Part shown: one piece after another, positions 1 through 64,000 of the stretch
Layout: each line of letters opens with the position of its first letter
Position numbering within the stretch: position 1 is the stretch's first letter
Source of the DNA: Haliotis cracherodii
Taxonomy: Eukaryota
Assembly (NCBI RefSeq): GCF_022045235.1
Contig: NW_027266273.1
Coordinates: 25,978,001-26,042,000 of the forward strand
DNA: 64,000 nt
Reading direction: 5' to 3'
Made by a program: the position numbers and the translations under genes
The notes under the pieces: generated by a model
The model's database searches: none
The model's input: the letters and a program-made list of their open reading frames with translations, nothing else
Told to the model about the DNA's origin: nothing

Positions 1-2056
1 GATGGGGATGCAGGTTGAAGGGGTGGGTGGGGATGCAGATTGAGTTCGTGGATGAGGATGCAGGTTTGAGGGAGGGGTGGGCATGCAGATTGAGGGGGTG
101 GATGGGGATGCAGGTTGAGGGGGTGGATGGGGATGCAGGTTGAGGGTATGGATGGGGATGCAGATTGAGGGGATGGATGGGAATGCAGATTGAGGGTATG
201 GATGGGGATGCAGGTTGAAGGGGTGGATGGGGATGCAGGTTGAGGGGTGGATGGAGATGCAGATTGCGGGGTCGATATGGATGCAGATTGAGGGGTAGGA
301 TTGGGATGCAGATTGAGGGGTAGGATGGGGATGCAGATTGAGGGGTGAATGGGGATGCAGATTGAGGGGTGGATGGGGATGCAGGTTGAGGGGTAGGTGG
401 AGATGCAGGTTTAGATGGTGGAGGGGGATGCAGTGGATGGGGGATGAAGATTGAATAGGTGGAGAGGGATGCAGATTGAGAGGTGAATGGGGATGCAGAT
501 TGAGGGGGTGGATTGGGATGCAGATTGAGGGGGTGGATGGATATGCAGATTGAGGGGTTGATGGATATGCAGATTGAGGGGGTGAATGGGGATGCAGATT
601 GAGGGGGTGGATTGGGATGCAGATTGAGGGGTGGATGGATATGCAGATTGAGGGGGTGGATTGGGATGCAGATTGAGGGGGTGGATTGGGATGCAGATTG
701 AGGGGTGGATGTGGATGCAGATTGAGGGGGTGGATGGGGATGCACTGGATGGGGATGCAGATTGAGGGGGTGGATGGGGATGCACTGGATGGGGATGCAG
801 ATTGAGGGGGTGGATGGGGATGCAGATTAAGGGGATGGATGGGGATGCAGATTGAGGGGGTGGATTGGGATGCAGATTGAGGGGGTGGATGGGGATGCAG
901 ATTGAGGGGATGGATGGGGATGCAGATTGAGGGGGTGGATGGATATGCAGATTGAGGGGGTGGATGGATATGCAGATTGAGGGGGTGGATGGGGATGCAG
1001 ATTGAGGGGATGGATGGGGATGCAGATTGAGGGGGTGAATGGATATGCAGATTGAGGGGGTGAATGGGGATGCAGATTGAGGGGTGGATGTGGATGCAGA
1101 TTGAGGGGGTGGATGGGGATGCACTGGATGGGGATGCAGATTGAGGGGGTGGATGGGGATGCACTGGATGGGGATGCAGATTGAGGGGGTGGATGGGGAT
1201 GCAGATTAAGGGGATGGATGGGGATGCAGATTGAGGGGCTGGATGGGGATGCAGATTGAGGGGGTGGATGGGGATGCAGATTGAGGGGATAGATGGGGAT
1301 GCAGATTGAGGGGGTGGATGGATATGCAGATTGAGGGATGGATGGATCTGCAGATTGAGGGGTGGATGGTTATGCAGATTGAGGGGGTGAATGGGGATGC
1401 AGATTGAGTAGTGGATGGGGATGCAGATTGAGGGGGTGGATGGGGATGCAGATTGAGGGGGTGGATGGGGATGCAGATTGAGGGGGTGGATGGATATGCA
1501 GATTGAGGGGGTGGATGGGGATGCAGATTGAGGGGGTGGATGTGGATGCAGATTGAGGGGGTGGATGTGGATGCAGATTGAGGGGGTGGATGGGGATGCA
1601 CTGGATGGGGATGCAGACTGAGGGGGTGGATGGGGATGCACTGGATGGGGATGCAGTTTGACGGGGTGGATGGGGATGCAGATTGAGAGGTGGATGGAGA
1701 TGCAGATTGCGGGGTTGATATGGATGCAGATTGAGGGGTGGATGTGGATGCAGATTGAGGGGTGGATGTGAATGCAGATTGAGGGGGTGAATGGGGATGC
1801 AGATTGAGGGGTGGATGGGGATGCACTGGATGGGGATGCAGATTGAGGGTCTGGATGGGGATGCAATTTGAGTGGTTGGATAGGGATGCAGATTGAGGGG
1901 GTGAATGGGGATGCATTGGATGGGGATGCAGATTGAGGTGGTAGATGGGGATGCAGATTGAGGGGTTGATGGGGATGCAGATTGATGGGGTGGATGGGGA
2001 TGCAGATTCAGTGGGTGGATGGGGATGCAGATTGAGGGGGTGGTTTGGGATGCAGA
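1..2056. repeat. G-rich minisatellite, ~25-26 bp unit GGATGGGGATGCAGATTGAGGGGGT (with 15-bp GGATGGGGATGCACT variants)
   Basis: Directly visible tandem array that runs off the left edge; explains the low-complexity P/H/S/I ORFs 411-1124 and 1206-1916. Confidence 0.97.
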
Positions 2057-2139
2057 GTCAATAGGTTGCTGCCTGGTGTGGGTTTAGACGGGTATGGAAG
2101 AAGAGCGGATGGATACGGGATACTTGGATAGATGAGAAG

Positions 2140-3200
2140 CTGGGTATGGGATATAGGAGAAGTGGGTGTGGGATATAGGGGAAGGAGGTGTGGGATATAT
2201 AGAAAGGAGGTCTGAAATGGATGGGAAGGAGGTATGAAATATTGGGGAATCAGGGTGTGGGATATAGGGGATGCAGCGTGTGGGATATAGGGGAAGGGGG
2301 TGTGGGATATAGGGGAAGCAGGGTGTGGGCTATAGGGGAAGGGGTGTGAGATATTGGGGAATGGGGTGTAGGATATAGGGGAAGGGGGTGTAGGATATAG
2401 GGGAAAGTGGTCTGGGATATAGGGTAATGGGGTGTGGGATATAGGGGAAGGGGGTGTAGGATATAGGGGAAGGTGGTGTTGGATATAGGGAAAGGTGGTG
2501 TGGGATATAGGGGAATGGGGTGTGGGATATAGGGGAAGGAGGCGTGGGATATAGGGGAAGGTGGTGTTGGATATAGGGGATGTAGGGTGTAGGATATAGG
2601 GGAAGGAGGTTTTGGGATATAGGGGAAGGTGATGTGGGGTACAGGGGATGTAGGGTGTAGGATATAGGGGAAGGAGGTTGTGGGATATAGGGGAAGGTGA
2701 TGTAGGATATAGGGGATGTAGGGTGTAGGATATAGGGGAAGGTGATGTAGGATATAGGGGATGTAGGGTGTAGGATATAGGGGAAGGTGATGTGGGATAT
2801 AGGGGAAGGTGATGTGGGATATAGGGGATGTAGGGTGTAGGATATAGGGGAAGGTGATGTGGGATATAGGGGATGTAGGGTGTAGGATATAGGGGAAGGT
2901 GATGTGGGATATAGGGGATGTAGGGTGTAGGATATAGGGAAGGGGGTGTGGGATATAGGGGAAGGTGATGTGAGATATAGGGGATGTAGGTTGTGGGATA
3001 TAGGGGAAGGAGGTTGTGGGATATAGGGGAAGGTGGTGTGGGATATAGGGGATGTAGGGTGTGGGATATAGGGGAAGGTGGTGTGGGATATAGGGGATGT
3101 AGGGTGTAGGATGTAGGGGAAGGGGGACGTGGGATATAGGGGAAGGTGATGTGGGATATAGGGGATGTAGGGTGTGGGATATAGGGGATGCAGGGTGTAT
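2140..3200. repeat. Second G-rich minisatellite, ~22-24 bp unit GTGTGGGATATAGGGGAAG(GT)
   Basis: Visible tandem array; explains ORFs 2250-3290 and 2330-3391 (PYIP/PLYP repeats). Confidence 0.96.
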
Positions 3201-3391
3201 GGTGACTGGGTACTCGGGCTGTGGGGAAGAGGATGATAACAAAAATAATCTACCGCCAAATAAATCAACGAAAACACAATGAAAGTACAAACTATAGCAT
3301 AAGGTTTACTTTCTTGTATTCGTTTTAACTGTTTTGCTGATTTCAACAACGCCTGCTGTACTACCTGATCACAATATACTGAATTACTCAC

Positions 3392-6300
3392 AGAAATTTG
3401 CAGGCGATGTAGCGCTGGTCGTCATGTCGCTCCCTGTATGGAATAACGAACACAGGGGTAGATTTAAACATACTTCTGTTACATTCATGTATGAGTAAAT
3501 TTGAATGAGGCAGGTTAAGACCCAAGAAGGCTGATGACAACTTTTATCAAACACAGGAATAAACATAAACATATTATTTTCCCTGCATGTGTGTGTATTC
3601 AAATGAGGCAAAGAAGGAGTCAATTAGGCTGATGACAACTATTGTCAACCATGTGCCTGTCTTGTAATCTACTTCCATTCAGGTACTACGATATGTATAT
3701 AGAACTACATCCATCACGGCATACGTATGGTTACTCTAGAGACATGCCCGACGCAGCATTAATTAGCAAAAATCAGTCGACTATATACATGGGCCAAAGG
3801 CAACATTAATTATCACTAGCCTGTTCCCGATCGTTCCTGACAATACAACTACTTCGGGAAAAACATTAAATTGTATGCAATAGTCTTACAAACGGTGCAC
3901 ACTCATTGACCGGTGTAATTGGTGCACAGAAAGTCGACAAAATAAAGCATTTCACAGCAAGCAGTTCACGTGTTACGAAAGGGACATAACTCTTCCGGTC
4001 AATGGGGCTCTGCCAGGTTTGGGTCTGAATCGGTCAAATTTGATGAAATAACACGACCAATGCCTATTCTGTGAAGTGGCTTTTGAAAAATAACATTTTT
4101 CATCTTTCCATTTGTTTCATTTGCATTCCTTATTGACGGAATACTCACCTTTCAGAAATGAGATAATATTTGCTCCTGGATTTTAAGATAGGTTGATTGT
4201 CTTAAGGCGGTTTGATTAATCATCACTTAAACCTCTTTATATATTTTTTTGTTAAAAACTATTTAATGTGTGTCGGGAATGAACAGACGGTTTATCGTCA
4301 ACGAAAGTCCACCTAAAACACAAACATGACCAAAGCGTGGGCGAATATTGTTTCAGTTTCAATTATGTCGGAAATTTGCGTCATCTGTTCCGTGTTTGAA
4401 ATCGTTGACTCACCATACGATTTTTAAAAATTATCTCTTGAATTTTGCAATATGAAAATCTACTTTATGTTGAATTGACAACAACGTATAACAAGTAGTC
4501 CGGTTCATTATTGCATTAATTGAAACATAGTTAACCCCACCAGCGTAATAACAATAACTTAAAAGACGCCATGTACCCGTTAACGATAGATTATGTGTTT
4601 GTGTATTTTTTCGTGGTAAAACAGTAGTAAAACGCCGCTTTCAGCAATATTCCAGCAACATCACTGCGGTCGACACCAGGCATGGGCTTCGCATATTGCA
4701 CCCATGTGGGTAATCGAAACAGGGTCTTCGGCGTGACGAGAGAACGCCTCAACCACTAGGCTATCCCACCGCCCCAGAAGTTTCAGAAACACTTACCATT
4801 GACGACCGTGCTCTGGAAGCATATGTAGTGATGCAGCTCGTCACAGGAGGATGTGTTTATACGGGCAGCGCCTGTCGTGTTGGGGTACAGGACCCTGCAG
4901 CTGCCTGCAGATGTATTTTGTTCTTCAATGGTGTAAAGGGAGCATTGCAGTATAGTTAAAGTACTTTCAGTTTCTAACACTTGATTGTGACGGACATTTA
5001 TTCACTCGATAACATTAGTTACTGAGAGGTGCTTATTTATCATAGGACCCATGAAGATTCGGGGTAGAATTAATCTTCAGCAACCCATGCTTATCGTAAG
5101 AGGCGACTAACGGGATCGGGTGGTCAGGCTCGCTGACTTGGTGGATGCATGTCATCGTGTCCCAGTTGCATGGATGGATCGGTGCTCATGAATCAGATAT
5201 TATCTGTGTTATCTGGTCCAGACTCGATTATCGACAGACCGCCGTAACAGGCAGGAATATTGCTGACTGCGGTATTAAACAACAAACAAATACTGGAGTA
5301 GAATATTTAGCAAAGTGTTGCCAGTATTTAACTCAAAAGTACTCACTTTATCTCTCTTTAGTATCTAATCCAAGGCAACACGTGTATTTCCAGACACAAA
5401 AAAAACACCAACAACAAAAAACAAAAACCACAAAAACAAACAAACAAACAAAACAAACAAACACACACAAAACACACACACACAAACACATAAGGTCCCC
5501 TCTTTACCTTGGATTTTGGTGTCATTGTAGCCAAGCCATACTGCCTTGCCCAACCTATTCGTTCTATTCAAGAAGGCTGTTTGAAGTGATGACATTTTCA
5601 GGTTTGTAAGGTTTACCATACTGCCGTTCCTTGTCAGACAATCTCGCTCTGCCACTGACATATTCGCCTTGGTCGAAGACAGATCGAAGCTGGACGGTGG
5701 GATTTCTATAGATATGTAAAACGCAATCATAAGAAAGGGGTTTAATGTCACTTCCATATGATCACAACTAAATGACTTAATGATATTGATGAGTAATTAT
5801 GGCCACCTTGGTTCAAGTGAATCACTGCATATATCTGTTCCTAGCATTTATTTTTCCCTGAATAAGTTTAACTTTTTGGAATCACTATTTGGTGGAGACT
5901 CATAGACACACGCTTGGGAAGAAGTAAGCTTCTGTCAATGGGTTCTGCTTTGTTGTGGAAAGGGTTTTGCCATCTTTATTTAAACATACACTGATCCTAC
6001 ATGGCAAGCGTTCAATAAATATCTAATCTGTCTTCAAAGCAAACTCCCGATTCCTGGATTATTAAGGTGTGGTCATTCAAACCTAATTATGGAAATATGA
6101 AATAACATTAGTTTAAATGCATGACATGGCTTGTTTCATGTTTTTCAGGAAATTGTACGATACTGTTATTTTCGAACCAGGACAAGGATTATGAACACGT
6201 GACAAGTTTACAAACTGGAGGAACAACGTCACGTGTTTACCACGTGGAGGCGCTCAAACGAATAACATCTTCTAGCATAGTCCTTCACAGAATGACTGTC

Positions 6301-8661
6301 CTAGATCTACGTATTTAACACAGTGAAACCCCGTTCATACAAATTGTAACGTCCTCGGGTAAAACGTCCAGATTAACACATTCCCGAGTTAACGAAACAC
6401 TGGCATGTAGTCGTGACGGGCCCTTCCGTTTTCCCTGTCACTGATATCGATACAAGGTCCAATGTCAGGAGAAACTCATAGCCTCCCGTGAAGCATGACA
6501 CTATTTTGTATATACAAGGCTAATGATGCTATCCGTCGTGGTTTATGAGTATAGTTAGAGACATAATGTAACCTCGAAAATGTGGACGATATAGTTTACA
6601 GATCGTCTGGATTAACCATGTTCAAGATTAACGAATACTGGAACCTAGTCATGTGACATTAATTTGTGTACAGGTCCTCAACAGCTTTCGGGCAGAAAGC
6701 AGGATAACCCGACTAACGGGATTCCCTGTACATTCAAAGTGAGTGAGTGAGTTGGGTTTAACGCCGCTTTTAACATTATTCCAGTTATATCACAGCGTGT
6801 CAGCTTGTCACGAGCACGGGTGTGGTGCTGGCAAACCTAGAAACATAATAGGGGTGAACCGGGATTTGAACCCACAATCGTAGGTTTCTGGCGTGTCCAG
6901 GGGACGCAACTCTGCACAGTGAATCGCGGCGCCTTAGACGACTGGGCCACCCGTGGCCTTCCCCCCCCCCCCCCCCCCCCCCCGTCATTGACTGAAACTG
7001 AAGCTGTTAGCAGTAGCTTTTACACTTAAGACACTGATTTTTTCTGTCCACAAACTGAACAAGATGGAAGAATGATGTTGGATGATAAATAAAATCTGTC
7101 TTTTGATATCAAATATATCAACATTCGTTGATAAAATCCTCGGAGTGTTTCCACTTTTATCAACGATTGTTGATATATTTCAAATCAAAAGACACGAGGA
7201 TGAGATTCTCTATATACATGTACATGTCGGTGTCGCTTGTGTCAGTTTGAAATGTGGCTTCTCACTTCAACCGATCAACCGCCATCAATTTCAACTCATT
7301 TGAACGGGGAAAATGTATCTCTTTCCTGGTATTATGTATTCTACATATACAGTAAACTACGGTTATAACGAACTCAAAGGGACCACTAATTTTAGTTCGT
7401 TATAACCGGAGTTCGGTATGAGCTACATACAACATATGTATACATCAAACGGATGGGACCTCTCTAAAACGGTTTGTTTTATCCGTCAGTTCGTTATAAG
7501 TGTGTTCGTTACGAACGTAGTTTACTGTACTACTCGAAAGTGGCTCCCGATTCTTTCATATTACGGGGCGTTCGGGTAGCTTAGTGGTTAAAGCGTTCGC
7601 TCGTCACGCCGAAGACCCGGGTTCGATTCCCGACATGGGTACAATGTGTGAAGCCGATTTCTGGTGTCTCCCGCCGTGATATTGCTGGAATATTGCTAAA
7701 TGCGACGTAAAACCATACCCACTCACTTTCATATTACTATAGTTAATCTATCATGGCATGGTAGATTAACTATAACAATATGAAAGAATCAGGTGCCACT
7801 TAACTTCAAGGCATGAACGATTAACTAAAGGACAGACAGACAGACATTCTTCATTTCCACCAATAATGGAGGAGTACATATGAATGTAAATTAACCCCTA
7901 AATGTCCTGTAATAAACCAAAGCAGATAACAAAAATTACATGCAATGCCTTTCTAAGTAGGTGATAGTGAACAGTAACGGTTATAAGATGTTTTGTTTGA
8001 TGTGTAGCCTGCAAATATGTACAAACTTTGAGACAACCAACACAAATTGTATCCAAGTGCTAAAATCAACACGACACAAAGTGTTGTGAGAGAATAGGGT
8101 TGTCCTTCACTTCTTTTGAGTAGTATACATGTATGTATTTGATAAACGATGTGCAAATGTTGGTGTTAGTTAGATGACAGCATTGTGAGGCACTAACCTC
8201 TGTCGGTTAGGAGAAGCTCAGTTTAACCTGTTTGTGAAATCACATGATCATCAAATGCTGCACTCAAAATCCTATTCCAGGCTAACGGGGGTTAAGTTAG
8301 GTTACAGCCGTTTTGAATAATATTTCAGTCATATCACGCAGTCTCATAAGGAGGCAAGCGCGAAGTGATACAGATCTTAAACGTTTACTTCTTTGATGAA
8401 ACAGGGCAACGTAAGTTTTGCTGAATCGCATTGTACATTGAAACAAAACAACATGCTACAATCAACAACAAAATATTACGAACACATGCATTTCTGTACT
8501 ATGCGCATGATTATAACCCTTTATAACATCTGTAGTTTTCCCAATATTAACGATTCCAAAATGCGAACTGGCCATTTGTACTTACCCGTCTTTGTCATCA
8601 TCACCATGGCAACCCAGAGGATAAGAACACACACAAACAGTGCGATACTCACAGAAGCCAT
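3392..8661 (-). CDS. Gene A: C-type lectin-like domain receptor, 5' part (3' exons lie beyond the left edge)
   Basis: Exons with GT-AG sites, all phase 1: 8661-8586 (signal peptide MASVSIALFVCVLILWVAMVMMTKT); 5705-5508 (..NMSVAERDCLTRNGSMVNL..KAVWLGY..); 4904-4797 (GSCRVLY..SSCDELHHYICFQ); 3433-3392 (S/T-rich GSDMTTSATSPANF). CTLD hallmarks: A-x-x-x-C, WLG, C..C..YIC. Same MASV start and two-exon CTLD as genes D. Confidence 0.8.
4630..4776 (-). mobile_element. tRNA-derived SINE family 1 copy
   Basis: Reverse complement of the GGGGCGGTCGGGTAGCCTAGTGGTTAAAGCG...GGTTCGATTCCC...AAGCGGCG element seen at 7565 and elsewhere. Confidence 0.85.
5046..5291 (+). mobile_element. SINE-like family 3 copy (CCCATGCTTGTCGTAAGAGGCGACTAACGGG core, AAAC tail)
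   Basis: Dispersed repeat with ~11 copies in the window; ends GCGGTATTAAACAACAAACAAA. Confidence 0.85.
6740..6960 (-). mobile_element. tRNA-derived SINE family 2 copy
   Basis: Head GCACGGGTGGCCCAGTCGTCTAAGGCG...GGTTCAAATCC on the minus strand; (ACTC)n tail; matches the copies at 18800, 39110 and 47412. Confidence 0.8.
7350..7527. mobile_element. Tc1/mariner (pogo/Tigger-type) MITE
   Basis: TA|CAGTAAACTACG...CGTAGTTTACTG|TA terminal inverted repeats with TA target duplication; second copy at 11663-11835. Confidence 0.9.
7565..7727 (+). mobile_element. tRNA-derived SINE family 1 copy
   Basis: Pol III A box (TAGCTTAGTGG), B box (GGTTCGATTCC) and ACTC tail. Confidence 0.9.
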
Positions 8662-9180
8662 TGTGAAGGGCCTGTGCTATTGTGAACAAATCTGAGTAAT
8701 AATTTCGTGTTGGTTCAGGAGCACTTATGTCAGTTCGCTATTTCCGGCTCTTAATGGTATCCCCATATCGATATTTTCAGATCAGTTTCCTTAAGATTTG
8801 CAAGCTATTGCGTGAATCATAACGAGGTATATAGTAGTGACGTTATGTCAATGGCCACCGTATGAATTATAATGTGTGGGGTGCATACAAATCAAGGTGA
8901 AGCCTTTTTCCGGCACACAGGGAAGGATTTGTATCGAAAGCTAGCAGGTGAACCTTGTACTGCTGAGTCATGCGTGAGACTCTACCCATCTCCAGTTGAA
9001 TGTGTGTACCTACAGCTAAAAATAATGTTGTTGTCAGTTACAGCTGACGGGGTTAGTGAAACGGATGTAACATGCGATTTATTGCTTGTATTTTACAATG
9101 CTTGAGCGGATGCGCGGAAAGAGTAATTGAGTGAGTGGGTTTAGCGCCACTTTAAACACTATTACAGTTTTATGACGGAG

Positions 9181-9395
9181 GACCGACTTCGTGGTCTGGT
9201 GGTAGAACGTCCGCACGGAGAGCGGAAGGTCCGGGGTTCGATTCTCGGCTGCGTCACACCAAAAGACGTTAAACTTGTTGTTACCCTGTCTGGCGATCGG
9301 CATTAAGGGGCTAAAACAAGGACTGTTCGGCTCGGAGTCGGTATACTGTGTCAGAGATGGGTATTCATGTTAAACTGCGGCACGGTATCTCAGTA
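9181..9395 (+). mobile_element. tRNA-derived SINE family 4 (Meta/MESC-domain-like)
   Basis: tRNA head with B box GGTTCGATTCTC, then GTCACACCAAAAGACG...GGCATTAAGGG...AGGACTG, resembling the Meta central domain (recalled, not searched). Confidence 0.7.
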
Positions 9396-9404
9396 GGTTC
9401 GGCA

Positions 9405-9592
9405 TCATGACTAACGGGATCGGGTGGTCAGGCTCGCTGACTTGGCTGATGCATGTCATCGCACCCCAATTGCGTGGATCGATGCTCATGATATCAATCA
9501 CTGGATTGTCTCGTCCAGACTCGATTATTTACAGAGCGCCGTCATATAGCTGTTACATAGCTGAGTGCGGCGGTAAACAACAAACAAACAAA
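9405..9592 (+). mobile_element. SINE-like family 3, 5'-truncated
   Basis: GACTAACGGGATCGGGTGGTCAGGC...GCGGTAAACAACAAACAAAC. Confidence 0.85.
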
Positions 9593-10067
9593 TATACAAT
9601 CAAACATAGTCTATTTTGTTTTCAATACATGATTGCCGTTTGCGATCATTTAGCGTAACAGGGTTAATGCCCTTTCAGTTGCTTATCGTTCGATCACGCG
9701 AAGCAGTGTTTCTGTATGTTATAGCCTACGCCTGTGGCAGACGGACTGAACTGATGTTATTATTTGCTTGATGAAAGCTGTCTCTAACATGGACATGGTG
9801 TGTGGCAGCTTATATTTACACGACCAATATGAATTTACAGGACAGCCAACTATTTCCGTCAAGAGATGAAACAGTTTGTAAATTTTCAGAAACAAACATT
9901 TCCCCGTAGCTTTCTGAAGAGCAAACAATTGTCAATGGAAGACTTTAAGATTTATGTTATGCTGGTGTTAGGGTGCTTCATACTGACGTAATTTACAAGT
10001 GGAATGGGCGTGTGTAAAGACCGCATATCTTTACCGCATGGCATGATAGAAACATTTGGAAAGCGAG

Positions 10068-10325
10068 TAGGGTTAACGCTACTTTTAACACTATTCAAGT
10101 TATATCACGGCATGTTAGCTTAACGTGGGGCCAAAGCCCGCAGTGATGCAGGTCTCAGACGGTTACCAGTATGGTGAAACCCACAAGGGTATGGTGCAGA
10201 CACACATGGAAACATAATCGGGGAAAACGTGGATTCGAACTCACACTCATAGGTTCCTGGCGTGTAAGGGCATGCTAATCTGCACAGCGAATTGCGGCGC
10301 CTTAGACGACTAGGCAACCCATGCT
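10068..10325 (-). mobile_element. SINE family 2 copy
   Basis: Similarity to the 18800-19077 copy. Confidence 0.8.
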
Positions 10326-11196
10326 TGACTCCCGATAGAAACAGGAGGAAAACGAAAGTATTGTAGTTATCACTAACAGTACAAGTCGTCTGATGATCCT
10401 CGATATTTCAAAGGAAGCAGGTTGTTTTTAGGGATGTATTTTATCTGACACGTTTTGAGAGTTTGCTGAAATATTTGCAAACAAACGCACGACCTTTTTC
10501 CTGATTATGACCATTATTTTTACGGACGTCAAAAATGTTGGTTTCCAAAACTTTTATTGTAGCCAAACGAACATATTTGAGGCTGTCTGTAGTTCTTTGA
10601 CTCATCTCGTCCAGTATTTCCTGCTTTAAATCTTGACACTCACGACATGAATGCCTAAATATTTCTGTTTCCGCTACATAGCAATGCTACATTTGAACTA
10701 AAATAGGTTACAGGTTATCGTACCTATAAATATTTAAACCAGGAAATATTCTCTTTGTAATTGGAATTTTAGAATTCACGAATAACAACAAAACAGGTCC
10801 GATTCTATGGCGCCTCTTTAATTCTATAATTAAGAAAAAAACATGAATACGAGTATTTTAGCACAGCGATGACGAGCATTGAGGCATGTGTACATGGATG
10901 TGGCAGGCAGTCTTGCTTTCACTTTCTGCTTCCGCAGCAAATACAGCTCGTATAATGTGGATACGGAAATATTGCTGACGTGCATGGCTAAACGTGTCTT
11001 GGCAAACCAGATGCCTCTATAATAAATACTTAGAATTATTCCAGGACTACAAGCACCCTGAGACACGAACACTGTTTTTTTAAAGTCTTATGCGGAATGT
11101 GTTTCCGTATACCTTGAAGTTATTTTTGATGAAAATAAACCTTACACAAAAACATATGGCTCACATAGAACCATGCACTTTTGCTATTCGGAGAGG

Positions 11197-11357
11197 GGGT
11201 GGTCGGGTAGCCTAGTGGTTAAAGCGTTCGCTCGTCACGCCCGGGTTCGATTCCACACGGGTGCAATGTGTGAAGCCCATTTCTAGTGTCCCCCGCCGTG
11301 ATATTGCTGGAATGTTGCTAAAAGCGGCGTAAAACCATACTCACTCACTCACTCACT
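11197..11357 (+). mobile_element. SINE family 1 copy
   Basis: A/B boxes and (ACTC)n tail. Confidence 0.9.
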
Positions 11358-11571
11358 ACTATTCTGCTAGAGAAGCGTGACCAGTTGAACACTTGACAAC
11401 GTTTGAGCCATTTCTAAAATCAAATCACAACAATCTGCACCTCCTGTATATTCAGACATTTGACAAGTGTGGGTCAAGATCAGACTTTTTGTGTTAACTG
11501 CTTGCCTTCAGATTGTATACCCTGTCTCAAGGTATCCAAATAATACACGTACCGCTACGTGCTCAAACATC

Positions 11572-11945
11572 GACTTCGTGGTCAAGAGGATAGGGCGTCT
11601 GCCCAGAGAGTGGAAGGCCGGTGGATCTATTCCCGGCCGTGTCATTCCAAAAGATGGAACTACAGTAAACTACGGTTATAACGAACTCAAAGGGGCCACT
11701 AATTTTAGTTCGGTATAACCGTAGTTCGTTATAAGCATATGTACAGCATATATAAAGAAAATGGCCGGGACCAAAATAAGTTCGTCATATCCATCAGTTC
11801 GTTATAGGGGTGTTCGTTATGAACGCAGTATACTGTAATTGTACTGCCTTGTGCTCGGCAATAAGGGGTTAAAACAAGGACTGGTCGTCTAGGAGTCAGT
11901 ATACTGCGTCTGAGGGGATATCCATGTTAACAATGCGTTGAGCAG
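11572..11945 (+). mobile_element. SINE family 4 copy interrupted by a MITE
   Basis: 5' half 11572-11660 and 3' half 11838-11945 match 9181-9395. Confidence 0.7.
11663..11835. mobile_element. Tc1/mariner-type MITE (copy 2)
   Basis: TA|CAGTAAACTACG...TATACTG|TA; homologous to 7350-7527. Confidence 0.88.
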
Positions 11946-11948
11946 CGC

Positions 11949-12000
<52 letters not shown>

Positions 12001-12211
12001 CAAATATACTTATATGTAAGTGTAATAATTCTGAACGCGATACTAAAACACATTTCACCCACCGCAGACCACTGCGTCAAACCGACATACACATGAAGGC
12101 ATTGAACCAAAACCAGCCTTAGCCATCCTTCATGACCAATATGATTGAAGGATTAATTGAGCAGTAAAAATTGAAAGATTAAAAGTTTGGCCGTGTATAA
12201 ACAGGAATTAT

Positions 12212-15200
12212 TTACACGGCAACTGCATCCGTTGTTTCTTCTTCCTCAACATCGGAGTGTTCTGGAGAGACGTCAGGCGCGTGTTCGCACACACAGCCCC
12301 CAGGGATCAGCAGGGAGTGGGGGGCAGACGAGGGGTAGGAGGAGTGCATGCTGCTAGCTGCGTGGACGCCGGTTGTAGCACCCATGCTGCTGCTACGGCG
12401 ATAGTTCCTAATGTTGGCGAGAGGTGGCGCCACGCTGCTTCTTGACTCATACTGAGTAGACATGCTGAAGTTCCATCTTGACAGTGATGTTTCCTCTGTT
12501 CTCGGCTCCTTGTAGGCCACCCGTCTCAGGGCACTGCTGGTCAGATGCGTGATTCTGTTACAGAAACAATGCGACATGAAGCATTTTTCATTTACCGTGT
12601 TTCTCATTGACATGAAAAATCCATGTATAGTCACGAAAGAAGGCATACAGTCGACCAATACTGCATGGCGAATTAACGATCTTACTGCATTTCTTAAAGG
12701 TAATACATGTGTCCCCAACATTTAACTCTCCCGTGTTTTGTTGTGAGCATTTTTTCAAATCTTTCTGGTGTCCCCCGCCATGATGTTACTGAAATATTGC
12801 TAAAAGCGTCGTAAAACCATACATACTCACTCATTCAAAACTTCCACGAACAGAAAGATTAGTAGCCCAACTGATAATGAATCATTTGTGGATACAAACG
12901 TTTGTGACGACCGCACATTTATGAATGTGCGCAAATAAATCTAACGACTTATTTTATTGACTGTTCTAGAGAGTGCATGCAAACCCCAACCGCACCTTCT
13001 GACAGTGCAGATTGCGACGACACATATCACTCCTGACACAACTCCGCAGATTCCAACTCCAAGAATGACAAGACCTTCGTGTGGGAAATAAAATATAACA
13101 GGTTAAACACGTACTTTAATTTGTTCTACCTGTGCTTCATTGTTGACCTCATGTCCTTGTCTGGTAGAAAAACGTTCTTTAACTAATAGTATAGTTCCAA
13201 CTGTTCAATGACTAGTATCACGTTTCGTATTATTCTTTCAAATCAAAAGTAAAACCACCTGTGTATAGCAAATTTGTTTCAAATAATCATAATTAACGTT
13301 GTTCTACCAACTCTATTTAATAATGTGTACATCACTGGTTATAAGTCACTGACGATGGAGGAATTTTAGCTTCCGACACGTTGATCTATTACATACACAG
13401 CAAATAGTCTTTACAGGTCCGTTTTTCTTTAGCTCACTTATCATAATGTGCACATGAGGGACTTCACAGGGGTCTTTTTCCCATTAACCTATGCTTGTCG
13501 TGTACAGGGATCTAGTTGCCGGAGGTGACGTCATAGTCACGTGACCTGTGCATCCAAGATAGCTGCACTTCCGGTCCCGTGAGCGCGTGTGCGCCTCTAA
13601 GATGGCGGCACTTCCGGTTCCGAGAGACGTGCGCCTCCAAGATGGCGACACTTCCGGTTCCGGGAAGGTGTGCGCCTCCAAGAAGGCGGCTCGGCGCATC
13701 CAAGATGGCGGCGGCGGGGAAGGAGGGAAGGCGGGAAGGCGGGAAGGAGGAAGGCGGGAAGATGGGAAGGAGGAAGGCGGGAAGATGGGAAGGAGGAAGG
13801 CGGGAGGAGGGAGGGATGAGGAGGAGAAGGAGGAGGGAGGGAGGAGGAAGGAGGAGGGTTCTTTGTTTTGGTTTGGTGGTGGTGTTGGTGGAGGGTAGTC
13901 TTGAATGAAAGCCTTCTTTCGTGAGAGATGGTAGGCCCTGAAAAGGGCCGTTTGGAGGAAAATGATGCAAAAACGGGACCGGGAACCGGAAAACGGGAAA
14001 CGGGAACGGAAACAGGATACAGAAACGTCATCCTAGCTACTTTGGCTGTTGGACTCAGTAGTAGCTGCATGGCGGCCAACGACCAAAGTAGCTACAGTTG
14101 TATCATGGCGTCTTGTGGTGTTCTGGCTTTGGCATGAACTAGTTGTCAGCACGAGTCAATGATTCTATCCACTCCGATGGTGCACTAGTCAACCATTCGA
14201 CTCACTTATCCGTTGGTGACATCCCGCCCGCCTTCCCCGCCTTCCCACGTTCCCCACCTTCCCGCCGCCGCCATCTTGGAGGCGCACGCCCTCCCGGAAC
14301 TGGAAGTGTCGCTATCTTGGAGGTGCACTCCTCCCGGACCCGGAAATGACGCCATCTTTGAGGCGCACAGACCCTCCCCGGAACCGGAAGTGTCGCCATT
14401 TTGGATGCACAGGTCACGTGACTATGGTGTCACTTCCGGCAATCAGATCCCTGTACACAACTTGTCTTGTACGAGGAGAGTTTATGGATCGGGTCCCACG
14501 TTTGTTTGTTTGTTGTTTAACGCCGCACTCAGCAATTTTCCATCTACATGACGTCGGTCTGTAAATGATCGAGTCTTGACCAGACAATCCAATTATTGAC
14601 ATCATGAGCATCGATCCACGCAATTGGGATACGATGACATGCATCAACCAAGTCAGCCAGCCTGATCCTCCGATCTCGTTAGTCGCCTCTTACGACAGGC
14701 ATAGTCGGCTTTTACGACAAGCATGGGTTGCTGCAGACCTATTCTACCCCAGATCTTCACGGATCGGATCCTACGTCAACCGATGGGGTGGTTCGCTACT
14801 CATAATATCAATACCTTGATTATCCGGTCCAGGCTGGATTATGTAATAGCAGCCAACGCATAGCTGGCATATTGCCGAGTGCGGAGTAAACAACAAAGAA
14901 ACAACCATATCCCCCAAATACTTCACGCTAAAGACTTATGTAAACCCATAACTCGTATGACTAGCTATATTTAATTTCTCACCTGTTATCTGCTGTGTAT
15001 CAGCGAGTCCGGTTTGTTGAGTGTCTCCTTTTTTCTCTGTGTCAGGGAGATAGCTTGAGGAGAGTGTTATAACTATAACAATAAAACAAGTAAATAATTA
15101 AATTAGGCGTAAATTGTATACTAGTATCATGAGAATTAGTAAAAAATGCTACTTGTATGAATATATCAATTACCACACAACTATACACTTATGGACAATG

Positions 15201-18200
15201 AAAATGAAATGTAAAAAGTTACCTCCATCGCTTGTCTGCGTTGAATTGGTTGGCGAAGTCGTGTTTTCTGTGTAATCCCCGAGGACTGACGAACACAAAG
15301 ACGTGTTTCCTGGAAATAAGAAATGAAGCGAATTGACAAATAATTGATAAACTTTTCATTATGTATTTGTTATTAGCACTCAATGACATGGATGGTATCT
15401 CGTCAGTTTTTGATGGTGAAGGGACATCGTTATACTTGTCTATGATAATAACAAAGTTTCGTGTGACACGATGTTTTCATTTACATTTTGTAAAGCTTTT
15501 GCGCAACTGCCTTGTTAATCGACCTACCTTTTCTGTCCAGGAACACATCCACGGCCATCACAGTGTCACCCTTCACCATGCACGTAAAATGTCCATAGTC
15601 GTTATCGGATACGTTCCTAATCTTTAACTGCCAGGATCCGTTGTCATAAGAGCTCTTGTATCTATTTCTGAGGCTTGTCTTGCCAACAGATACATATCGT
15701 CCCCTCTTAGTCATCCATATCACCTGCAAACACATATCGTTACGTCACACACGTTCAAGATAGCTATTGTGGGATTAACACGAGTGATTGAGTATGGTTT
15801 TACGCCGCTTTTAGCAATATTCCAGCAATATCACGGCGGGGGACACCAGAAATGGGCATCACACATTGCACCCATGTGGAATCGAACCCGGGATTTCGAG
15901 CGAACGCTTCAACCACTAGGCTACCCCACCGCCCTTGGAATGACACGTCTAGTCACGTCTAAGTATTTGTCCATAGGTAATTAATTACCTTGGATGGCTT
16001 GCGAGCCTTGACGACACAATGTAGTTTGGCTGTTCCACCACAGGCAACTCGAACAGAAGTGCTACCTGATATGCTTTCATTGACTGAAGCTTCACCTGTA
16101 ACGAGCAGAGTATATGTGAACTGTGAAGAGGTCAACCTATTCATGATATACATGTAATACACAGACGGGTTTTCTAAGGATAACAACACACATATGGAAA
16201 CCTCAGGGTGTTGTCTGACACTCTTTTTGGAGTATGGCTTTGTTTCATCAGGGTAACGGCACATGCGCCCCGTATGTCACCGTGACAGAATGGTTCCCAG
16301 CCCCACATTGTTGGTCGAAAGAGACTAGTAATGATCCTTAGCCTCTCACAACGATAACCTGCTTGTGGGTTTCTCCAACCTAGCAAACCAATACCACTTG
16401 ATTAAACGATTCGTTCTAACAAATAGATGGATGCTTGATTGTAGTTTAACGCCACTCTCAGCAATATTCAAGCTACATGACGTCGGTCTGTAAATGATCG
16501 AGTCTGGATAAGACAATCCAGTCTTTGACATCATGACCATCGATCCACGCAACTGGGATGCGATGACATCTTAGACAAAAACAAAATCAACAAGAAATTG
16601 TAGCCACCTCTTTGCGTTAATTCAAACCGCTGTACGATCTTTCTACCGGCGCACTTGTATATGCAGGCATAGACCCCTGCATCCGAACGACGTGGAGATT
16701 TGATTGTCAGTTGGTTCCATTGTAAAGCATATTTCTTAGGATTCACAAATAGCCTCTTGCCGATAGATATTGGGACAGGGTTGCACCATCTTTTCCACGC
16801 TATCTTCATTGTCAGGAAAGATATAAAGTTTACATTAATGTTTTCAAATCAAAATCAATCAAAAGGCAAACAAGATATGCATAAGAGTACATAAACCCAA
16901 GTGCAAAAAGTTAAATTCAGGTGTGTATAAACTTCATAAATAGACATCGTCTCTGGTCTGTCGCTCATGTGCCGTTGCTACAATGACGTATGGAAACATG
17001 ATGTTCAAACGTATATATACATAAATCATACATAAATTCTCATACATAAATTCTTTTCATGAAGATTGTGTGAATGGCCATTGTCAACGGTAGGGCAGGA
17101 ATACCTACCCTTTTCGCGAACACCTGGTGTCATCACTGATTTTCAGTGGTCCATTCTTATGACTTTCACAGCTATTTTCCCTTTCAGGCAAAATGGAATG
17201 TTTCCGTGAATTATCAAGACTGGTTATTGTCTTGTATTGACGTTAAGTATTGACACGATACCCGTTGACGAGAGACTGAACACATGACCTCGAAGATGAC
17301 CTCGAAGATGAACACGGTAAGCGCATGAACAACAACTTGAACAACAACAAGACTTTCCTCTACAATCACACTCCCGAGAAACCCATGGGAATTCCCTTGC
17401 ATGAATACATTCACAACTGCTTCTTATGTACAATAACATACAGGGTCCGTACACTGCGGCCTTTGGAGTCTCCAGTTATTCATCACTAAAACGTCCAATT
17501 TGTATTCTTCATTAAATGACCTTTATTTCAGCGGCTATTCAACATATCTTTAATTCTAATCTTAAATGACCCCTTTAGCAATTATATCTAACTTTTAAAC
17601 ACCACAAGTTCAATGCAACACATTGAATAGCTTCCTTTATTGTTAACCGTGTCGTCCATTTTGACATCCTGTGGTCATGACGGACTTGCACAGTGACTAA
17701 CTGTGTCAAGAAGATGTTGACGAAAAATGCTACTTTAACAGTGATATTATCTAAATATTTTTTTGCAATGTAACTAAAAACAACTTCAGGATGTTACTAT
17801 AGAAGAGTTTGATCATACATGCGCTCTAGCTGTCATCTGTTTTTTTATAAACTATTTTTCGCGCAATACAACTGGTCGTTATCTGTCACATGTACACCTC
17901 GCAGGACGTTCATAAATCTCAATCTTATGAATGTTTGCTGCAAGTTCCGTCAGTACGTAATAACAAATATCGACACAGATGACTGTTAATAGTTAAACAG
18001 GTCACAGTTTGAAAATGAGTAAAATGTGCTACTTGTATGAAGAAAATTGTTGGTAAAATATCTTCGGCTAGCAATACATACCGTCTTGCACCAGGTGACG
18101 TTGCATGTCAAGGTGACGTCTTTTCCTCTGTCGTATGTGATTTGAGTTGTTGATTCTGCAACGTGTTTATTGTGACATATTATTTACCATCCCAAACTGG

Positions 18201-18629
18201 TTTTCACAATAAGGTTTCCACAGTAGATATCGGTTAGTTAGAACAAACCACAAACGTTTTTGTCAAAACATTATTACCTCTCTTTTCTTTTATGTAACGT
18301 CATGTTAAACTTCCCGTTTAATATGAGGCTCGCATTTTATCATTTCTATACATGTGGTACAATTTCAGGGCACTTCGCTGGGTTTCGTGTGATGTATAGT
18401 TTCATATTTTTATAAGCTGGCCTCAATCAAAACAGTGGGTGTTCATCATCTCATAATACTGGGAAACGAAAACTGCAAAAAACTTAGAAGAAAACCCACA
18501 ATTCCAACATCTCACGTAACATAAACGTCCATATATCTCCGTAGCAATTATCAAAGACTTACCTAGTTCCTGATACGTGGATTGGATGGTTGATAAACAG
18601 ATAACTGCAAGAATATAGCCGCCCGACAT
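12212..18629 (-). CDS. Gene B: type I membrane protein with two Ig domains (lachesin/DIP/Dpr-like V/I-set), ~412 aa
   Basis: Nine exons: 18629-18563 signal peptide (MSGGYILAVICLSTIQSTYQEL); 18155-18082 (..GKDVTLTCNVTWCKT); 16803-16608 (IAWKR..LTIKSPRRSDAGVYAC); 16095-15989 (..GGTAKLHCVV); 15723-15528 (VIWM..WQLKIRNVSDNDYGHFTC); 15309-15223 and 15072-14983 (S/T stalk); 13074-12996 (TM LVILGVGICGVVSGVICVVAICTVRR); 12554-12212 (tail). Phases are consistent and total 1239 nt. Confidence 0.88.
13500..14460. mobile_element. Foldback/MITE-like element with ~250-bp imperfect terminal inverted repeats
   Basis: GTGTACAGGGATCT...AGATCCCTGTACAC ends. Arms are internally repetitive (CAAGATGGCG / CACTTCCGG units). 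CTTGTC lies on both flanks (13494-13499, 14461-14466) as a possible TSD. Confidence 0.8.
14500..14765 (-). mobile_element. SINE-like family 3 copy (duplicated hairpin core)
   Basis: Reverse complement of the 5046 element; a partial plus-strand copy follows at ~14785-14903. Confidence 0.85.
15782..15935 (-). mobile_element. SINE family 1 copy
   Basis: Reverse complement of the family 1 consensus. Confidence 0.88.
16433..16570 (-). mobile_element. SINE-like family 3, partial
   Basis: 3' half of family 3. Confidence 0.75.
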
Positions 18630-18799
18630 GACAAGTTACCGTCGAAAACTAAAAGGAAAGCGAAACGCTCGCTTCATCTTCTTCCTGCTTGTTTTATGCA
18701 AAGCTCTACTGTCGGGTACAACTTGCCCTGAATAATAACAGTGTATTATAACACGATGGAAATATCTCGAATCATTTTTTATCTATTTAATGGTTTCAG

Positions 18800-19077
18800 T
18801 GAGTGAGTGAGTTTGGTTTAACGTCGCTTTTAACAGTATTTCAGTTATATCACGGCGTGTCAGCTTAATGTGGGAGGAAAGCCCGAAGTAATGCAGGCCT
18901 CAGACGTTTACCACTTCGGTGAAACCCACGAGCCCGGGTATGGTGCTGACAAACCTAGAAACATAATCGGGGCGAGCCGGGACTCGAACCCACAATCATA
19001 GGTTTCTGCCATGCCCAAGGGACGCAACTCTGCACAGCGAGTCGCGGCGCCTCAGACGACTGGGCCACCCGTGCCCC
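18800..19077 (-). mobile_element. SINE family 2, full-length copy
   Basis: tRNA-like head with B box GGTTCGAGTCCC on the minus strand; (ACTC)n tail. Confidence 0.88.
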
Positions 19078-19136
19078 CTTAATGTTTTGAAAAATCTTTT
19101 AATTATCACAGTGTCACCACCTCCTCCATTATTTTG

Positions 19137-19360
19137 CTTGTTTGGTGTTTAACGCCGCACTCAGCAATATTCTAGTTATATGACGCCGGTCTGTAAATAA
19201 TTGAGCAGCACCAGACAACCCAGTGATTGATAACATGAGTATCGATAGTCAGTTGGGGATTCCATGACATGTTTCAACCATGTCAGCGAGTCTGACCACC
19301 TGTACCAGCTAGTTGTCTCTTGCGAAGAGCACGGGTTGGTGAAGATCTAACCTGAATCTA
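19137..19360 (-). mobile_element. SINE-like family 3, degenerate
   Basis: Similarity to the 14500 copy. Confidence 0.7.
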
Positions 19361-19989
19361 AAAACAATATGCTTGGGGATGCATGGGCGTGAGTTGAGTA
19401 CAGCCATGTACGCGAAAACCTCCGACTCATTCATACCCCAAACAGTCCTCCTTCAATAGTTTAGGCATGGTATGTATGAAACTATTTTGTGATAAATAGT
19501 GTAGCTTGTGGTTCTTGTTTTATAGATATATGATATTCGTTTATCGGTGGATACTTCCTTGCGTTGAACAGACACACATGAACGAGCCGAACCATATCCG
19601 ACAGGATACATGGATGTCAGACGGTCAACTAGCGAGCAACGCAACACTCGAATGTGTGATTATCCTGTCTTGATCAAGTACCTATAAGTATCTAAATGAA
19701 ACATCCAATACGATCATGTTAGTGCTACTCTGTAGCAATAGACACATGCATGTATTAATAGCGGGAGTCAGATTTCCGTGGAACAGTTCTTACTTAGTCG
19801 TACACTTTTCATAGAAATCAAGATTAAGAAATCTCACAGGTTTAACGGGAAACAAGAGAATTGTCCATGACCGTGGTGTTTTCAAAAACATTTATAACTG
19901 GATCTCTCACATTATGACATATATACATGCAGTTATCGCTTTTAGTTAAGGGTTTTATGTTTTTGTATTTTGAGTAATAAGTCAGCTTA

Positions 19990-20215
19990 GAATAGGTCTT
20001 TAGCAACTAATCCATTCCGTGACAGGCGACTGCGCTTGCCGTAAGAGGCGACTAAGGGAAGAGGGTGATCAGGCTCGCTGATTTGGTTCAAGCATGTGAT
20101 ATATCCCAATTGTGTGGACCGATGCTCATGATATCAATCACTGGCTCGTCGTCATATAGCTGTTTATGAGGAATATGATTTTGCTGTGTACAAAACAACA
20201 ATAACAAACAAACAA
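19990..20215 (+). mobile_element. SINE-like family 3, degenerate
   Basis: GCTTGCCGTAAGAGGCGACTAA core; AAAC tail. Confidence 0.7.
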
Positions 20216-20586
20216 AACATTATGACACATATCGTTATCGTCCTTAATTAAGTTCCGCCATTAGATATTATGCGTACGCGTATAGTCTATGAAGTAATAC
20301 GTCATCTTCCTAAGAGTGAAGATCATATGACAATGTCTGTCTGGCAGACAATGGCTGCTCATACGCATTAGCTGTATCCGTTACCCTCCCGTTGAGAAAT
20401 GTGAGGATCTTTGTTATTGAGGCATACAGACCGCAGAGTGGAAAGTGAGTCAGCCTTGGTCATGTGATTGGCAGGATACACAGAGTAAGTGGACTAAGTA
20501 CATTGTGTTTACATACTTATGTCGATGTTTGAACTGTGGCTGTGACAGAACGAACGTGACAGCTCGGTGGATCTGTACCATGTACC

Positions 20587-23500
20587 ATGATGCTGATGGT
20601 GTATCTGCACTTGTCCCTGGTGTTTGCGACAGTTCTCCCACAATCTGCTGAGTCGGGGAAAGGTAGGTTACCACGTGTTGCTAAGACTTGGTGAGCATGT
20701 GGAAGCCCTTTATATTATGATAATTGATGCATTATTTACTTTTTCCTCCAGATATAACCATTCTTCACAACATAAAACCGTGTACATGATTCAATTAATA
20801 ATAAAACACAAGTTTGTTATAAAACACGGTATTAATGGGTAAAATGTGTTCGAGTACTGCTGTTCTTAACCCGAACTGTGGAGCAGGGTACAGGGGTGTT
20901 CCAAATACCTGACATCCTTCTTATCTGTGTGTGGCATCCCTCAGTTATGTCATCAGCAGCTGATCGTGGGATCGAATCCCACATTCTCCTTTTTATGATC
21001 TGTTATGGGGCGAAATGTAAATTACCTGGCATTTTTTTCTCCAGTCTAATTTAATCACCCCTTATACCAATAGATAAAAAAATTCATTGTCTTTTCCTTC
21101 GCCATTTTGTCGGCCATCTTGAATTTCAAAATTCCCGCCATTTTGAATTCGATTTGTATTATATCCACATAGTATGTGTTCGTACACATGGATTCAACAA
21201 ATGAGGTGGTTCCCCTTCATTGAGCTAACACTCAGTGAGATAATTAAACTTTATTTCAAAGGACGCCAAGTGCAATAATCTTGAAGTACAATCCGCTTAT
21301 GTAATATAAGTTTAGCTAACACGGATTGATCGTGTAATGTCACTACAAGTTCAACAGATTTATTGTGATTGTCGTGGTTTAAACAATGAGTGCTTAACGT
21401 CTAATGACATGGATTATGTGACAACGAGGAAGGAGGGGGTTGGCTGAGGATCTTCTTTTTCAGAAAAGGTGTGTTTGTTTAATCCACTGGGTGTATTGTG
21501 ATAACTTTGCATATGTCAGTTTTAGTCAGCAGGGTCAGCACACCCCTATTATTTGCTAATGGTCAGCTATTAAGGGCAATTAGAGTAGTTTGACTCCCGG
21601 ACGATGACAGGATGCGTCAGCTTAATGTGGTAGGAATCTCCCAACATCCTTACCTGTTAACCACTTTGGTACACAGGTGGCATTGGTATGACGCTGACCA
21701 ACCAAATATAACGGAGAGCCTGGGAATTGAACCTACGATCAGCGGATTCTGTACCGACTAAGGGAAGCAACTCGGCACAACGTATAAGACCAGTGGGACA
21801 TTCAGATCCGATCAAATGTCAACGATTTATTAGTATGTGATTTATTACTCAGGCGAACCTTCAGACGACTTGGGAACCGCCATACGCGTACTGTACCAGA
21901 CAAACAGAAGAGTGAATCTCACATGCCTCTTCCCTGCAAGTGCCGATGTAACAGTAGGTTTAGGCTTTAACTGCTCTAGCAATGCTCACGATGTAATCTC
22001 AATCCAATCATTTTTAATTTTTTTACGCTAACACCGCAAAGAAACAAGAAACAGAATAGATTTGATGACCAATATTGCAATACTTGTTTGTTTTAATATT
22101 AATTTTTGTGTGTTTAAGTATGACATTATGACAAAACGATCAATTAAAATAGTTTAAATTAAAATATGAATAATAAGAATTTATAAACTTTACACGACAT
22201 ACTAAGCTTGAATTTTATGATATTTCATCAGGTAACTTGGAGAAAGACGGGGCTACAGGTACCCATTGCCGTAGGACGTTCGGTGATTTCTCATCCCGAC
22301 AAGTACCAGATCGCGGAAGACAGGACGCAAGGCATATCAAGCCTCATCATCGATGCTGCCACGGTGACGGATGCAGGGTTCTACGCCTGTTCTTGGATGC
22401 TGAACAGGACGATGGTGAACTCTACAACATTCGCGCTGGCACGAAAAGGTGAACCCGATGCAATACACTTACATTATTCTCAGCTGTGGTGTGGCGGAAA
22501 TCTATATTACATGTTTCGTAAAGCATGTTTCTAAGTATTAGATGCATGGTGATCATGTGTGTAACATCATAGCTACATATTTGAATTCATGTTGAACGGG
22601 AAAAAATAAATAAGATGGTTTCAGCGACAAATGTGAGAAAATATGATGTTTTGTCCAGTAACAAGATTGATACCAGATTGCAGGAGGACTTATTGCATTA
22701 TCACTCCCTTGTGGTATTAACTGTTATCTCGTTTTGAATGTCACCTCTTTATAATGGATAACTGTAAATAAATTAGTTTTAAATTAAACCAATCATGATT
22801 TCGGATTTGTATTTATTGGTACAAATACGCTTTGTTGTATATCTCACATGAAATAAACAATTTTACTTATGTATCTCTACTTGCAGATAAACATTTCACA
22901 CTCATCCAAACTTCAGAGAAGCCAATAAAGGCTTCTATCGGAGATGATGTCGAACTTCCTTGTATGGTACAGCGAAAACATAAGTATAAGGTTAGAACAG
23001 CGCACTGTTGGGCCAGGGCACTCTACATTCTGGCTGCTAATACATTGAATAGGAATGACATTACTGTAAAGATAAGCTGTGAAATTGAACATCAAGTATA
23101 AAATATATCCAAATGATAGAAAGCAAATGAAAAATTCACATTGTTGAAACAAGTGTTGTCATTATTACATTTGAGCAAGTTAATTGCGACTTTCCTATAG
23201 AATTTTCCTATAGAGCGATGTCGTGATGTCAAAATGTGGTTATGCTCTTCGTCAGTGGTCAATGGGCATATGCACACTTGTCACGTTTCCGCTTCTTAAT
23301 TTAGTCTGGTCGGGCAAAGGTTACACTGATTGAGTGCTGTGCTTGGAGTTATTCGTCTGACACTGGAGATTGAATCGCACAAGGTTAACACAGTATGGGA
23401 AAATACCACTGGATGCCCTGTCCATATGCTGTGTGTTAAAGTGGCCGCAGAGTCTGACTGAACATAATTACCTTCCAGTTCGTCACGAGGTAGAGGGGCG

Positions 23501-26500
23501 GTCGGGTAGCCTTGTGGTTGAAGCGTTCGCTCGTCACGCCGAAGACCAGGGTTCGATTCCCGCCATGGGTACAGTGTATGAAGCCCATTTCTGGTATCTG
23601 TCCCCCGCCGTGATATTGCTGGAATATTGCTAAAAACGGCGTAAAATCATACTCACTCACTTACTCATGAGGATGACCCGGAGACGAATATGTACCCGGA
23701 ACATAATTGATTTATATGTGGTATAAATCAATTCTATAGCTACCAGGACAACGACCTTGAAGCCAAATTTACAAAAGCAAAAAAAACAATTCAACAACGT
23801 TGCTTGTTCGTGTTTGTAATGAACATGTCAAATCACCGTACATTCAGTGGTACTATAGCGTGTTTGCATCCAGCCAACGCTATTTTAACCAAGAAATTAA
23901 AACTGGTTCGTCTGTCGCGCCTAGGGTCGTGTTCGATTCCCAAACCGGGTACAATGAGTCAAATTCATGTCTAGAACCTCATTTACTTCATTTCATAAAC
24001 GTCAATTTGCAATTATTTAAATTTGATAGTATCTCTGTGAGCCTTCATGGAATGACACTTTCTGTGACACTTTCTGTGACACTTTCTGTGACACTTTCTG
24101 TATTTGTGATGTACTTTGCAGGTTCTATGGCTTGATCCGAGATCCCGCGTCGTCGCGTTCGGGTCACGGAGTCTCAGGAAACGATACACGATAAGTTCCA
24201 AGGGACATAGGAGGAACTGGACACTGAAGATAACAAATGTCAATAAAAATGATTTTGGCACGCTCACATGTCTCGTCAACACAAGCCCAATACTCTCCAG
24301 TACTGTGGTATTGTCCAGAAAAGGTTTGTTGACTAAATTCCTGCTTTTCGCTTCGTGTTTGTCTGCTTCTACTAGGCTTATATGCCGCAAATACAGTGAA
24401 TATAATGCTTGACCACTAATAATCGACCGATACTTGTTTGACCCCTTAATGCCAAATGTAAGACACCAAAGTACTATCATACTATCGTTTGAAAGGATGC
24501 GGCAGGGGATGGAACCGCCGACCTTGCGCTGTCCAGGCTGCTACAACATAAAGGAGGCGGGTCACAGCTTGGTCTTCCTCAAAACGTTTGTTATCCCAAA
24601 GAACGAGTATATTTTAACAATAGTCAATTTCCCGAAGAAACAACAACGAGAACAGTATTTAGTTAGGAACATACACATGTAATTCATCTGGATATGGGGA
24701 TATGGATCAAAAGGTTTTCAGTGTGTGACGAATGGAAATCCAGGTTTACAATGTTTTGAGTCGGCTGATTCGGTGTAGTCGTCACCGACGATGTGTATGT
24801 TTGAGCCATCATCTATCATTACGGCACCACTCCCTCCCTCGCCCACTCACTCACTAACTCATCGTATTGTTGCAGGCGATGCCGCACCACGGCTCCATTC
24901 AGCTGTTACAGCCACCACCACACAACGACATGACAATCACCCAAACGTAACAAGTGGTAGGTTATGATCGTTCACTATAGTGCTTATATAAGGCGGAAAG
25001 AACACATCAGGCTCGATGAAAGCTTAGAAATGTGGTGAAATCACGCATGTGTAGTCATGTTGTGAAATATACAATAGATCCGCTCATTCTCCAAACTTAC
25101 AATACATATTTATTTTTGACAGTAACTGTCAAATGGCAAAGTGTCAGTCTTCTGATACATATTTTACATGTGTATAAAAATATATTTTACATGTATATGG
25201 TACACAGAAAAGTATCCCAAATGCATACCCAAGATCATATTCTTTAGCAAAAATAGTCTTGATGATCCATAGACATATGGACCACACGTCTCTAAAAATA
25301 ATAATAGATATATGTGACTGATATTTCCCTATTATGGACCAGTTTCAGATTCATCGGCTGTCAATGTGGACTACGATGCTCCAAACATCGCGGCTGTCCA
25401 TCAAGCAAAGACGGAACAGAGCTGGGGTAAGGGTAGATGTTGACGCCTTGGACGTAATGTTTGCCTGGCGTTTGGTCTTGACGCATTCGCAGGACATGCT
25501 TACCCTTTTCGATAACACCTGCTGTCGTCAGTCATTTTCAGTGGTCCGTGCATGTAATTTCCCTTGGCCTTTTTGTGTAATGATACGATTGTTGTCTTGG
25601 CGTTAACGTTTTATATGCATACATAAATGAGTTTAGTTAATTGTATTCTAATTCTGAAACATTAAATGATGTGATTCCCATGATTGTTATGTATTCCAAT
25701 TGCAGACCGGTTGATTTTGGGTACAAGCATTGGCGTTTGTGGCTTTGTGTTGTTTGTGGGACTGGCCAGTGGATGTTTCCTGGTGGACAGGTAATATTGT
25801 AATGTGTTGTGCGTAGTTAAACACATAGTAGCGGTTGGACAGGTAATATTGTAGTTCACAGTGCTTAGATAATGACAGTTGGTTGGACAGGAAATATTGT
25901 AGTTCACAGTGTGTAGATAATAACAGTTGGTTGGACAGGTAATATTGTAGTTCAAAGTGTGTAGATAATAACAGTTGGTTGGACAGGTAATGTTAGAGTG
26001 TAAAGTCAGCAGTTGTCTGTGGACAGTTGTAGTGTGTAGATAATAACATAATTGGTTGGACAGGTAATATTGCACTGAAGAGGTAATAACATAGTTGGTT
26101 GGACAGGTAATATTGTACTGTGTAGGTAATAACATAGTTGGATGGACAGGTAATGTTGTACTGTGTAGTGTGTAGTTAATAACAGAGTTGGTTGGACAGG
26201 TAATATTCTAATGTGTAGGTAATAACATAGTTGTTTGGACAGGTAATATTGTACTGTGTAAGTAATAAGATAGTTGGATGGACAGGTAATATTGTTCTAT
26301 GTAGGTAATAAGATAGTTGGTTGGACAGGTAATATTGTACTGTGTAGGTAATAACATAGTTGGATGGACAGGTAATATTGTACTGTGTAGTGTGTAGTTA
26401 ATAACAGAGTTGGTTGGACAGGTAATATTCTAATGTGTAGGTAATAAGATAGTTGTTTGGACAGGTAATATTGTATTGTGTAAGTAATAAGATAGTTGGA

Positions 26501-28062
26501 TGGACAGGTAATATTGTTCTATGTAGGTAATAAGATAGTTGGTTGGACAGGTAATATTGTACTGTGTAGGTAATAACATAGTTGGATGGACAGGTAATAT
26601 TGTACTGTGTAGTGTGTAGTTAATAACAGAGTTGGTTGGACAGGTAATATTGTACTGTGTAGGTAATAACATAGTTGGATGGACAGGTAATATTGTTCTG
26701 TGTAGGTAATAAGATAGTTGGTTGGACAGGTAATATTGTACTGTGTAGTGTGAAGTCAATAACATATTTGTTAATATTCTAATGTGTAGGTAATAACATA
26801 GTTGGTTTGACCGGTGATATTGTACTGTGTAGGTAATAACATAGTTGGATGGACAGGTTATATTGTAGTGTGTAGTGTGTAGTTAATAACAGAGTTGGTT
26901 GGACAGGTAATATTGCACTGTGTAGGTAATAAGATAGTTGGTTGGACAGGTGATATTGTACTGTGTAGGTAAATACCATAGTTGGATGGACAGGTTATAT
27001 TGTATTGTGTAGTGTGTAGTTAATAACAGATTTTGTTGGACAGGTAATATTGTACTGTGTAGGTAATAAGATAGTTGGATGGACAGGTAATATTGTACTG
27101 TGTAGGTAATAAGATAGTTGGTTGGACAGGTAATATTGTACTGTGTAGTGTGTAGTCAATAACATATTTGCTCGGTTACAATTTGTTCGTCTGTTTGATG
27201 AAGATTATTTTAAACATGCATTTCTTGAAATTATAATAACATAGATTATTTAAAACAAATGCATGAGTGAATGAGCATGGTTTCACTGTTACACAGTGTG
27301 CCGCTTTCATCACGGGGCATGCGTGTGTTTAATTCCCAGTCCTATTTTATGACAAGCCTTGTCGCTTAACTGGAATGGCATTAACGTGTACATACATATC
27401 TCAAGCAACTTTCGATGAACTGTGTTTACAACAGTAACTGATTCATGTAAAAATGGATTTGGTATCAAGTTGTGCATGTCATTATAATGTGTACATTATA
27501 TAGTTTACACAAAATAACACCCTACTTGCATGCCTTAAACGGTGTCATGTATTCCTGCAGGATACAGAAGATGACCCGGAGGATCATCCAGCAGGAGTTG
27601 ACTCTAGACCATATGCGCATGCGTCGTAGGAGCAGACGACTCACATCAGAAACACATGTTATCATTGGAAGACAAAACAGTGCCTCAAAGGACAACGCAA
27701 ATGACTCGTACATGTCTGGAAATGCCCAAAACGTGGAAAACTGGAACATTCCTAAACCCCCAAAACAACAACGGTTGAATGGTACGTATTGTGAACCTTG
27801 GTCATCCAGCAGTGACATTATTCAGGCCATGAACGCAGCCTACACCGACCGACAGGGTCGGGGAGACGAACGACCAGAGAACAGGGCAGACGAGGACCCG
27901 GCCGAGGTGGCTGCTGGGTGCGACAGGCAGGAACCGCCAGGGGGAGATAACCCGTGTCCGAATGGACGGGACGATCACGTGATGGACATGGAGGAGAGAT
28001 CGTTGATACGTGTGGACGGCGAAGGGGAGTGTAACAAGGAGGATGAGTCACGGGATATGTGA
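20587..28062 (+). CDS. Gene C: type I membrane protein with two Ig domains (lachesin/DIP/Dpr-like), paralog of gene B, ~479 aa
   Basis: Nine exons: 20587-20662 signal peptide (MMLMVYLHLSLVFATVLPQSAESGK); 21853-21947 (or -21953; ..RVNLTCLF); 22232-22448 (VTWRK..SLIIDAATVTDAGFYAC); 22887-22990 (..GDDVELPCMV); 24122-24323 (VLWLD..NWTLKITNVNKNDFGTLTCLVNTSP); 24876-24956 and 25349-25426 (stalk); 25706-25790 (TM LILGTSIGVCGFVLFVGLASGCFLV); 27561-28062 (tail). Phases are consistent and total 1440 nt; AATAAA at 28918-28923. Confidence 0.9.
23494..23660 (+). mobile_element. SINE family 1 copy
   Basis: A/B boxes, ACTC tail. Confidence 0.88.
24053..24101. repeat. 12-bp tandem repeat (TGACACTTTCTG)x4
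   Basis: Directly visible, just upstream of the 24122 acceptor. Confidence 0.9.
25781..27170. repeat. 43/50-bp minisatellite (~28-30 units, 222-bp higher-order period) containing the TM-exon splice donor
   Basis: Unit GGTTGGACAGGTAATATTGTACTGTGTAGGTAATAACATAGTT; equivalent positions at 26144, 26366 and 26588. Confidence 0.95.
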
Positions 28063-28229
28063 CAATATATTGGTGGCATGAAAAATACAGCAAGAAATAT
28101 TTACCTTGCATACAAAACATGCTTTTAAAGATACACCACAGGATCGCGTCCTGAAATAAGCAGGACGAATAATACATGGCCTATACGACTCTGACACGGC
28201 ACCCGTCATGCAGCTGAAAAGATGTTTCT

Positions 28230-28468
28230 GTGTTGCATAACGCCGAACGTAGTGATATCCCAATTAAATGACGGCGGTCTGTAAAATATCGAGTCTGGAC
28301 CAGGCAATCTAGGGATTGACAGAAAAGGCATCGATCTGCGTAATTGGGATGCGATGACATGCATCATACAAGTCAGTGAGTCTGACCACCCGATCCAGTT
28401 AGTCGCCTCTAACGACAAGCATAGTCGCCTTTTACGACAAGCGTGGTTTGCTGAAGACCAGTTCTCAC
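28230..28468 (-). mobile_element. SINE-like family 3 copy in the 3' UTR region of gene C
   Basis: Duplicated AGTCGCCT..ACGACAAGC core. Confidence 0.82.
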
Positions 28469-29539
28469 TCAGAGCTTCAGTTGGGGAGACAAGCATAGGA
28501 TGCTGAATCCAGGAAATCTGTTGAAGGTCCATACATTGTTGACTTCTGTACTGACGGGTATCAATACCGCAATTTCACTGACGATGTCACCGGACACACA
28601 TAATGCCTTAGACGTGTACATATACAGTCTCCGGTGTCGACTATATGCCGAAACCACACCCAGGATGGAATTGCTCATTGTATTCTGTGCCACATTGTTA
28701 GTCTCCGTGACCATTCCAATATGTAACATATGCGTGTTCTGGTTTATCGTGTAAATATGTATTTTGAGATGTTGATATTTGTTTTTGTACTTATTTATTG
28801 ACAATATATTTAGCTGCCAGCGCCCACCGTGTCTCTGTTTTAACCGATCTAAACAGCACTCAGAATTAAACTTGAATTTGCAAGTTAAAATTACGTTTTG
28901 AATGTTAATCGCAACAGAATAAATACATTATTAATATAATTTATTCAATCAAAACCTGAAATAGGATTTAGTGATAAGTCGGTGGCTTTAACATGAAGGG
29001 CAAAGCCGCTTTCGATGTTTATGTGCGGTGGTTTGTTCGATGGACCCGAACACTTTTGGCTATGTGAAGCATCACATTTTCTTGTGTATATTTTGTAGAA
29101 TTTCGCACATATGTAGAACGTGAATCGACAGTCGTATGTACGAAAGTCCAATGTCTGGATGCACCCAGTGAGTCAGGATTTTATGCACAACGTGTATCTG
29201 TGTGACTAGCTGACCGTTTCCTTTCGTCATTGCTTCCATTGTCTGAGTGTAGTGACACACACCTTCGACTTTAGATATGCACATCGATATGATCGTACAT
29301 GGTACCCTATTACGTGGGTGTCACGTTTCACGTTAAGTGACTATCAAACGTAAACAAATATAAATGTATACCCCTTCACCATACAAAGTGTTGCATGTGA
29401 TGTAATATGACATGTACGTTTCTAAAAAGATGACGATTTTTGATGAATATGATGCAAAATATACACATTTTCACATAAAATCGGTTAAAAACGAAGTTTG
29501 TGACACAGCGTACATTCTCACGGCAATTGTTGTAATAAA

Positions 29540-29701
29540 GTGAGTGAGTTGGGTTTTATGCCGCTTTTAGCAATATTCCAGCAATATCACGGCGGGGGAC
29601 ACCAGAAATGGGTTTCACACATTGCACCCATGTAGGGAATCGAACCCGGGTCTTCGGCGTGACGAGCGAACGCTTTAACCTCTAGGCTACCCGACCGCCC
29701 C
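29540..29701 (-). mobile_element. SINE family 1 copy
   Basis: Near-consensus reverse copy. Confidence 0.9.
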
Positions 29702-30145
29702 TTGTTGTAATAGACATTATGTTGGTTAGTGTGTGAAGTGATATGTGTCACAGTTAACAAAAACCCGTCGTTGCTAGCAGTTATGTTTTATCCCTTATAT
29801 GACAGGTATCAATGTGTGTCATTTCTAAAAGATGAGAGTCCTTCAAGCATATCAGACACGTTATCATTTTACTGATTTTCACAAATGCAACAGTTTCATG
29901 TTTGCAACAATGATCTACAAACAAACAGACTTTGTATATTGTTTATTCAAGAGGTGTTTTTGTAATGTCCATTAATATATTCTATTTGAATACGAAACTA
30001 GAATGTTTTCGTTTTGTTGTGCGTTCCTTCTCAGAGGGAGGTAACTCTGTTTAACTCTCTCTTCGTTTTGTTGCGCGATCCTGTTCCGAGAGTGGTAACT
30101 AAATGTGTATGACTATTAGTGTGAGCAAGTCATTGTAACTAAACA

Positions 30146-31311
30146 TTACACTGTTACAGAGTTGCAGCCATATTCGTTGTAAGTTACATTTTCTTCATGA
30201 GATGTATCCGACATATTGTCTGTGTCCATCCGATTGTACCCTCCACCTGCCAGGCATCCAGTGCACATCCCAGGGGTCAAGGGGTAAGTCCTCAGTGCAC
30301 CCCCAGATTTGACCCGACTGGTTTGGGTTGTTTCAATATCGTTATGTCTGCTGTCTGGTTGCAGGAACCTCGACAGTTCAATCCGCAGTGTGGCTTGTAT
30401 GAGCCGGTGAAATCTGAAGGAAAATCACACACGTTACTCAAAGATTTGGTGAAAATAAATGTGTAATGACAAAGGGAAATATATGCATGAGTTACAGGTA
30501 AAGGCCTATATGTGAGCAATGAGAAATTCGTTTTCCAGAATGGCGTAACTTAGGCGTGCCAGAAACATATGATCGTGGTTAGAACCCAGTTACCCTGATT
30601 ATGTTTCTAGGTTTCGTAGCACTTTATCTGGTTTGATAGGTTTCACCAAAGTGGTAAACGTTTAAGTTTTGCATCACATCGACACCTAACAACTGAGCAG
30701 CTGCTTTGTGGTATAGTAAGATATGTATTACGGAACAATATTAACAACGTTTAGAAGCAATGACATGAGTTAGACACATATAGTATGTCATATAGGATAC
30801 ACTTTGAGGATAGTCTAGTGTGTACTTGAGGGTGAGTATTACTAGTATTACAACCATACATCTGGGAACGGAAATGAACGTTTACTGAAACTACTCTTGT
30901 GATTCGGCCATGTCAGTACAAGGAAGAGGATCGTATCTAGGTCGGTGCGTCACAGCACGACAAGGAAGTTAGGGCAGTTTCACTGATTTCAGATGTCTGA
31001 TTATTGTCATTACTGCATTGATTTTTATTAAGTATAATGTCATCGTTAGTCTTGTGGACAAATGATTAACACAAAGTCATATATTTTCAAATGGTCAGAC
31101 AAACACAGGCATTGTATTTCACAATTGATTTATGTGTTACGTATTGCATTTATTTGATTGATCACGAACACTGCTGGTGAAGAATGTGGGAAAGTAACGA
31201 CCAAATTACCATGAGTTTCCTACCTTCTTAAAAGTAGAAACACGATGAGAGGCACACCCACCAGCACTACTGCAGATGTAGCCCTGTGTGTTAGGGCCAT
31301 CACATACTCCA
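30146..31311 (-). CDS. Cassette F: TM-like exon plus cytoplasmic-tail exon (no ectodomain of its own found)
   Basis: 31311-31224 (phase 1 to 2; EYVMALTHRATSAVVLVGVPLIVFLLLRR, AG|GTAGG) splices in frame to 30413-30146 (RFHRLIQ...GGGYNRM...NVTYNEYGCNSVTV*, 89 codons including the stop). AATAAA on the minus strand at 29942-29947. Confidence 0.55.
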
Positions 31312-31544
31312 CTAGGATCAACACAGACAGCCAATGTGGAGTCAAGCATATAAAGGCTATGATATTAAGTGTATAAAATATTTCCTGTTTTGACACAAGC
31401 TTATGATGATACATGAAGCCATTTGCTTGACTTGATTAACATGTTTGTACTCAATTACCTGTCACGTTAATGTTACCGATACGAAATTGAAACAGTATTC
31501 AACACGAAATTATATATGACTCATAAACCCCTTCATAACTTAAC

Positions 31545-31712
31545 GGGGCGGTCGGGTAGCCCAGTGGTTAAAGCGTTCGCTCGTCACGCCGAAGACCCGG
31601 GTTCGAATTCCGACATGGGTACAATGTGTGAAGCCCATTTCTGGTGTCCCCCGCCGTGATATTGCTGGAATATTGCTAAAAGCGGCGTAAGACCATACTC
31701 ACTCACCCACTC
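31545..31712 (+). mobile_element. SINE family 1 copy
   Basis: A/B boxes, ACTC tail. Confidence 0.9.
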
Positions 31713-32209
31713 ATTCATAACTTAACAAAGACGACACTAGATGCTGGTGCACGTCGCTGTCTACTTTTGAACCTACCCCAGGGCTCAAATTAACACCAAC
31801 AACGGACGATGTGTAAAATATATAACGTCTACCCTGGAGAAAATTTGATTATCTGCCGACGCCGCTGCGTTCACAAGGCACAATAGTGAATGGAATACAA
31901 GATGTGTTAGAGAGACATGTACGTGACTTTGAATGATGCATTTTGCTTCAAAACGTGTTTGCCATATTTTTCTCAACACATCTGTTGTCAGTTGATGCAT
32001 GTCTATTATGACCTAGTAGTGCAACAGCACACCGGTGCATGATGGGAATATATTGAATAAAATAATTAATAAACAAGCTTTATTCAGGAAAACTCAAATG
32101 AGCAATATGTATATATACACGGCATTCGTTGCTGCTTATCTAAAGCTGGGACATCAGCATTGATGCATTAACGAATTCCGTCTCTGATCCCTTTGATTCT
32201 GTTAAAGTC

Positions 32210-33998
32210 TCATAAAATCAGTGAATTCAAAGGGTCTGTGACGTTACACGAGTAGCGCCCATTGTCTCTCAAGCAAGAGTTTTGAGGACTCCTAAGTACG
32301 ACAATGTCAGTGTCGTACCATGTGCTGCATTGATGGCCAGCATCTGTCATCGGTGCAGAACCGTGCCCATTGTTAGGCTCTATGTCTACTGTCACATAGT
32401 GTTTGCTCAGACTGACTCCACGTCCAGGGTGGAAGGGCTTGGCGTATCCCCCGCTTCCACAGGATTTTCTAGCAGGTTTTGCAGAGCCGTCACGCTGTGC
32501 ATGTAGATGTGTCATATGATATGGTGAACATTGACCCGCTGCTCTGGGGACATCTGTCATGGATTCGATGTATGGAGATGGTCGTTTTCCGCTTGGGTTT
32601 CTTAAACGACAAGGAAACATATTTGAATTACTTCGTCCTTGACGTGTTGTCACTAAGGACAAATGCCAAATGAAATGCATACAAAACAGCGAATAATATA
32701 ATTAACATTTGCAATATTATGTAAAGATTTTATCAATGAATAACATTCTATGTTTAAAGTTAGGCGTGCAAACTTTCAATATATACAAATTAATTATGGG
32801 TAGGATGTGCAATTTAATTTCCTTCCATTATATCAAGACGTGCCAAAAGGGTAATCGTCAGGGCCTCATTTCACAAAGTGATCATAGTGCTAAGACCATC
32901 GTCGGTCCCATACTTTAACAGTGAATTACGACAATCGTAGAGCAAAGGTCGCTTTGTGGAACGGGGTTCAGGAGCGTCAGTGTTAGATGACCTAGACCAA
33001 CTCGCATGCAATCCTGTCGAAAATAGAGATACGAAAAAACACCAGGTACTATGCGTGCAAATAGTACAACGTCACAGAGGTATTAATACTACGAAATGAG
33101 AGGCAGCCTATTACTGAACGTATACCTGCAGATGAGGCATGTGTTGACAGTAGCGAGCAGGAGTAGACACAGGAGAAGGGCGATAACTCCCGCCAGTGCT
33201 AAATACGATGCTGCAAACAAAGATCAATATGCAGTTAAGTATGATCATGTGTGAAAGATGTTATGCATAAACTACATTATTGAGAGTAGTTCGTGTTTCT
33301 TTCATAATAAACATAATCCAGAACATGTGTTTAGGCAATGTGTGATCAATCTTTTCTCTCTTGTAACACTAAAGTGTTGCACTTACTTATTCTGAGAAGG
33401 TATCGAAGGAAAAGCCGTATGTACATATGAGTACAAAACCATACAGGTGCATATGTGATCAAATATTTACTTTAAATTTCAAGAAGAGTTTCCACTCTAT
33501 TCTGTCACTAACCAGTGTCAAACACTAAACGTTCTAATCCCCCTTATTCTAAAAGTGAATTATTGCTATCAAAAATACCGCTACGTTCAATACATTTACT
33601 TCGTGCCTATGATCAAGTATCCAGAAATATCATCCATAAATTGCGTCTACTTTGTATTTGGGGTCCGGCCAGTTCGCATCCAGTTCTGAGACGGAAATCA
33701 TAACGCCATGTCTTCCCAAAGTATTCCCTCCTGCGCAGTACTCCATATATTCATACAGACACCCTGTCCTGCTGTATGTCGTGCAGCTACACCTGAACCT
33801 AAGACGGTTGTTGTGGTGTACTTCTAGTGTTGTATCTGTGCAAAGTTGTTACATCTTAAACTAATTCAAGCTTAAGATAAATTCAGTGCACTTTTACATT
33901 CAATATATGCATATGGTATTTGTCTCACCTGTTCGTACAAGTTCCACGTGGAGCGCGCTCTGCGTGAACAAGCGCGCGAATGACCATGTGCTGTTCAT
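32210..33998 (-). CDS. Gene E: single-pass membrane protein with a tyrosine-containing tail (ectodomain unresolved)
   Basis: Well supported: TM exon 33210-33126 (SYLALAGVIALLLCLLLLATVNTCLICR, phase 1 to 2), tail exon 32600-32210 (RNPSGKRPSPYIES..GGYAKP..KHYVTV..WYDTD..), AATAAA on the minus strand at 32079-32084. Tentative: phase-1 exon 33998-33929 (MNSTWSFARLF..RT) and a Cys-rich exon from 33835 with an in-frame TGA at 33632-33630. Confidence 0.6.
32861..32968. mobile_element. Short MITE-like palindrome
   Basis: GGGCCTCATTTCACAAAG...CTTTGTGGAACGGGGTTC imperfect inverted ends. Confidence 0.45.
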
Positions 33999-34856
33999 CA
34001 CTGAACTCGCTATCAAGATAAACCGGTGGATACTGTCAAAACAAATATGTCAAACTGAAATTAAATAAGGAGTGAATAATGTTGGAAATATTTCCTTGTT
34101 AGTGCACTGATCGGTGATCACGTGAATGCCGCGTGCCTTACCTTCACACTCCATCGCCTACAATGTCACGTGATGTCAGACTGTTTGCATAGCAACTTTA
34201 TGATGATATGCATTTGATTAAATGGAAAATGTTTTGAGTACGTTTCGCATATTTTAAGTGGTTAACTTAGTGTGTGGCGCTGTATACTCACCTTCGTCTC
34301 TAGCATATTGACACTATCATGTGTTTCGACTTCCTGGTGTGTGCAGTGCGACATATCACGGTAACACGAGGCGTGCGAGAACAGTATAAAAAATATAGCA
34401 ATTTGAAAATGAGAGCCTAGATACTGTCGATAACATCACGAGGTGGAAATTGATTCAGCCATGGCAAATAGTGCATTACATGAATCAGTTGTCCGTATGG
34501 ATCTGCCATGTAAGAGTTTCCTCTCTTATTCGTGCAAGGATCCGCTAATCCTGGGTTTGAATTCTCAATTCGACGTGCCATCGCCTTATTCTAGCTGAAC
34601 CAAGAGTCGTAAACGTCTACGATATGCATCGCACATCCTCAAACATTACACTCCTATAATAGGACTAAAATACTGTTGAAAGAGGCTGTAACACTTCTCA
34701 CTTACTCAACAGAGCCTCACCAAGCATCGTGATATCTGTTTGGCATCCGGCCACAAGGAGATTATATTCAGGACGGAGGTGCTATCTCAGATGACTGAAC
34801 TACCGTTACACGACACCGTTCGCCGATCGGTGATACTGACGTAGACTAACACAAAT

Positions 34857-35330
34857 ATAACAGACAGACAGACAGACAGACAGACAATACTTTATTAACG
34901 TCTCACTCCTGTACATACATAAAACAGCTTTATACAACTTGACATAGATAAAATGTACAGAACCATTCAATAGAATTATGAGGGACGAATTATCACAGAA
35001 TTTATACATAAATGATATAAAGATGATATAGTAAAAAGTTATCCATATAAAAGATGTTTTCTACGATTAAGAACTAAAAAGCAGACTTTGGCAAGTATAA
35101 AACACACACTGGAATCACTGAAAATAAAACAAAGTTTGTCGATATCAGGCATATCTAAAACGTTATAAGATTTAGCAATACATTCATTAAAAAGAGTTGC
35201 CCTGATATCATCATATAATACACAGTGAAACAAAACATGGACCTCGTCTTCTACGCTGTTATTAGAGTGAAAAAAATCTAAACTTGGCTAGTGCCGATCT
35301 ACAACAATAATATTTGCTTTTAAATGTTTT
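34857..35330 (-). mobile_element. Non-LTR retrotransposon (LINE) 3' fragment
   Basis: Minus-strand peptides RSALAKFR and EDEVHVLFHCVLYDDIR are typical of the LINE ORF2 C-terminus; followed by AATAAA and a (CTGT)n tail at ~34860-34895. Confidence 0.7.
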
Positions 35331-37144
35331 ATGACACCGCACAATACGCCAAACTGCAGGACGGCGATTGGTACACATAGTCGCACGTGGACCTGACAAT
35401 ACAGTGATTGATACTGTCAACAGCAATCCACGCCGTCGGGGTACGCTGACACGATACAAAGAATAATCAAGCAAATGTTAACATATTAATCACAAAATGA
35501 CATCTGCTATTAGCCAATAATAAAGCTTTATTGATGACTTGTACAGGGGGATATATTGTTCTTGCCTGAAACCCACAAAACCATATCATTGTCATCACTG
35601 TGCCATAATGATAGTGAAGTGTCTGTAGATATACGTATATCCTAAAGGAATAGCTAAGGCATAGTTAATCGGATTAATTGACCATTTACTTGAACACAAA
35701 GCATTGAAAACCAACTTTAATATGTACAGAACCTATACAAGAACTGGTACATATCATGATTTAACCTTTAACCATTAACAACAAAAGTTCCTGTGACACC
35801 AATATGTATGGTATGTTAATACATTTCTGACTATTTAGATATGGTGCCTCTTGTTCAGTGGCAATTTGGCAAGGTTTAAACAGGATTCAAGTAAAACACT
35901 GTGAAATATTAATACTTATTGTACGTTGGGTCAGCTAACCATCTATCTGTAAGGGTCACTTGTTATTTGCAGGAAGTAGGTTATTAGTTCCAATCATGTC
36001 GAGATTGTCCGATGAGTTTGATGTCTGACATTCAGGTTATAATGCTAGCTTTCATAGAGACTATTTGTCAGTCTTTATACAATTTGACCGTGATATCTAT
36101 TATGCAGAAAGTTTCAAAACAATGCAATGATGTGTGTCACTGGTACACGTGTGATTCATATGGAAATATTTCACACGCTTATCGTAACGTTTTTTCCTAA
36201 ATTGATTTGTATTATTTTTCACATGACTTGACCCGATAAGGGAAAACGCGGAAACTTTGTGTGGACTGTTGCAGCTTTTATTATCACTTAGTCAATCACT
36301 TGAATACATATGTCCGAAAATTAAAAACAATCTTTGCATATTGTTGATCATTGATATTTTGTGTAGTCCAGTGGCATTTTGAAAACGCACACAAGGACCA
36401 TAAATGATGTATGTAATTAATAATGTTGCTAGCTATACAAAACATTAAATATGTACCCGTTTGATATACATGTACGTACATGTTGATATTGGATATCACA
36501 TTTTGATATCCTTCCTTTCCCACTTACACATTTAACTCACACTTCGTATGTTGTGTTGATTGTACGTACATATAAATTACTAACCGAAAGAGAATAAATA
36601 ACCAGCCCAGAGTTTCTGGCGAAACGGTTTCCACTTGGTGTATAGGGCAAATATCTGTGGAAATTATATCAATGGGCCACTGAAAATCAGTGATAACAAA
36701 AGATGTTCGCGGAAAGGGTATATTCTCCTTTGCTTCCTTGTGTATCAGTGCTCAGATTGTGTTACCAGTTTCCTTGAGCTGCACGTGCATGCATGCGATA
36801 AAGCTGCATTATTTAGCGTGATTCTATCACCGGTCAAATATTGTGTACTTATTGACAGTGCACGCTGTGAGCAACAAGTAGAAATGGAACTTAAATTGGA
36901 CAAAATGCAAACAAATTATGTGCACATAAATATATAGCTATAGATATATTAATATAGATTGATGGATGGATGGGTGATTACATGATGGATACAAGAATGG
37001 GTGATGGATGGATGATGAACTCCTCGAGGAGGGAAAGTACTTCGAATAAAAAAAAAGTATTTTGACATCATAATTACTTTGCTTTGTCTATATATTAGGT
37101 GCACATCAAGGGCCTATGGACATTGCTTATGTAACTTTAGCTGT

Positions 37145-37382
37145 GTGTGTTTGTTGTTTGTTGCTCAAGAATATGTCTACTATATGACGGCGGTCTGTAA
37201 ATAACCGAGTATGGACAAGACAATCCAGTGACTGACATCATGAGCGTCGATCCACGTAATTGGGATACGATGACGTGCATCAACCAAGTCAGCGAGCCTG
37301 ACCACCCAATCCCGTTAGTCGCCCCTTACGACAAGCATGGTCGCCTTTTACGGCAAGCATTGGTTGCTGAAGACCTACGGGT
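37145..37382 (-). mobile_element. SINE-like family 3 copy
   Basis: Duplicated hairpin core. Confidence 0.82.
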
Positions 37383-37967
37383 CTGTATGTGTTTGTGGAT
37401 ATATCGCGCTATCAGCACTGGTTCGCACACCAAAACTGATTATCAGTACATTTTCAAGAGTAACAAAAACTCTTACTATTTTTGAGGGAAGGATGTATGA
37501 ATATATCAGAAACATTTATGTTGCATTTGTCTTGTGATCCTGTGAACTGACATCTACAGGACACAACGAAGTCATAGATAACCTATTAAAACCTATTTTG
37601 CATGTCATATATGAAAGTATATTGTAATCCTATGTAAATCAGATCATGTTCCTTGAAAAAAAACAATCAGAAATTATTTCCTACTTCCTAGCTCGATTCT
37701 GTTTTAATAGAAATAAACATAATCGTTTACATCTGTCATGCTATTGAAAGGAAATTTTATTTTCAGTCGAAAATACATGAGACACACGTACTGCTAAACT
37801 GACGGGATATGGCCAAAGTGTTACAGGTATAGCTAATACGTTGGCAGTATCGCAGTCATTGCGCTACCAATAAATACAATAAACAATGATCAACTGAACA
37901 AAGAAGCACTCATAGTGACACCACTAACATGCATTTTTATATCCTTCGTTACTACATATGAGTATAT

Positions 37968-40900
37968 TTAATTGTCAGGCACATGTATTCTGTCATATAT
38001 CCTGTCAATAGGCCTCCTGTCATACTGTGGCAGCGTGGTGGTGTCATAATTGTTTTCTTCCTGGGGTCCAGATGCTGCGTTAGATGCAGACAGATGGCTG
38101 TACACGGCCGTGCTGTCTGACGGGACAACTTTACCTCCATTGCCCACTGCTCGACACAGAATGTCATATTCACCATCCTGCCTTTCACTCATGCCACTGT
38201 TTCCACCGTCAGCTTCTGTAGGACATACCAGCTGCACATCTGCCAGTTGCGGTTCTTCTACTTTAGCAGGATCCGAGTGCTGTCTGTGATACATAGCACT
38301 CTCAGTTCTCACTGCGTACTTGATTGGTTTCTTGTTGCTGAATACAGAAACAAACCTTCTCTTATAATATACAGAGCTGGGTAGATAGAGAGAATAGGAA
38401 TGACCTGATGGGGTGAGGATTTTGGGTGCATGAGATTTTTCAGATCGATACTCGCTGTTTTTAACATAAGTAATATGTCATTTGATTTGATTAATAAAGA
38501 AATCTCACCGTTTGATGATAAAACAGCCTGAGATTATGACCACAGCAGCAAGAGCCACTATCACACATACCACAGAAGCGATGATTGGAACTGAGAACAC
38601 AAATAAACATGCATGGTTATGTTCATGTGAAACTATTATTAAGCGTCAACCAACGTCTTTATGTAAAACAAGAATATGACTATATGAATAAATTTGCAAC
38701 ACCATATTTACTATTTTATTATTAAGTAATTTCATAGAAATGTAATATAGCATGAAATGTTTGTTCATAATCATTGATTAAATACTGTTGTCAGTAATTC
38801 ACACTACCTAAACTGTGATTACACGATGATAAAGCGCGCAATGTACCATTACACAGTTTTACAGTCATGTGGATTACCTTTTGTGTTTGATCCCAGGGTT
38901 GTGGTTTGAATCTGTGGTGTTGATGTAGTAGATCCTGTGTGAATACAACGTTCAAGTACAACTATATATACTGCCACCCATGTGCGTTACTATAGAAACA
39001 TGAACAAGGTCATGATACATGAAAGAGATTCAAGATTTATGGACATCAACTCTCAAATCTCTAAATAAGAGGTTCCTAGGCTACTTCTTGCGCCTTCATG
39101 AGGGGAAAGTGTGAGTAAGAGATTGGTTTAACGTCGCGTTGAACAGTAGTCCATTTATATCACGGTGTATAAGCTTCATGTCGGACGAAAGCCAGAAGCG
39201 ATGCAGGTCTAAGACCTTCACCATTTCGGTGTAACCCACGAGCGCATGTATGATGCTCACAAACATAGAAACATAATCGAGGCGAAACGAGATTCGAACC
39301 TACGATCATAGGTTTCTGGCGTGCCCAAGGGACGCAACTCTGCAGAGCGAATTGCGGCGCCTTAGACTAGGCCACCCGTGCCCCCACTAGGAGTGTGAAG
39401 GGCAAGAATATACCATCGATAGTTGTGTTTAAAGAATAAAAAAGGGGAAATATCTTTATCGTATGTCTCTATAGCTGTCCACGGCCGTGCAGCAACAAAT
39501 AGGTAGACTTGTACTTGTCAAGGATAAAATAGGTAAATGGTAATCCATGTTTACAAAAATATATTACTGATATATTCTTACATGCCTTGGAATAATTTAG
39601 CATTTACCCGACTGAAATACCGTTTCGCGAACATTGAGGCGTTATTGTGTATATAAATACAAAACACATATCGCTAAGTAATATTTGTTTCTGCCTATCA
39701 ATGTACATTTTACATAAAAGACATAACACCGGTTGGATATGGAGGAACTACAATTGTATACATGATATGTACCTTGCGTGGAAGCATCCGTGGTTTTATT
39801 TCGACAAGGTACGTACCAATCAGAACCTGTCAATGTAAGATACAAATTATGCAGAAAGCGCGAAAATCTGTTTTAAATACACATATCTTATTTCTCATAA
39901 ATAGTACCATAAACTTACATCAGAAGTGTTACCCATTTTACATAAGTAACTAGTCAAGTCGAGCTGTGTAACGTAACGCCAGCCGAAAAACATGTCAAGA
40001 TATCAATGTGTTAACCGTGCCTTTTGTCTCATCTTTCACATTTGACAAGATGCATATATCACTGATCGTGTCCAACCCTCTTAAACATGAGAGTTGATGA
40101 CAAGGTTATCCTCATCATATTTGAGCTTGGAGTATATTTATGCGAACACTTTGAGTCCATGGCAGACTGTTTACACAGAAGGGCACACCAATCGACTCAC
40201 TGCCATACGCCCTTGCCTGTATACTAGTATTTATGATGCCAATAGATACACTCTGGCATAGATACTTACTGGTACTTGTGTTCCATGTGCAGACATAATA
40301 GTTGGAGTCACTACAGTTGGCGACCTGGAATGACTCATTGAAAGCTGTCTGGCAGGTACCTGTTAGGTAAAGAATATTTTTCAGTGGATGTTCCTCCATT
40401 ATATATGTTTATAACAATTGGATGTTTTCAACAATAATTAATCATTGTCAGTTGAATGCCAATCAGTTTCGCGATTCTGTCTGTGTGGCAATCGAAATTG
40501 TAAAACTGTAGCTCATGTCACAAACTTGATGTGAGGGAGAGTAAGGTTCAGTAAAAGTAGTGACGGGTGATCAAGGTTCACAACATTACCATTTTTGTTT
40601 ATCCATATCTTGGTATGTTCAGCCTTAGCCTTCTTCAACACATTGCTGCCGATGGATGTAATTAAATCTTTTAAAGAGAATATCTCGGCGCCCTTGTTGA
40701 TGCAGTCTGTCGCCGCTGCCGACCAATTGAGAGCAGCACAGGAAGATTCAAACGTTAAGTTGTCTGAGGAAAAACAATTATGTAATTAGTTTGACATAAT
40801 TGCAGCTTAAAAAGTAGTTCATTGTTAACAAAATCTTAACAAATATAAACAAAAGTTACAAACAATATTTGTTGTCAATACAATTCTTTATCATGCATTT

Positions 40901-42525
40901 GGATATGATTATATACAAAATAAACTTCAACAGAAACTATGCTAAAAATCTACAAAACCGCTGTTAGAAGTGAAAGAATACACGCTGATCAAGTCACTAA
41001 AATAGCGTATTGCAAAACGAACAGTCTCGATTTACGAGTGAAATGAAAAAATACAGTTTATAAAGAAACATTTTCAAGAGAATGACAATAATAACAAAAG
41101 TTAAATATCACATTTGTGCGGTGAAATATAAAGTCCTATGTTCACTGCAATGAAAATATCGCTTTTCTGAACTTGAGAAAACACAGTCTTTCACACTGAA
41201 GTATATGATAAATATATTACACAAAGATTAGAATATGTGATAACAAAATCATATCAAAGGCTTAGTTAGATCCGCAATTCTTTGTGCATGATATATATTT
41301 TACAGGTGGTGTACGGTGTAATGTCCAGATGCAATATGCTCTCTAATAACTTTACAATAGGACAATAACACAATTTTTCACAACAGATAGTGAAAGTATT
41401 ACCCTTGTTGTAATTTGGACTTGTCGTCGTGTATTTTGTAGTCTTTGTTGAAGATCCTGTAATGTGAAATCGATTGTGCCTGTAACTACAATATATCACA
41501 CATATATATCATATATATATACATTTTAATTTGAAGCTTACATGATATACGGCTTTTCCATTAGATGAGAGGTCACGGGATCACCAAGGATCATATTCAA
41601 AACTATGTAATATCCTATATTGAAAAGTATGTGTTTATAAGAAGCAATGGATTCTGATTTGGATAAGGAATGCAAATCTGCACAGCGAGTTGTGACTCCA
41701 CTTGACCCCAAGTACATCATTATAGTGTAGCAGGGCGTGGAGTCATCCCACAGATGACATCCTTACCTTGTCAGCTTGCTGACGGGGTTAACCTCTTTGA
41801 TCATGTGGACAAGGCGTCCGACCTCTGATCAGAAGGTCCGTGGTTCGAATCCCATCACGGGACTCGGAAATTTTATGGCCGCTACAATAGCATGGGATCT
41901 TTTTAGTTACGTGAAATACATATTTTACCCTCATGATTAGAATATGTTTTGTTAAGTCATACCCATGGCTCAGTTAGTTTATTCACAGTTTCAGAGACTC
42001 ATACACTTTTCATTGCTATTTTGCCGTTCACGCACAATAGAATCTGTTTCGTCAGATAATCGAGACTGGTTATTCTCTGGCGTTGATGTTTTATATAATT
42101 AAGGGTCAACACACTTTTAAACTAACATGAGTAGCCATGCCTATAAATTGTAGAAAATGGCACTCGAATATGCGATAATTATTCTGATATATCGTGTTTG
42201 ACAGAACAATATATGTATACACACTGTCAGGCTCAATAATCATTTTCTTAGAACAGAGTGAATTATCGAAATCGAATGTAACTCCAATACAAATAATCCA
42301 CATCAAAGTACAAAATCTAAGTAGGAAACCTAATAAATACACCTGCACCCGCACCTCTACAAGTGCTCATTCATACACAAGACGGGACAACCCACAATAT
42401 GAAAACTGTTTCTCACCTGTGATAGTATTGCTGGTAGTACTGTGTGTGTGGCTCGGGTTCATCAGTATCAATACCATTAACACAAAGCTACCAGGTTTTA
42501 CAGGGGAGACGAACACAGAAGCCAT
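37968..42525 (-). CDS. Gene D1: type I CTLD receptor with a long multi-tyrosine tail, ~329 aa
   Basis: Exons 42525-42417 (MASVFVSPVKPGSFVLMVLILM..); 41456-41403 (T-rich); 40763-40590 (..LNWSAAATDCINKGAEIFSL..KIWIN); 40359-40270 (GTCQ..ANCSDSNYYVC); 39826-39773 (SDWYVPCRNKTT..); 38934-38878 (T-rich); 38590-38509 (TM VPIIASVVCVIVALAAVVIISGCFIIKR); 38337-37968 (tail with YDIL, YSHL, YDRI). 990 nt in frame; AATAAA on the minus strand at 37756-37761. Confidence 0.88.
39110..39386 (-). mobile_element. SINE family 2 copy
   Basis: Similarity to the 18800 copy. Confidence 0.85.
41726..41886 (+). mobile_element. 161-bp solo-LTR-like insertion with an internal tRNA-like cassette
   Basis: ATAG|TGTAGC...GCTACA|ATAG (TG..CA ends, 4-bp TSD). 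The empty ATAG site is present in the duplicate (~54159-54162). Internal B box GGTTCGAATCCC. Confidence 0.8.
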
Positions 42526-44355
42526 CCTTCATACGCGACGCTGTGTAAATACTGACACTCCACATTCACGTGTACCGTACAGATATTGTGACTCAGTTTC
42601 CTGCTTCGTTGCTAATACCAGTTCATGACTGGCTATGACAATAAACATTCCAGCTGATAGGGCAGGCTAGCTTAGAACAAGTGAAGAAAGGTCCCTTAGC
42701 TTAGAAAAGTCCCTTATCTATGAGGAAACAACATGTTCTCTTGTATTTGATAGCAAGCAGATAATTTATTCGAGGTAAATGTTGCAGTGTCAACTGTATA
42801 CATGTGTTCACATAATTTCATAGTATTATTGTTATACTAAACACATCATTAATATGTCAATATTTATGGTTGGATGATGTGTGCATACATTTGTCCGAAA
42901 ACATAAACGGATAATGCATTAATGCAATATTATACAACGCAGCTTAACATTCCGCACCAGTCACCTCAGAGTGAAGTTGTTTACTTTTATCGCTATTTTG
43001 TGTTTACGCCCAATGGCAAGCCATTCTGTTCTGCCTGTCGAGAATAGTTATTCTCTGGCGTTGATTATTTCCTATATATACATGAATGTGTATATGTCAT
43101 GATAAAACAGACTGGAATACGTTGAGGTTTGCTCTTTAAATAAATGAAATAAGAAAAATATCAAAATAATACATGCTAATGTTCACCATGTATTGGTTCT
43201 CAAACATGCCCTGACGCTCTCCTGTCTTGTCGGTTTGTTGGTAACTTGTCATCCATATGTGTCCCTATCAAGTTGCGATCTTTCCCAACTTAGTAACGTG
43301 GATTCATAACTGATTTCATTACAGATCGAGAGATATTTTTAAACCAAAATATCCCCTGCTTAGTGAACAATACTGACTAATGTATGCAGAAGGGTGACAA
43401 GAGTTACCTCCCCCTGGATCAGTAATCGGTGTGTTTATTATTACCATACAAATTGTGTCATATTTCACTGGATAAACTTCACGATTAAATGTTAGTCGAT
43501 CGTCGTTGAAAATACAGAAATGATAATGTCTTCTGGTTAATGTGTAACTCGAAGAGAATGCTAAGGCTCATATCCCACTCGCCATTTCACGGAAGTATCG
43601 TATTGTACCGAGGCACCCGTATACCGGCTTGACTGACCTGGTTCAGGGACAGTTCACTGAAAACGGGAGTGTGTATTGACGCATGAGCATCACCCCAGCT
43701 CTATAACACCGTTAGATGACATGTCACATCGTATGATCGCCACTTATTCCAACACAAATAGTTCAGTTCCCTCAATCAGCTTATAATTAGTGAAGGTCTT
43801 GATCAATTACCAATGTGAAGCCTAACTGACATAGACTATGGGTGGTTTTAGTCAATTAAATTCGAGGTCTAGTTGATAGTACATAAGTCCATAAGGTCGG
43901 TTGTTCGATGCCCTGGCTGAGTCCTACCGGGGGAGTTAAAAGTAGTTGTTATGGTAGCCTGGCGCTCTGCTTTGAGGTAGAAAACAAGGACTGGTCGACT
44001 CGTAATCTGTCGTGGTTGGGCATTCATGATATACTGCAGCATACCATCTCAGTGCAACCACAGACCAATCACCACCGACAGACAGCTGTCTAATCCGTAT
44101 CAAATCAAATTAATACACATTGCATTACTACATACGGAGAACGGAAGTTGTGCCACAGTATGTTTCAATATTTTACCTCTCTAACAAGAACATAAGGCTG
44201 AGGTGGATGAGTTACTTCCCTTAGGCGTGTAAGGATCGTATGGTGGGATATCCATACCCATAAAAACGCGACATAAGATGGTGGGAGTGGACGTGTTTGT
44301 GAATCGCTCTCACTGGAAGTGTTTCCTGGTCGAGATTTCAACCGTACACTGAGCA

Positions 44356-45898
44356 TTGCAAAACATCGACAAGAGAAATACAATCTGTCACAAAATGAGT
44401 GACAAAAAGATAAGAAAAGGACTTCGTCAAAATGACTCTTGTGATTCGAATATAGGGACATTCCTAAGAGTGCCACGTCGATACACAAAGGGAAGCTTAG
44501 TGCGTGAGTCTTTATATACTTTGTTCACACCTAACCCCCTGTACCAGAATATGACGTATACTGTTGAAGGACGATACAAACAATACATTCGTCTGCAGGC
44601 ACAGCAACTTAAACAGGATGCAACAGCATAGATAAGGGTAGAAAAGGACGAAAGTGACATCAAAGTCAACATTGCATATCTGGAACTGAAAGTCAATGCA
44701 ATAGATGAAAGATCGCTTTACTGCACTTAAAGCCAATGCTATCTATATCAGTGATAGTCCTGACGAGTGGGAAAATGACCAGAAAACAATAGAAGCGGAC
44801 GTACAATCCCTCAAACAACAAATGGGTGAATTGAAAAGCATTGACGAAGAAGATTTGGAACTGAGAGAGTCACTTATCGACCAAATAGCTCGCTCTATGA
44901 GAGACACAGTGTTACATTTACAAACATCAAAGAGCTAAGTGGAGTCGACGCGGATGGTGGAACTTGGGAAGAAACTGAAAATGTGCTCAGAAGGTCATTC
45001 AGGATGAACTTTAATTTGAAAGTGATAAAAGGCACTTTAAACGTAAATCGGGAAGAAAAACCAACCACCCCGTCGGGGTGAAGATCCGCGACCCCGCCCT
45101 GGCATCGCCACGTTTATGTTCACCCGTTAGAGGGACGCTGTCACATGTTGTGGGAAAGAGTTAAAAGGGAAACCATTCCATATTGTAGAACAGTTCCTAG
45201 AAGAGATAGTCGCCTGCAGGAGAGACGTCCTGATGCGTCCTGAAGGTCGGAAAGGCTAGGCGTTGGGGGGAAATGTCAACTCGGTTGTTGACAAACTTTT
45301 CATAAATAATGCTCTTCAAACAGCTGATATACCGCCCCCTCTCAGACCGACAACCAAAACGAGGCCATCAAAGGAAAGTACGGGTGGACAAGCGCGGGAA
45401 CAGCATGGTGTTGTAACACGAGATATCTGATTTAGTTAACATGGTCAGTGAGATACAACTACAAGTTTGAGCTACCGACAATAAACCGGATGTGTTTGAA
45501 TGTGCGGGTATTGTAATTGACGCTGTCGGAAGCCCACGTGTTTGTGTTTGGTCAGACCGTGCAAGCATAAGCAGACACAGTGTCCGAAATACAAATGCCT
45601 GCCCGTGGCCGGTAACTTTTCTGTCGGGCTGCCGGAAATTTTCGTCCTCCTGCCCGACTACCTGGCAGATACTTTTAAGACTTACGTATTCAGTTTTATC
45701 ATAACTCCCTGTTGACTCCCAAGTAATTGTTTGCATTATTTCAACTGAATCAAGATGCGATTTGCCCGGTAAAAAAAACCGAAATTTTTCACTAGTTATA
45801 ATATCTGAATGTGCGCAAGTAACTTTGAAGATGGGCAGGCCACATACCTGGGTCACCTGCCTGACTGTGGTACTGGATTTTAATATTTTTTCAAACAC
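44356..45898. pseudogene. Decayed retroelement-like coding remnants (coiled-coil ORF pieces on +, pol-like piece on -)
   Basis: Broken ORFs 44356-44938 (+; heptad-rich, with a stop and a frameshift) and 45368-45898 (-; ITIPAHSN..GLLSVA, loosely like the Gypsy post-protease region). Duplicated at 56616-58152. Identity uncertain. Confidence 0.3.
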
Positions 45899-47411
45899 TG
45901 AGCAGACAACGGAGAGTAGAAGAGTTGTGTATGCTGGATATAATAATGATATTCAGATGACTGCTCAGCAAATTGGAGAGGATATTTTAAGTACTAAGAT
46001 TTATACATTCTGAACTTATCTTCAGTAGTTTGTGAGGGATTAACAACTGACCACAGAGATATGAACACGTGTCACGTTGATATTAGGACTAAGTTATTAT
46101 AATCATGCATCCCTGAAATGAGTGTGTGTGATATGTTATCTCAATTTGATAAAATACGTTTTGCAAGACTGAGTTTTCCGATGCTAATAAGATCCATCTA
46201 CTTATGAAAATTCATGTGAAACATCAACTCATGATAACCCACTGTGCATGCTTAGTTTAGATGTTGGTGGTCTTAGAAGGCGCTCACAGTATCCTGATTT
46301 GCCAGACCATATATGGGTAGTGTGGTCAGGTCAAAAGTTAGTTTTGCTAGTAAATAATTATTGTGCGATATTGATCTTACTTACTCACCCCTGTTGTTAC
46401 CGAGCTGGACGTGTGGCTAGGGGATTATACTATATACCCCCTTTTCTAGTAATTCGTGAATTACCAATCTCACCGGGATTGCATTGTTTTAGGTCAAACA
46501 CCTTTCTATAGTTGTGAGTCAAGTTACTCTTTAGGTGAAGTACGTGTTGAATGTTGTGAGTCTAGATACTCTGTAGGTCCAGTTCCTGTATATTCAAGAA
46601 GTCCAGGATGTCCTTGCTCAGCCCAAACGACTTTAGACTGAGATTTTAATCAAGCATGTTCGTCTGATCTTAATTTTCCAAGAGGCATATTTTAGGGACA
46701 GGCTCTCCGTTACCATTTCACCCTTCCTTACCAAGACGAGATTACTCACTCCTTACTTAACGAGTAGGAGTAGCTGACTCTACCTACAGTGTGTAGCAGC
46801 TCATTAAGTAGTAGGTGAAGCCAGGCAGTCACACTGGTCACACCTAACTGATCTGTGTCATTATTGGGTCGTCTGACAAATGGGATGTCTGACAAGTGAA
46901 CCGATATTTGAGTTAATTTACTCCCAGGTGTTAATTGGATACAGCCGGTTTAATTGGCCGTCTATGCGGCTTTCTGGTCAGAGTGTTTGGTAATAGCTGT
47001 TACACAGTTGCTCAGCTACTCAGCTTGTATAGTTGCTCATGACTTAGATTAATTAGTGATCTTGGTCAGTGTCATTTGGGTCTTGAGCCTTTAGGTTTCA
47101 CTACCTGTTTTCGTGTACACATTTTGAAACTGATCGTCAGCGCTATCCTAAAAAGTACTATTATGTCAACCCTAAATATCATAAACTTCAAAAACTGTTT
47201 CTGCTCCTAAAGTCTCAGTGTTAAGAAACCTCGGCGGATTTGTCTCCTGTGTAGTTAAATGGTGTATAATATCATACGCATACTCATGCGAGTGTCCTCT
47301 GTTAATCAGATGACTTTCTTGCATTTACGTCCTTGTACCACTGTAAGTGGTTAGTTATGGAATAAACTATGTCGATGTCGATGTCGATGTCAATGCCTAT
47401 GTCTCTCTTTA

Positions 47412-47677
47412 GATGGTCCAGTCGTCAAAAGTGCCGCAATTTGCTGTGCAGAGTCGCGCCCCGTGGGAACGCCAGAAACTTATGATTGTGGTTTCGAATC
47501 CCGTTTCGCCCCGATTATGCTTTTAGGTTTGTCAACACCATACCCGTGCTCGTGGGTTTCACCGAAGTGGTAAAGGCCTGAGACCTGCATCACTTCGGGC
47601 TTTCCTCCCACATTAAGCTGCGATATAACTGGAATACTGTTAAAAGCGGCGTTAAACTCAGCTCACTCACTCACTCT
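47412..47677 (+). mobile_element. SINE family 2 copy (duplicate at ~59666-59930)
   Basis: GGTCCAGTCGTC..GTTTCGAATCCC..AAAAGCGGCGTTAAACTCAGCTCACTCACTC. Confidence 0.85.
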
Positions 47678-48563
47678 TTAGATACCTTTAGCTGATAAGA
47701 ATAAGACATTTACCACGTTCTCTATTATTGCTTTATTCTTATAGTGACACCCTGGTCTCAGGAGCACAGCTAAGTGACAATAATTTAGTGAGTAGAAACC
47801 CCAGGCCCATTGTTCACAATATTCTATGTTTGTATAGATGTATTATGAATTAACATGTCGAATACCCACACAAACAGGGTTAAACAAAGCTAACGAATTG
47901 ATTGCGAGAACAACAGTCACGTGTATTTGATAACCTAAACTCAGTCACAGTATTTGAATTAACGTCATTCGGAGCACAGTTTCGTTCCTTCGAACTGGCG
48001 AAAGAAAAACATTTCCCTGTATGACAACATGTTCTAATTAAATAACCTTTGAATCTCCACAGATATCGAACAAAGTTGAACATTAAACTGAAACAGGAAA
48101 TAATGACTAACAGTTTGGCCGGAATACATGACTACTAAATTACGTTTCGTTTTATATTTTAGATAACTCAACAATCAAATATTCATTTATTTTGTGTTAA
48201 TGTTACTTTCATCACTTGTGGAATTTACATGTTCTCATATATAGTCCTCAGTCATAGATACTGAGGACTGAGAAATAATTACAAAACAAATCACAACTAC
48301 TTTAAACTTAATATTTTATTGAATAGCGTTCAGAGCAAGATATTAAAGAAAAAAAAAGGATATGTAAACCTATAGAAACGTATCATGCATGTGTGTACCG
48401 GTGGAAAAGAATGAACACGGCTAGATCAAAGATTATCCGAAGAACAGTAGACACGAACTGTGCAGATCCTGCAATTGCATCCTAAGCTTGTGTGGGTATT
48501 GGCGATGGTCTCTGCAGAATTCATACCTTACAGTTCTGATTAGCAGTTTTAGGATTAGTGTAA

Positions 48564-48834
48564 TTAATCATTCTGTTCCGACTGGTTTGCTGGTGCCCTT
48601 TCGTTGTTTTCAGGTTCATTAAGTGCAGCATAATTGTTCATTTCTGAAGCATCTCGAGCGTGTAGGTGAGAGTAATAATCCACCTCCGGTCGTCCTTCAC
48701 TTGCGACATTCACCTGATTTCCTGATGACCCTATTTTCCTCCTGAAAATATAGTCAGTCCATCAATGGTCAAATGGATTTTCAATTGATGACGACAGACT
48801 AGATAGCGCGTGCGTTTATGTGTTATTGTGTGAG

Positions 48835-48866
<32 letters not shown>

Positions 48867-51800
48867 TGCATGCGTGCGTGCGTGCGTGTGTGTGTGTAAA
48901 TCGAATCTGGACCCGACAATCCAATGATTGATATTATGAGCAAAGGTCGGGGGACGATGAACAACTTTCAACAAACTCACCGAGCCTGACCAACCCAATC
49001 AATTAAGTCGCCTTTTTCAACAGCCACAGGTTGCTGGGTAACCGATCCTAACCTGGAATCCCCCACAGCGTGCTGGGTTAGCTGACTAATATTGTTCATT
49101 GGAGTGTGTCTAAGAGCAGGATATTTCTACCAGTCATCACTGACTTTCATATTAGTGTAATCACTAGTTTGCCCTTTACTCTTAATGGAAACTGTTTCGG
49201 TTGATAGTCTGGACTGATCATTCTCTGGCGTTGGCATTTTGAATTAAACTTTATATTGAATTCGTCTGACAGCGATCTTGCCACAATTGTAACACCCACT
49301 TACTAGGAAGAACAACTTGCACGAATCATCATCTTGTAAACAATACTAGTTACTGTTCCTACCTTTGGATTAAGTTACAGCCAAGAACAATGCTCACAGC
49401 AGCAAGAGCCGCTATCGTACATACGATCGAGGCGATGATTGGAACTGTGAGCAAAAATGAATATATATATCATTAAAGATAGCATGCATCGATTACATCT
49501 CGACGGAAAATATGTTGGTTTTTTTCAGGATCTGATTGGTATGGCAGTAGTTCTGTAAGTCCTCCCAATACAATGAAACTCTTCATTGGAGGCTTTCAAA
49601 TGTTCGATTTACCCTAATCAAGAATGGGAGTTAAGTCTGACGTAAGGCAAATTAAAATGCTGTGAAAACTGTTTTCAATCTACGAGTCCAAAATAAAATC
49701 TTTTCAACAGCATACATCATACATATTGTGCATTCACTCAACATATTCACATAATAAGCGCGGAATACATACGATGTCAAACGTGCAAATGTAAACACGT
49801 AGATTTATGTTTGTTACACCGAGTTGGTCATGCGTGGCATATGTGGTGAGCAACATACCATTTTAACATCCAAATCAATGCATAACTAAATCATGATAAT
49901 ACACACAATGACCAATCATACACCTTTACAGTCATAAATAATACCGTTTGTGTTTGCTCCAGGGCCTTTGGTTAGACTCGGTGGTGTAGATCCTGTGTGT
50001 ATTACAACGTACAAGTAAATATATACTAATATGCTGCCATATGCCCGTCCTGTCACATGTGCGTTTAATTATATTGGCAAAAATAGGGTCTTGACCGTCA
50101 TGAATAGGTTGCAGTACAAGGAGACGCAATGGCTGTGGGTATCAACGTCTGTAATCTCTACCCATGTATCTATGACGTTTCGATGCTACTTCTTGCCCCT
50201 TCTTCGGGTGGTATATATGTACTTGACCAGCAGAAAGTAGGTAATTTGTTATCCATGTTTGAGATGGATAAATTACTGATATATTCTTTCGCGACTTACG
50301 TTATTGAAAATTGTTTCACGAAAATTGAGGCGTAAATGTTCGTACGTCTGTTAATGTATATTTATCAAGACGGAACAAATTATCGCCTATTAATTTTCGT
50401 TACTGCCTATCAATGTAGATGTCACCACGGAGAGTGAGTCACTGAGTGGGATGGGTTTAACGCCGCTTTGAACAATATTCCAGCTGCATCAGGGCGACTC
50501 AGCTTCACGTGGGAGATAAGCACAAGTGACGCAGGTTTCAAAAGTTTACCACTTTGGTGTAACCCACGAGCACGGGGATGGTGCTGACAAACCTAAAAGG
50601 TAATCGTGGCGAACCGGAATTCGAACCCACAATCATTTGCGTCTGGCGTGCTCACGGGACGCAACAGCGAATTACGGCGTCTCAGACAAATGGGCCTACA
50701 GTGGTCCCGTTACGTAGAGGACAACACACAGGTCGATATTCTTGAGTGAGTATGGTTTTACGCCGCTTTTAGCAATATTCCAGCTACATTACGGTGGGGG
50801 ACACCAGAAATGGGCTTCACACGTTGTGCCCATGTCGAGAATCGAACCCGGGTCTTCGAAGAGACGAGCGAACGCTTTAACCACGAGGTTACTCGACCGC
50901 CCCTAGGTCGATATTAACAACTGTATACGTGATTGTAGGACTATTCCCTTGAAGGTTATATGTTCAAGTGAGATTATGACTATATGTCAGTGAATAAATT
51001 TGCTGCTCAATATTTACCATTTTATAAGTAAGTAATTTAAGTACTAAGTAAATAATGTTGAGAGTAATTCACACTACCTAAACTATGATTACACGATGAT
51101 AAAGCGCACAATGTACCATTACACAGTTTTACAGTAATGTGGATTACCTTTTGTGTTTGATCCCTGGGTTGTGGTTTGAATCTGTGGTGTTGATGTTGTA
51201 GATCCTGTGTGGATACAGATACAGATAGGTAGACGTAGACTTGTACTTGTCAAGGATAAAATAGGTAAATGGTAATCCATGTTTACAAAAATATATTACT
51301 GATATATTCTTACATGCCTTGGAATAATTTTAGCATTTACCCGATTGAAATACTGTTTCGCGAACAGTGAGGCGTTAATGTGTATATAAATGCAAAATAC
51401 ATATAGCTAAGTAATATTTGTTTCTGCCTATCAATGTACATTTTACATAAAAGACATAACACCGGATGGATATGGTGGAACTACAATTGTATACATGATA
51501 TGTACCTTGCGTGGAAGCATCCGTGGTTTCATTTCTTAAACATGAGAGTTGATGACAAGGTTATCCTCATCATATTTCAGCTTGGAGTATATTTATGCGA
51601 ACACTTTGAGTCCATGGCAGGCTGTTTACACAGAAGGGCACACTAATCGACTCACTGCCATACGCCCTTGCCTGTGTAGTAGTATTTATGATGTCAATTG
51701 ATACACTCTGGCATCGATACTTACTGGTACTTGTGTTCCATGTGCAGACATAATAGTTGGAGTCACTACAGTTGGCGACCTGGAATGACTCATTGACAGC

Positions 51801-54797
51801 TGTCTGGCAGGTACCTGTTAGGTTAAGAATATTATTCAGTGGATGTTCATCCATTATAATATATGTTTATAACAATTGGATGTTTTCAACAATAATTAAT
51901 CATTGTCAGTTGAATGCCAATCAGTTTCGCGATTCTGTCTGTGGGGCAATCAACATTGTAAAACTGTAGCTCATGTCACAAGCTTGATGTGAGGGAGAGT
52001 AAGGTTCAGTAAAAGTAGTGACGGGTGATCAAGGTTCACAACATTACCATTTATGTTTATCCATATCTTGGTGTGTTCAGCAGTAACATTCTTCAACACA
52101 TTGCTGCCGCGTGATGTTTTTACATCTTCTAAAGAGAATATCGCCGCGCCCTTGTTGATGCAGTCTGTCGCCGCTGCCGACCAATTGAGAGCAGCACAGG
52201 AAGATTCAAACGTGAAGTTGTCTGAGGAAAAACAATTATGTAATTAGTTTGACATAATTGCAGCTTAAAAAGTAGTTCATTGTTAACAAAATCTTAACAA
52301 ATATAAACAAAAGTTACAAACAATATTTGTTGTCAATACAATTCTTTATCATGCATTTGGATATGATTATATACAAAATAATCTTCAACAGAAACTATGC
52401 TAAAAATCTACAAAACCGCTGTTAGAAGTGAAAGAATACACGCTGATCAAGTCACTAAAATAGCGTATTGCAAAACGAACAATCTCGATTTACGAGTGAA
52501 ATGAAAAAATACAGTTTATAAAGAAACATTTTCAAGAGAATGACAAAAATAACAAAAGTTAAATATCACATTTGTGCGGTGAAATATAAAGTGCTATGTT
52601 CACTGCAATGAAAATATCGCTTTACTGAACTTGAGAAAACACAGTCTTTCCCACTGAAGTATATGATAAATATATTACACAAAGATTAGAATATGTGATA
52701 ACAAAATCATATCAAAGGCTTAGTTAGATCAGCAATTCTTTGTGCATGATATATATTTTACAGGTGGTGTACGGTGTAATGTCCAGATGCAATATGCACT
52801 CTAATAACTTTACAATAGGACAATAACTCAATTTTTCTCAACAGATAGTGAAAGTATTACCCTTGTTGTAATTTGGACTTGTCGTCGTGTATTTTGTAGT
52901 CTTTGTTGAAGATCCTGTAATGTGAAATCGATTGTGCCTGTAACTACAATATATCACACATATATATCCAATATATTTGTTTTAATTTGAGGTTTACATG
53001 ATATACGGCTTTTCAATTAGGTGGGAGGTCGGTCACATGACCGCGAAATTGACGTTCATAAGTGTATGGACAAAACCGTGTTTTTGAAATGACGGAAAAA
53101 CTGACGGACTGCTTCCACATTCCCAGGGAAGGCCCTGGGAATTTCCTAGCACGAATACATACAGAAGCATTCTCACTGATCATTTATACCTTTAATCTTG
53201 AACTCGGCGGTTTAGCATACATTAAGAAAGGTCAGATAGCTTGACTGCATGATCGTTCACTGTTAGCCTTGCTATGACCCATGCTAGTGAACAAAACGAA
53301 GAAATGCACATCCAAACTATCGTAGTATGGAACCAATCCTTGACCACGCTGACAGTGACGGTCCACAGCAATCTATGAAGTGAACTCAGTGTATATTTGG
53401 ATCATCTTTAATCGCCCTTCAATGATCGGCCAATTGATCACTGATGACTGAAACATGTAACCGCCACATGTTCATTAAGAACTTCCGAAATCGCTCCCAT
53501 CACGTGTATTGTGTCGGCGTACGACGCGCTGTCATTGTGACTGACTGACTTACTGAGGTAGTTCTTAACAGACCTTTCTTATCTAAAGTTGATATTATTT
53601 GAATACATGTGTTGTGTCAGATGTTTCTGAAGAGCAAGTTATGCATACATACGCTCATGTCACCTTTGTTTTGAGGAACCATTTTATTCTGCGATACAGT
53701 TGGTTGTTGTATGGCTGTCAGTGTAAACATTATGTCACACGTACTTAATAAAATTATGTTTAAATCCAGGCCTAGATCCTTGGAGGTAAACAAAATGTGA
53801 AAACCTTTTATAACAATTGACTTTCATTTAGTATTAACCTTCATTGAATGAGGGCCAAACATCCTTAATTTACTAAAGATATACAGTTTCCTTTAGTCTG
53901 CCACATGTAATGCCGCTAATGACAGAAGCTGCTCCTTTTCACAATTTTGCGCCATATTGACGACCGTCGTCGACGTTTTGACATTTTAAAAATAATAACG
54001 ACAATCACGGGAATAGTGCTGATGGACCAAGGATCATATTCAAAACAATGTAATATCCTATATTGTTTATAAGTAGCAATGGATTCTGATTTGGATAAGG
54101 AATGCAAATCTGCACAGCGAGTTGTGACTCCACTTGGCCCCCAGTACATCGAGCATTTATAGGATGGGATCTTTTTGGTTACGTGAAATACATATTTTAC
54201 CCTCATGATTAGAATATGTTTTGTTAAGTCATACCCATGGCTCAATTAGTTTATTCACAGTTTCAGAGACTCATACACTTTTCATTGCTATTTTGTCGTT
54301 CACGCACAATGGAATCTGTTTCGTCGGATAATCGAGACTGGTTATTCTCTGGCGTTAATGTTTTATATAATTAAGGGTCAACACGCTTTTAAACTAACAT
54401 GAGTAGCCATGCCTATAAATTGTAGAAAATGGCACTTGAATATGCGATAATTATTCTGATATATCGTGTTTGACAGAACAATACATGTATACACACTGTC
54501 AGGCTCAATAATCATTTTCTTAAAACAGAGTGAATTATCGAAATCGAACGTAACTCCAATACAAATAATCCACATCAAATTACAAAATCTAAGTAGGAAA
54601 CCTAATAAATACACCTGCACCCGCACCTCTACAAGTGCTCATTCATACACAAGACGGGACAACCAACAATATGAAAACTGTTTCTCACCTGTGATAGTAT
54701 TGCTGGTAGTGCTGTGTGTGTGGCTCGGGTTCATCAGTATCAATACCATTAACACAAAGCTACCAGGTTTTACAGGGGAGACGAACACAGAAGCCAT
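48564..54797 (-). CDS. Gene D2: type I CTLD receptor with an ITAM-like tail, ~263 aa
   Basis: Exons 54797-54689, 52914-52861, 52221-52048, 51814-51725, 51204-51148, 49992-49945, 49444-49363 (TM VPIIASIVCTIAALAAVSIVLGCNLIQR) and 48741-48564 (RKIGSSGNQVNVASEGRPEVDYYSHLHARDASEMNNYAALNEPENNERAPANQSEQND*). 792 nt in frame; AATAAA on the minus strand at 48315-48320. Confidence 0.85.
48890..49060 (-). mobile_element. SINE-like family 3, degenerate (duplicate at ~61145-61315)
   Basis: Partial match to family 3; adjacent (GT)n/(GCGT)n microsatellite. Confidence 0.6.
50430..50708 (-). mobile_element. SINE family 2, degenerate (duplicate at ~62685-62962)
   Basis: Similarity to the 18800 copy. Confidence 0.75.
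50744..50903 (-). mobile_element. SINE family 1 copy (duplicate at ~62998-63157)
   Basis: Reverse family 1 consensus. Confidence 0.85.
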
Positions 54798-57700
54798 CCT
54801 TCATACGCGACGCTGTGTAAATACTGACACTCCACACTCACGTGTATCGTACAGATATTGTGACTCAGTTTCCTGCTTCGTTGCTAATACCAGTTCATGA
54901 CTGGCTATGACAATAAACATTCCAGCTGATAGGGCAGGCTAGCTTAGAACAAGTGAAGAAAGGTCCCTTAGCTTAGAAAAGTCCCTTATCTATGAGGAAA
55001 CAACATGTTCTCTTGTATTTGATAGCAAGCATATAATTTATTCGAGGTAAATGTTGCAGTGTCAACTGTATACACTTTCATAGTATTATTGTTATACTAA
55101 ACACATCATTAATATGTCAATATTTATGGTTGGATGATGTGTGCATACATTTGTCCGAAAACATAAACGGATAATGCATTAATGCAATATTATACAACGC
55201 AGCTTAACATTCCGCACCAGTCACCTCAGAGTGAAGTTGTTTACTTTTATCGCTATTTTGTGTTTACGCCCAATGGCAAGCCATTCTGTTCTGCCTGTCG
55301 AGAATAGTTATTCTCTGGCGTTGATTATTTCCTATATATACATGAATGTGTATATGTCATGATAAAACAGACTGGATCACGTCGAGGTTTGCTCTTTAAA
55401 TAAATGAAATGAGAAAAAAATCAAAATAATACATGCTAATGTTCACCATGTATTGGTTCTCAAACATGCCCTGACGCCCTCCTGTTTTGTCGGTTTGTTG
55501 GTAACTTGTCATCCATATGTGTCCCTATTAAGTTGCGATCTTTCCCAACTTAGTAACGTGGATTCATAACTGATTTCATTACAGATCGAGAGATATTTTT
55601 AAACCAAAATATCCCCTGCTTAGTGAACAATACTGACTAAGGTATGCAGAAGGGTGACAAGAGTTACCTCCCCCTGGATCAGTAATCGGTGTGTTTATTA
55701 TTACCATACAAGTTGTGTCATATTTCACTGGCTAAACTTCACGATTAAATGTTAGTCGATCGTCGTTGAAAATACAGAAATGATAATGTCTTCTGGTTAA
55801 TGTGTAACTCGAAGAGAATGCTAAGGCTCATATCCCACTCGCCATTTCACGGAAGTATCGTATTGTACCGAGGCACCCGTATACCGGCTTGACTGACCTG
55901 GTTCAGGGACAGTTCACTGAAAACGTGAGTGTGTATTGACGCATGAGCATCACCCCAGCTCTATAACACCGTTAGATGACATGTCACATCGTATGATCGC
56001 CACTTATTCCAACACAAATAGTTCAGTTCCCTCAATCAGCTTATAATTAGTGAAGGTCTTGATCAATTACCAATGTGAAGCCTAACTGACATAGACTATG
56101 GGTGGTTTTAGTCAATTAAATTCGAGGTCTAGTTGATAGTACATAAGTCCATAAGGTCGGTTGTTCGATGCCCTGGCTGAGTCCTACCGGGGGAGTTAAA
56201 AGTAGTTGTTATGGTAGCCTGGCGCTCTGCTTTGAGGTAGAAAACAAGGACTGGTCGACTCGTAATCTGTCGTGGTTGGGCATTCATGATATACTGCAGC
56301 ATACCATCTCAGTGCAACCACAGACCAATCACCACCGACAGACAGCTGTCTAATCCGTATCAAATCAAATTAATACACATTGCATTACTACATACGGAGA
56401 ACGGAAGTTGTGCCACAGTATGTTTCAATATTTTACCTCTCTAACAAGAACATAAGGCTGAGGTGGATGAGTTACTTCCCTTAGGCGTGTAAGGATCGTA
56501 TGGTGGGATATCCATACCCATAAAAACGCGACATAAGATGGTGGGAGTGGACGTGTTTGTGAATCGCTCTCACTGGAAGTGTTTCCTGGTCGAGATTTCA
56601 ACCGTACACTGAGCATTGCAAAACATCGACAAGAGAAATACAATCTGTCACAAAATGAGTGACAAAAAGATAAGAAAAGGACTTCGTCAAAATGACTCTT
56701 GTGATTCGAATATAGGGACATTCCTAAGAGTGCCACGTCGATACACAAAGGGAAGCTTAGTGCGTGAGTCTTTATATACTTTGTTCACACCTAACCCCCT
56801 GTACCAGAATATGACGTATACTGTTGAAGGACGATACAAACAATACATTCGTCTGCAGGCACAGCAACTTAAACAGGATGCAACAGCATAGATAAGGGTA
56901 GAAAAGGACGAAAGTGACATCAAAGTCAACATTGCATATCTGGAACTGAAAGTCAATGCAATAGATGAAAGATCGCTTTACTGCACTTAAAGCCAATGCT
57001 ATCTATATCAGTGATAGTCCTGACGAGTGGGAAAATGACCAGAAAACAATAGAAGCGGACGTACAATCCCTCAAACAACAAATGGGTGAATTGAAAAGCA
57101 TTGACGAAGAAGATTTGGAACTGAGAGAGTCACTTATCGACCAAATAGCTCGCTCTATGAGAGACACAGTGTTACAAACATCAAAGAGCTAAGTGGAGTC
57201 GACGCGGATGGTGGAACTTGGGAAGAAACTGAAAATGTGCTCAGAAGGTCATTCAGGATGAACTTGAATTTGAAAGTGATAAAAGGCACTTTAAACGTAA
57301 ATCGGGAAGAAAAACCAACCACCCCGTCGGGGTGAAGATCCGCGACCCCGCCCTGGCATCGCCACGTTTATGTTCACCCGTTAGAGGGACGCTGTCACAT
57401 GTTGTGGGAAAGAGTTAAAAGGGAAACCATTCCATATTGTAGAACAGTTCCTAGAAGAGATAGTCGCCTGCAGGAGAGACGTCCTGATGCGTCCTGAAGG
57501 TCGGAAAGGCTAGGCGTTGGGGGGAAATGTCAACTCGGTTGTTGACAAACTTTTCATAAATAATGCTCTTCAAACAGCTGATATACCGCCCCCTCTCAGA
57601 CCGACAACCAAAACGAGGCCATCAAAGGAAAGTACGGGTGGACAAGCGCGGGAACAGCATGGTGTCGTAACACGAGATATCTGATTTAGTTAACATGGTC

Positions 57701-60700
57701 AGTGAGATACAACTACAAGTTTGAGCTACCGACAATAAACCGGATGTGTTTGAATGTGCGGGTATTGTAATTGACGCTGTCGGAAGCCCACGTGTTTGTG
57801 TTTGGTCAGACCGTGCAAGCATAAGCAGACACAGTGTCCGAAATACAAATGCCTGCCCGTGGCCGGTAACTTTTCTGTCGGGCTGCCGGAAATTTTCGTC
57901 CTCCTGCCCGACTACCTGGCAGATACTTTTAAGACTTACGTATTCAGTTTTATCATAACTCCCTGTTGACTCCCAAGTAATTGTTTGCATTATTTCAACT
58001 GAATCAAGATGCGATTTGCCCGGTAAAAAAAACCGAAATTTTTCACTAGTTATAATATCTGAATGTGCGCAAGTAACTTTGAAGATGGGCAGGCCACATA
58101 CCTGGGTCACCTGCCTGACTGTGGTACTGGATTTTAATATTTTTTCAAACACTGAGCAGACAACGGAGAGTAGAAGAGTTGTGTATGCTGGATATAATAA
58201 TGATATTCAGATGACTGCTCAGCAAATTGGAGAGGATATTTTAAGTACTAAGATTTATACATTCTGAACTTATCTTCAGTAGTTTGTGAGGGATTAACAA
58301 CTGACCACAGAGATATGAACACGTGTCACGTTGATATTAGGACTAAGTTATTATAATCATGCATCCCTGAAATGAGTGTGTGTGATATGTTATCTCAATT
58401 TGATAAAATACGTTTTGCAAGACTGAGTTTTCCGATGCTAATAAGATCCATCTACTTATGAAAATTCATGTGAAACATCAACTCATGATAACCCACTGTG
58501 CATGCTTAGTTTAGATGTTGGTGGTCTTAGAAGGCGCTCACAGTATCCTGATTTGCCAGACCATATATGGGTAGTGTGGTCAGGTCAAAAGTTAGTTTTG
58601 CTAGTAAATAATTATTGTGCGATATTGATCTTACTTACTCACCCCTGTTGTTACCGAGCTGGACGTGTGGCTAGGGGATTATACTATATACCCCCTTTTC
58701 TAGTAATTCGTGAATTACCAATCTCACCGGGATTGCATTGTTTTAGGTCAAACACCTTTCTATAGTTGTGAGTCAAGTTACTCTTTAGGTGAAGTACGTG
58801 TTGAATGTTGTGAGTCTAGATACTCTGTAGGTCCAGTTCCTGTATATTCAAGAAGTCCAGGATGTCCTTGCTCAGCCCAAACGACTTTAGACTGAGATTT
58901 TAATCAAGCATGTTCGTCTGATCTTAATTTTCCAAGAGGCATATTTTAGGGACAGGCTCTCCGTTACCATTTCACCCTTCCTTACCAAGACGAGATTACT
59001 CACTCCTTACTTAACGAGTAGGAGTAGCTGACTCTACCTACAGTGTGTAGCAGCTCATTAAGTAGTAGGTGAAGCCAGGCAGTTACACTGGTCACACCTA
59101 ACTGATCTGTGTGATTATTGGGTCGTCTGACAAATGGGATGTCTGACAAGTGAACCGATATTTGAGTTAATTTACTCCCAGGTGTAAATTGGATACAGCC
59201 GGTTTAATTGGCCTTCTATGCGGCTTTCTGGTCAGAGTGTTTGGTAATAGCTGTTACACAGTTGCTCAGCTAATCAGCTTGTATAGTTGCTCATGACTTA
59301 GATTAATTAGTGATCTTGGTCAGTGTCATTTGGGTCTTGAGCCTTTAGGTTTCACTACCTGTTTTCGTGTACACATTTTGAAACTGATCGTCAGCGCTAT
59401 CCTAAAAAGTACTATTATGTCAACCCTAAATATCATAAACTTCAAAAACTGTTTCTGCTCCTAAAGTCTCAGTGTTAAGAAACCTCGGCGGATTTGTCTC
59501 CTGTGTAGTTAAATGGTGTATAATATCATACGCATACTCATGCGAGTGTCCTCTGTTAATCAGATGACTTTCTTGCATTTACGTCCTTGTACCACTGTAA
59601 GTGGTTAGTTATGGAATAAACTATGTCGATGTCGATGTCGATGTCAATGCCTATGTCTCTCTTTAGATGGTCCAGTCGTCAAAAGTGCCGCAATTTGCTG
59701 TGCAGAGTCGCGCCCCGTGGGAACGCCAGAAACTTATGATTGTGGTTTCGAATCCCGTTTCGCCCCGATTATGCTTTTAGGTTTGTCAACACCATACCCG
59801 TGCTCGTGGGTTTCACCGAAGTGGTAAAGGCCTGAGACCTGCATCACTTCGGGCTTTCCTCCCACATTAAGGTGCGATATAACTGGAATACTGTTAAAAG
59901 CGGCGTTAAACTCAGCTCACTCACTCACTCTTTAGATACCTTTAGCTGATAAGAATAAGACATTTACCACGTTCTCTATTATTGCTTTATTCTTATAGTG
60001 ACACCCTGGTCTCAGGAGCACAGCTAAGTGACAATAATTTAGTGAGTAGAAACCCCAGGCCCATTGTTCACAATATTCTATGTTTGTATAGATGTATTAT
60101 GAATTAACATGTCGAATACCCACACAAACAGGGTTAAACAAAGCTAACGAATTGATTGCGAGAACAACAGTCACGTGTATTTGATAACCTAAACTCAGTC
60201 ACAGTATTTGAATTAACGTCATTCGGAGCACAGTTTCGTTCCTTCGAACTGGCGAAAGAAAAACATTTCCCTGTATGACAACATGTTCTAATTAAATAAC
60301 CTTTGAATCTCCACAGATATCGAACAAAGTTGAACATTAAACTGAAACAGGAAAAAATGACTAACAGTTTGGCCGGAATACATGACTACTAAATTACATT
60401 TCGTTTTATATTTTAGATAACTCAACAATCAAATATTCATTTATTTTGTGTTAATGTTACTTTCATCACTTGTGGAATTTACATGTTCTCATATATAGTC
60501 CTCAGTCATAGATACTGAGGACTGAGAAATAATTACAAAACAAATCACAACTACTTTAAACTTAATATTTTATTGAATAGCGTTCAGAGCAAGATATTAA
60601 AGAAAAAAAAAGGATATGTAAACCTATAGAAACGTATCATGCATGTGTGTACCGGTGGAAAAGAATGAACGCGGCTAGATCAAAGATTATCCGAAGAACA

Positions 60701-60817
60701 GTAGACACGAACTGTGCAGATCCTGCAATTGCATCCTGAGCTTGTGTGGGTATTGGCGATGGTCTCTGCAGAATTCATACCTTACAGTTCTGATTAGCAG
60801 TTTTAGGATTAGTGTAA

Positions 60818-61088
60818 TTAATCATTCTGTTCCGACTGGTTTGCTGGTGCCCTTTCGTTGTTTTCAGGTTCATTAAGTGCAGCATAATTGTTCATTTCTG
60901 AAGCATCTCGAGCGTGTAGGTGAGAGTAATAATCCACCTCCGGTCGTCCTTCACTTGCGACATTCACCTGATTTCCTGATGACCCTATTTTCCTCCTGAA
61001 AATATAGTCAGTCCATCAATGGTCAAATGGATTTTCAATTGATGACGACAGACTAGATAGCGCGTGCGTTTATGTGTTATTGTGTGAG

Positions 61089-61120
<32 letters not shown>

Positions 61121-63813
61121 TGCATGCGTGCGTGCGTGCGTGTGTGTGTGTAAATCGAATCTGGACCCGACAATCCAATGATTGATATTATGAGCAAAGG
61201 TCGGGGGACGATGAACAACTTTCAACAAACTCACCGAGCCTGACCAACCCAATCAATTAAGTCGCCTTTTTCAACAGCCACAGGTTGCTGGGTAACCGAT
61301 CCTAACCTGGAATCCCCCACAGCGTGCTGGGTTAGCTGACTAATATTGTTCATTGGAGTGTGTCTAAGAGCAGGATATTTCTACCAGTCATCACTGACTT
61401 TCATATTAGTGTAATCACTAGTTTGCCCTTTACTCTTAATGGAAACTGTTTCGGTTGATAGTCTGGACTGATCATTCTCTGGCGTTGGCATTTTGAATTA
61501 AACTTTATATTGAATTCGTCTGACAGCGATCTTGCCACAATTGTAACACCCACTTACTAGGAAGAACAACTTGCACGAATCATCATCTTGTAAACAATAC
61601 TAGTTACTGTTCCTACCTTTGGATTAAGTTACAGCCAAGAACAATGCTCACAGCAGCAAGAGCCGCTATCGTACATACGATCGAGGCGATGATTGGAACT
61701 GTGAGCAAAAATGAATATATATATCATTAAAGATAGCATGCATCGATTACATCTCGACGGAAAATATGTTGGTTTTTTTCAGGATCTGATTGGTATGGCA
61801 GTAGTTCTGTAAGTCCTCCCAATACAATGAAACTCTTCATTGGAGGCTTTCAAATGTTCGATTTACCCTAATCAAGAATGGGAGTTAAGTCTGACGTAAG
61901 GCAAATTAAAATGCTGTGAAAACTGTTTTCAATCTACGAGTCCAAAATAAAATCTTTTCAACAGCATACATCATACATATTGTGCATTCACTCAACATAT
62001 TCACATAATAAGCGCGGAATACATACGATGTCAAACGTGCAAATGTAAACACGTAGATTTATGTTTGTTACACCGAGTTGGTCATGCGTGGCATATGTGG
62101 TGAGCAACATACCATTTTAACATCCAAATCAATGCATAACTAAATCATGATAATACACACAATGACCAATCATACACCTTTACAGTCATAAATAATACCG
62201 TTTGTGTTTGCTCCAGGGCCTTTGGTTAGACTCGGTGGTGTAGATCCTGTGTGTATTACAACGTACAAGTACATATATACTAATATGCTGCCATATGCCC
62301 GTCCTGTCACATGTGCGTTTAATTATATTGGCAAAAATAGGGTCTTGACCGTCATGAATAGGTTGCAGTACAAGGAGACGCAATGGCTGTGGGTATCAAC
62401 GTCTGTAATCTCTACCCATGTATCTATGACGTTTCGATGCTACTTCTTACCCCTTCTTCGGGTGGTATATATGTACTTGACCAGCAGAAAGTAGGTAATT
62501 TGTTATCCATGTTTGAGATTGATAAATTACTGATATATTCTTTCGCGACTTACGTTATTGAAAATTGTTTCACGAAAATTGAGGCGTAAATGTTCGTACG
62601 TCTGTTAATGTATATTTATCAAGACGGAACAAATTATCGCCTATTAATTTTCGTTACTGCCTATCAATGTAGATGTCACCACGGAGAGTGAGTCACTGAG
62701 TGGGATGGGTTTAACGCCGCTTTGAACAATATTCCAGCTGCATCAGGGCGACTCAGCTTCACGTGGGAGATAAGCACAAGTGACGCAGGTTTCAAAAGTT
62801 TACCACTTTGGTGTAACCCACGAGCACGGGGATGGTGCTGACAAACCTAAAAGGTAATCGTGGCGAACCGGAATTCGAACCCACAATCATTTGCGTCTGG
62901 CGTGCTCACGGGACGCAACAGCGAATTACGGCGTCTCAGACAAATGGGCCTACAGTGGTCCCGTTACGTAGAGGACAACACACAGGTCGATATTCTTGAG
63001 TGAGTATGGTTTTACGCCGCTTTTAGCAATATTCCAGCTACATTACGGTGGGGGACACCAGAAATGGGCTTCACACGTTGTGCCCATGTCGAGAATCGAA
63101 CCCGGGTCTTCGAAGAGACGAGCGAACGCTTTAACCACGAGGTTACTCGACCGCCCCTAGGTCGATATTAACAACTGTATACGTGATTGTAGGACTATTC
63201 CCTTGAAGGTTATATGTTCAAGTGAGATTATGACTATATGTCAGTGAATAAATTTGCTGCTCAATATTTACCATTTTATAAGTAAGTAATTTAAGTACTA
63301 AGTAAATAATGTTGTCAGTAATTCACACTACCTAAACTATGATTACACGATGATAAAGCGCACAATGTACCATTACACAGTTTTACAGTAATGTGGATTA
63401 CCTTTTGTGTTTGATCCCTGGGTTGTGGTTTGAATCTGTGGTGTTGATGTTGTAGATCCTGTGTGGATACAGATACAGATAGGTAGACGTAGACTTGTAC
63501 TTGTCAAGGATAAAATAGGTAAATGGTAATCCATGTTTACAAAAATATATTACTGATATATTCTTACATGCCTTGGAATAATTTTAGCATTTACCCGATT
63601 GAAATACTGTTTCGCGAACAGTGAGGCGTTAATGTGTATATAAATACAAAATACATATAGCTAAGTAATATTTGTTTCTGCCTATCAATGTACATTTTAC
63701 ATAAAAGACATAACACCGGATGGATATGGTGGAACTACAATTGTATACATGATATGTACCTTGCGTGGAAGCATCCGTGGTTTCATTTCGACAAGGTACG
63801 TACCAATCAGAAC
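60818..63813 (-). CDS. Gene D3: third CTLD receptor copy, 3' part (ITAM-like tail; 5' exons beyond the right edge)
   Basis: Exons 63813-63760 (SDWYVPCRNETT.., intact), 63458-63402, 62246-62199, 61698-61617 (TM) and 60995-60818 (tail as in D2). Confidence 0.82.
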
Positions 63814-64000
63814 CTGTCAATGTAAGATACAAATGATGCAGAAAGCGCGAAAATCTGTTTTAAATACACATATCTTATTTCTCATAAATAGTACCATCAA
63901 CTTACATCAGAAGTGTTACCCATTTTACATACGTAACTAGTCAAGTCGAGCTGTGTAACGTAACGCCAGCCGAAAAACATGTCAAGATATCAATGTGTTA

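What the first reader, a model, noticed from the sequence alone, without database searches (positions are those of the whole stretch)
3392..63813. Candidate invertebrate paired-receptor complex: CTLD and Ig receptors built from one phase-compatible exon kit
Seen: every gene-like unit modelled here encodes (A, by homology) a single-pass receptor (A, B, C, E, F, D1-D3). The complete models share one grammar: a phase-1 signal exon, recognition-domain exons, short symmetric phase-1 S/T-rich stalk exons, a 79-88 nt TM exon entering in phase 1 and leaving in phase 2 inside an Arg codon, then one terminal tail exon. Any ectodomain can therefore join any TM/tail in frame. Established: the vertebrate NKC (CTLD) and LRC (Ig) clusters and the Hydractinia Alr complex are tandem, fast-evolving receptor clusters with tyrosine-motif tails. 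Inference: this is an analogous molluscan locus mixing both folds. The CTLDs show no EPN/QPD or WND Ca2+/sugar motifs, which points to protein ligands.
Basis: partly seen in the sequence, partly recalled or inferred. Interest (0 to 1): 0.9.

Follow-up and report, generated by a model that had tools for sequence, protein, structure and literature searches.

The report
Abalone lectin-like receptor gene cluster
This stretch of black-abalone DNA is one end of a real tandem cluster of abalone-only membrane-receptor genes with a stripped-down lectin-like head, next to a pair of antibody-like receptor genes; their shared exon layout is the ordinary one for animal cell-surface proteins, and no immune or "paired receptor" role has been shown.

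Summary
The window is Haliotis cracherodii, contig C10:25,978,001-26,042,000. D1 rebuilt from the window equals RefSeq XP_071103263.1 residue for residue. B, C and D2 give open frames through canonical AG/GT exons with the stated phases.

The D head fails Pfam. Two template-free AlphaFold models nevertheless match only C-type lectin-like domains (50 of 50 top hits, Z 8-10). It is a compact form with the sugar/Ca2+ loop deleted.

The D family occurs only in abalones. It forms a same-strand array of at least 12 head exons, running from A to about 167 kb past the window start. D2 and D3 are 99% identical copies of a 12,254-bp unit.

Three points fall short.
- The exon "grammar" is the generic metazoan rule: class 1-1 modules, a phase-1 intron after the signal peptide, and a split Arg codon.
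- Transmembrane and tail exons of the Ig and lectin-like genes share no sequence. E and F have no head or signal exon.
- B and C have only three genomic copies and no YxxL/I/V motif. No tail has an ITIM and no transmembrane segment has a charged residue. The ITAM-like motif in D2/D3 is not conserved in H. rubra.

No RNA data could be obtained. This scan has already reported several similar abalone-only receptor clusters elsewhere in this genome.

The parts
3392..8661 (-). Unit A: distant member of the compact-CTLD family, incomplete in the window. Signal exon 8661-8586, head exon a 5705-5508, head exon b 4904-4797, S/T stalk exon 3433-3392.
   Evidence: The signal exon has a phase-1 donor CGG|GTAAGT. 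The translations and splice sites were checked. The family HMM hits exon a at E 1e-3 and exon b at E 0.6. Pfam Lectin_C hits exon b at E 0.03. A lacks the family's invariant Cys63 and Trp68. An 82-nt phase 1->2 TM exon lies 2.8 kb outside the window, followed by a roughly 120-aa tail ORF. No database protein of 79-250 aa was found; the expected product of about 290 aa was out of reach of that search.
12212..18629 (-). Gene B: type I receptor with two Ig domains, 8 coding exons, 382 aa. Exons: 18629-18563, 18155-18082, 16803-16608, 16095-15989, 15723-15528, 15309-15223, 13074-12996 (TM, 79 nt), 12554-12212 (tail).
   Evidence: The frame is open and every junction is AG/GT. Pfam I-set/Ig_3/V-set matches on half-domain exons reach E 5e-4 to 0.03. 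All PDB sequence hits of exon 15723-15529 are IgSF proteins, the best being DIP-alpha at E 4e-5. It is a paralogue of C, with 30% and 42% aa identity in the Ig b-exons. The tail has no YxxL/I/V motif and no Pfam match.
20587..28062 (+). Gene C: head-to-head paralogue of B, 8 coding exons, 455 aa. Exons: 20587-20662, 21853-21953, 22232-22448, 22887-22990, 24122-24323, 24876-24956, 25706-25790 (TM, 85 nt), 27561-28062 (tail).
   Evidence: The frame is open and every junction is AG/GT. Pfam V-set/ig matches reach E 3e-4 to 6e-4 on the b-exons. All PDB hits are IgSF proteins, such as Fc-gamma-RIII, VEGFR2 and pIgR. A search with the tail found no protein of 91-290 aa. A 43-bp minisatellite at 26027-27148 lies in the intron between the TM and tail exons.
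30146..31311 (-). Unit F: TM-like exon 31311-31224 (88 nt, phase 1->2, AG|GTAGGA) and tail-like ORF 30413-30146.
   Evidence: The phases and splice sites fit the grammar. No signal or ectodomain exon was found upstream. The tail is unique in the genome and has no Pfam match. Its status as a gene is unverified.
32210..33210 (-). Unit E: TM-like exon 33210-33126 (85 nt, phase 1->2, AG|GTATAC) and tail-like ORF 32600-32210.
   Evidence: Searches give the exons. No signal or ectodomain exon was found between 33.2 and 37.9 kb. The tail is unique in the genome and has no Pfam match. Its status as a gene is unverified.
37968..42525 (-). Gene D1: type I compact-CTLD receptor with the long tyrosine-rich tail, 8 coding exons, 329 aa. 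Exons: 42525-42417 (signal), 41456-41403 (S/T), 40763-40590 (head a), 40359-40270 (head b), 39826-39773 and 38934-38878 (stalk), 38590-38509 (TM, 82 nt), 38337-37968 (tail).
   Evidence: The translation is identical to RefSeq XP_071103263.1 (P0017). Isoform X2 (P0016) skips exon 39826-39773. The AlphaFold model has pLDDT 80-90 over residues 55-148. Foldseek's best matches are NKR-P1, CD69, NKG2D and DC-SIGN at E 2e-4. With VIA, 50 of 50 top hits are CTLDs, at Z 8.1-10.2 and rmsd about 2 A over 81-88 residues. The tail tyrosines (EYDIL, VYSHL, NYDTT, IYDRI) are conserved in four Haliotis species.
48564..54797 (-). Gene D2: tandem copy with a short tail, 6 exons, 229 aa. Exons: 54797-54689, 52221-52048, 51814-51725, 51204-51148, 49444-49363 (TM), 48741-48564 (tail with YSHL-x10-YAAL).
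   Evidence: The frame is open and the junctions are AG/GT. The acceptor and first 24 nt of the first stalk exon were lost at the duplication junction near 51535. No protein of this type from H. cracherodii was among the database hits. The tail is 49% identical to H. rubra XP_046546981.1.
60818..63813 (-). Gene D3, 3' part inside the window: stalk exons 63813-63760 and 63458-63402, TM 61698-61617, tail 60995-60818. Head and signal exons lie beyond the window end.
   Evidence: The TM and tail exons are identical to those of D2. Head exons a and b lie at window-relative 64753-64580 and 64346-64257. Three signal-exon copies lie at 66.2, 68.4 and 70.5 kb.
39503..64000 (.). Tandem duplication with a period of 12,254 bp that produced D1, D2 and D3.
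   Evidence: Self-BLAST shows 41887-51535 matching 54159-63789 at 99.3% over 9.6 kb, and 40079-41574 matching 51534-53030 at 96.3%. The intergenic part carries a dispersed repeat of about 300 bp and no Pfam-recognisable ORF.

Best explanation
The window covers the proximal end of an abalone-specific tandem cluster of type I membrane-receptor genes.

What each gene encodes. A signal peptide comes first, then mucin-like S/T-rich segments. These are followed by one compact C-type lectin-like domain of about 90 residues, one transmembrane helix and a cytoplasmic tail. The domain keeps helices alpha1 and alpha2, strands beta1-beta5 and the C1-C4 and C2-C3 cysteine pairs. The long loop that carries the Ca2+ and sugar site is deleted.

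How the cluster is laid out. It runs on one strand from unit A, across D1-D3, to at least 167-183 kb past the window start. It grew by recent unequal crossing-over of a 12.25-kb unit.

What else is in the window. Inside the cluster sits an unrelated head-to-head pair of two-Ig type I membrane-protein genes (B and C). There are also two orphan TM-plus-ORF cassettes (E and F) of doubtful status.

Inferred mechanism. The compact CTLD binds a protein or another non-canonical ligand. Its helix-alpha2 face, encoded by exon a, is the part that differs between copies. Binding would cluster the receptor, and the conserved YxxL/I tyrosines of the tail would then be phosphorylated and recruit SH2 proteins. 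D2 and D3 carry a shortened, diverged version of the same tail.

What is shown and what is inferred. The shared exon-phase layout is real, but it is the general layout of metazoan secreted and type I proteins. The gene structures, the fold assignment, the cluster extent and the restriction to Haliotis are shown. Ligand type, tyrosine signalling and any immune role are inferred.
For: - D1 from the window equals RefSeq XP_071103263.1.
- B, C and D2 have open frames with all-canonical splice sites.
- In 1.84 billion representative proteins, the family was found only in Haliotis rufescens, cracherodii, asinina and rubra.
- Two independent template-free AlphaFold models, from P0017 and P0004, gave only CTLDs among the top 50 structural matches, at Z 7.9-10.4.
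- Weak sequence echoes point the same way: Pfam Lectin_C N-terminal half at E 0.016-0.05 and NKR-P1B at E 0.015 with the family profile.
- The family HMM finds 12 head exons, all on the minus strand, from 5.4 kb to 167 kb. There are 16 phase 1->2 TM exons between -3 and +183 kb and none in the 97 kb upstream.
- The duplication is 96-99% identical.
- Exon a of D1 and D2 differs by 9% (dN 0.095, dS 0.118), against 1% in the upstream intron.
- The tail tyrosine motifs are conserved across four species.
- The Ig assignment of B and C rests on all-IgSF PDB hits and sub-threshold Pfam Ig families on the half-domain exons.
- Patthy 2021 (PMC8001218) establishes that the exon-phase rule is general.
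Against: - No RNA evidence could be obtained. For B, C, D2, D3, A, E and F, transcription and splicing remain predictions.
- Pfam does not recognise the head at its threshold. In each AlphaFold run only one of the five models was confident.
- No canonical ITIM, ITSM or charged TM residue is present.
- The ITAM-like motif of D2/D3 is not conserved in H. rubra, which has YFSHL.
- D2 has lost one stalk exon, and no protein of the D2/D3 type from this species was in the database.
- dN/dS in exon a is about 0.8, with both rates raised. That fits gene conversion or a mosaic origin as well as selection.
- Nothing ties the cluster to immunity.
Confidence: 0.65

Rival explanations
1. The locus is an integrated paired-receptor complex in which CTLD and Ig ectodomains are combined with interchangeable TM and tail cassettes from one shared, locus-specific exon kit. 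It would be analogous to a fused NKC plus LRC.
For: All units share the same phases, so any head could join any TM/tail cassette in frame. Both folds are adjacent. E and F look like free TM/tail cassettes. RefSeq models of H. rubra LOC124257045 join the signal and head exon a of one unit to either of two downstream exon sets with different tails.
Against: The phase pattern is generic for metazoan extracellular proteins. TM and tail exons of the Ig and CTLD genes share no sequence. The D1 tail is confined to the D cluster, and the E and F tails are unique in the genome. The Ig family has only 3 genomic copies and tails without YxxL/I/V motifs. No tail has an ITIM and no TM has a charged residue.
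Confidence: 0.1
2. The receptors are real but not immune. The D family and B/C would serve cell adhesion, gamete or larval-settlement recognition, or epithelial sensing. B and C would be JAM/CAR-like two-Ig adhesion molecules, and D would be a CD44/LYVE-1-like mucin-stalked adhesion receptor.
For: The D architecture (compact CTLD, S/T stalk with skippable symmetric exons, TM, tail) parallels CD44 and LYVE-1. This parallel comes from my own knowledge and was not tested. B ends in ...AVAV, a hydrophobic C-terminus of the kind PDZ domains bind. B and C are low-copy. No immune signalling motif is canonical.
Against: Recent tandem expansion, restriction to one lineage and a head exon that varies between copies are more typical of recognition families under conflict. 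No Link-module structure appeared among the top 50 structural matches.
Confidence: 0.3
3. Part of what is modelled is not functional. E and F are chance or decayed TM-plus-ORF remnants. D2 and D3 are young duplicates on their way to becoming pseudogenes, or a duplication inflated by assembly.
For: E and F lack signal and head exons and have no relatives. D2 lost the acceptor of a stalk exon at the duplication junction. No D2/D3-type protein of this species was in the database. The 99.3% identity over 9.6 kb leaves room for an assembly effect.
Against: The D2 and D3 frames are intact across six exons with good splice sites. A short-tail form is also modelled in H. rubra. The lost exon is symmetric and is skipped anyway in RefSeq isoform X2 of D1. 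The E tail ORF of 163 codons is long for chance.
Confidence: 0.3

Closest known systems
NKC-encoded C-type lectin-like receptors (NKR-P1, CD69, NKG2D, Ly49, CLEC family)
   Same: They share the CTLD fold without Ca2+/sugar motifs and were the best Foldseek matches. Their genes lie in tandem clusters and have tail variants (Kelley et al. 2005, PMC1193534).
   Different: NKC receptors are type II proteins, with the tail at the N-terminus, and they keep the long-loop region. They signal through an ITIM or through a charged TM residue plus an adaptor. The abalone proteins are type I, lack the long loop, and have neither an ITIM nor a charged TM residue. There is no detectable sequence homology, and Pfam falls below threshold.
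Compact CTLDs: Link modules of CD44, LYVE-1 and TSG-6, and bacterial intimin/invasin
   Same: They lack the long-loop region, which is the definition given in PMC9630629. CD44 and LYVE-1 are also type I proteins with an N-terminal domain, an S/T-rich stalk, a TM helix and a tail. That architectural point is from my own knowledge.
   Different: No Link or intimin structure was among the top 50 structural matches. Canonical CTLDs fit best, so this looks like an independent loop deletion. Link modules are described as vertebrate-only. Hyaluronan-binding residues were not examined.
Type I single-CTLD receptors (CD302, layilin)
   Same: They have a signal peptide, one CTLD, one TM helix and a short tail with tyrosine motifs (my own knowledge).
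   Different: Those have canonical-length CTLDs, are conserved single-copy genes, and are not in tandem arrays.
LRC (KIR/LILR) and the Hydractinia Alr complex
   Same: Like B and C, they are type I Ig-domain receptors encoded by phase-1 exons. Alr genes form a cluster with ITAM/ITIM-like tails (Huene et al. 2022, PMC9546547).
   Different: B and C are only a pair, with one further copy on another chromosome. Their tails carry no YxxL/I/V motif. No variability data exist.
Other abalone-only receptor clusters reported by this scan (s1-823179 CTLD-WSC-CTLD; s1-834033 and s1-826175 Ig receptors)
   Same: They are in the same genome and follow the same theme: tandem, lineage-restricted type I receptors with tyrosine-rich tails and no demonstrated function.
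   Different: They have different ectodomains and different tails. The D1 tail is found only in this C10 cluster.

Membership tests
[quoted passage not shown] | The CTLD fold: beta1, alpha1, alpha2, beta2-beta5 | tested here: met
   Two AlphaFold models have domain pLDDT of 80-90. All top 50 VIA matches are CTLDs at Z 7.9-10.4 and rmsd about 2-2.6 A over 81-89 residues. The top Foldseek hits are all CTLDs.
[quoted passage not shown] | Four conserved cysteines (C1-C4 and C2-C3 pairs) and a WIGL-type core motif | tested here: met
   Cysteines 75, 115, 128 and 136 (P0017 numbering) are invariant or nearly so, and an 'IWI' motif sits at 107-109. The disulfide pairing itself is inferred from position.
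[quoted passage not shown] | Pfam PF00059 match above the gathering score | tested here: not met
   Full-length family members score at most 15 bits against a cut-off of 22.6, and only over the N-terminal half. Single exons reach E 0.016-0.03.
Canonical Ca2+-dependent C-type lectin (CRD) | Long-loop region with EPN/QPD and WND motifs | tested here: not met
   Only about 4 residues separate the WIGL-type motif from C2 ('IWINKNGTC'). Only about 85 of the 110-130 target residues align. The domain is a compact CTLD as defined in PMC9630629.
Paired activating/inhibitory receptor family (NKC/LRC type) | Closely related ectodomains joined to different TM and tail regions | tested here: met
   D1 compared with D2/D3: the signal exon is 99% identical in nucleotides, and the head exons are 91% and 99% identical. 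The TM exon aligns only over its first 50 nt, at 86%. The tails are 122 and 58 aa long. The short tail aligns to the middle of the long one.
Paired activating/inhibitory receptor family (NKC/LRC type) | An ITIM ([SIVL]xYxx[IVL]) in one partner, and a charged TM residue or an ITAM in the other | tested here: not met
   Neither the D1 tail nor any other tail in the window has an ITIM. No TM segment contains K, R, D or E internally. D2/D3 have YSHL-x10-YAAL, which is ITAM-like, but H. rubra has YFSHL at the first site.
Paired activating/inhibitory receptor family (NKC/LRC type) | Expression on immune cells and opposing signalling | not testable with these tools
Immunoglobulin superfamily (genes B and C) | Ig sequence signature: Cys in strand B, Trp in strand C, DxGxYxC in strand F | tested here: met
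   All four domains show it across their a and b exons. Every PDB sequence hit is an IgSF protein.
Immunoglobulin superfamily (genes B and C) | Pfam Ig family match above the gathering score | tested here: inconclusive
   Only half-domain exons could be searched, giving E 3e-4 to 0.03, below the cut-offs.
Locus-specific shared exon kit (exon shuffling between the Ig and CTLD genes) | Sequence relatedness of TM, stalk or tail exons across the two ectodomain types | tested here: not met
   tblastn of all exons against 304 kb gave no cross-hits between the B/C, D, E and F TM or tail exons. The D1 tail occurs only in this cluster.

The most novel reading that the evidence does not exclude
All internal exons of the same-strand tandem units are phase 1-1. 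Read-through transcription with splicing across units could therefore attach one recognition exon (signal plus head exon a) to alternative downstream sets of head b, stalk, TM and tail exons. The same binding surface would then carry either the long tyrosine-rich tail or the short ITAM-like tail. That would be a 'paired receptor' made by splicing across a gene array rather than by separate genes. E and F might be further optional cassettes downstream of D1. The only hint is the RefSeq isoform set of H. rubra LOC124257045. There, isoforms X2 and X7 share an identical signal and exon a but differ from exon b onward, and X6 starts from a second signal exon.
Probability: 0.15. Interest if true: 0.7.

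Novelty: new variant of a known kind. Interest (0 to 1): 0.4.

Why it matters
It adds a previously unrecognised, abalone-restricted receptor family. Databases list these proteins only as 'uncharacterized protein' with no domain. Their head is a CTLD that has lost its long loop, probably independently of vertebrate Link modules. This shows another way in which the CTLD scaffold is trimmed for non-sugar recognition.

The young 12-kb duplicates differ in their heads and carry different tails. They make a tractable case of receptor birth in a critically endangered species whose decline was driven by disease.

The report also shows that shared intron phases alone should not be read as evidence of a dedicated exon kit.

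Tried and rejected
- A search with the tail exon of C found nothing among proteins of 91-290 aa. A search with the ORF holding A's head exon found nothing among 79-250 aa. Both are uninformative, because the expected full-length products are longer than the search's length window.
- B and C could not be linked to RefSeq proteins for the same reason.
Exons were searched one by one, and joining was done only inside scripts to check the frame. D1 was searched through the identical database protein P0017.
- Pfam on single exons gave only sub-threshold hits. Pfam found nothing in any tail.
- ORFs in the intergenic part of the repeat unit (44-47 kb and 56-59 kb) have no Pfam match. The region carries a dispersed repeat of about 300 bp, so these ORFs were rejected as genes.
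- Ectodomain exons for E and F were sought with splice-aware scans, the D-family HMM and Ig HMMs. None were found.
- The idea that the D1 tail is shared with other abalone receptor clusters was tested and rejected.
- Positive selection on exon a was considered. dN/dS is about 0.8 with dS also raised, and the middle of D1's exon a resembles the copy at +85 kb. A mosaic or gene-conversion origin is at least as likely.

Full report
**Origin of the window.** The window is G000:C10:25,978,001-26,042,000 of a 1.18-Gb genome. The species is the black abalone, Haliotis cracherodii. The RefSeq proteins XP_071103263.1 (P0017) and XP_071103265.1 (P0016) map to the window at 100% identity. Their contig length of 29,332,880 bp equals that of C10. 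The window has no N runs.

**Overall layout.** Self-comparison shows a tandem duplication with a period of 12,254 bp. Positions 41887-51535 match 54159-63789 at 99.3%, and 40079-41574 match 51534-53030 at 96.3%. There are three minisatellites, at 1-2056, 2142-3188 and 26027-27148. Several short interspersed repeats are also present.

**D genes: finding the family.** Head exon a of D1 (57 aa) was scored against 1.84 billion representative proteins. It found only seven proteins. Five are RefSeq 'uncharacterized proteins' of H. rufescens, H. asinina and H. rubra, and their clusters also hold H. cracherodii members. One is a short fragment from an unnamed Logan assembly, and one was not identified. 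A follow-up search with the 309-aa H. asinina protein again found only Haliotis entries, with no precomputed Pfam domain.

**D1.** Aligning these proteins to the window gave the exons. With splice sites added, the 8-exon D1 model translates to exactly XP_071103263.1, 329 aa. Its exons are:
- signal, 109 nt, phase 0->1;
- S/T exon, 54 nt;
- head a, 174 nt;
- head b, 90 nt;
- stalk exons, 54 and 57 nt;
- TM, 82 nt, phase 1->2, with the split codon CG|C (Arg);
- tail, 370 nt.

All exons between the signal and TM exons are phase 1-1. RefSeq isoform X2 skips the 54-nt stalk exon.

**D2 and D3.** D2 gives an open 229-aa frame through six exons. The acceptor of its first stalk exon was deleted at the duplication junction. 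The TM and tail exons of D3 are identical to those of D2. Its head and signal exons lie just past the window end.

**D tails.** D1 has a 122-aa tail with EYDIL, VYSHL, NYDTT and IYDRI. All are conserved in four species. D2 and D3 have a 58-aa tail with YSHL-x10-YAAL. This short tail aligns to the middle of the long tail. In H. rubra it reads YFSHL...YATL, so the ITAM-like spacing is not conserved. No tail has a canonical ITIM, and no TM segment has a charged residue.

**Is the D head a CTLD?**
- Pfam says no at its threshold. Full-length proteins reach at most 15 bits against a cut-off of 22.6, over the N-terminal half only.
- An AlphaFold2 model of P0017, built with a 13-sequence family alignment, has pLDDT 80-90 over residues 55-148.
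- Foldseek against the PDB returned only C-type lectin-like domains. NKR-P1A/B, L-SIGN, NKG2D and CD69 came first, at E 2e-4.
- An aligner that does not depend on Foldseek returned CTLDs for all 50 top rows, at Z 8.1-10.2 and rmsd about 2 A over 81-88 residues.
- A second model, of the H. rubra short-tail protein P0004, gave the same picture at Z 7.9-10.4.
- A family profile against PDB sequences gave weak CTLD echoes, with NKR-P1B at E 0.015.

Only about 85 of the 110-130 target residues align. The sequence runs from the WIGL-type motif straight into C2 ('IWINKNGTC'). The long-loop region is therefore absent, which makes this a compact CTLD as defined in PMC9630629.

One caveat applies. In each AlphaFold run only one of the five models was confident.

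**Extent of the cluster.** I read 100 kb upstream and 140 kb downstream of the window.
- Family proteins and a family HMM find 12 head-a exons, at 5.4, 40.5, 52.0, 64.5, 77.8, 85.1, 95.2, 110.7, 122.0, 132.1, 146.6 and 167.3 kb relative to the window start. All are on the minus strand, and none lie in the 100 kb upstream of the window.
- A splice-aware scan finds 16 good TM exons of phase 1->2 between -3 and +183 kb. Fifteen are on the minus strand, and none lie in the 97 kb upstream.
- Genome-wide, exon a has ten matches: seven in this cluster and three on contig C5.
- The D1 tail occurs only on C10, between 26.016 and 26.348 Mb.

**Exon a divergence.** Between D1 and D2, exon a differs by 9% (dN 0.095, dS 0.118). 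The 400 bp upstream differ by 1% and the 220 bp downstream by 4%. The middle of D1's exon a resembles the copy at +85 kb. The pattern fits a conversion or mosaic tract at least as well as point-wise positive selection.

**Unit A.** Four exons are present in the window:
- signal exon, 8661-8586;
- head exon a, 5705-5508;
- head exon b, 4904-4797;
- S/T exon, 3433-3392.

All are in the right phases. The family HMM hits exon a at E 1e-3, so A is a distant relative. It lacks the family's invariant Cys63 and Trp68. Its 82-nt TM exon and a tail ORF of about 120 aa lie 2.8-5 kb outside the window.

**B and C.** The two genes lie head to head, with start codons 1.96 kb apart. Each gives an open frame through eight AG/GT exons, of 382 and 455 aa. 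The exon order is:
- signal (0->1);
- Ig1a (1->0) and Ig1b (0->1);
- Ig2a (1->0) and Ig2b (0->1);
- S/T stalk (1->1);
- TM, 79 or 85 nt (1->2, AG|N Arg);
- tail.

The half-domain exons reach Pfam V-set, I-set and ig at E 3e-4 to 0.03. Every one of the 60-plus PDB sequence hits is an IgSF protein. B and C are 30% and 42% identical in the b-exons, while their introns are unalignable. That argues for coding constraint.

The genome holds only one further relative, on contig C1, with at least two Ig domains split in the same way. The B and C tails are unrelated to each other. They carry no YxxL/I/V motif and no Pfam domain. I could not reach their RefSeq proteins, because the length window of the word-index search excludes them.

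**E and F.** Both have a TM-like exon and a tail-like ORF with the right phases. No signal or head exon was found by splice scans, the CTLD HMM or the Ig HMMs. The tails have no relative in the genome. They may be optional 3' cassettes, novel small genes, or remnants.

**The 'grammar'.** The description is accurate, but it is not special to this locus. Patthy (2021, PMC8001218) summarises three points.
- All domain types used in metazoan exon shuffling are class 1-1.
- Phase-1 introns are in strong excess at signal-peptide cleavage sites. PMC1626468 reports the same.
- An AG|G proto-splice site in phase 2 splits an AGG Arg codon.

Arg and Lys directly after a TM helix are expected from the positive-inside rule (my own knowledge). 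Exchange between the two folds would leave related TM or tail exons, and none were found. The only hint of combinatorial use comes from RefSeq models of H. rubra LOC124257045. Isoforms X2 and X7 share the signal exon and exon a but differ from exon b onward and end in different tails. Isoform X6 starts at a second signal exon. These are predictions and may be chaining artefacts.

**Context.** This scan has already followed up several other abalone-only receptor clusters in the same genome: CTLD-WSC-CTLD, two Ig families and F-lectin/EGF. All have tyrosine-rich tails and no shown function. This locus is one more of that kind, notable for its compact CTLD. A recent black-abalone selection study does not mention lectin or Ig genes in its main text (PMC13229213).

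**Limits.**
- Spliced models other than D1, which exists as a database protein, were searched exon by exon only. The joined step was left out.
- Function, ligand and tissue remain inference.

**Verdict.** The 'paired immune receptor complex built from one exon kit' reading is only partly supported. Interest is moderate.

Noticed in passing
window 26027-27148: A 43-bp minisatellite of about 25 copies lies in the intron between the TM and tail exons of C. Its unit repeats the TM exon's donor context (GGACAG|GTAATA).
   Followed up: partly
window 1-2056 and 2142-3188: Two G-rich minisatellites, with 25-bp and 22-bp units and strong GC skew, fill the intron between A's last in-window exon and its TM exon outside the window.
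   Followed up: partly
window 51506-51535 (D2) compared with 39773-39826 (D1): The duplication junction removed the acceptor and the first 24 nt of D2's first stalk exon. The same exon is skipped in RefSeq isoform X2 of D1.
   Followed up: yes
L003, window-relative 66226-66336, 68361-68471 and 70494-70604: Three copies of the D signal exon, 92-95% aa identity to D1's, lie in a row upstream of D3.
   Followed up: no
window 40590-40763 compared with window-relative 85164-85337: The middle of D1's head exon a (LKDLITSIG) matches the copy at +85 kb and not its 96-99% identical neighbours D2 and D3 (LEDVKTSRG). This suggests a conversion tract.
   Followed up: partly
window 48399-48468 and 60653-60722: A further TM-like exon of 70 nt ending in CG|GT lies just downstream of the D2 and D3 tail exons.
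   Followed up: no
window 13487-14561: A GC-rich stretch with long ORFs on both strands and inverted low-complexity repeats lies in B's intron upstream of its TM exon.
   Followed up: no
window 45600-45900 and 57850-58150: A dispersed repeat of about 300 bp has more than 1000 candidate copies genome-wide. Other recurring repeat-derived ORF fragments ('GSLVVEAFARHAEDPGSIP', 'ATNGIGWSGSLTW') are scattered through the introns.
   Followed up: partly
window-relative 106758-123038 (L007-L009): The RefSeq gene for XP_071103270.1 (P0013, 367 aa) has two head domains in tandem. The second is longer and is closer to unit A's head.
   Followed up: partly
L025-L026 (C1:79,730,001-79,750,000): The only other relative of B and C in the genome has at least two, and possibly four, Ig domains split into a and b exons in the same way.
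   Followed up: partly
window 12212-12224: B ends in ...DAVAV. This hydrophobic C-terminus resembles PDZ-binding ends of junctional two-Ig adhesion molecules.
   Followed up: no

Follow-up and report, generated by a model that had tools for sequence, protein, structure and literature searches.

Within a 64,000-nucleotide stretch of the Haliotis cracherodii genome (the window; contig NW_027266273.1, positions 25,978,001 to 26,042,000), the genes D1 (37968–42525) and D2 (48564–54797) encode nearly the same ectodomain on different transmembrane (TM) segments and cytoplasmic tails, raising the question of how one head came to stand on two ends and whether the two form a functional pair. Both genes lie on the minus strand with AG/GT exon borders, and the window also holds the 3' part of D3 (60818–63813, minus strand), the remainder of which lies past the window end. 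D1, D2 and D3 form a small cluster of single-pass type I membrane receptors, in which a signal peptide and Thr-rich cassette exons accompany a compact divergent CTLD-like head, followed by a TM exon and a cytoplasmic tail, and the family is restricted to abalones (Haliotis). The D1 model is identical to RefSeq XP_071103263.1 (329 aa) and XP_071103266.1 is D3, RefSeq naming both "uncharacterized proteins" of H. cracherodii on the same contig. The features of D1 are as follows.

42417–42525, minus strand: exon 1, start codon at 42525, signal peptide (36 aa + 1 nt), GT donor, N-terminus of XP_071103263.1
41403–41456, minus strand: exon 2, "first stalk exon", 54-nt Thr/Ser-rich cassette, phase 1-1, AG/GT, present in RefSeq D1 models
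40590–40763, minus strand: exon 3, N-terminal half of the CTLD-like head, 58 codons, AG/GT, RNA contigs stopping exactly at its borders
40270–40359, minus strand: exon 4, C-terminal half of the CTLD-like head, 30 codons, AG/GT, e3–e4 and e4–e5 RNA joints
39773–39826, minus strand: exon 5, 54-nt stalk cassette with one Cys, AG/GT, e4–e5 and e5–e6 joints
38878–38934, minus strand: exon 6, 57-nt Thr-rich stalk exon, AG/GT, e5–e6 joint in runs X1, X2 and X3
38671–38690, minus strand: breakpoint in intron 6, from BLAST limits and a five-way intron 6 alignment
38509–38590, minus strand: exon 7, L-type TM, 82 nt, phase 1 in and phase 2 out, e7–e8 joint 38337|38509 in runs X1 and X2
37968–38337, minus strand: exon 8, long (L) cytoplasmic tail, 122 aa + stop, RNA contig of X1

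D1 and D2 are real, spliced, transcribed genes. Among the RNA contigs of runs X1, X2 and X3, matched over the D1 gene body, the e1–e2, e3–e4, e4–e5 and e5–e6 joints and the D1-specific e7–e8 joint were spliced, an X1 contig spanning 37812–38275 differed from D1 at 2 of 464 nt, and one spliced X1 contig carried D2-specific bases at 13 of the 13 listed e3 sites. Exon 1 was joined to exon 2 and also to exon 3; exon 2 was left out in an e1–e3 joint of run X3, as it is in the H. rufescens RefSeq ortholog, and exon 5 is absent from the D1 RefSeq isoform X2. The corresponding features of D2, with those of D3 in the window, are listed below.

54689–54797, minus strand: D2 exon 1, signal peptide, same peptide as D1 (sequence)
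52861–52914, minus strand: D2 exon 2, same peptide as D1 (sequence)
52048–52221, minus strand: D2 exon 3, N-terminal half of the head, D3-like, spliced RNA contig of run X1
51725–51814, minus strand: D2 exon 4, C-terminal half of the head (sequence)
51506–51535, minus strand: D2 exon 5 remnant, acceptor and first 24 nt gone
51148–51204, minus strand: D2 exon 6, 57-nt stalk exon, young copy (sequence)
50971–50985, minus strand: breakpoint in D2 intron 6, end of the young head copy (D3 equivalent 63225–63239)
50210–50425, minus strand: remnant of old short-tail intron 5, 67–80% identity to D1 39502–39713
49945–49992, minus strand: e6', older stalk exon relic, 48 nt, phase 1-1, open, AG/GT intact, outside the RefSeq model
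49363–49444, minus strand: D2 exon 7, S-type TM, 82 nt, phases as in D1 exon 7, 19/28 aa as in D1
48564–48741, minus strand: D2 exon 8, short (S) cytoplasmic tail, 58 aa + stop, YSHL-x10-YAAL (sequence)
60818–60995, 61617–61698 and 62199–62246, minus strand: D3 tail, TM and e6' (sequence)
63402–63458 and 63760–63813, minus strand: D3 stalk exons e6 and e5 (sequence)

The earlier note, made from the letters of this locus, had described near-identical ectodomains, and most of its description held. The signal exons encode the same 36 aa and the first stalk exons the same peptide, with 84 of 84 nt identical including the flanks. The introns are indeed near-identical, though at 96–97%, slightly below the 97–98% given; non-coding identity was 96.3% (40079–41574), 96.3% (39503–39802), 97.3% (41887–43200) and 94.7% (38779–38947), and the pooled synonymous difference in e1, e2, e4, e5 and e6 was about 1%. 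The shared ectodomain is near-identical overall but not uniform, as e3 is only 82% identical in protein. Compared with D2/D3, D1 e3 showed 82–86% protein identity between flanking introns of 96–98%, with differences at 8–10 of 57 residues, a pS of 0.11, a pN of 0.07–0.09 and about 86% identity in its most divergent 100 nt, and these residue differences suggest that the ligands of D1 and D2/D3 may differ. Similarity breaks after the 57-nt exon at 38671 (D1) and 50971 (D2), at most 10 nt from the positions 38680 and 50980 proposed earlier; above the breakpoint D1 intron 6 matches D2/D3, and below it only the paralog D4. The TM exons (38509–38590 and 49363–49444) share 19 of 28 residues and the tails measure 122 aa in D1 and 58 aa in D2, as had been described. 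The two tails do align only around YSHL...NNY, but that alignment was no better than chance in a profile test, which gave no significant homology between the L and S tails, and their DNA cannot be aligned.

The heads appear young and the tails old, because head DNA is 96–97% identical whereas pS in the TM exon reaches 0.34 between D1 and D2/D3 (0.14 between D1 and D4) and the tails are unalignable in DNA; a young ectodomain on an old TM and tail is thus supported by these divergences. D1 intron 6 is colinear with that of the outgroup paralog D4 over its whole length, breakpoint included, and in D2/D3 e6' and the old intron-5 piece sit between the new head and the gene's own TM exon. In genome-wide searches (1.18 Gb), e6' matched only e6 exons of this locus and the old intron-5 piece had no match outside it. 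The relics in D2/D3 and the D4 colinearity point to the short-tail gene as the recipient of the graft and the long-tail head as its source, and the earlier proposal that an ectodomain was grafted onto an older tail is therefore supported and now oriented, from L head to S gene. The S gene is evidently a chimera. An older S paralog took up, within its old intron 5, an approximately 6-kb copy of the L gene that starts 2.4 kb before exon 1 and stops 207 nt inside intron 6; the S gene's old last stalk exon evidently persists as a relic before the S-type TM exon. Past the D2 breakpoint lie about 65 nt of unique sequence and then SINE copies at 50743–50904 and 50436–50665.

Later exchanges were laid over this graft. 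The alignments mark D2 as a mosaic with a D1-like 5' part and a D3-like 3' part, which arose later, and very recently, through tandem duplication and exchange, and the identity of the D1 and D2 signal and e2 exons reads as a separate later exchange, distinct from the older graft. The duplication is recorded in the following block.

43670–52280, no strand assigned: tandem duplicate block of very recent origin, differing by about 0.2% from 55940–64540, containing the D1 upstream region and e3–e8 of the short-tail gene

Such a block could also be in part an assembly artefact, D2 representing a D3 allele, or a haplotype assembled twice, and the real locus containing a single L gene and a single S gene: identity between the 8.6-kb block and its copy is 99.8% (0.23% difference over 7.9 kb, 43666–51392 versus the copy), and no separate RefSeq protein cluster was found for D2. 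However, a 277-bp deletion that neither D1 nor D3 shows has removed the e5 acceptor and the first 24 nt of e5 from D2, which also has a D1-like promoter, e1 and e2 and lacks the triplicated e1–e2 unit of D3. The D2-specific e3 bases in the RNA contig, though possibly those of an allele, and the two S genes of H. rufescens also make an artefact unlikely, and the contrast between L and S survives through D3 regardless.

The L tail (122 aa) contains four conserved distal tyrosine motifs, YDxL, YSHL, YDTT and YxR/K-I/V, represented in D1 by GEYDIL, VYSHL, NYDTT and IYDRI. Judging by its relatives, it is the family's usual tail and D1 carries one: full-length relatives include D5 (47%, E 1.6e-24), further loci on C10 and, with weaker similarity, on C78, and the motif order is retained in L019, L020 and D5. 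The S tail (58 aa, core Y-[Y/F]-x-x-L-x10-YA[A/T]L) has two genome copies only, D2 and D3, with orthologs in H. rufescens and H. rubra, and each tail type is present in at least three abalone species. D1 and its H. rufescens ortholog share 93% identity in the L tail and 79% in the head; the S tails of H. cracherodii and H. rubra are only 43% identical. In trees of three Haliotis species, heads clustered by species and tails by type, with support of 98/99 for the S-tail clade and of 98/97 for the L and S heads of H. rubra as sisters. Likeness of heads within species together with conservation of tail types between species indicates that heads are repeatedly exchanged and both tails kept, and this head-by-species, tail-by-type pattern is, on the trees, the signature of vertebrate paired receptors. 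Monophyly of L or of S heads was rejected in the head tree, and a D1+D3 group in the tail tree.

Exchange of this kind need not imply function. L and S may be old tandem paralogs between which unequal crossing-over or gene conversion copied the similar heads and stopped where homology ends, in intron 6, leaving a neutral mosaic and no functional pair. The locus is rich in exchanges, including the D1/D3 mosaic of D2, a 95% patch in the tail exon of D1 and D4 with an unusually similar e3, and the triplicated unit of D3; moreover, e3 differs at synonymous and non-synonymous sites, which looks like different ancestry, not selection. Nevertheless, both tail types and their motifs are kept in at least three species with heads diverging faster than tails, the S-upstream, L-downstream arrangement recurs in H. 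rubra with models splicing one head to either tail, and the approximately 6 kb of near-identical upstream DNA common to D1 and D2 favours their co-regulation. We regard the neutral mosaic as rather unlikely.

The same H. rubra models suggest a second alternative, one complex transcription unit in which the head exons of the upstream S unit could be spliced with either the S cassette or the downstream L TM and tail, the latter through read-through, and the pair would consist mainly of isoforms. In H. rubra LOC124257045, identical e1 and e3 are joined to the S cassette (isoform X7) or the L cassette (isoform X2), isoform X3 combines S-unit head exons with the L TM and tail, and the first exon of the L unit itself is modelled without e3 (isoform X6); in H. 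cracherodii, D1 directly follows the S genes (D2/D3), with all of them in the same orientation. However, the H. rubra isoform models are predictions, H. cracherodii D1 has its own complete head and promoter, D1 and D3 are separate genes in RefSeq, and no read-through joint was seen in the RNA contigs over the D1 gene body, making a single unit very unlikely.

Considering these results, we propose a reading that combines an abalone cluster, a grafted S chimera, retained tails and one head with two signalling tails, and that, on sequence grounds, we hold to be reasonably probable. One ligand-binding head may be displayed on two different tyrosine-phosphorylation tails. A tandem-SH2 Syk-type kinase is the probable partner of the S tail, through the ITAM-like motif of that tail, and another set of SH2 proteins probably binds the L tail. 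With different SH2 partners, ligand binding would, if this reading is true, give two different outputs, which need not be activating and inhibitory. Opposing activating and inhibitory tails, as the earlier note had it, were not supported, since D1-type tails contain no strict ITIM or ITSM and neither D1 nor D2 has a charged TM residue. Both H. cracherodii and H. rufescens have the full ITAM-like S-tail motif YxxL-x10-YxxL, and the ITAM pattern arose in 0.1–0.15% of shuffles of the S tails from these two species; H. rubra has YFSHL at the first tyrosine position, and the double YxxL is thus not conserved across the genus.

For the head, the family profile matched the NKR-P1B CTLD best among solved structures (E 0.034), and type II antifreeze protein next. 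The head falls below the Pfam Lectin_C threshold, structure prediction gave no confident fold, no EPN/QPD or WND sugar-binding motif was found in it, and it lacks about 25–30 residues of the CTLD middle; its assignment as a CTLD is weak. The myeloid and NK C-type lectin-like receptor families of NKR-P1B and of the hemITAM receptors Dectin-1 and CLEC-2 likewise carry tail tyrosine motifs and include activating and inhibitory relatives, but they are type II with N-terminal tails, whereas the abalone receptors are type I with a shortened CTLD. Oyster CgIgR, a mollusc type I receptor, was shown experimentally to bind tandem-SH2 CgSyk through its own cytoplasmic ITAM (PMC6994640), indicating that the proposed ITAM–Syk effector route exists in molluscs; unlike D1–D3, to which it has no sequence relation, it has five Ig domains and no two-tail pair.

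CEACAM1/CEACAM3-type receptors (PMC2832619, PMC5112662) are likewise type I membrane proteins in a tandem cluster, with heads near-identical within species, tails conserved by type, one short tail with its own ITAM-like motif and one longer multi-tyrosine tail. Their head, however, is an Ig domain rather than a compact CTLD-like one, and they differ from the abalone receptors in that the abalone long tail lacks a strict ITIM/ITSM and the abalone family is Haliotis-only. In Siglec-11/Siglec-16, KIR, Ly49, PILR and SIRP (PMC5701461, PMC2768862, PMC2211832), ectodomain DNA is likewise kept alike by conversion or unequal crossover, similarity stops abruptly before the TM exon, and the signalling ends of the members differ. 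The activating member there usually has a charged TM residue and a borrowed ITAM adaptor such as DAP12 or FcR-gamma (PMC5701461, PMC2768862, PMC2211832), whereas the abalone TMs are uncharged and the candidate activating motif lies in the receptor's own tail. Recombination between members of a tandem array can also homogenise heads as a neutral side effect.

The sequence compared comprised the window, which holds no N runs, and the 48 kb past its end, where positions marked ext continue the window numbering. Self-comparison revealed a tandem organization with a period of ~12.26 kb, and every gene treated here is encoded on the minus strand. D1, the long-tail (L) receptor gene, and D2, the short-tail (S) gene, stand on the same strand 12 kb apart, accompanied by a second short-tail gene, D3, and by the further paralogs D4 to D6. 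Exon e1 encodes the signal, e2, e5 and e6 the stalk, e3 and e4 the CTLD-like head, e7 the transmembrane (TM) segment and e8 the tail.

Exons and genes of the receptor cluster (ext, continued numbering past the window end)
42417-42525, minus strand: D1 e1, AG/GT borders
41403-41456, minus strand: D1 e2, AG/GT borders
40590-40763, minus strand: D1 e3, AG/GT borders
40270-40359, minus strand: D1 e4, AG/GT borders
39773-39826, minus strand: D1 e5, AG/GT borders
38878-38934, minus strand: D1 e6, AG/GT borders
38509-38590, minus strand: D1 e7 (TM), AG/GT borders
37968-38337, minus strand: D1 e8 (tail), AG/GT borders
54689-54797, 52861-52914, 52048-52221 and 51725-51814, minus strand: D2 e1, e2, e3 and e4
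51148-51204, 49363-49444 and 48564-48741, minus strand: D2 e6, e7 and e8
Tail 60818-60995, head to about ext 71300, minus strand: D3, RefSeq XP_071103266.1
G000:C10:26043564-26049267 (ext 65564-71267): triplicated e1-intron 1-e2 unit of D3, loci L005-L007, L009, L010 and L013
ext about 80900-87300, minus strand: D4
ext about 92000-95500, minus strand: D5
ext about 106800-110900, minus strand: D6

The eight-exon model of D1 equals RefSeq XP_071103263.1 (329 aa), and e5 is skipped in the D1 RefSeq isoform X2. The e5 acceptor of D2 was lost through a 277-bp deletion, and the short tail of D3 is the same as that of D2. RNA contigs from four runs were placed on the D1 stretch 37400-43300; this evidence is at the contig level, from which expression level, tissue and full-length linkage are not derivable. 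The spliced joints e1-e2, e1-e3, e3-e4, e4-e5 and e5-e6 match the predicted exon borders exactly, and the D1-specific e7-e8 joint (38337 to 38509) was found in RNA runs X1 and X2. One contig of run X1 spans the tail and 3′ UTR of D1, differing at 2 of 464 nt, and a spliced contig from the same run has the D2 bases in e3 at 13 of 13 listed sites, including the three distinguishing D2 from D3; a D1 tail and a D2-type head were therefore transcribed in one run.

The 54-57-nt phase-1 exons e2, e5 and e6 act as cassettes: e2 is missing from the H. rufescens RefSeq orthologs, and e5 is joined to the TM exon in one contig from a related species. At the 5′ end of D3, the e1-intron 1-e2 unit stands three times in tandem with a period of about 2.13 kb, the copy closest to e3 being without e2. 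An e2-e2 joint ('goes back 48') occurs in RNA contigs from two runs, and e1 is spliced directly to e3 in one RNA contig. Together with the triplication, these joints indicate that stalk length upstream of the head seems to be variable.

The signal and first-stalk (e2) peptides of D1 and D2 were confirmed as identical, as were the 19 of 28 identical TM residues and the tail lengths of 122 and 58 aa reported in the earlier note. Head DNA is 96-97% identical between the two genes, and introns that had been put at ~97-98% are indeed nearly identical, the measured value being 96-97%. Similarity drops abruptly before the TM exon, the end reported near 38680/50980 being located at 38671/50971, in intron 6, beyond which the TM and tail parts are dissimilar. 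The TM exons of D1 and D2 can be regarded as homologous because they have the same 82-nt length, the same phases and 65% identity. Between D1 and D2/D3, the TM exons differ at pS 0.34 and pN 0.24, and the tail exons lack any DNA match, together forming an old layer. The tail alignment around YSHL..NNY described in the earlier note was seen, but it lacks statistical support: an HMM built from nine long tails scored the four real short tails like shuffled ones, ranking them 31st to 863rd among about 2000 shuffles. Homology of the L and S tail exons is thus not claimed.

Protein identity between D1 and D2 is 97% in e4, 94% in e6 and 82% in e3, and in its worst 100 nt e3 is 86% identical, compared with 96-98% in the flanks. 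The stretch concerned (D1 40595-40687, D2 52053-52145; D4 e3 lies at ext 85164-85337) is far more diverged than the flanking introns. Positive selection as the sole cause of this divergence was rejected, since synonymous as well as non-synonymous differences between D1 and D2/D3 are raised (pS 0.11, pN 0.07-0.09) and D1 agrees with D4 at 12 of the 12 e3 sites where it differs from D2/D3. The e3 pattern looks like patchy conversion among paralogs. Alternative e3 residues (e.g., KKAKAE/KNATAE and TSIG/TSRG) are also shuffled among L and S genes across species.

Intron 6 carries the evidence for how the two genes came to share a head. That of D1 (287 nt) aligns end to end with intron 6 of D4, across the point where D2/D3 depart; the D1 arrangement is therefore ancestral and contiguous. 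Intron 6 of D2/D3 is 1.7 kb long, and its first 207 nt, which match D1, are followed by four parts.

Parts of D2 intron 6 beyond the D1-like 207 nt (minus-strand gene)
About 65 nt: unique sequence
Two copies: SINE
50210-50425: homologous to D1 intron 5, 67-80% identical
49945-49992: e6′, a leftover older stalk exon of 48 nt, AG and GT kept, open phase-1 frame, ~75% like e6

A 551-nt stretch of this intron matched only the present locus in a whole-genome search and is therefore not a dispersed repeat. The intron-5 piece and e6′ indicate that the short-tail gene was once a complete older paralog. A copy of the L gene (promoter and e1-e6) was joined into the old intron 5 of the short-tail gene, which displaced the old short-tail head and left its last stalk exon as the relic e6′. 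This layout supports a head graft with the short-tail gene as the recipient, so that the earlier claim of an ectodomain grafted onto an older tail is supported, now with a direction. Conversion had been offered as one route; an in-register gene conversion does not fit, because the new e6 and the old e6′ occur in tandem, and the graft was instead either a segmental duplication or a non-homologous unequal exchange.

Two SINE-like copies flank the graft junction in D2/D3. SINE-like repeats of two kinds lie at 39106-39385, 47414-47679, 50436-50665 and 50743-50904, and others at 10073-10324, 18798-19078, 29541-29702 and 31545-31705. They reach contig depths in the hundred-thousands in all four of the four runs and have dozens of 86% matches on many chromosomes.

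Younger exchanges are superimposed on the graft. The block 43666-51392 and its copy are 0.23% different, and within this very young block lie the sequence upstream of D1 and exons e3 to e8 of the short-tail gene; its duplication explains the 99.5-100% similarity of D2 and D3 between the tail and e3. An intermediate layer is formed by 38700-40760, over which D1 is 3-4% different from D2/D3, and D1 and D3 are 3-8% different up to 44886 (ext 72624), where homology stops. Upward from 40827, D2 sides with D1 against D3, and D2 also has the 1-kb insertion in intron 1 that is typical of D3. Derivation of D2 from a single unequal crossover is too simple, since this insertion sits within the D1-like 5′ part. 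The D1-like 5′ bases and D3-type insertion show that D2 is a recent D1/D3 mosaic, and the perfect identity of its signal and e2 exons with those of D1 stems from this late exchange.

The same contrast between heads and tails was found across Haliotis species, using RefSeq L forms from H. rufescens, H. rubra and H. asinina and S forms from H. rufescens (two genes) and H. rubra; the full-length proteins compared were database entries, and exons were searched singly. The e3-e4 heads of L and S forms are 90% identical in H. cracherodii, 87% in H. rufescens (74% for the second short-tail gene) and 94% in H. rubra, and those of the same tail type are 66-84% identical between species. Between H. cracherodii and H. 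rufescens, long tails are 93% and short tails 86-88% identical, and L and S tails are 26-33% identical. Maximum likelihood trees of heads and tails were built from ten proteins only. In the head tree, the H. rubra L and S forms are sisters (98/97), though their e1 and e3 are possibly the same physical exons, and grouping by tail type was rejected (AU test). In the TM and tail tree, the short-tail clade received 98/99, D1 and D3 as one group was rejected, and a group of the H. rubra long and short forms had p 0.023. The comparison of the two trees indicates that both tail types predate the species split and that heads have been exchanged since. Heads evolve in concert within species, and tails are orthologous between species.

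In H. rubra, e1 and e3 are identical in L and S forms. The modelled isoforms of LOC124257045 join one e1 and e3 to the S cassette (RefSeq isoform X7) or to the L cassette (X2), and in the model of isoform X3, the head exons of the short-tail unit are joined to the L TM and tail.

Searches of Pfam with single exons or with full-length D1, D3, D4 and orthologs gave no match to Lectin_C (PF00059); sub-threshold matches occurred in the paralogous proteins P0021 and P0022 alone (E 0.16-0.19, 13 bits; cut-off 22.6). The two top matches of the family profile in PDB are CTLDs, namely NKR-P1B (E 0.034) and type II antifreeze protein (E 0.15), the former in two colinear stretches that span the conserved positions of Cys, Trp and (Y/F)xC. 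Language-model neighbours of the head in the ESM atlas are all Lectin_C, at low scores of 0.79-0.83, and AlphaFold2 models from family alignments of 10 and 15 sequences had pLDDT values of 40 and 38 and were unusable. The middle (long-loop) part of a CTLD is missing in D1-D4, D5 orthologs having extra residues there, and the Ca2+/sugar-binding motifs (EPN or QPD, plus WND) are absent from the D1-D3 heads. Taking the profile and neighbour matches together, the head is quite probably a compact, divergent CTLD. Three D5 orthologs (P0019-P0021) have ~20 more mid-head residues and two more cysteines, an insert also missing from the shorter H. cracherodii D5 isoform. The H. asinina protein P0022 has two tandem heads and a truncated long-type tail.

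The D1-type long tail is the normal tail of the family. D5 is a full-length relative of the D1 tail (47%, E 1.6e-24), further long-tail relatives occur elsewhere on the same contig (E 7e-5 and 3e-4) and weaker ones in a cluster on another chromosome (C78), and the relatives have the motif order G[D/E]YDxL ... YSHL ... YD[T/I]T ... Yx[R/K][I/V/M] in common. At least five tail exons on C78 (G000:C78:7985214-8102636; loci L022-L025 and L030) keep the distal motif order of D1 at 27-29% identity, as GDYDxL, VYSHL, YDTT and LYNKM. The D4 and D6 tails are truncated past the membrane-proximal part. In the 1.18 Gb genome the short tail occurs exactly twice, in D2 and D3. The D1 tail, searched against 1.8 billion cluster representatives, found abalone proteins only, plus one chance match, and a family-profile search returned 13 clusters, all from Haliotis and all named 'uncharacterized protein'. 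The 5′ half of the D1 tail exon (38186-38354) is also 95% identical to D4 ext 80942-81110 (G000:C10:26058942-26059110), the two genes being 74-87% alike outside this patch. The D4 frame ends five codons past the patch, so that the tail is truncated and lacks the distal tyrosine motifs, and the H. rufescens protein P0003 has the same truncated form.

The D1-type long tail has seven tyrosines, three of them within Yxx[L/I]. With ITIM defined as [S/I/V/L]xYxx[I/V/L], none of the D1-type long tails examined in four species has a strict ITIM or ITSM, position -2 of the three motifs being G, A/T or R/K; only the H. rubra and H. asinina orthologs of D5 have S[V/A]YSHL, which fits ITIM. Two YxxL motifs of the D1 tail lie 22 residues apart. 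The short tail of D2/D3, D-Y-YSHL-x10-YAAL, fits the extended but not the strict definition of an ITAM (two Yxx[L/I], 6-12 or 6-8 residues apart, respectively, with upstream acidic residues). D2/D3 share the arrangement YxxL-x10-YxxL with the two short-tail genes of H. rufescens, and shuffling recreates it in only 0.1-0.15% of cases. In H. rubra the corresponding tail reads YFSHL...YATL, the motif Y being replaced by F with a Y one residue earlier, and once this species is included YATL is the sole invariant part of the short-tail motif. No charged residue was found in the D1/D2-type TM segments. The two tails are likely to be different phosphotyrosine docking tails; that they oppose each other in signalling is only a possibility, and the activating/inhibitory reading of the pair is unproven.

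Paired receptors, in which one binding domain is borne on two signalling tails and maintained by gene conversion, typify innate immune regulation in vertebrates, and are usually attributed to an arms race with pathogens exploiting inhibitory receptors. The abalone locus is built like a paired-receptor locus, and we do not assert that it is one. The earlier note had read D1 and D2 as paired activating/inhibitory receptors. Of the features that define such receptors, linkage, like heads, unlike tails and concerted head evolution are present here, a strict ITIM is absent from the D1-type tail, and the ITAM-like motif of the short tail varies among species. The nearest analogue is CEACAM1/CEACAM3, in which both members are type I, the activating member bears an ITAM-like motif of its own, and the N-domains show concerted evolution (PMC2832619, PMC5112662). 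A second analogue is Siglec-11/16, with a gene-conversion boundary ahead of the TM exon (PMC5701461). ITAM-Syk signalling is present in molluscs, as illustrated by the oyster CgIgR (PMC6994640). A literature search found no paper on abalone receptors of this kind. Distinctive here are the physical graft relic and the head/tail incongruence across species.

It is rather unlikely, though conceivable, that the locus is a true abalone paired-receptor system, independent of the vertebrate ones. Such a system would carry a lectin-like head both on the short tail, whose ITAM-like motif would recruit Syk, and on the long regulatory tail with its several tyrosines, which might recruit an SHP2-type phosphatase given the 22-residue spacing of the two YxxL motifs in D1, with heads matched through recurrent recombination (in H. 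rubra, plus alternative 3′ cassettes) and the pair setting an activation threshold for a pathogen or self ligand. A vertebrate-type genomic signature, consisting of a young shared head, old tails of distinct type that are conserved between species, and head and tail trees that disagree, is encountered in a molluscan family that is restricted to one lineage and differs from the vertebrate receptors in fold and in tail vocabulary. The leftover stalk exon e6′ preserves a physical trace of the exon shuffling, which few such events leave behind. Should the two tails differ in signalling, the paired design would represent convergence and could be tested in an aquaculture and conservation species that is prone to infectious disease; otherwise the locus is still a clean case of domain grafting via segmental duplication.

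Elsewhere in the window, a single tRNA match lies at 7570-7641 on the plus strand (Rfam RF00005, 40.6 bits). Large tandem-repeat arrays at 1-2056, 2124-3199 and 25781-27170 match themselves at many offsets with 80-86% identity, and GC skew is extreme (0.6-0.8) over the first 4 kb.

What the first reader, a model, noticed from the sequence alone, without database searches (positions are those of the whole stretch)
40590..40763. CTLD exon is far more diverged than its flanking intron, mostly by replacement changes
Seen (hand count): D1 40590-40763 versus D2 52048-52221 differ at 16/174 nt (~9%), giving 10 amino-acid changes and 3 synonymous codons. The changes cluster in GAEIFSLKDLITSIGSNVLKKAKAE versus GAAIFSLEDVKTSRGSNVLKNVTAE, include charge changes and create a new NVT sequon. 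The adjacent 639-nt intron differs at only ~10 sites (~1.6%). Inference: diversifying selection on a ligand-binding surface, or patch conversion from another paralog.
Basis: partly seen in the sequence, partly recalled or inferred. Interest (0 to 1): 0.8.

Follow-up and report, generated by a model that had tools for sequence, protein, structure and literature searches.

The report
Divergent patch in abalone lectin-like receptor
Two tandem copies of an uncharacterised black-abalone receptor gene are almost identical except for a 93-base patch in one exon, and that patch looks like older variation that escaped the copy-correction which homogenised everything around it, not like proven adaptive change.

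Summary
D1 (40590-40763) and D2 (52048-52221) differ at 16/174 nt, giving 10 replacement and 3 synonymous codons. The adjacent intron differs at 10/639. The exon is the most diverged 174-nt window of the 11-kb D1/D2 alignment (permutation p 7.5e-4).

"Mostly replacement" is no evidence of selection. 75% replacement matches the random expectation of 79%, and dN/dS is 0.80. Synonymous sites are raised too.

The window is Haliotis cracherodii. The exon encodes the N-terminal half of a compact, NK-receptor-like C-type lectin-like domain, in a type I membrane protein family found only in Haliotis.

- A third copy, D3, shares D2's patch. D4 (83% identical) shares D1's.
- No donor exists in this assembly.
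- Both states at five of the ten sites, including the N-x-T sequon, recur in H. rufescens paralogs (the sequon also in H. rubra) in conflicting combinations.
- Another individual carries a mosaic exon.
- D1 and D3 are identical in the next exon, where D1 differs at 7/30 residues from its H. rufescens ortholog.

Best reading: concerted evolution with short-tract conversion, leaving an old variable patch on the α2 face. That face is not the canonical ligand surface. Positive selection is possible but unproven.

The parts
40590..40763 (-). D1 CTLD exon 1 (174 nt, intron phase 1 at both ends). It encodes residues 55-112 of the annotated product P0009 (β1, α1, β1', short helix, α2, β2).
   Evidence: Translation; exact match to P0009; spliced contig; secondary structure.
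40595..40687 (-). The divergent tract: 15 of the 16 D1/D2 differences fall in 93 nt (codons 25-56). The first 69 nt of the exon (read 5' to 3' on the minus strand, 40688-40756) carry one difference.
40652..40665 (-). Core block: 6 changes in 14 nt (L33V, I34K, S36 synonymous, I37R). It behaves as one unit, being absent as a whole from a D2-like contig of another individual (X5).
52048..52221 (-). D2 CTLD exon 1, the partner in the comparison. It is expressed and spliced in run X23.
40270..40359 (-). D1 CTLD exon 2 (90 nt; β3-β5 and three of the four conserved Cys). It has one D2-specific replacement (F>V at 40342) and is identical in protein between D1 and D3.
51725..51814 (-). D2 CTLD exon 2.
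40764..41402 (-). 40797-41088 is a high-copy interspersed repeat, about 80% identical to many loci genome-wide.
41403..41456 (-). Ser/Thr-rich exon upstream of the CTLD (GSSTKTTKYTTTSPNYNK).
   Evidence: Sequence; P0009.
40079..51535 (.). D1 repeat unit of the tandem array. Against D2 it is 3.4% diverged over 40079-41574 and 0.5% over 41887-51535.
51534..63789 (.). D2 repeat unit. D3 follows just beyond the window; its exon lies at G000:C10:26042580-26042753.

Best explanation
The exon belongs to a tandem array of Haliotis-specific type I membrane receptors. Each has a signal peptide, a Ser/Thr stretch, an 88-residue compact C-type lectin-like domain without the long loop, a stalk, a TM segment, and either a long tyrosine-rich tail (D1) or an ITAM-like tail (D2, D3). 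In H. cracherodii the 5' halves of the copies have been homogenised by gene conversion or unequal crossing-over (concerted evolution). This leaves strata of 0.5%, 1.6% and about 3% divergence. The 93-nt tract in CTLD exon 1 is an island that was not homogenised, or was re-imported. It carries older variants of a hypervariable patch that predate the split from H. rufescens, and short conversion tracts shuffle those variants among paralogs and alleles. The patch lies on the short helix, loop and α2 helix face. It redistributes positive charge and adds or removes an N-glycan at residue 44. Shown here: the excess divergence, the strata, the sharing of states across species, the mosaics, the fold and the location on it. 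Inferred: that selection for functional difference between the copies (changed lateral or dimer contacts, or an unconventional binding face) keeps the island from being erased.
For: 1. Strata. D1/D2 divergence is 0.5% over 9.6 kb and 3.4% over 40079-41574. Within the latter the intron is 1.6%, the exon 9.2% and the other flank about 3%.
2. Concerted evolution. D1 and D3 are identical in CTLD exon 2 (0/30 residues), while D1 differs from its H. rufescens ortholog P0008 (same long tail, same X1/X2 isoform pair) at 7/30. D1-D3 share A17 where all H. rufescens copies and D4 have V.
3. Old variants. Both states at sites 26, 31, 37, 44 and 46 occur in H. rufescens paralogs, and the N-A-T sequon also occurs in H. 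rubra. The combinations violate the four-gamete rule (26 versus 44, 37 versus 44) within 54 nt.
4. Mosaics in other animals. The X5 contig has D2 states at 40595-40630 and 40671-40687 but D1 states at 40652-40665. All neighbouring variable sites are less than 31 nt apart, so a k=31 assembly cannot have spliced the pure types together. The X6 contig mixes D2- and D3-specific states. The contig of organism B shows a further combination, with codon 37 reading AG-.
5. Synonymous sites in the exon are raised as well (dS 0.118 against intron 0.016-0.031; P 0.012-0.06), and the N:S ratio is as for random change.
6. The model and fold search place the patch on the α2 side of a CTLD.
Against: - No donor for the D2/D3 patch exists in this assembly. 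Only four copies of the exon are found, and no other locus matches the 57-nt patch with 3 or fewer mismatches.
- Polarised with D4, all 12 changes shared by D2 and D3 are derived on the D2/D3 stem, whereas the three polarisable intron changes are D1-derived (Fisher p 0.002). A plain remnant of old divergence would be expected to show changes on both branches. This asymmetry fits a burst on one lineage, by selection or by import.
- Sharing across species is seen at the protein level only. DNA of the other species could not be fetched, so parallel replacement is not excluded for single-step changes.
- The synonymous excess rests on 3-4 changes.
Confidence: 0.55

Rival explanations
1. Positive (diversifying or neofunctionalising) selection alone. 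After a recent D1 versus D2/D3 duplication, replacement changes were driven to fixation on the D2/D3 stem in a functional surface patch, without any conversion.
For: Replacement divergence exceeds the local non-coding rate (12 changes in 134.5 sites versus 25/1060, p 4e-4). All 12 shared changes sit on the D2/D3 stem when polarised by D4. Three codons took two hits. The same positions (30, 31, 34) also differ between the D4 orthologs of the two species, and site 37 shows I, R and L among the copies and paralogs, with a further AG- codon (Ser or Arg) in the organism B contig. Between the orthologs D1 and P0008, the CTLD changes three times faster than the rest of the protein (18/88 versus 16/205, p 0.0045).
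Against: dN/dS is 0.80 and the replacement share equals the neutral expectation. Synonymous sites are raised too. One synonymous change is contiguous with two replacement changes (CAT>ACG), which points to a block event. The N-x-T and other states are shared with other species in conflicting combinations, so they are not new. The intron is not a valid neutral yardstick if the flanks were homogenised, and point 2 of the main reading indicates they were.
Confidence: 0.2
2. Relaxed constraint plus clustered mutation. The α2 segment tolerates change, and one or a few multi-nucleotide mutation events (error-prone repair or template switching) produced the cluster by chance, with no adaptive or conversion history.
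For: dN/dS is near 1 in every pairwise comparison of the exon (0.67-1.18). There are three tandem multi-base changes (TT>AA, CAT>ACG, AG>CT). The 6-in-14-nt block is present or absent as a unit. D2 carries a change at the otherwise invariant A45, has lost part of a stalk exon, and was not among the annotated proteins retrieved.
Against: The rate is 3-6 times the local non-coding rate, which relaxed constraint alone cannot give. The core residues of the domain are invariant across the family down to 31-38% overall identity (F, S, S, C, W, A, C, F, G, A, H, C, C, C), so the domain is constrained. D3 shares the patch and is an intact annotated gene. No local direct or inverted template for the derived k-mers was found. 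Sharing across species is not explained.
Confidence: 0.15
3. Assembly artefact. D1 and D2 are alleles or mis-joined haplotypes, and the differences are allelic or erroneous.
For: The pure D1-type exon (E26, K31, KAK, K56) was not seen in the contigs of two other individuals, X5 and X6. Most of the two units are 99.5% identical.
Against: The window has no gaps. D1, D2 and D3 have different flanks: a 276-bp segment present before D1 and D3 but not D2, a 1.1-kb indel, and different 3' gene halves. The D2 type is found as spliced RNA and in two other individuals. D1-type states occur in H. rufescens P0011 and in organism B. Contigs show presence, not absence.
Confidence: 0.03

Closest known systems
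Vertebrate NK-cell C-type lectin-like receptors (NKR-P1/Clr, CD69, LLT1, Ly49; KLR genes of the NK gene complex)
   Same: They are the best structural matches of the modelled domain: Foldseek E about 1e-4, probability 1.0, TM 0.5-0.62 on the target. Like them, the domain has no Ca2+/sugar-site motifs. The genes lie in tandem clusters, and copies share an ectodomain but carry different signalling tails. That such families evolve rapidly as mosaics through conversion and selection is from general knowledge, not tested here.
   Different: The orientation is type I (signal peptide, C-terminal TM) instead of type II. The domain has only 88 residues and lacks the long loop region. Pfam Lectin_C is below threshold. 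There is no sequence-level relationship, and the family is confined to Haliotis. The variable patch lies on the α2 side, which in LLT1-type receptors is the dimer face, not the ligand face (PMC9418145).
Concerted evolution with islands of divergence in tandem gene families (for example abalone VERL repeats, primate KIR and MHC class I genes, RHD/RHCE); cited from general knowledge and not checked in papers here
   Same: Paralogs within a species are more alike than orthologs between species. Short segments escape homogenisation. Patchwork sharing of motifs occurs among paralogs.
   Different: Here the island is only about 93 nt. The donor and recipient relations are unresolved, and selection has not been demonstrated.
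Canonical Ca2+-dependent C-type lectins (DC-SIGN, mannose-binding protein; Pfam PF00059)
   Same: Same fold class (DC-SIGN and L-SIGN are among the top hits). The four-Cys pattern and the W-I-x motif after α2 are conserved.
   Different: The EPN/QPD and WND motifs and the whole long loop are missing, so sugar binding through the canonical site is not expected.

Membership tests
C-type lectin-like domain (CTLD) superfamily | CTLD fold: β1, α1, α2, then a β-sheet with β5 pairing back to β1 | tested here: met
   AlphaFold2 model of P0009 (the D1 product), with residues 55-141 at pLDDT 80-90 and element order β1 57-61, α1 68-77, α2 93-104, then four strands. The best-ranked Foldseek PDB hits listed are all CTLDs (NKR-P1A/B, L-SIGN, CD69, LLT1, CLEC5A, LOX-1) at E 1e-4 to 1e-3.
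C-type lectin-like domain (CTLD) superfamily | Four conserved cysteines (α1 to β5, and β3 to the loop after β4) | tested here: met
   C75, C115, C128 and C136 of P0009 are invariant in the 12-protein alignment. The pairing itself is inferred, not shown.
Pfam Lectin_C (PF00059) | Score at or above the gathering threshold (22.6 bits) | tested here: not met
   14.8-17.5 bits, matching only profile positions 2-48 of 107, for single exons and for full-length family members. D1 itself gives no hit. A profile search against PDB sequences gives only weak CTLD hits, E 0.017-0.96.
Ca2+-dependent carbohydrate-recognition domains | Long loop region with EPN/QPD and WND motifs | tested here: not met
   The domain has 88 residues. 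β2 (KIWIN) is followed directly by β3, and no such motifs appear in alignment A3.
   NG86 for D1 versus D2: dN 0.095, dS 0.118, omega 0.80. All pairs among D1-D4 fall in 0.67-1.18. Site models need more coding DNA, which could not be fetched.
   The residues map to positions 81, 86, 88, 89, 92, 99-101 and 111, that is β1', the short helix, the loop, α2 and the end of β2. In NKR-P1 the ligand face is L0/L3/L5/L6/β3/β4. Helix periodicity puts 99 and 101 on the exposed side and the invariant A100 on the buried side (inference).
   Only D1-D4 match the exon in the 1.18-Gb assembly. The 57-nt D2 patch occurs only in D2 and D3, allowing up to 3 mismatches. Shared 9-mers with eight more distant paralog loci are at chance level.
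   The X5 mosaic contig; the X6 contig mixing D2 and D3 states; four-gamete violations among patch haplotypes of two species.
   3-4 synonymous differences against 0.6-1.1 expected (P 0.003-0.11, depending on the yardstick and the count).

The most novel reading that the evidence does not exclude
The α2-face patch, including the glycan on/off switch at residue 44 and the relocated positive charges, is a balanced module that persists across species. Micro-conversion moves it between receptors with ITAM-like and long tyrosine-rich tails. On this reading abalone have an independently evolved, type I, compact-CTLD counterpart of vertebrate paired NK receptors, and its recognition or pairing specificity is diversified combinatorially in the germline.
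Probability: 0.2. Interest if true: 0.7.

Novelty: new member of a known kind. Interest (0 to 1): 0.42.

Why it matters
The case shows how an exon that is far more diverged than its intron can mislead. In a tandem array under concerted evolution the intron is not a neutral clock, so an excess of mostly replacement change does not demonstrate selection.

The locus also exposes an unstudied gene family restricted to Haliotis. Only a handful of proteins match it among 1.84 billion cluster representatives, and all those with a source name are called "uncharacterized". The family combines an NK-receptor-like lectin fold with alternative signalling tails and a small hypervariable patch.

If the patch variants prove to be maintained by selection, the family would be a tractable invertebrate model for germline diversification of paired immune-type receptors. 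It would also be a candidate locus for disease-resistance studies in abalone.

Tried and rejected
- **Donor search.** I ran a DNA search with both exon versions, a pattern search for the 57-nt D2 patch allowing 3 mismatches, and a protein search that found eight more distant paralog loci on C10 and C5. None of them carries the D2/D3 states.
- **Template-switch or quasi-palindrome origin of the core block.** D2-specific 8-mers do not recur near the exon on either strand beyond chance. The small GATGT....ACATC stem created by L33V explains one change at most. I rejected this as a general cause.
- **Word-index protein search with the 57-residue exon.** It returned no candidates, because the tool only sees proteins of 31-100 residues for that query. 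The exhaustive search found the family.
- **DNA of other species.** There is therefore no codon-level or intron-level comparison between species.
- I stopped that step and only ran the number-only Fisher tests. The script held two short exon translations copied from earlier outputs.
- **Spliced models.** Exons were searched singly, and full-length analysis used the annotated proteins returned by the search tools.
- **Read evidence.** The organism B contig (X10) matches none of the four H. rufescens proteins, so I did not equate organism B with that species.
- **Literature.** Searches found no paper on this family.

Full report
**1. Observation**

On the minus strand, 40590-40763 (D1) and 52048-52221 (D2) differ at 16 of 174 nt. 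That gives ten replacement codons (L2F, E26A, K31E, L33V, I34K, I37R, K44N, A45V, K46T, K56I) and three synonymous codons. The 639-nt intron 40764-41402 has 10 substitutions.

The contrast is beyond chance:
- Exon 16/174 versus local non-coding 25/1060, Fisher p 5e-5.
- The exon is the maximum among all 174-nt windows of the 11,125 aligned columns of the two repeat units, local permutation p 7.5e-4.
- 14 changes lie in 73 nt, which 0 of 20,000 permutations reached.

Fifteen of the sixteen differences lie in 40595-40687. The remaining 9.6 kb of the unit is only 0.5% diverged.

**2. What the locus is**

- D1 is annotated as XP_071103263/265. P0009 (311 aa) contains the exon's peptide exactly.
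- D3 is XP_071103266 (P0012).
- D4 is XP_071103267.

The protein has a signal peptide, a Ser/Thr stretch, an 88-residue domain encoded by 40590-40763 plus 40270-40359, a stalk and a TM segment. The tail is either long with four Tyr motifs (D1) or short with YSHL-x10-YAAL (D3; the same tail lies at 48621-48674 for D2).

A spliced contig in run X23 joins 40359|40590 and is of the D2 type, with 16 differences from D1 plus the D2-specific 40342C. So the exon borders are right and D2 is transcribed.

On the domain's identity:
- Pfam Lectin_C is below threshold, both for single exons and for full-length members.
- An AlphaFold2 model of P0009 has the domain at pLDDT 80-90.
- Its best PDB neighbours are all C-type lectin-like domains, led by NKR-P1A/B, L-SIGN, CD69 and LLT1.
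- It is a compact CTLD without the long loop and without Ca2+/sugar motifs.

An exhaustive search of 1.84 billion cluster representatives found seven hits, one of them a spurious repetitive protein. All named relatives are Haliotis "uncharacterized protein" entries. I found no paper on the family.

**3. Other copies and polarity**

The assembly holds four copies of the exon: D1, D2, D3 (just past the window's end) and D4 (21 kb further on, 83% identical).
- D3 shares 12 of D2's 16 states.
- D4 shares D1's state at all 12 of those sites.
- D2 alone has L2F and A45V.
- Codons 25 and 26 differ in every copy: GCC GAG, GCG GCG, GCA GTG and GCC GCG.

No other locus carries the D2/D3 patch. A pattern search allowing 3 or fewer mismatches finds only D2 and D3. 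Eight more distant paralog loci share only chance-level 9-mers with it. No local template was found either.

**4. Why "mostly replacement" is not evidence of selection**

The exon has 134.5 non-synonymous and 36.5 synonymous sites. Random change would therefore be 79% replacement, and the observed value is 12/16 (binomial p 0.76). The NG86 estimates are dN 0.095, dS 0.118 and omega 0.80. All pairs among D1-D4 give omega between 0.67 and 1.18.

The unusual feature is the total rate. Synonymous changes (3-4) also exceed what the intron rate predicts (0.6-1.1; P 0.003-0.11). One synonymous change is contiguous with two replacement changes (CAT>ACG). Replacement divergence does exceed the non-coding rate (p 4e-4). 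That argues for selection only if the intron shares the exon's genealogy.

**5. The flanks do not share the exon's genealogy**

Divergence between the units comes in strata: 0.5%, 1.6%, 9% and about 3%. Genes with the long tail and with the ITAM-like tail both exist in H. rufescens, and H. rubra has both tails as annotated isoforms. The D1 versus D2/D3 split is therefore older than these species.

Yet D1 and D3 are identical in CTLD exon 2 (0/30 residues), while D1 differs from its ortholog P0008 at 7/30. D1-D3 also share A17 where every H. rufescens copy and D4 have V. Paralogs that are more alike within a species than orthologs are between species is the signature of concerted evolution. The patch is the segment that escaped it.

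**6. Mosaics**

At sites 26, 31, 37, 44 and 46, both the D1 and the D2 states occur among H. rufescens paralogs. N-A-T also occurs in H. rubra, so the sequon is old. The combinations conflict:

| Copy | Site 26 | Site 37 | Site 44 |
|---|---|---|---|
| D1 | E | I | K |
| D2 | A | R | N |
| P0008 | E | I | N |
| P0011 | A | R | K |

These are four-gamete violations within 54 nt.

In another H. cracherodii individual (X5), a contig with D2-type intron and exon ends has the D1 state across 40652-40665. All adjacent variable sites are closer than 31 nt, so the k=31 assembly cannot have created this from the pure types. The X6 contig mixes D2- and D3-specific states. The contig of organism B carries yet another combination, with codon 37 reading AG-. 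The D4 orthologs of the two species differ at sites 30, 31, 34 and 40, again K/E at 31 and I/R at 34.

**7. Location on the fold**

The replacements map as follows:
- β1': residue 81.
- Short helix: residues 86, 88 and 89.
- Following loop: residue 92.
- α2: residues 99-101.
- End of β2: residue 111.
- β1: residue 57.

In NKR-P1 the ligand face is made of L0/L3/L5/L6 and β3/β4, and α2 is the dimer face of LLT1-type receptors (PMC9418145). The region that would correspond to the ligand face, encoded by exon 2, is the homogenised part in D1-D3. In the sequence, D1 carries Lys at 31, 44, 46 and 56. D2 and D3 instead have Lys34, Arg37 and an N-x-T sequon at residue 44.

**8. Explanation and rivals**

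Most likely (0.55): concerted evolution of the array, with short-tract conversion shuffling an old hypervariable patch. The patch may be kept different between copies by selection, but that last step is an inference.

Against this reading, no donor is present in the assembly. Also, all 12 shared changes polarise to the D2/D3 stem, while the three polarisable intron changes are D1-derived (p 0.002). That asymmetry would also fit a burst of selection or an import from a copy missing from this haplotype.

| Rival | Confidence |
|---|---|
| Selection alone | 0.20 |
| Relaxed constraint with clustered mutation | 0.15 |
| Assembly artefact | 0.03 |

Between the orthologs D1 and P0008 the CTLD changes three times faster than the rest of the protein (18/88 versus 16/205, p 0.0045). 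This is compatible with selection or with conversion.

**9. Comparison and novelty**

The pattern is the familiar one of tandem immune-type receptor families: a new member of a known kind. What is less ordinary is the family itself, a type I, compact, Haliotis-restricted CTLD receptor with alternative tails. Membership in Pfam Lectin_C fails, but membership in the CTLD fold class is met.

**10. Limits**

- Only one reads call was available, and it laid assembled contigs, which show presence, not absence.
- The pure D1-type exon was not seen in X5 or X6. This is unexplained.

Noticed in passing
window 51480-51536, compared with 39760-39803 and 63746-63790: D2 has lost the acceptor and the first part of the stalk exon that encodes SDWYVPC, including the stalk cysteine. 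A 276-bp segment present ahead of the D1 and D3 units (39803-40078, 63790-64065) is missing at the D1/D2 unit junction. No D2 product was found among the annotated proteins, although D2-type spliced RNA exists.
   Followed up: partly
L031/L038 (window-equivalent 65034-71950, beyond the window end): The D3 unit contains three tandem copies of a roughly 2.1-kb segment homologous to 52748-54868 of D2 (95% identity). The array is therefore structurally unstable upstream of D3's CTLD exons.
   Followed up: no
window 40797-41088 (and to about 41213): The yardstick intron holds a high-copy interspersed repeat. It is about 80% identical to at least 37 scored loci on many contigs (1464 first-look candidates), and contig depth there runs into the thousands.
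   Followed up: partly
proteins P0010 and P0004 (H. rubra LOC124257045 isoforms X2 and X7): One annotated gene gives isoforms that share the signal peptide and CTLD exon 1 but then use different CTLD exon 2, stalk, TM and tail (long versus ITAM-like). This suggests splicing across tandem units, so one ectodomain exon may be paired with either tail.
   Followed up: no
G000:C10:26073277-26145527 and G000:C5:19446240-19476604 (L047-L054): Eight more distant paralogous exons (25-54% identity) lie in two clusters, one directly downstream of this array on C10 and one on C5. Some belong to two-domain genes like P0003 and P0014.
   Followed up: partly
window 40685-40689 (codons 25-26): All four copies differ here (GCC GAG, GCG GCG, GCA GTG, GCC GCG). 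Two sites, two bases apart, each show three states, in a CpG-rich context.
   Followed up: no
window 40590-40763 in runs X5 and X6: The reference D1 haplotype of the exon (E26, K31, K44, K46, K56) was not seen in the contigs of two other individuals of the same species label. D1 may be polymorphic for the patch, or the contigs may have collapsed the copies.
   Followed up: no
window 1-2056, 2124-3199, 25781-27170: Three long minisatellite arrays with units about 80-86% alike show up in the self-comparison.
   Followed up: no

What the first reader, a model, noticed from the sequence alone, without database searches (positions are those of the whole stretch)
48621..48674. ITAM-like motif in the D2/D3 tail, broken in D1
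Seen: EVDYYSHL-HARDASEMNN-YAAL is YxxL-x10-YxxL with upstream acidic residues (also at 60875-60928). The homologous D1 segment is AVYSHL-x14-YDTT, with the second half lost, plus separate GEYDIL and RIYDRI motifs that are ITIM-like but not canonical. This exon's reading frame is absent from the ORF track. Established: the ITAM consensus YxxL/I-x6-12-YxxL/I binds tandem-SH2 Syk-family kinases.
Basis: partly seen in the sequence, partly recalled or inferred. Interest (0 to 1): 0.75.

Follow-up and report, generated by a model that had tools for sequence, protein, structure and literature searches.

The report
Abalone lectin-like receptor, ITAM-like tail
The motif sits in the real, spliced cytoplasmic tail of two near-identical abalone genes for a small lectin-like surface receptor, and it looks like the two-tyrosine signalling motif of immune receptors, but the most distant relative found lacks its first tyrosine, so its function is plausible rather than shown.

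Summary
On the minus strand, 48621-48674 and 60875-60928 both encode YSHL-HARDASEMNN-YAAL. The two copies lie in a 99.3% identical duplication, so they count as one observation.

The motif is in the last coding exon of a type I membrane protein: signal peptide, short C-type-lectin-like domain, Ser/Thr-rich stalk, TM helix, 58-residue tail. A spliced contig from a public run and an NCBI Haliotis cracherodii protein model both use this acceptor and frame. All relatives found are annotated abalone (Haliotis) "uncharacterized proteins".

The motif fits the extended ITAM consensus (spacer 6-12) but not the canonical spacer of 6-8. It arises in only 0.1% of shuffles of the tail. The genome encodes a Src-family kinase and a tandem-SH2 kinase of the Shark type (SH2-ankyrin-SH2-kinase).

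- **Against a strict ITAM:** only 3 of 4 known short tails keep both YxxL. H. rubra reads YFSHL-x10-YATL.
- **D1's "broken" copy:** D1's long tail does align with this segment. However, 0 of 7 long tails have L/I at the second site, so the short tail probably gained its second YxxL rather than D1 losing it.

Verdict: a new member of a known kind, since oyster ITAM/hemITAM receptors that signal through Syk are already described. Interest is moderate.

The parts
48621..48674 (-). ITAM-like motif YSHL-HARDASEMNN-YAAL in the tail of copy D2
60875..60928 (-). The same motif in copy D3, with identical protein sequence
48564..48741 (-). D2 last coding exon. The first base completes an Arg codon, then come 58 codons and stop TAA at 48566-48564. 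The acceptor AG is at 48743-48742.
   Evidence: spliced contig (X8 record 24); P0005 model
48742..49362 (-). Intron between the D2 TM exon and tail exon (GT..AG). It holds a (GT)n/(GCGT)n microsatellite.
49363..49446 (-). D2 transmembrane exon (PIIASIVCTIAALAAVSIVLGCNLIQ). It enters in phase 1 and ends with two bases of the Arg codon. No charged residue lies in the helix.
51149..51205 (-). D2 stalk exon S2 (GSTTSTPQIQTTTQGSNTK)
51723..51814 (-). D2 lectin-like domain exon B (TCQTAVNESFQVANCSDSNYYVCTWNTST)
   Evidence: X2 record 22 joins it to exon A
52047..52222 (-). D2 lectin-like domain exon A (DNFTFESSCAALNWSAAATDCINKGAAIFSLED...KIWININ)
   Evidence: (Lectin_C E 0.016, below cut-off)
54687..54797 (-). 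D2 exon 1 (MASVFVSPVKPGSFVLMVLILMNPSHTHSTTSNTITG), start codon and probable signal peptide
60818..60995 (-). D3 last coding exon. The tblastn hit shows the same residues as NCBI protein P0005 from RRK to the end.
61617..61700 (-). D3 transmembrane exon
37968..38339 (-). D1 last coding exon: a 123-residue long tail with GEYDIL, AVYSHL-x14-YDTT and RIYDRI, stop TAA at 37970-37968
   Evidence: 93% identical to H. rufescens P0007
38037..38105 (-). D1 segment VYSHL-x14-YDTT that aligns with the D2/D3 motif
38508..38592 (-). D1 transmembrane exon (PIIASVVCVIVALAAVVIISGCFIIK); boundaries are by analogy with D2

Best explanation
The motif lies in the terminal coding exon of two near-identical tandem abalone genes, D2 and D3. 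They encode a small type I membrane receptor: signal peptide, short C-type-lectin-like ectodomain, Ser/Thr-rich stalk, uncharged TM helix, 58-residue cytoplasmic tail.

The tail's two YxxL boxes (Y[SC][HQ]L, ten residues, YA[AT]L) most likely act as phosphotyrosine docking sites. On receptor clustering a Src-family kinase would phosphorylate them. They would then recruit an SH2 kinase of the Syk family, here a Shark-type SH2-ankyrin-SH2-kinase, giving a self-contained ITAM-like activating tail.

The short tail is a derived form of the family's longer four-tyrosine tail, which is the D1 type.

Shown: the sequence, the splice, the frame, the membrane topology signals, the family alignment, and the presence of the two kinases in the genome. 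Inferred: phosphorylation, bidentate SH2 binding, and an activating output.
For: - Motif, frame and topology.
- The splice phases fit. Exon B ends with 1 base of a codon, the TM exon starts with 2 and ends with 2, and the tail exon starts with 1.
- Spliced contigs: X8 record 24 joins the TM exon to the tail; X2 record 22 joins exon A to exon B.
- P0005 matches D3 at 87-100% in every exon hit; exon 1, stalk exon S2 and the TM exon are 100% and the tail residues are identical.
- The arrangement is non-random for the tail's composition: 203 of 200,000 shuffles.
- Both YxxL and the x10 spacing are kept in 3 of 4 short tails. The distal box sits in the best-conserved block, ASE[MT]NNYA[AT]L, in 4 of 4.
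- Eight differences in other abalones' contigs (6 replacements, 2 silent) all miss the four key Y and L residues.
- YSHL is shared with the long tails of three other species and with one of three long-tail paralogues in this genome, L023.
- A Src-family kinase lies at C34:16.86-16.89 Mb. An SH2-Ank-Ank-SH2-TyrK gene lies at C67:27.873-27.895 Mb.
- Precedents read as passages: oyster CgIgR ITAM binding CgSyk (PMC6994640); Draper ITAM YxxI/L-x6-12-YxxI/L binding Shark's tandem SH2 (PMC6219719); oyster CgCLec-TM1 and CgCLec-HTM hemITAM with Syk (PMC13027682).
Against: - H. rubra P0002, the only short tail that is far diverged (49% tail identity), has Phe where the first phosphotyrosine should be (HYFSHL). 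The bidentate motif is therefore not conserved across the genus.
- The other three short tails come from two closely related species and are 88-100% identical. Their agreement has little weight: with 8 differences over about 175 bases, missing 12 key bases by chance is expected more than half the time.
- The x10 spacer is outside the canonical 6-8 (recalled).
- There is no acidic residue at -3 of either Tyr.
- No homologous tail was found outside Haliotis: 2 hits at E<=0.001 in 1.84 billion representatives, one of them spurious.
- Both boxes also fit the YxxPhi endocytic signal.
- No expression data for immune cells and no biochemical data exist here.
- Runs X1, X2 and X8 are only guessed to be RNA.
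Confidence: 0.4

Rival explanations
1. Single-tyrosine (hemITAM-like or other SH2) docking. Only the distal YA[AT]L box is the functional phosphosite. The proximal Y[YF]SHL box has another role, and the ITAM look in three of the tails is incidental.
For: YA[AT]L and its flank ASE[MT]NNY are kept in 4 of 4 short tails, while the proximal Tyr is Phe in H. rubra. Oyster transmembrane lectins signal to Syk through a hemITAM (PMC13027682 passages).
Against: The acidic cluster that precedes the hemITAM tyrosine in Dectin-1 and CLEC-2 (recalled) is absent; there is one Glu, at -4. The proximal YSHL is the older and more widely shared motif, present in the long tails of three other species and in one of three long-tail paralogues here, which argues that it is functional too.
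Confidence: 0.2
2. Tyrosine-based sorting signals. YSHL and YAAL are YxxPhi motifs read by clathrin adaptor mu subunits, making the protein an endocytic or recycling lectin-like receptor without kinase signalling.
For: Both boxes, and D1's YDIL, YSHL and YDRI, fit YxxPhi. Many membrane C-type lectins are endocytic receptors (recalled). Phe at the proximal site in H. rubra would remove only one of several redundant signals.
Against: The constant x10 spacing in 4 of 4 short tails and the conserved polar flank are not needed for adaptor binding. The family's other conserved tyrosines (NHYD, AMYH) are not YxxPhi, which suggests selection on tyrosines as such.
Confidence: 0.2
3. No specific function. 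The motif is a chance arrangement in a fast-evolving, low-complexity tail of a lineage-restricted gene. D2 may even be a decaying copy.
For: The regex hits 32 places in the window's six frames. The tail changes fast, with 6 replacement against 2 silent differences between close species. D2 carries a 276-bp deletion that removes the 5' part of a stalk exon.
Against: The shuffle frequency is 0.1%. The spacing and distal box are conserved to H. rubra. The YSHL box is shared across tail types in four species, and in this genome with long-tail paralogue L023, whose match to D1's tail is 35% identical. The gene is transcribed and correctly spliced.
Confidence: 0.15

Closest known systems
Crassostrea gigas CgIgR (ITAM receptor that recruits CgSyk; PMC6994640, passages read)
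   Same: A mollusc type I membrane receptor whose own cytoplasmic tail carries YxxL-spacer-YxxL and signals without a separate adaptor. The paper applies the same extended consensus, D/ExxYxxL/I-x6-12-YxxL/I.
   Different: CgIgR has five Ig domains rather than a lectin-like domain, a shorter spacer, and an acidic residue in the D/ExxY register. Its Syk binding was shown experimentally; nothing is shown for the abalone protein. No sequence relationship was detected.
Crassostrea gigas CgCLec-TM1 and CgCLec-HTM (transmembrane C-type lectins with hemITAM, Syk-associated; review PMC13027682, passages read)
   Same: Mollusc transmembrane lectin-domain receptors with a YxxL-based tail coupled to a Syk-family kinase.
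   Different: They carry a single YxxL (hemITAM) and a full carbohydrate-recognition domain that binds LPS and bacteria. The abalone domain is short, lacks the long-loop region, and does not reach Pfam's Lectin_C cut-off. I did not read the primary papers.
Drosophila Draper ITAM with Shark kinase (PMC6219719, passages read)
   Same: An invertebrate receptor tail with YxxI/L-x6-12-YxxI/L, phosphorylated by a Src-family kinase and read by the tandem SH2 domains of Shark. The abalone genome encodes a kinase with the same domain order.
   Different: Draper is an EGF-repeat engulfment receptor with many further tyrosines and an NPxY motif. There is no sequence relationship.
Vertebrate paired lectin-like NK receptors (for example NKR-P1; best PDB profile hit 5tzn_A, NKR-P1B, E 0.15)
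   Same: Tandem gene clusters in which near-identical lectin-like ectodomains are joined to different cytoplasmic tails.
   Different: The vertebrate receptors are type II proteins. Their activating members use a charged TM residue and an ITAM adaptor, and their inhibitory members carry ITIMs (recalled). Here both forms are type I, have uncharged TM helices, and D1's tyrosines do not fit ITIM.

Membership tests
ITAM (immunoreceptor tyrosine-based activation motif) | Two YxxL/I boxes in one cytoplasmic tail | tested here: met
   YSHL and YAAL at 48621-48674 and 60875-60928. The tail follows a TM exon and QRRK.
ITAM (immunoreceptor tyrosine-based activation motif) | Spacer of 6-8 residues (canonical, recalled) or 6-12 (extended; PMC6994640 and PMC6219719 passages) | tested here: inconclusive
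   The spacer is 10, inside 6-12 and outside 6-8. It is constant in 4 of 4 short tails.
ITAM (immunoreceptor tyrosine-based activation motif) | Acidic residue three positions before the tyrosine (D/E-x-x-Y) | tested here: not met
   Position -3 is Val (first Tyr) and Met (second Tyr). Acidic residues sit at -2/-4 and at -4/-7.
ITAM (immunoreceptor tyrosine-based activation motif) | Both tyrosines conserved in orthologs | tested here: not met
   3 of 4 short tails keep both. H. rubra P0002 reads YFSHL-x10-YATL.
ITAM (immunoreceptor tyrosine-based activation motif) | Phosphorylation by a Src-family kinase and bidentate binding to the tandem SH2 domains of a Syk-family kinase | not testable with these tools
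   Only the presence of candidate kinases could be checked: a Src-family gene and an SH2-Ank-Ank-SH2-TyrK gene.
hemITAM | A single YxxL preceded by a cluster of acidic residues (recalled from Dectin-1 and CLEC-2) | tested here: not met
   The distal YA[AT]L is conserved in 4 of 4, but it is preceded by SE[MT]NN, with one Glu only.
ITIM (for D1's GEYDIL, AVYSHL, RIYDRI) | [S/I/V/L]-x-Y-x-x-[I/V/L] (recalled) | tested here: not met
   Position -2 is G, A and R respectively.
C-type lectin-like domain (Pfam PF00059) | Match above Pfam's curated cut-off | tested here: not met
   Exon A alone scores 16.4 bits against a cut-off of 22.6, E 0.016, and is 1 of 8 exon pieces to match. Among full proteins, 4 of 8 match at E<=1, best 0.007.
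C-type lectin-like domain (Pfam PF00059) | CTLD fold | tested here: inconclusive
   The AlphaFold model has mean pLDDT 38, so no fold search was run. The best PDB profile hit is NKR-P1B at E 0.15, in two blocks. The nearest Atlas clusters are Lectin_C at 0.86, a lead only.
Syk/Shark family kinase (locus G000:C67:27.873-27.895 Mb) | Two SH2 domains upstream of a tyrosine kinase domain in one gene, with ankyrin repeats between the SH2 domains in Shark (recalled) | tested here: met
   Pfam hits on one strand, in order: SH2 (E 1.1e-9), Ank (6.9e-8), Ank (4.2e-6), SH2 (2e-4, 21.8 bits against 21), then four kinase pieces. The kinase subfamily was not resolved by the PDB search. No transcript was seen.

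The most novel reading that the evidence does not exclude
Abalones may have independently built a paired-receptor system. One lectin-like ectodomain is coupled, through tandem gene copies, either to an older four-tyrosine long tail or to a derived short tail. The short tail would have been made by an internal deletion and a change of YDTT to YAAL, creating a self-contained ITAM read by a Shark-type kinase. That would show the birth of an ITAM from a pre-existing tyrosine tail within one genus.
Probability: 0.15. Interest if true: 0.7.

Novelty: new member of a known kind. Interest (0 to 1): 0.4.

Why it matters
If the tail signals as proposed, abalones have a lineage-restricted lectin-like receptor that couples directly to a Syk/Shark-type kinase. 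That would add a gastropod case to the oyster ITAM and hemITAM receptors.

The short and long tails sit side by side in one cluster and can be aligned. This gives a rare chance to see how an ITAM-like motif arises from another tyrosine tail.

The test is simple: phosphopeptide binding to the tandem SH2 domains, with Y-to-F mutants. The H. rubra Tyr-to-Phe variant already offers a natural comparison.

If the tail does not signal this way, the finding is an ordinary annotated gene with a look-alike motif.

Tried and rejected
- **Pairwise BLASTP of the D2 and D1 tails:** no alignment at E<=100. A two-sequence DNA alignment was uninformative. Homology appeared only in the eight-protein alignment.
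- **Signal-peptide exon:** I first proposed MFLYKLYFFISL at about 52529. I rejected it because the donor phase does not fit exon A. The real exon 1 was found through P0002 and P0005.
- **Structure prediction:** prediction from the eight-protein alignment gave pLDDT 38. I ran no fold search and did not use the second job.
- **Syk-type candidate at C34:** the locus at C34:16.86-16.89 Mb turned out to be a single-SH2 Src-family kinase.
- **Kinase subfamily:** the PDB search with one kinase exon of the C67 gene gave EGFR, TYK2 and JAK-type chains first, so the subfamily is unresolved.
- **Other SH2-plus-kinase loci:** I fetched 14 stretches around six such loci. My two recalled SH2 patterns found two SH2 cores only at C67. 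The patterns are crude, so a canonical Syk elsewhere is not excluded.
- **Spurious hit:** P0001 (E 2.5e-9, eight stretches) is a repeat protein that matches SHLH-like repeats. I rejected it as spurious.
- **Short-tail search:** the word-index search restricted to the tail found 3 proteins among 3 candidates.
- **Literature:** the 'Haliotis' + 'ITAM' search returned 26 papers, 12 of them listed. The two I opened matched only the surname Itami. The rest were not opened, so I claim only that I found no paper on this motif.
- **Not requested:** no supplementary files.

Full report
**What is at the coordinates.** The motif is on the minus strand. Translating 48746-48540 gives FRRKIGSSGNQVNVASEGRPEVDYYSHLHARDASEMNNYAALNEPENNERAPANQSEQND, then a stop. 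A regex scan of all six frames places YSHL-x10-YAAL at 48621-48674 and at 60875-60928. The two copies lie in a 9,649-base duplication that is 99.3% identical, 41887-51535 against 54159-63789. The two tail exons encode the same 58 residues, so they are one observation, not two. The frame is missing from the ORF list because the exon has no start codon.

**Gene structure.** The tail exon is preceded by tattttcag. Upstream lies a TM exon, 49363-49446, encoding PIIASIVCTIAALAAVSIVLGCNLIQ and flanked by cacag and gtagg.
- The phases fit. The TM exon ends with two bases, AG, and the tail exon begins with G. The result reads ...NLIQ-R-RKIGSS..., a hydrophobic helix followed by a basic stop-transfer stretch.
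- Further upstream are two exons of a short Cys-rich domain, 52047-52222 and 51723-51814. Through homology with database proteins I also found a stalk exon, an optional Ser/Thr-rich exon, and exon 1 with the start codon at 54797.
Each exon was searched by itself, and the full-length proteins used are database entries.

**Transcript evidence.** I laid contigs of 4 of the 24 listed runs on 48150-53650.
- Record 24 of X8 (506 letters) covers 48337-48740 and continues directly at 49362-49446. That is the predicted TM-to-tail splice; the one-base ambiguity is the shared G.
- Record 22 of X2 joins 52045-52136 to 51723-51803, which is exon A to exon B.
- Run X19, with the same organism code as X8, has contigs that run through the splice sites into the introns, which is the genomic form.
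- These runs are only guessed to be RNA, and contigs cannot show expression level or strand.
- The contigs differ from the window by about 5%. In the tail exon there are eight differences, six replacements (I3T, S24C, H27Q, D30E, A39T, A51V) and two silent. None touches the four key residues. With so few differences this has little statistical weight.

**Who has it.** phmmer of the 58-residue tail against 1.84 billion representatives gave 2 hits at E<=0.001. One is a spurious repeat protein. The other is P0002, a 242-residue protein.
- A word-index search with P0002 gave 8 proteins among 641 candidates. All are Haliotis and all are named 'uncharacterized protein'.
- P0005 (H. cracherodii) matches copy D3, including the exons just beyond the window end, at 87-100% in every exon hit; exon 1, stalk exon S2 and the TM exon are 100% and the tail residues are identical. 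Its record's longest contig has the same length as the window's contig. The gene is therefore already annotated with exactly this tail.
- Short tails: P0005, P0004 and P0006 (H. rufescens), and P0002 (H. rubra).
- Long tails of the D1 type: P0007 (H. rufescens), P0003 (H. rubra), P0008 (H. asinina) and the truncated P0009.

**Conservation of the motif.** The short tails read:
- H. cracherodii: DYYSHL-HARDASEMNN-YAAL
- H. rufescens: DYYCHL-QARDASEMNN-YATL
- H. rufescens, second gene: DYYCQL-QARDASEMNN-YATL
- H. rubra: HYFSHL-EAGNASETNN-YATL

The x10 spacing and the distal box are kept in 4 of 4. The ITAM pattern is kept in 3 of 4. H. rubra has Phe exactly where the first phosphotyrosine would be. 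It is the only short tail that is far diverged (49% identity), so it is the only real test of conservation, and the strict motif fails it. The three that pass are 88-100% identical.

**Relation to D1.** BLASTP sees no similarity between the two tails. The eight-protein alignment, however, lines up YSHL with YSHL and E-x-N-N-Y with E-E-N-[NHQ]-Y. It places the short tail's first Tyr against the Tyr of GEYDIL, with about 20 residues missing in between.
- The long tail has five matches in this genome, all within 26.01-26.35 Mb of the same contig.
- The three full paralogues read YDTL...YGHS...HYDTT...IYDRT, YDKL...YSHL...HYDIT...EYDKV, and YDSL...YSHM...HYDRA...LYERV.
- Counting D1, P0003, P0007, P0008 and these three, 0 of 7 long tails have L or I at +3 of the tyrosine that aligns with YAAL.
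- The simplest reading is that the four-tyrosine long tail is the older state, and that the short tail gained its second YxxL. D1 did not lose it. This is an inference from distribution, without a rooted tree.
- D1's motifs do not fit ITIM, because G, A and R stand at -2.

**Is it more than chance?** The bare pattern occurs 32 times in 127,996 six-frame codons of the window, so by itself it is weak. Given the tail's own composition it occurs in 203 of 200,000 shuffles, and the 6-8 version in 97.

**Can the cell read it?** I searched the genome for SH2 and tyrosine-kinase exons: 47 SH2 matches, and 145 kinase matches with 139 of 820 candidates scored.
- One co-located pair, at C34:16.86-16.89 Mb, is a single-SH2 Src-family kinase.
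- At C67:27.873-27.895 Mb, on one strand and in order, lie an SH2 core, two ankyrin-repeat exons, a second SH2 core and four kinase exons. The Pfam values are SH2 E 1.1e-9, Ank 6.9e-8 and 4.2e-6, and second SH2 2e-4, just over the cut-off.
- That order is the hallmark of Shark, the invertebrate Syk-family kinase (recalled). Passages of PMC6219719 state that Shark binds Draper's ITAM (YxxI/L-x6-12-YxxI/L) through its tandem SH2 domains after Src42a phosphorylation.
- A canonical Syk was neither found nor excluded.

**The ectodomain.** Support for a C-type-lectin-like domain is consistent but weak.
- Lectin_C scores E 0.016 on exon A, below the cut-off.
- 4 of 8 family proteins match at E<=1, best 0.007.
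- The best PDB profile hit is the NK receptor NKR-P1B, E 0.15, in two blocks that cover the first helix and the last Cys-Cys region.
- The nearest Atlas clusters are Lectin_C at 0.86, which that tool calls a lead only.
- The AlphaFold model was poor, pLDDT 38.
- The domain is about 90 residues and appears to lack the long-loop region. Sugar binding of the classical kind should not be assumed.

**Comparison with what is known.** Mollusc receptors with ITAM or hemITAM tails that work through Syk are in print.
- Oyster CgIgR has a 'classical ITAM' that interacts with CgSyk (PMC6994640, passages).
- The oyster transmembrane lectins CgCLec-TM1 and CgCLec-HTM have a hemITAM (review PMC13027682, passages; primary papers not read).
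- The abalone protein is unrelated in sequence, is restricted to Haliotis as far as these searches reach, and combines a lectin-like domain with a full two-box motif.
- My one search for 'Haliotis' with 'ITAM' listed nothing relevant among the papers I opened.
I did not test it.

**Verdict.**
- I put 0.4 on an ITAM-like, kinase-recruiting tail. I put 0.2 each on a single-site docking motif and on sorting signals, and 0.15 on no specific function.
- It is a new member of a known kind, of moderate interest. The most attractive angle is the side-by-side long and short tails, which may show how such a motif arises.

Noticed in passing
window 51535 (junction); compare 63790-64065 just past the window end and 39803-40078: Copy D2 has a 276-bp deletion relative to D3 and D1. 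It removes the acceptor and 5' part of stalk exon S1 (SDWYVPCRNETTDASTQ). The exon is 51 bases, phase 1 to 1, so skipping it would keep the frame. Whether D2 is functional is unknown.
   Followed up: partly
L005 (G000:C10:26042001-26052000), about 2.2-6.6 kb past the window end: Upstream of D3's lectin exons there are three tandem copies, about 2.1 kb apart, of the segment that holds exon 1. Only the outermost is 100% identical to P0005.
   Followed up: no
window 50358-50909 (also 62612-63163): A short interspersed repeat in the D2 and D3 intron has summed contig depths of 10^4-10^6 in all four runs, with many loose ends at 50743. It is very abundant in the laid contigs of all four runs.
   Followed up: no
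G000:C67:27873000-27895000, minus strand (L008-L010): A gene with the order SH2, two ankyrin repeats, SH2, tyrosine kinase, that is, a Shark-type Syk-family kinase. The activation-loop region reads ESDYYKA.
   Followed up: partly
G000:C10:26058943-26347899 (L022-L025): Four further copies of the long tyrosine tail lie within 330 kb downstream on the same contig, at 31-90% identity. Three keep the four-tyrosine layout and one is truncated like P0009. This points to a larger local receptor cluster.
   Followed up: partly
proteins P0002 and P0003 (H. rubra LOC124257045, isoforms X7 and X2): The short-tail and long-tail forms are annotated as isoforms of one gene. However, they already differ from lectin exon B onward. 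They may be two tandem genes merged by the annotation rather than alternative tail cassettes.
   Followed up: no
window 1-3200 and 25781-27170: Long, G-rich minisatellite arrays appear as many staggered self-matches at 80-86% identity, with strong GC skew in 1-4000.
   Followed up: no
window 5518-5691, minus strand: A weak match (29% identity, E 0.009) of the lectin-like exon A of P0002 suggests another, more distant member of the family near the start of the window.
   Followed up: no
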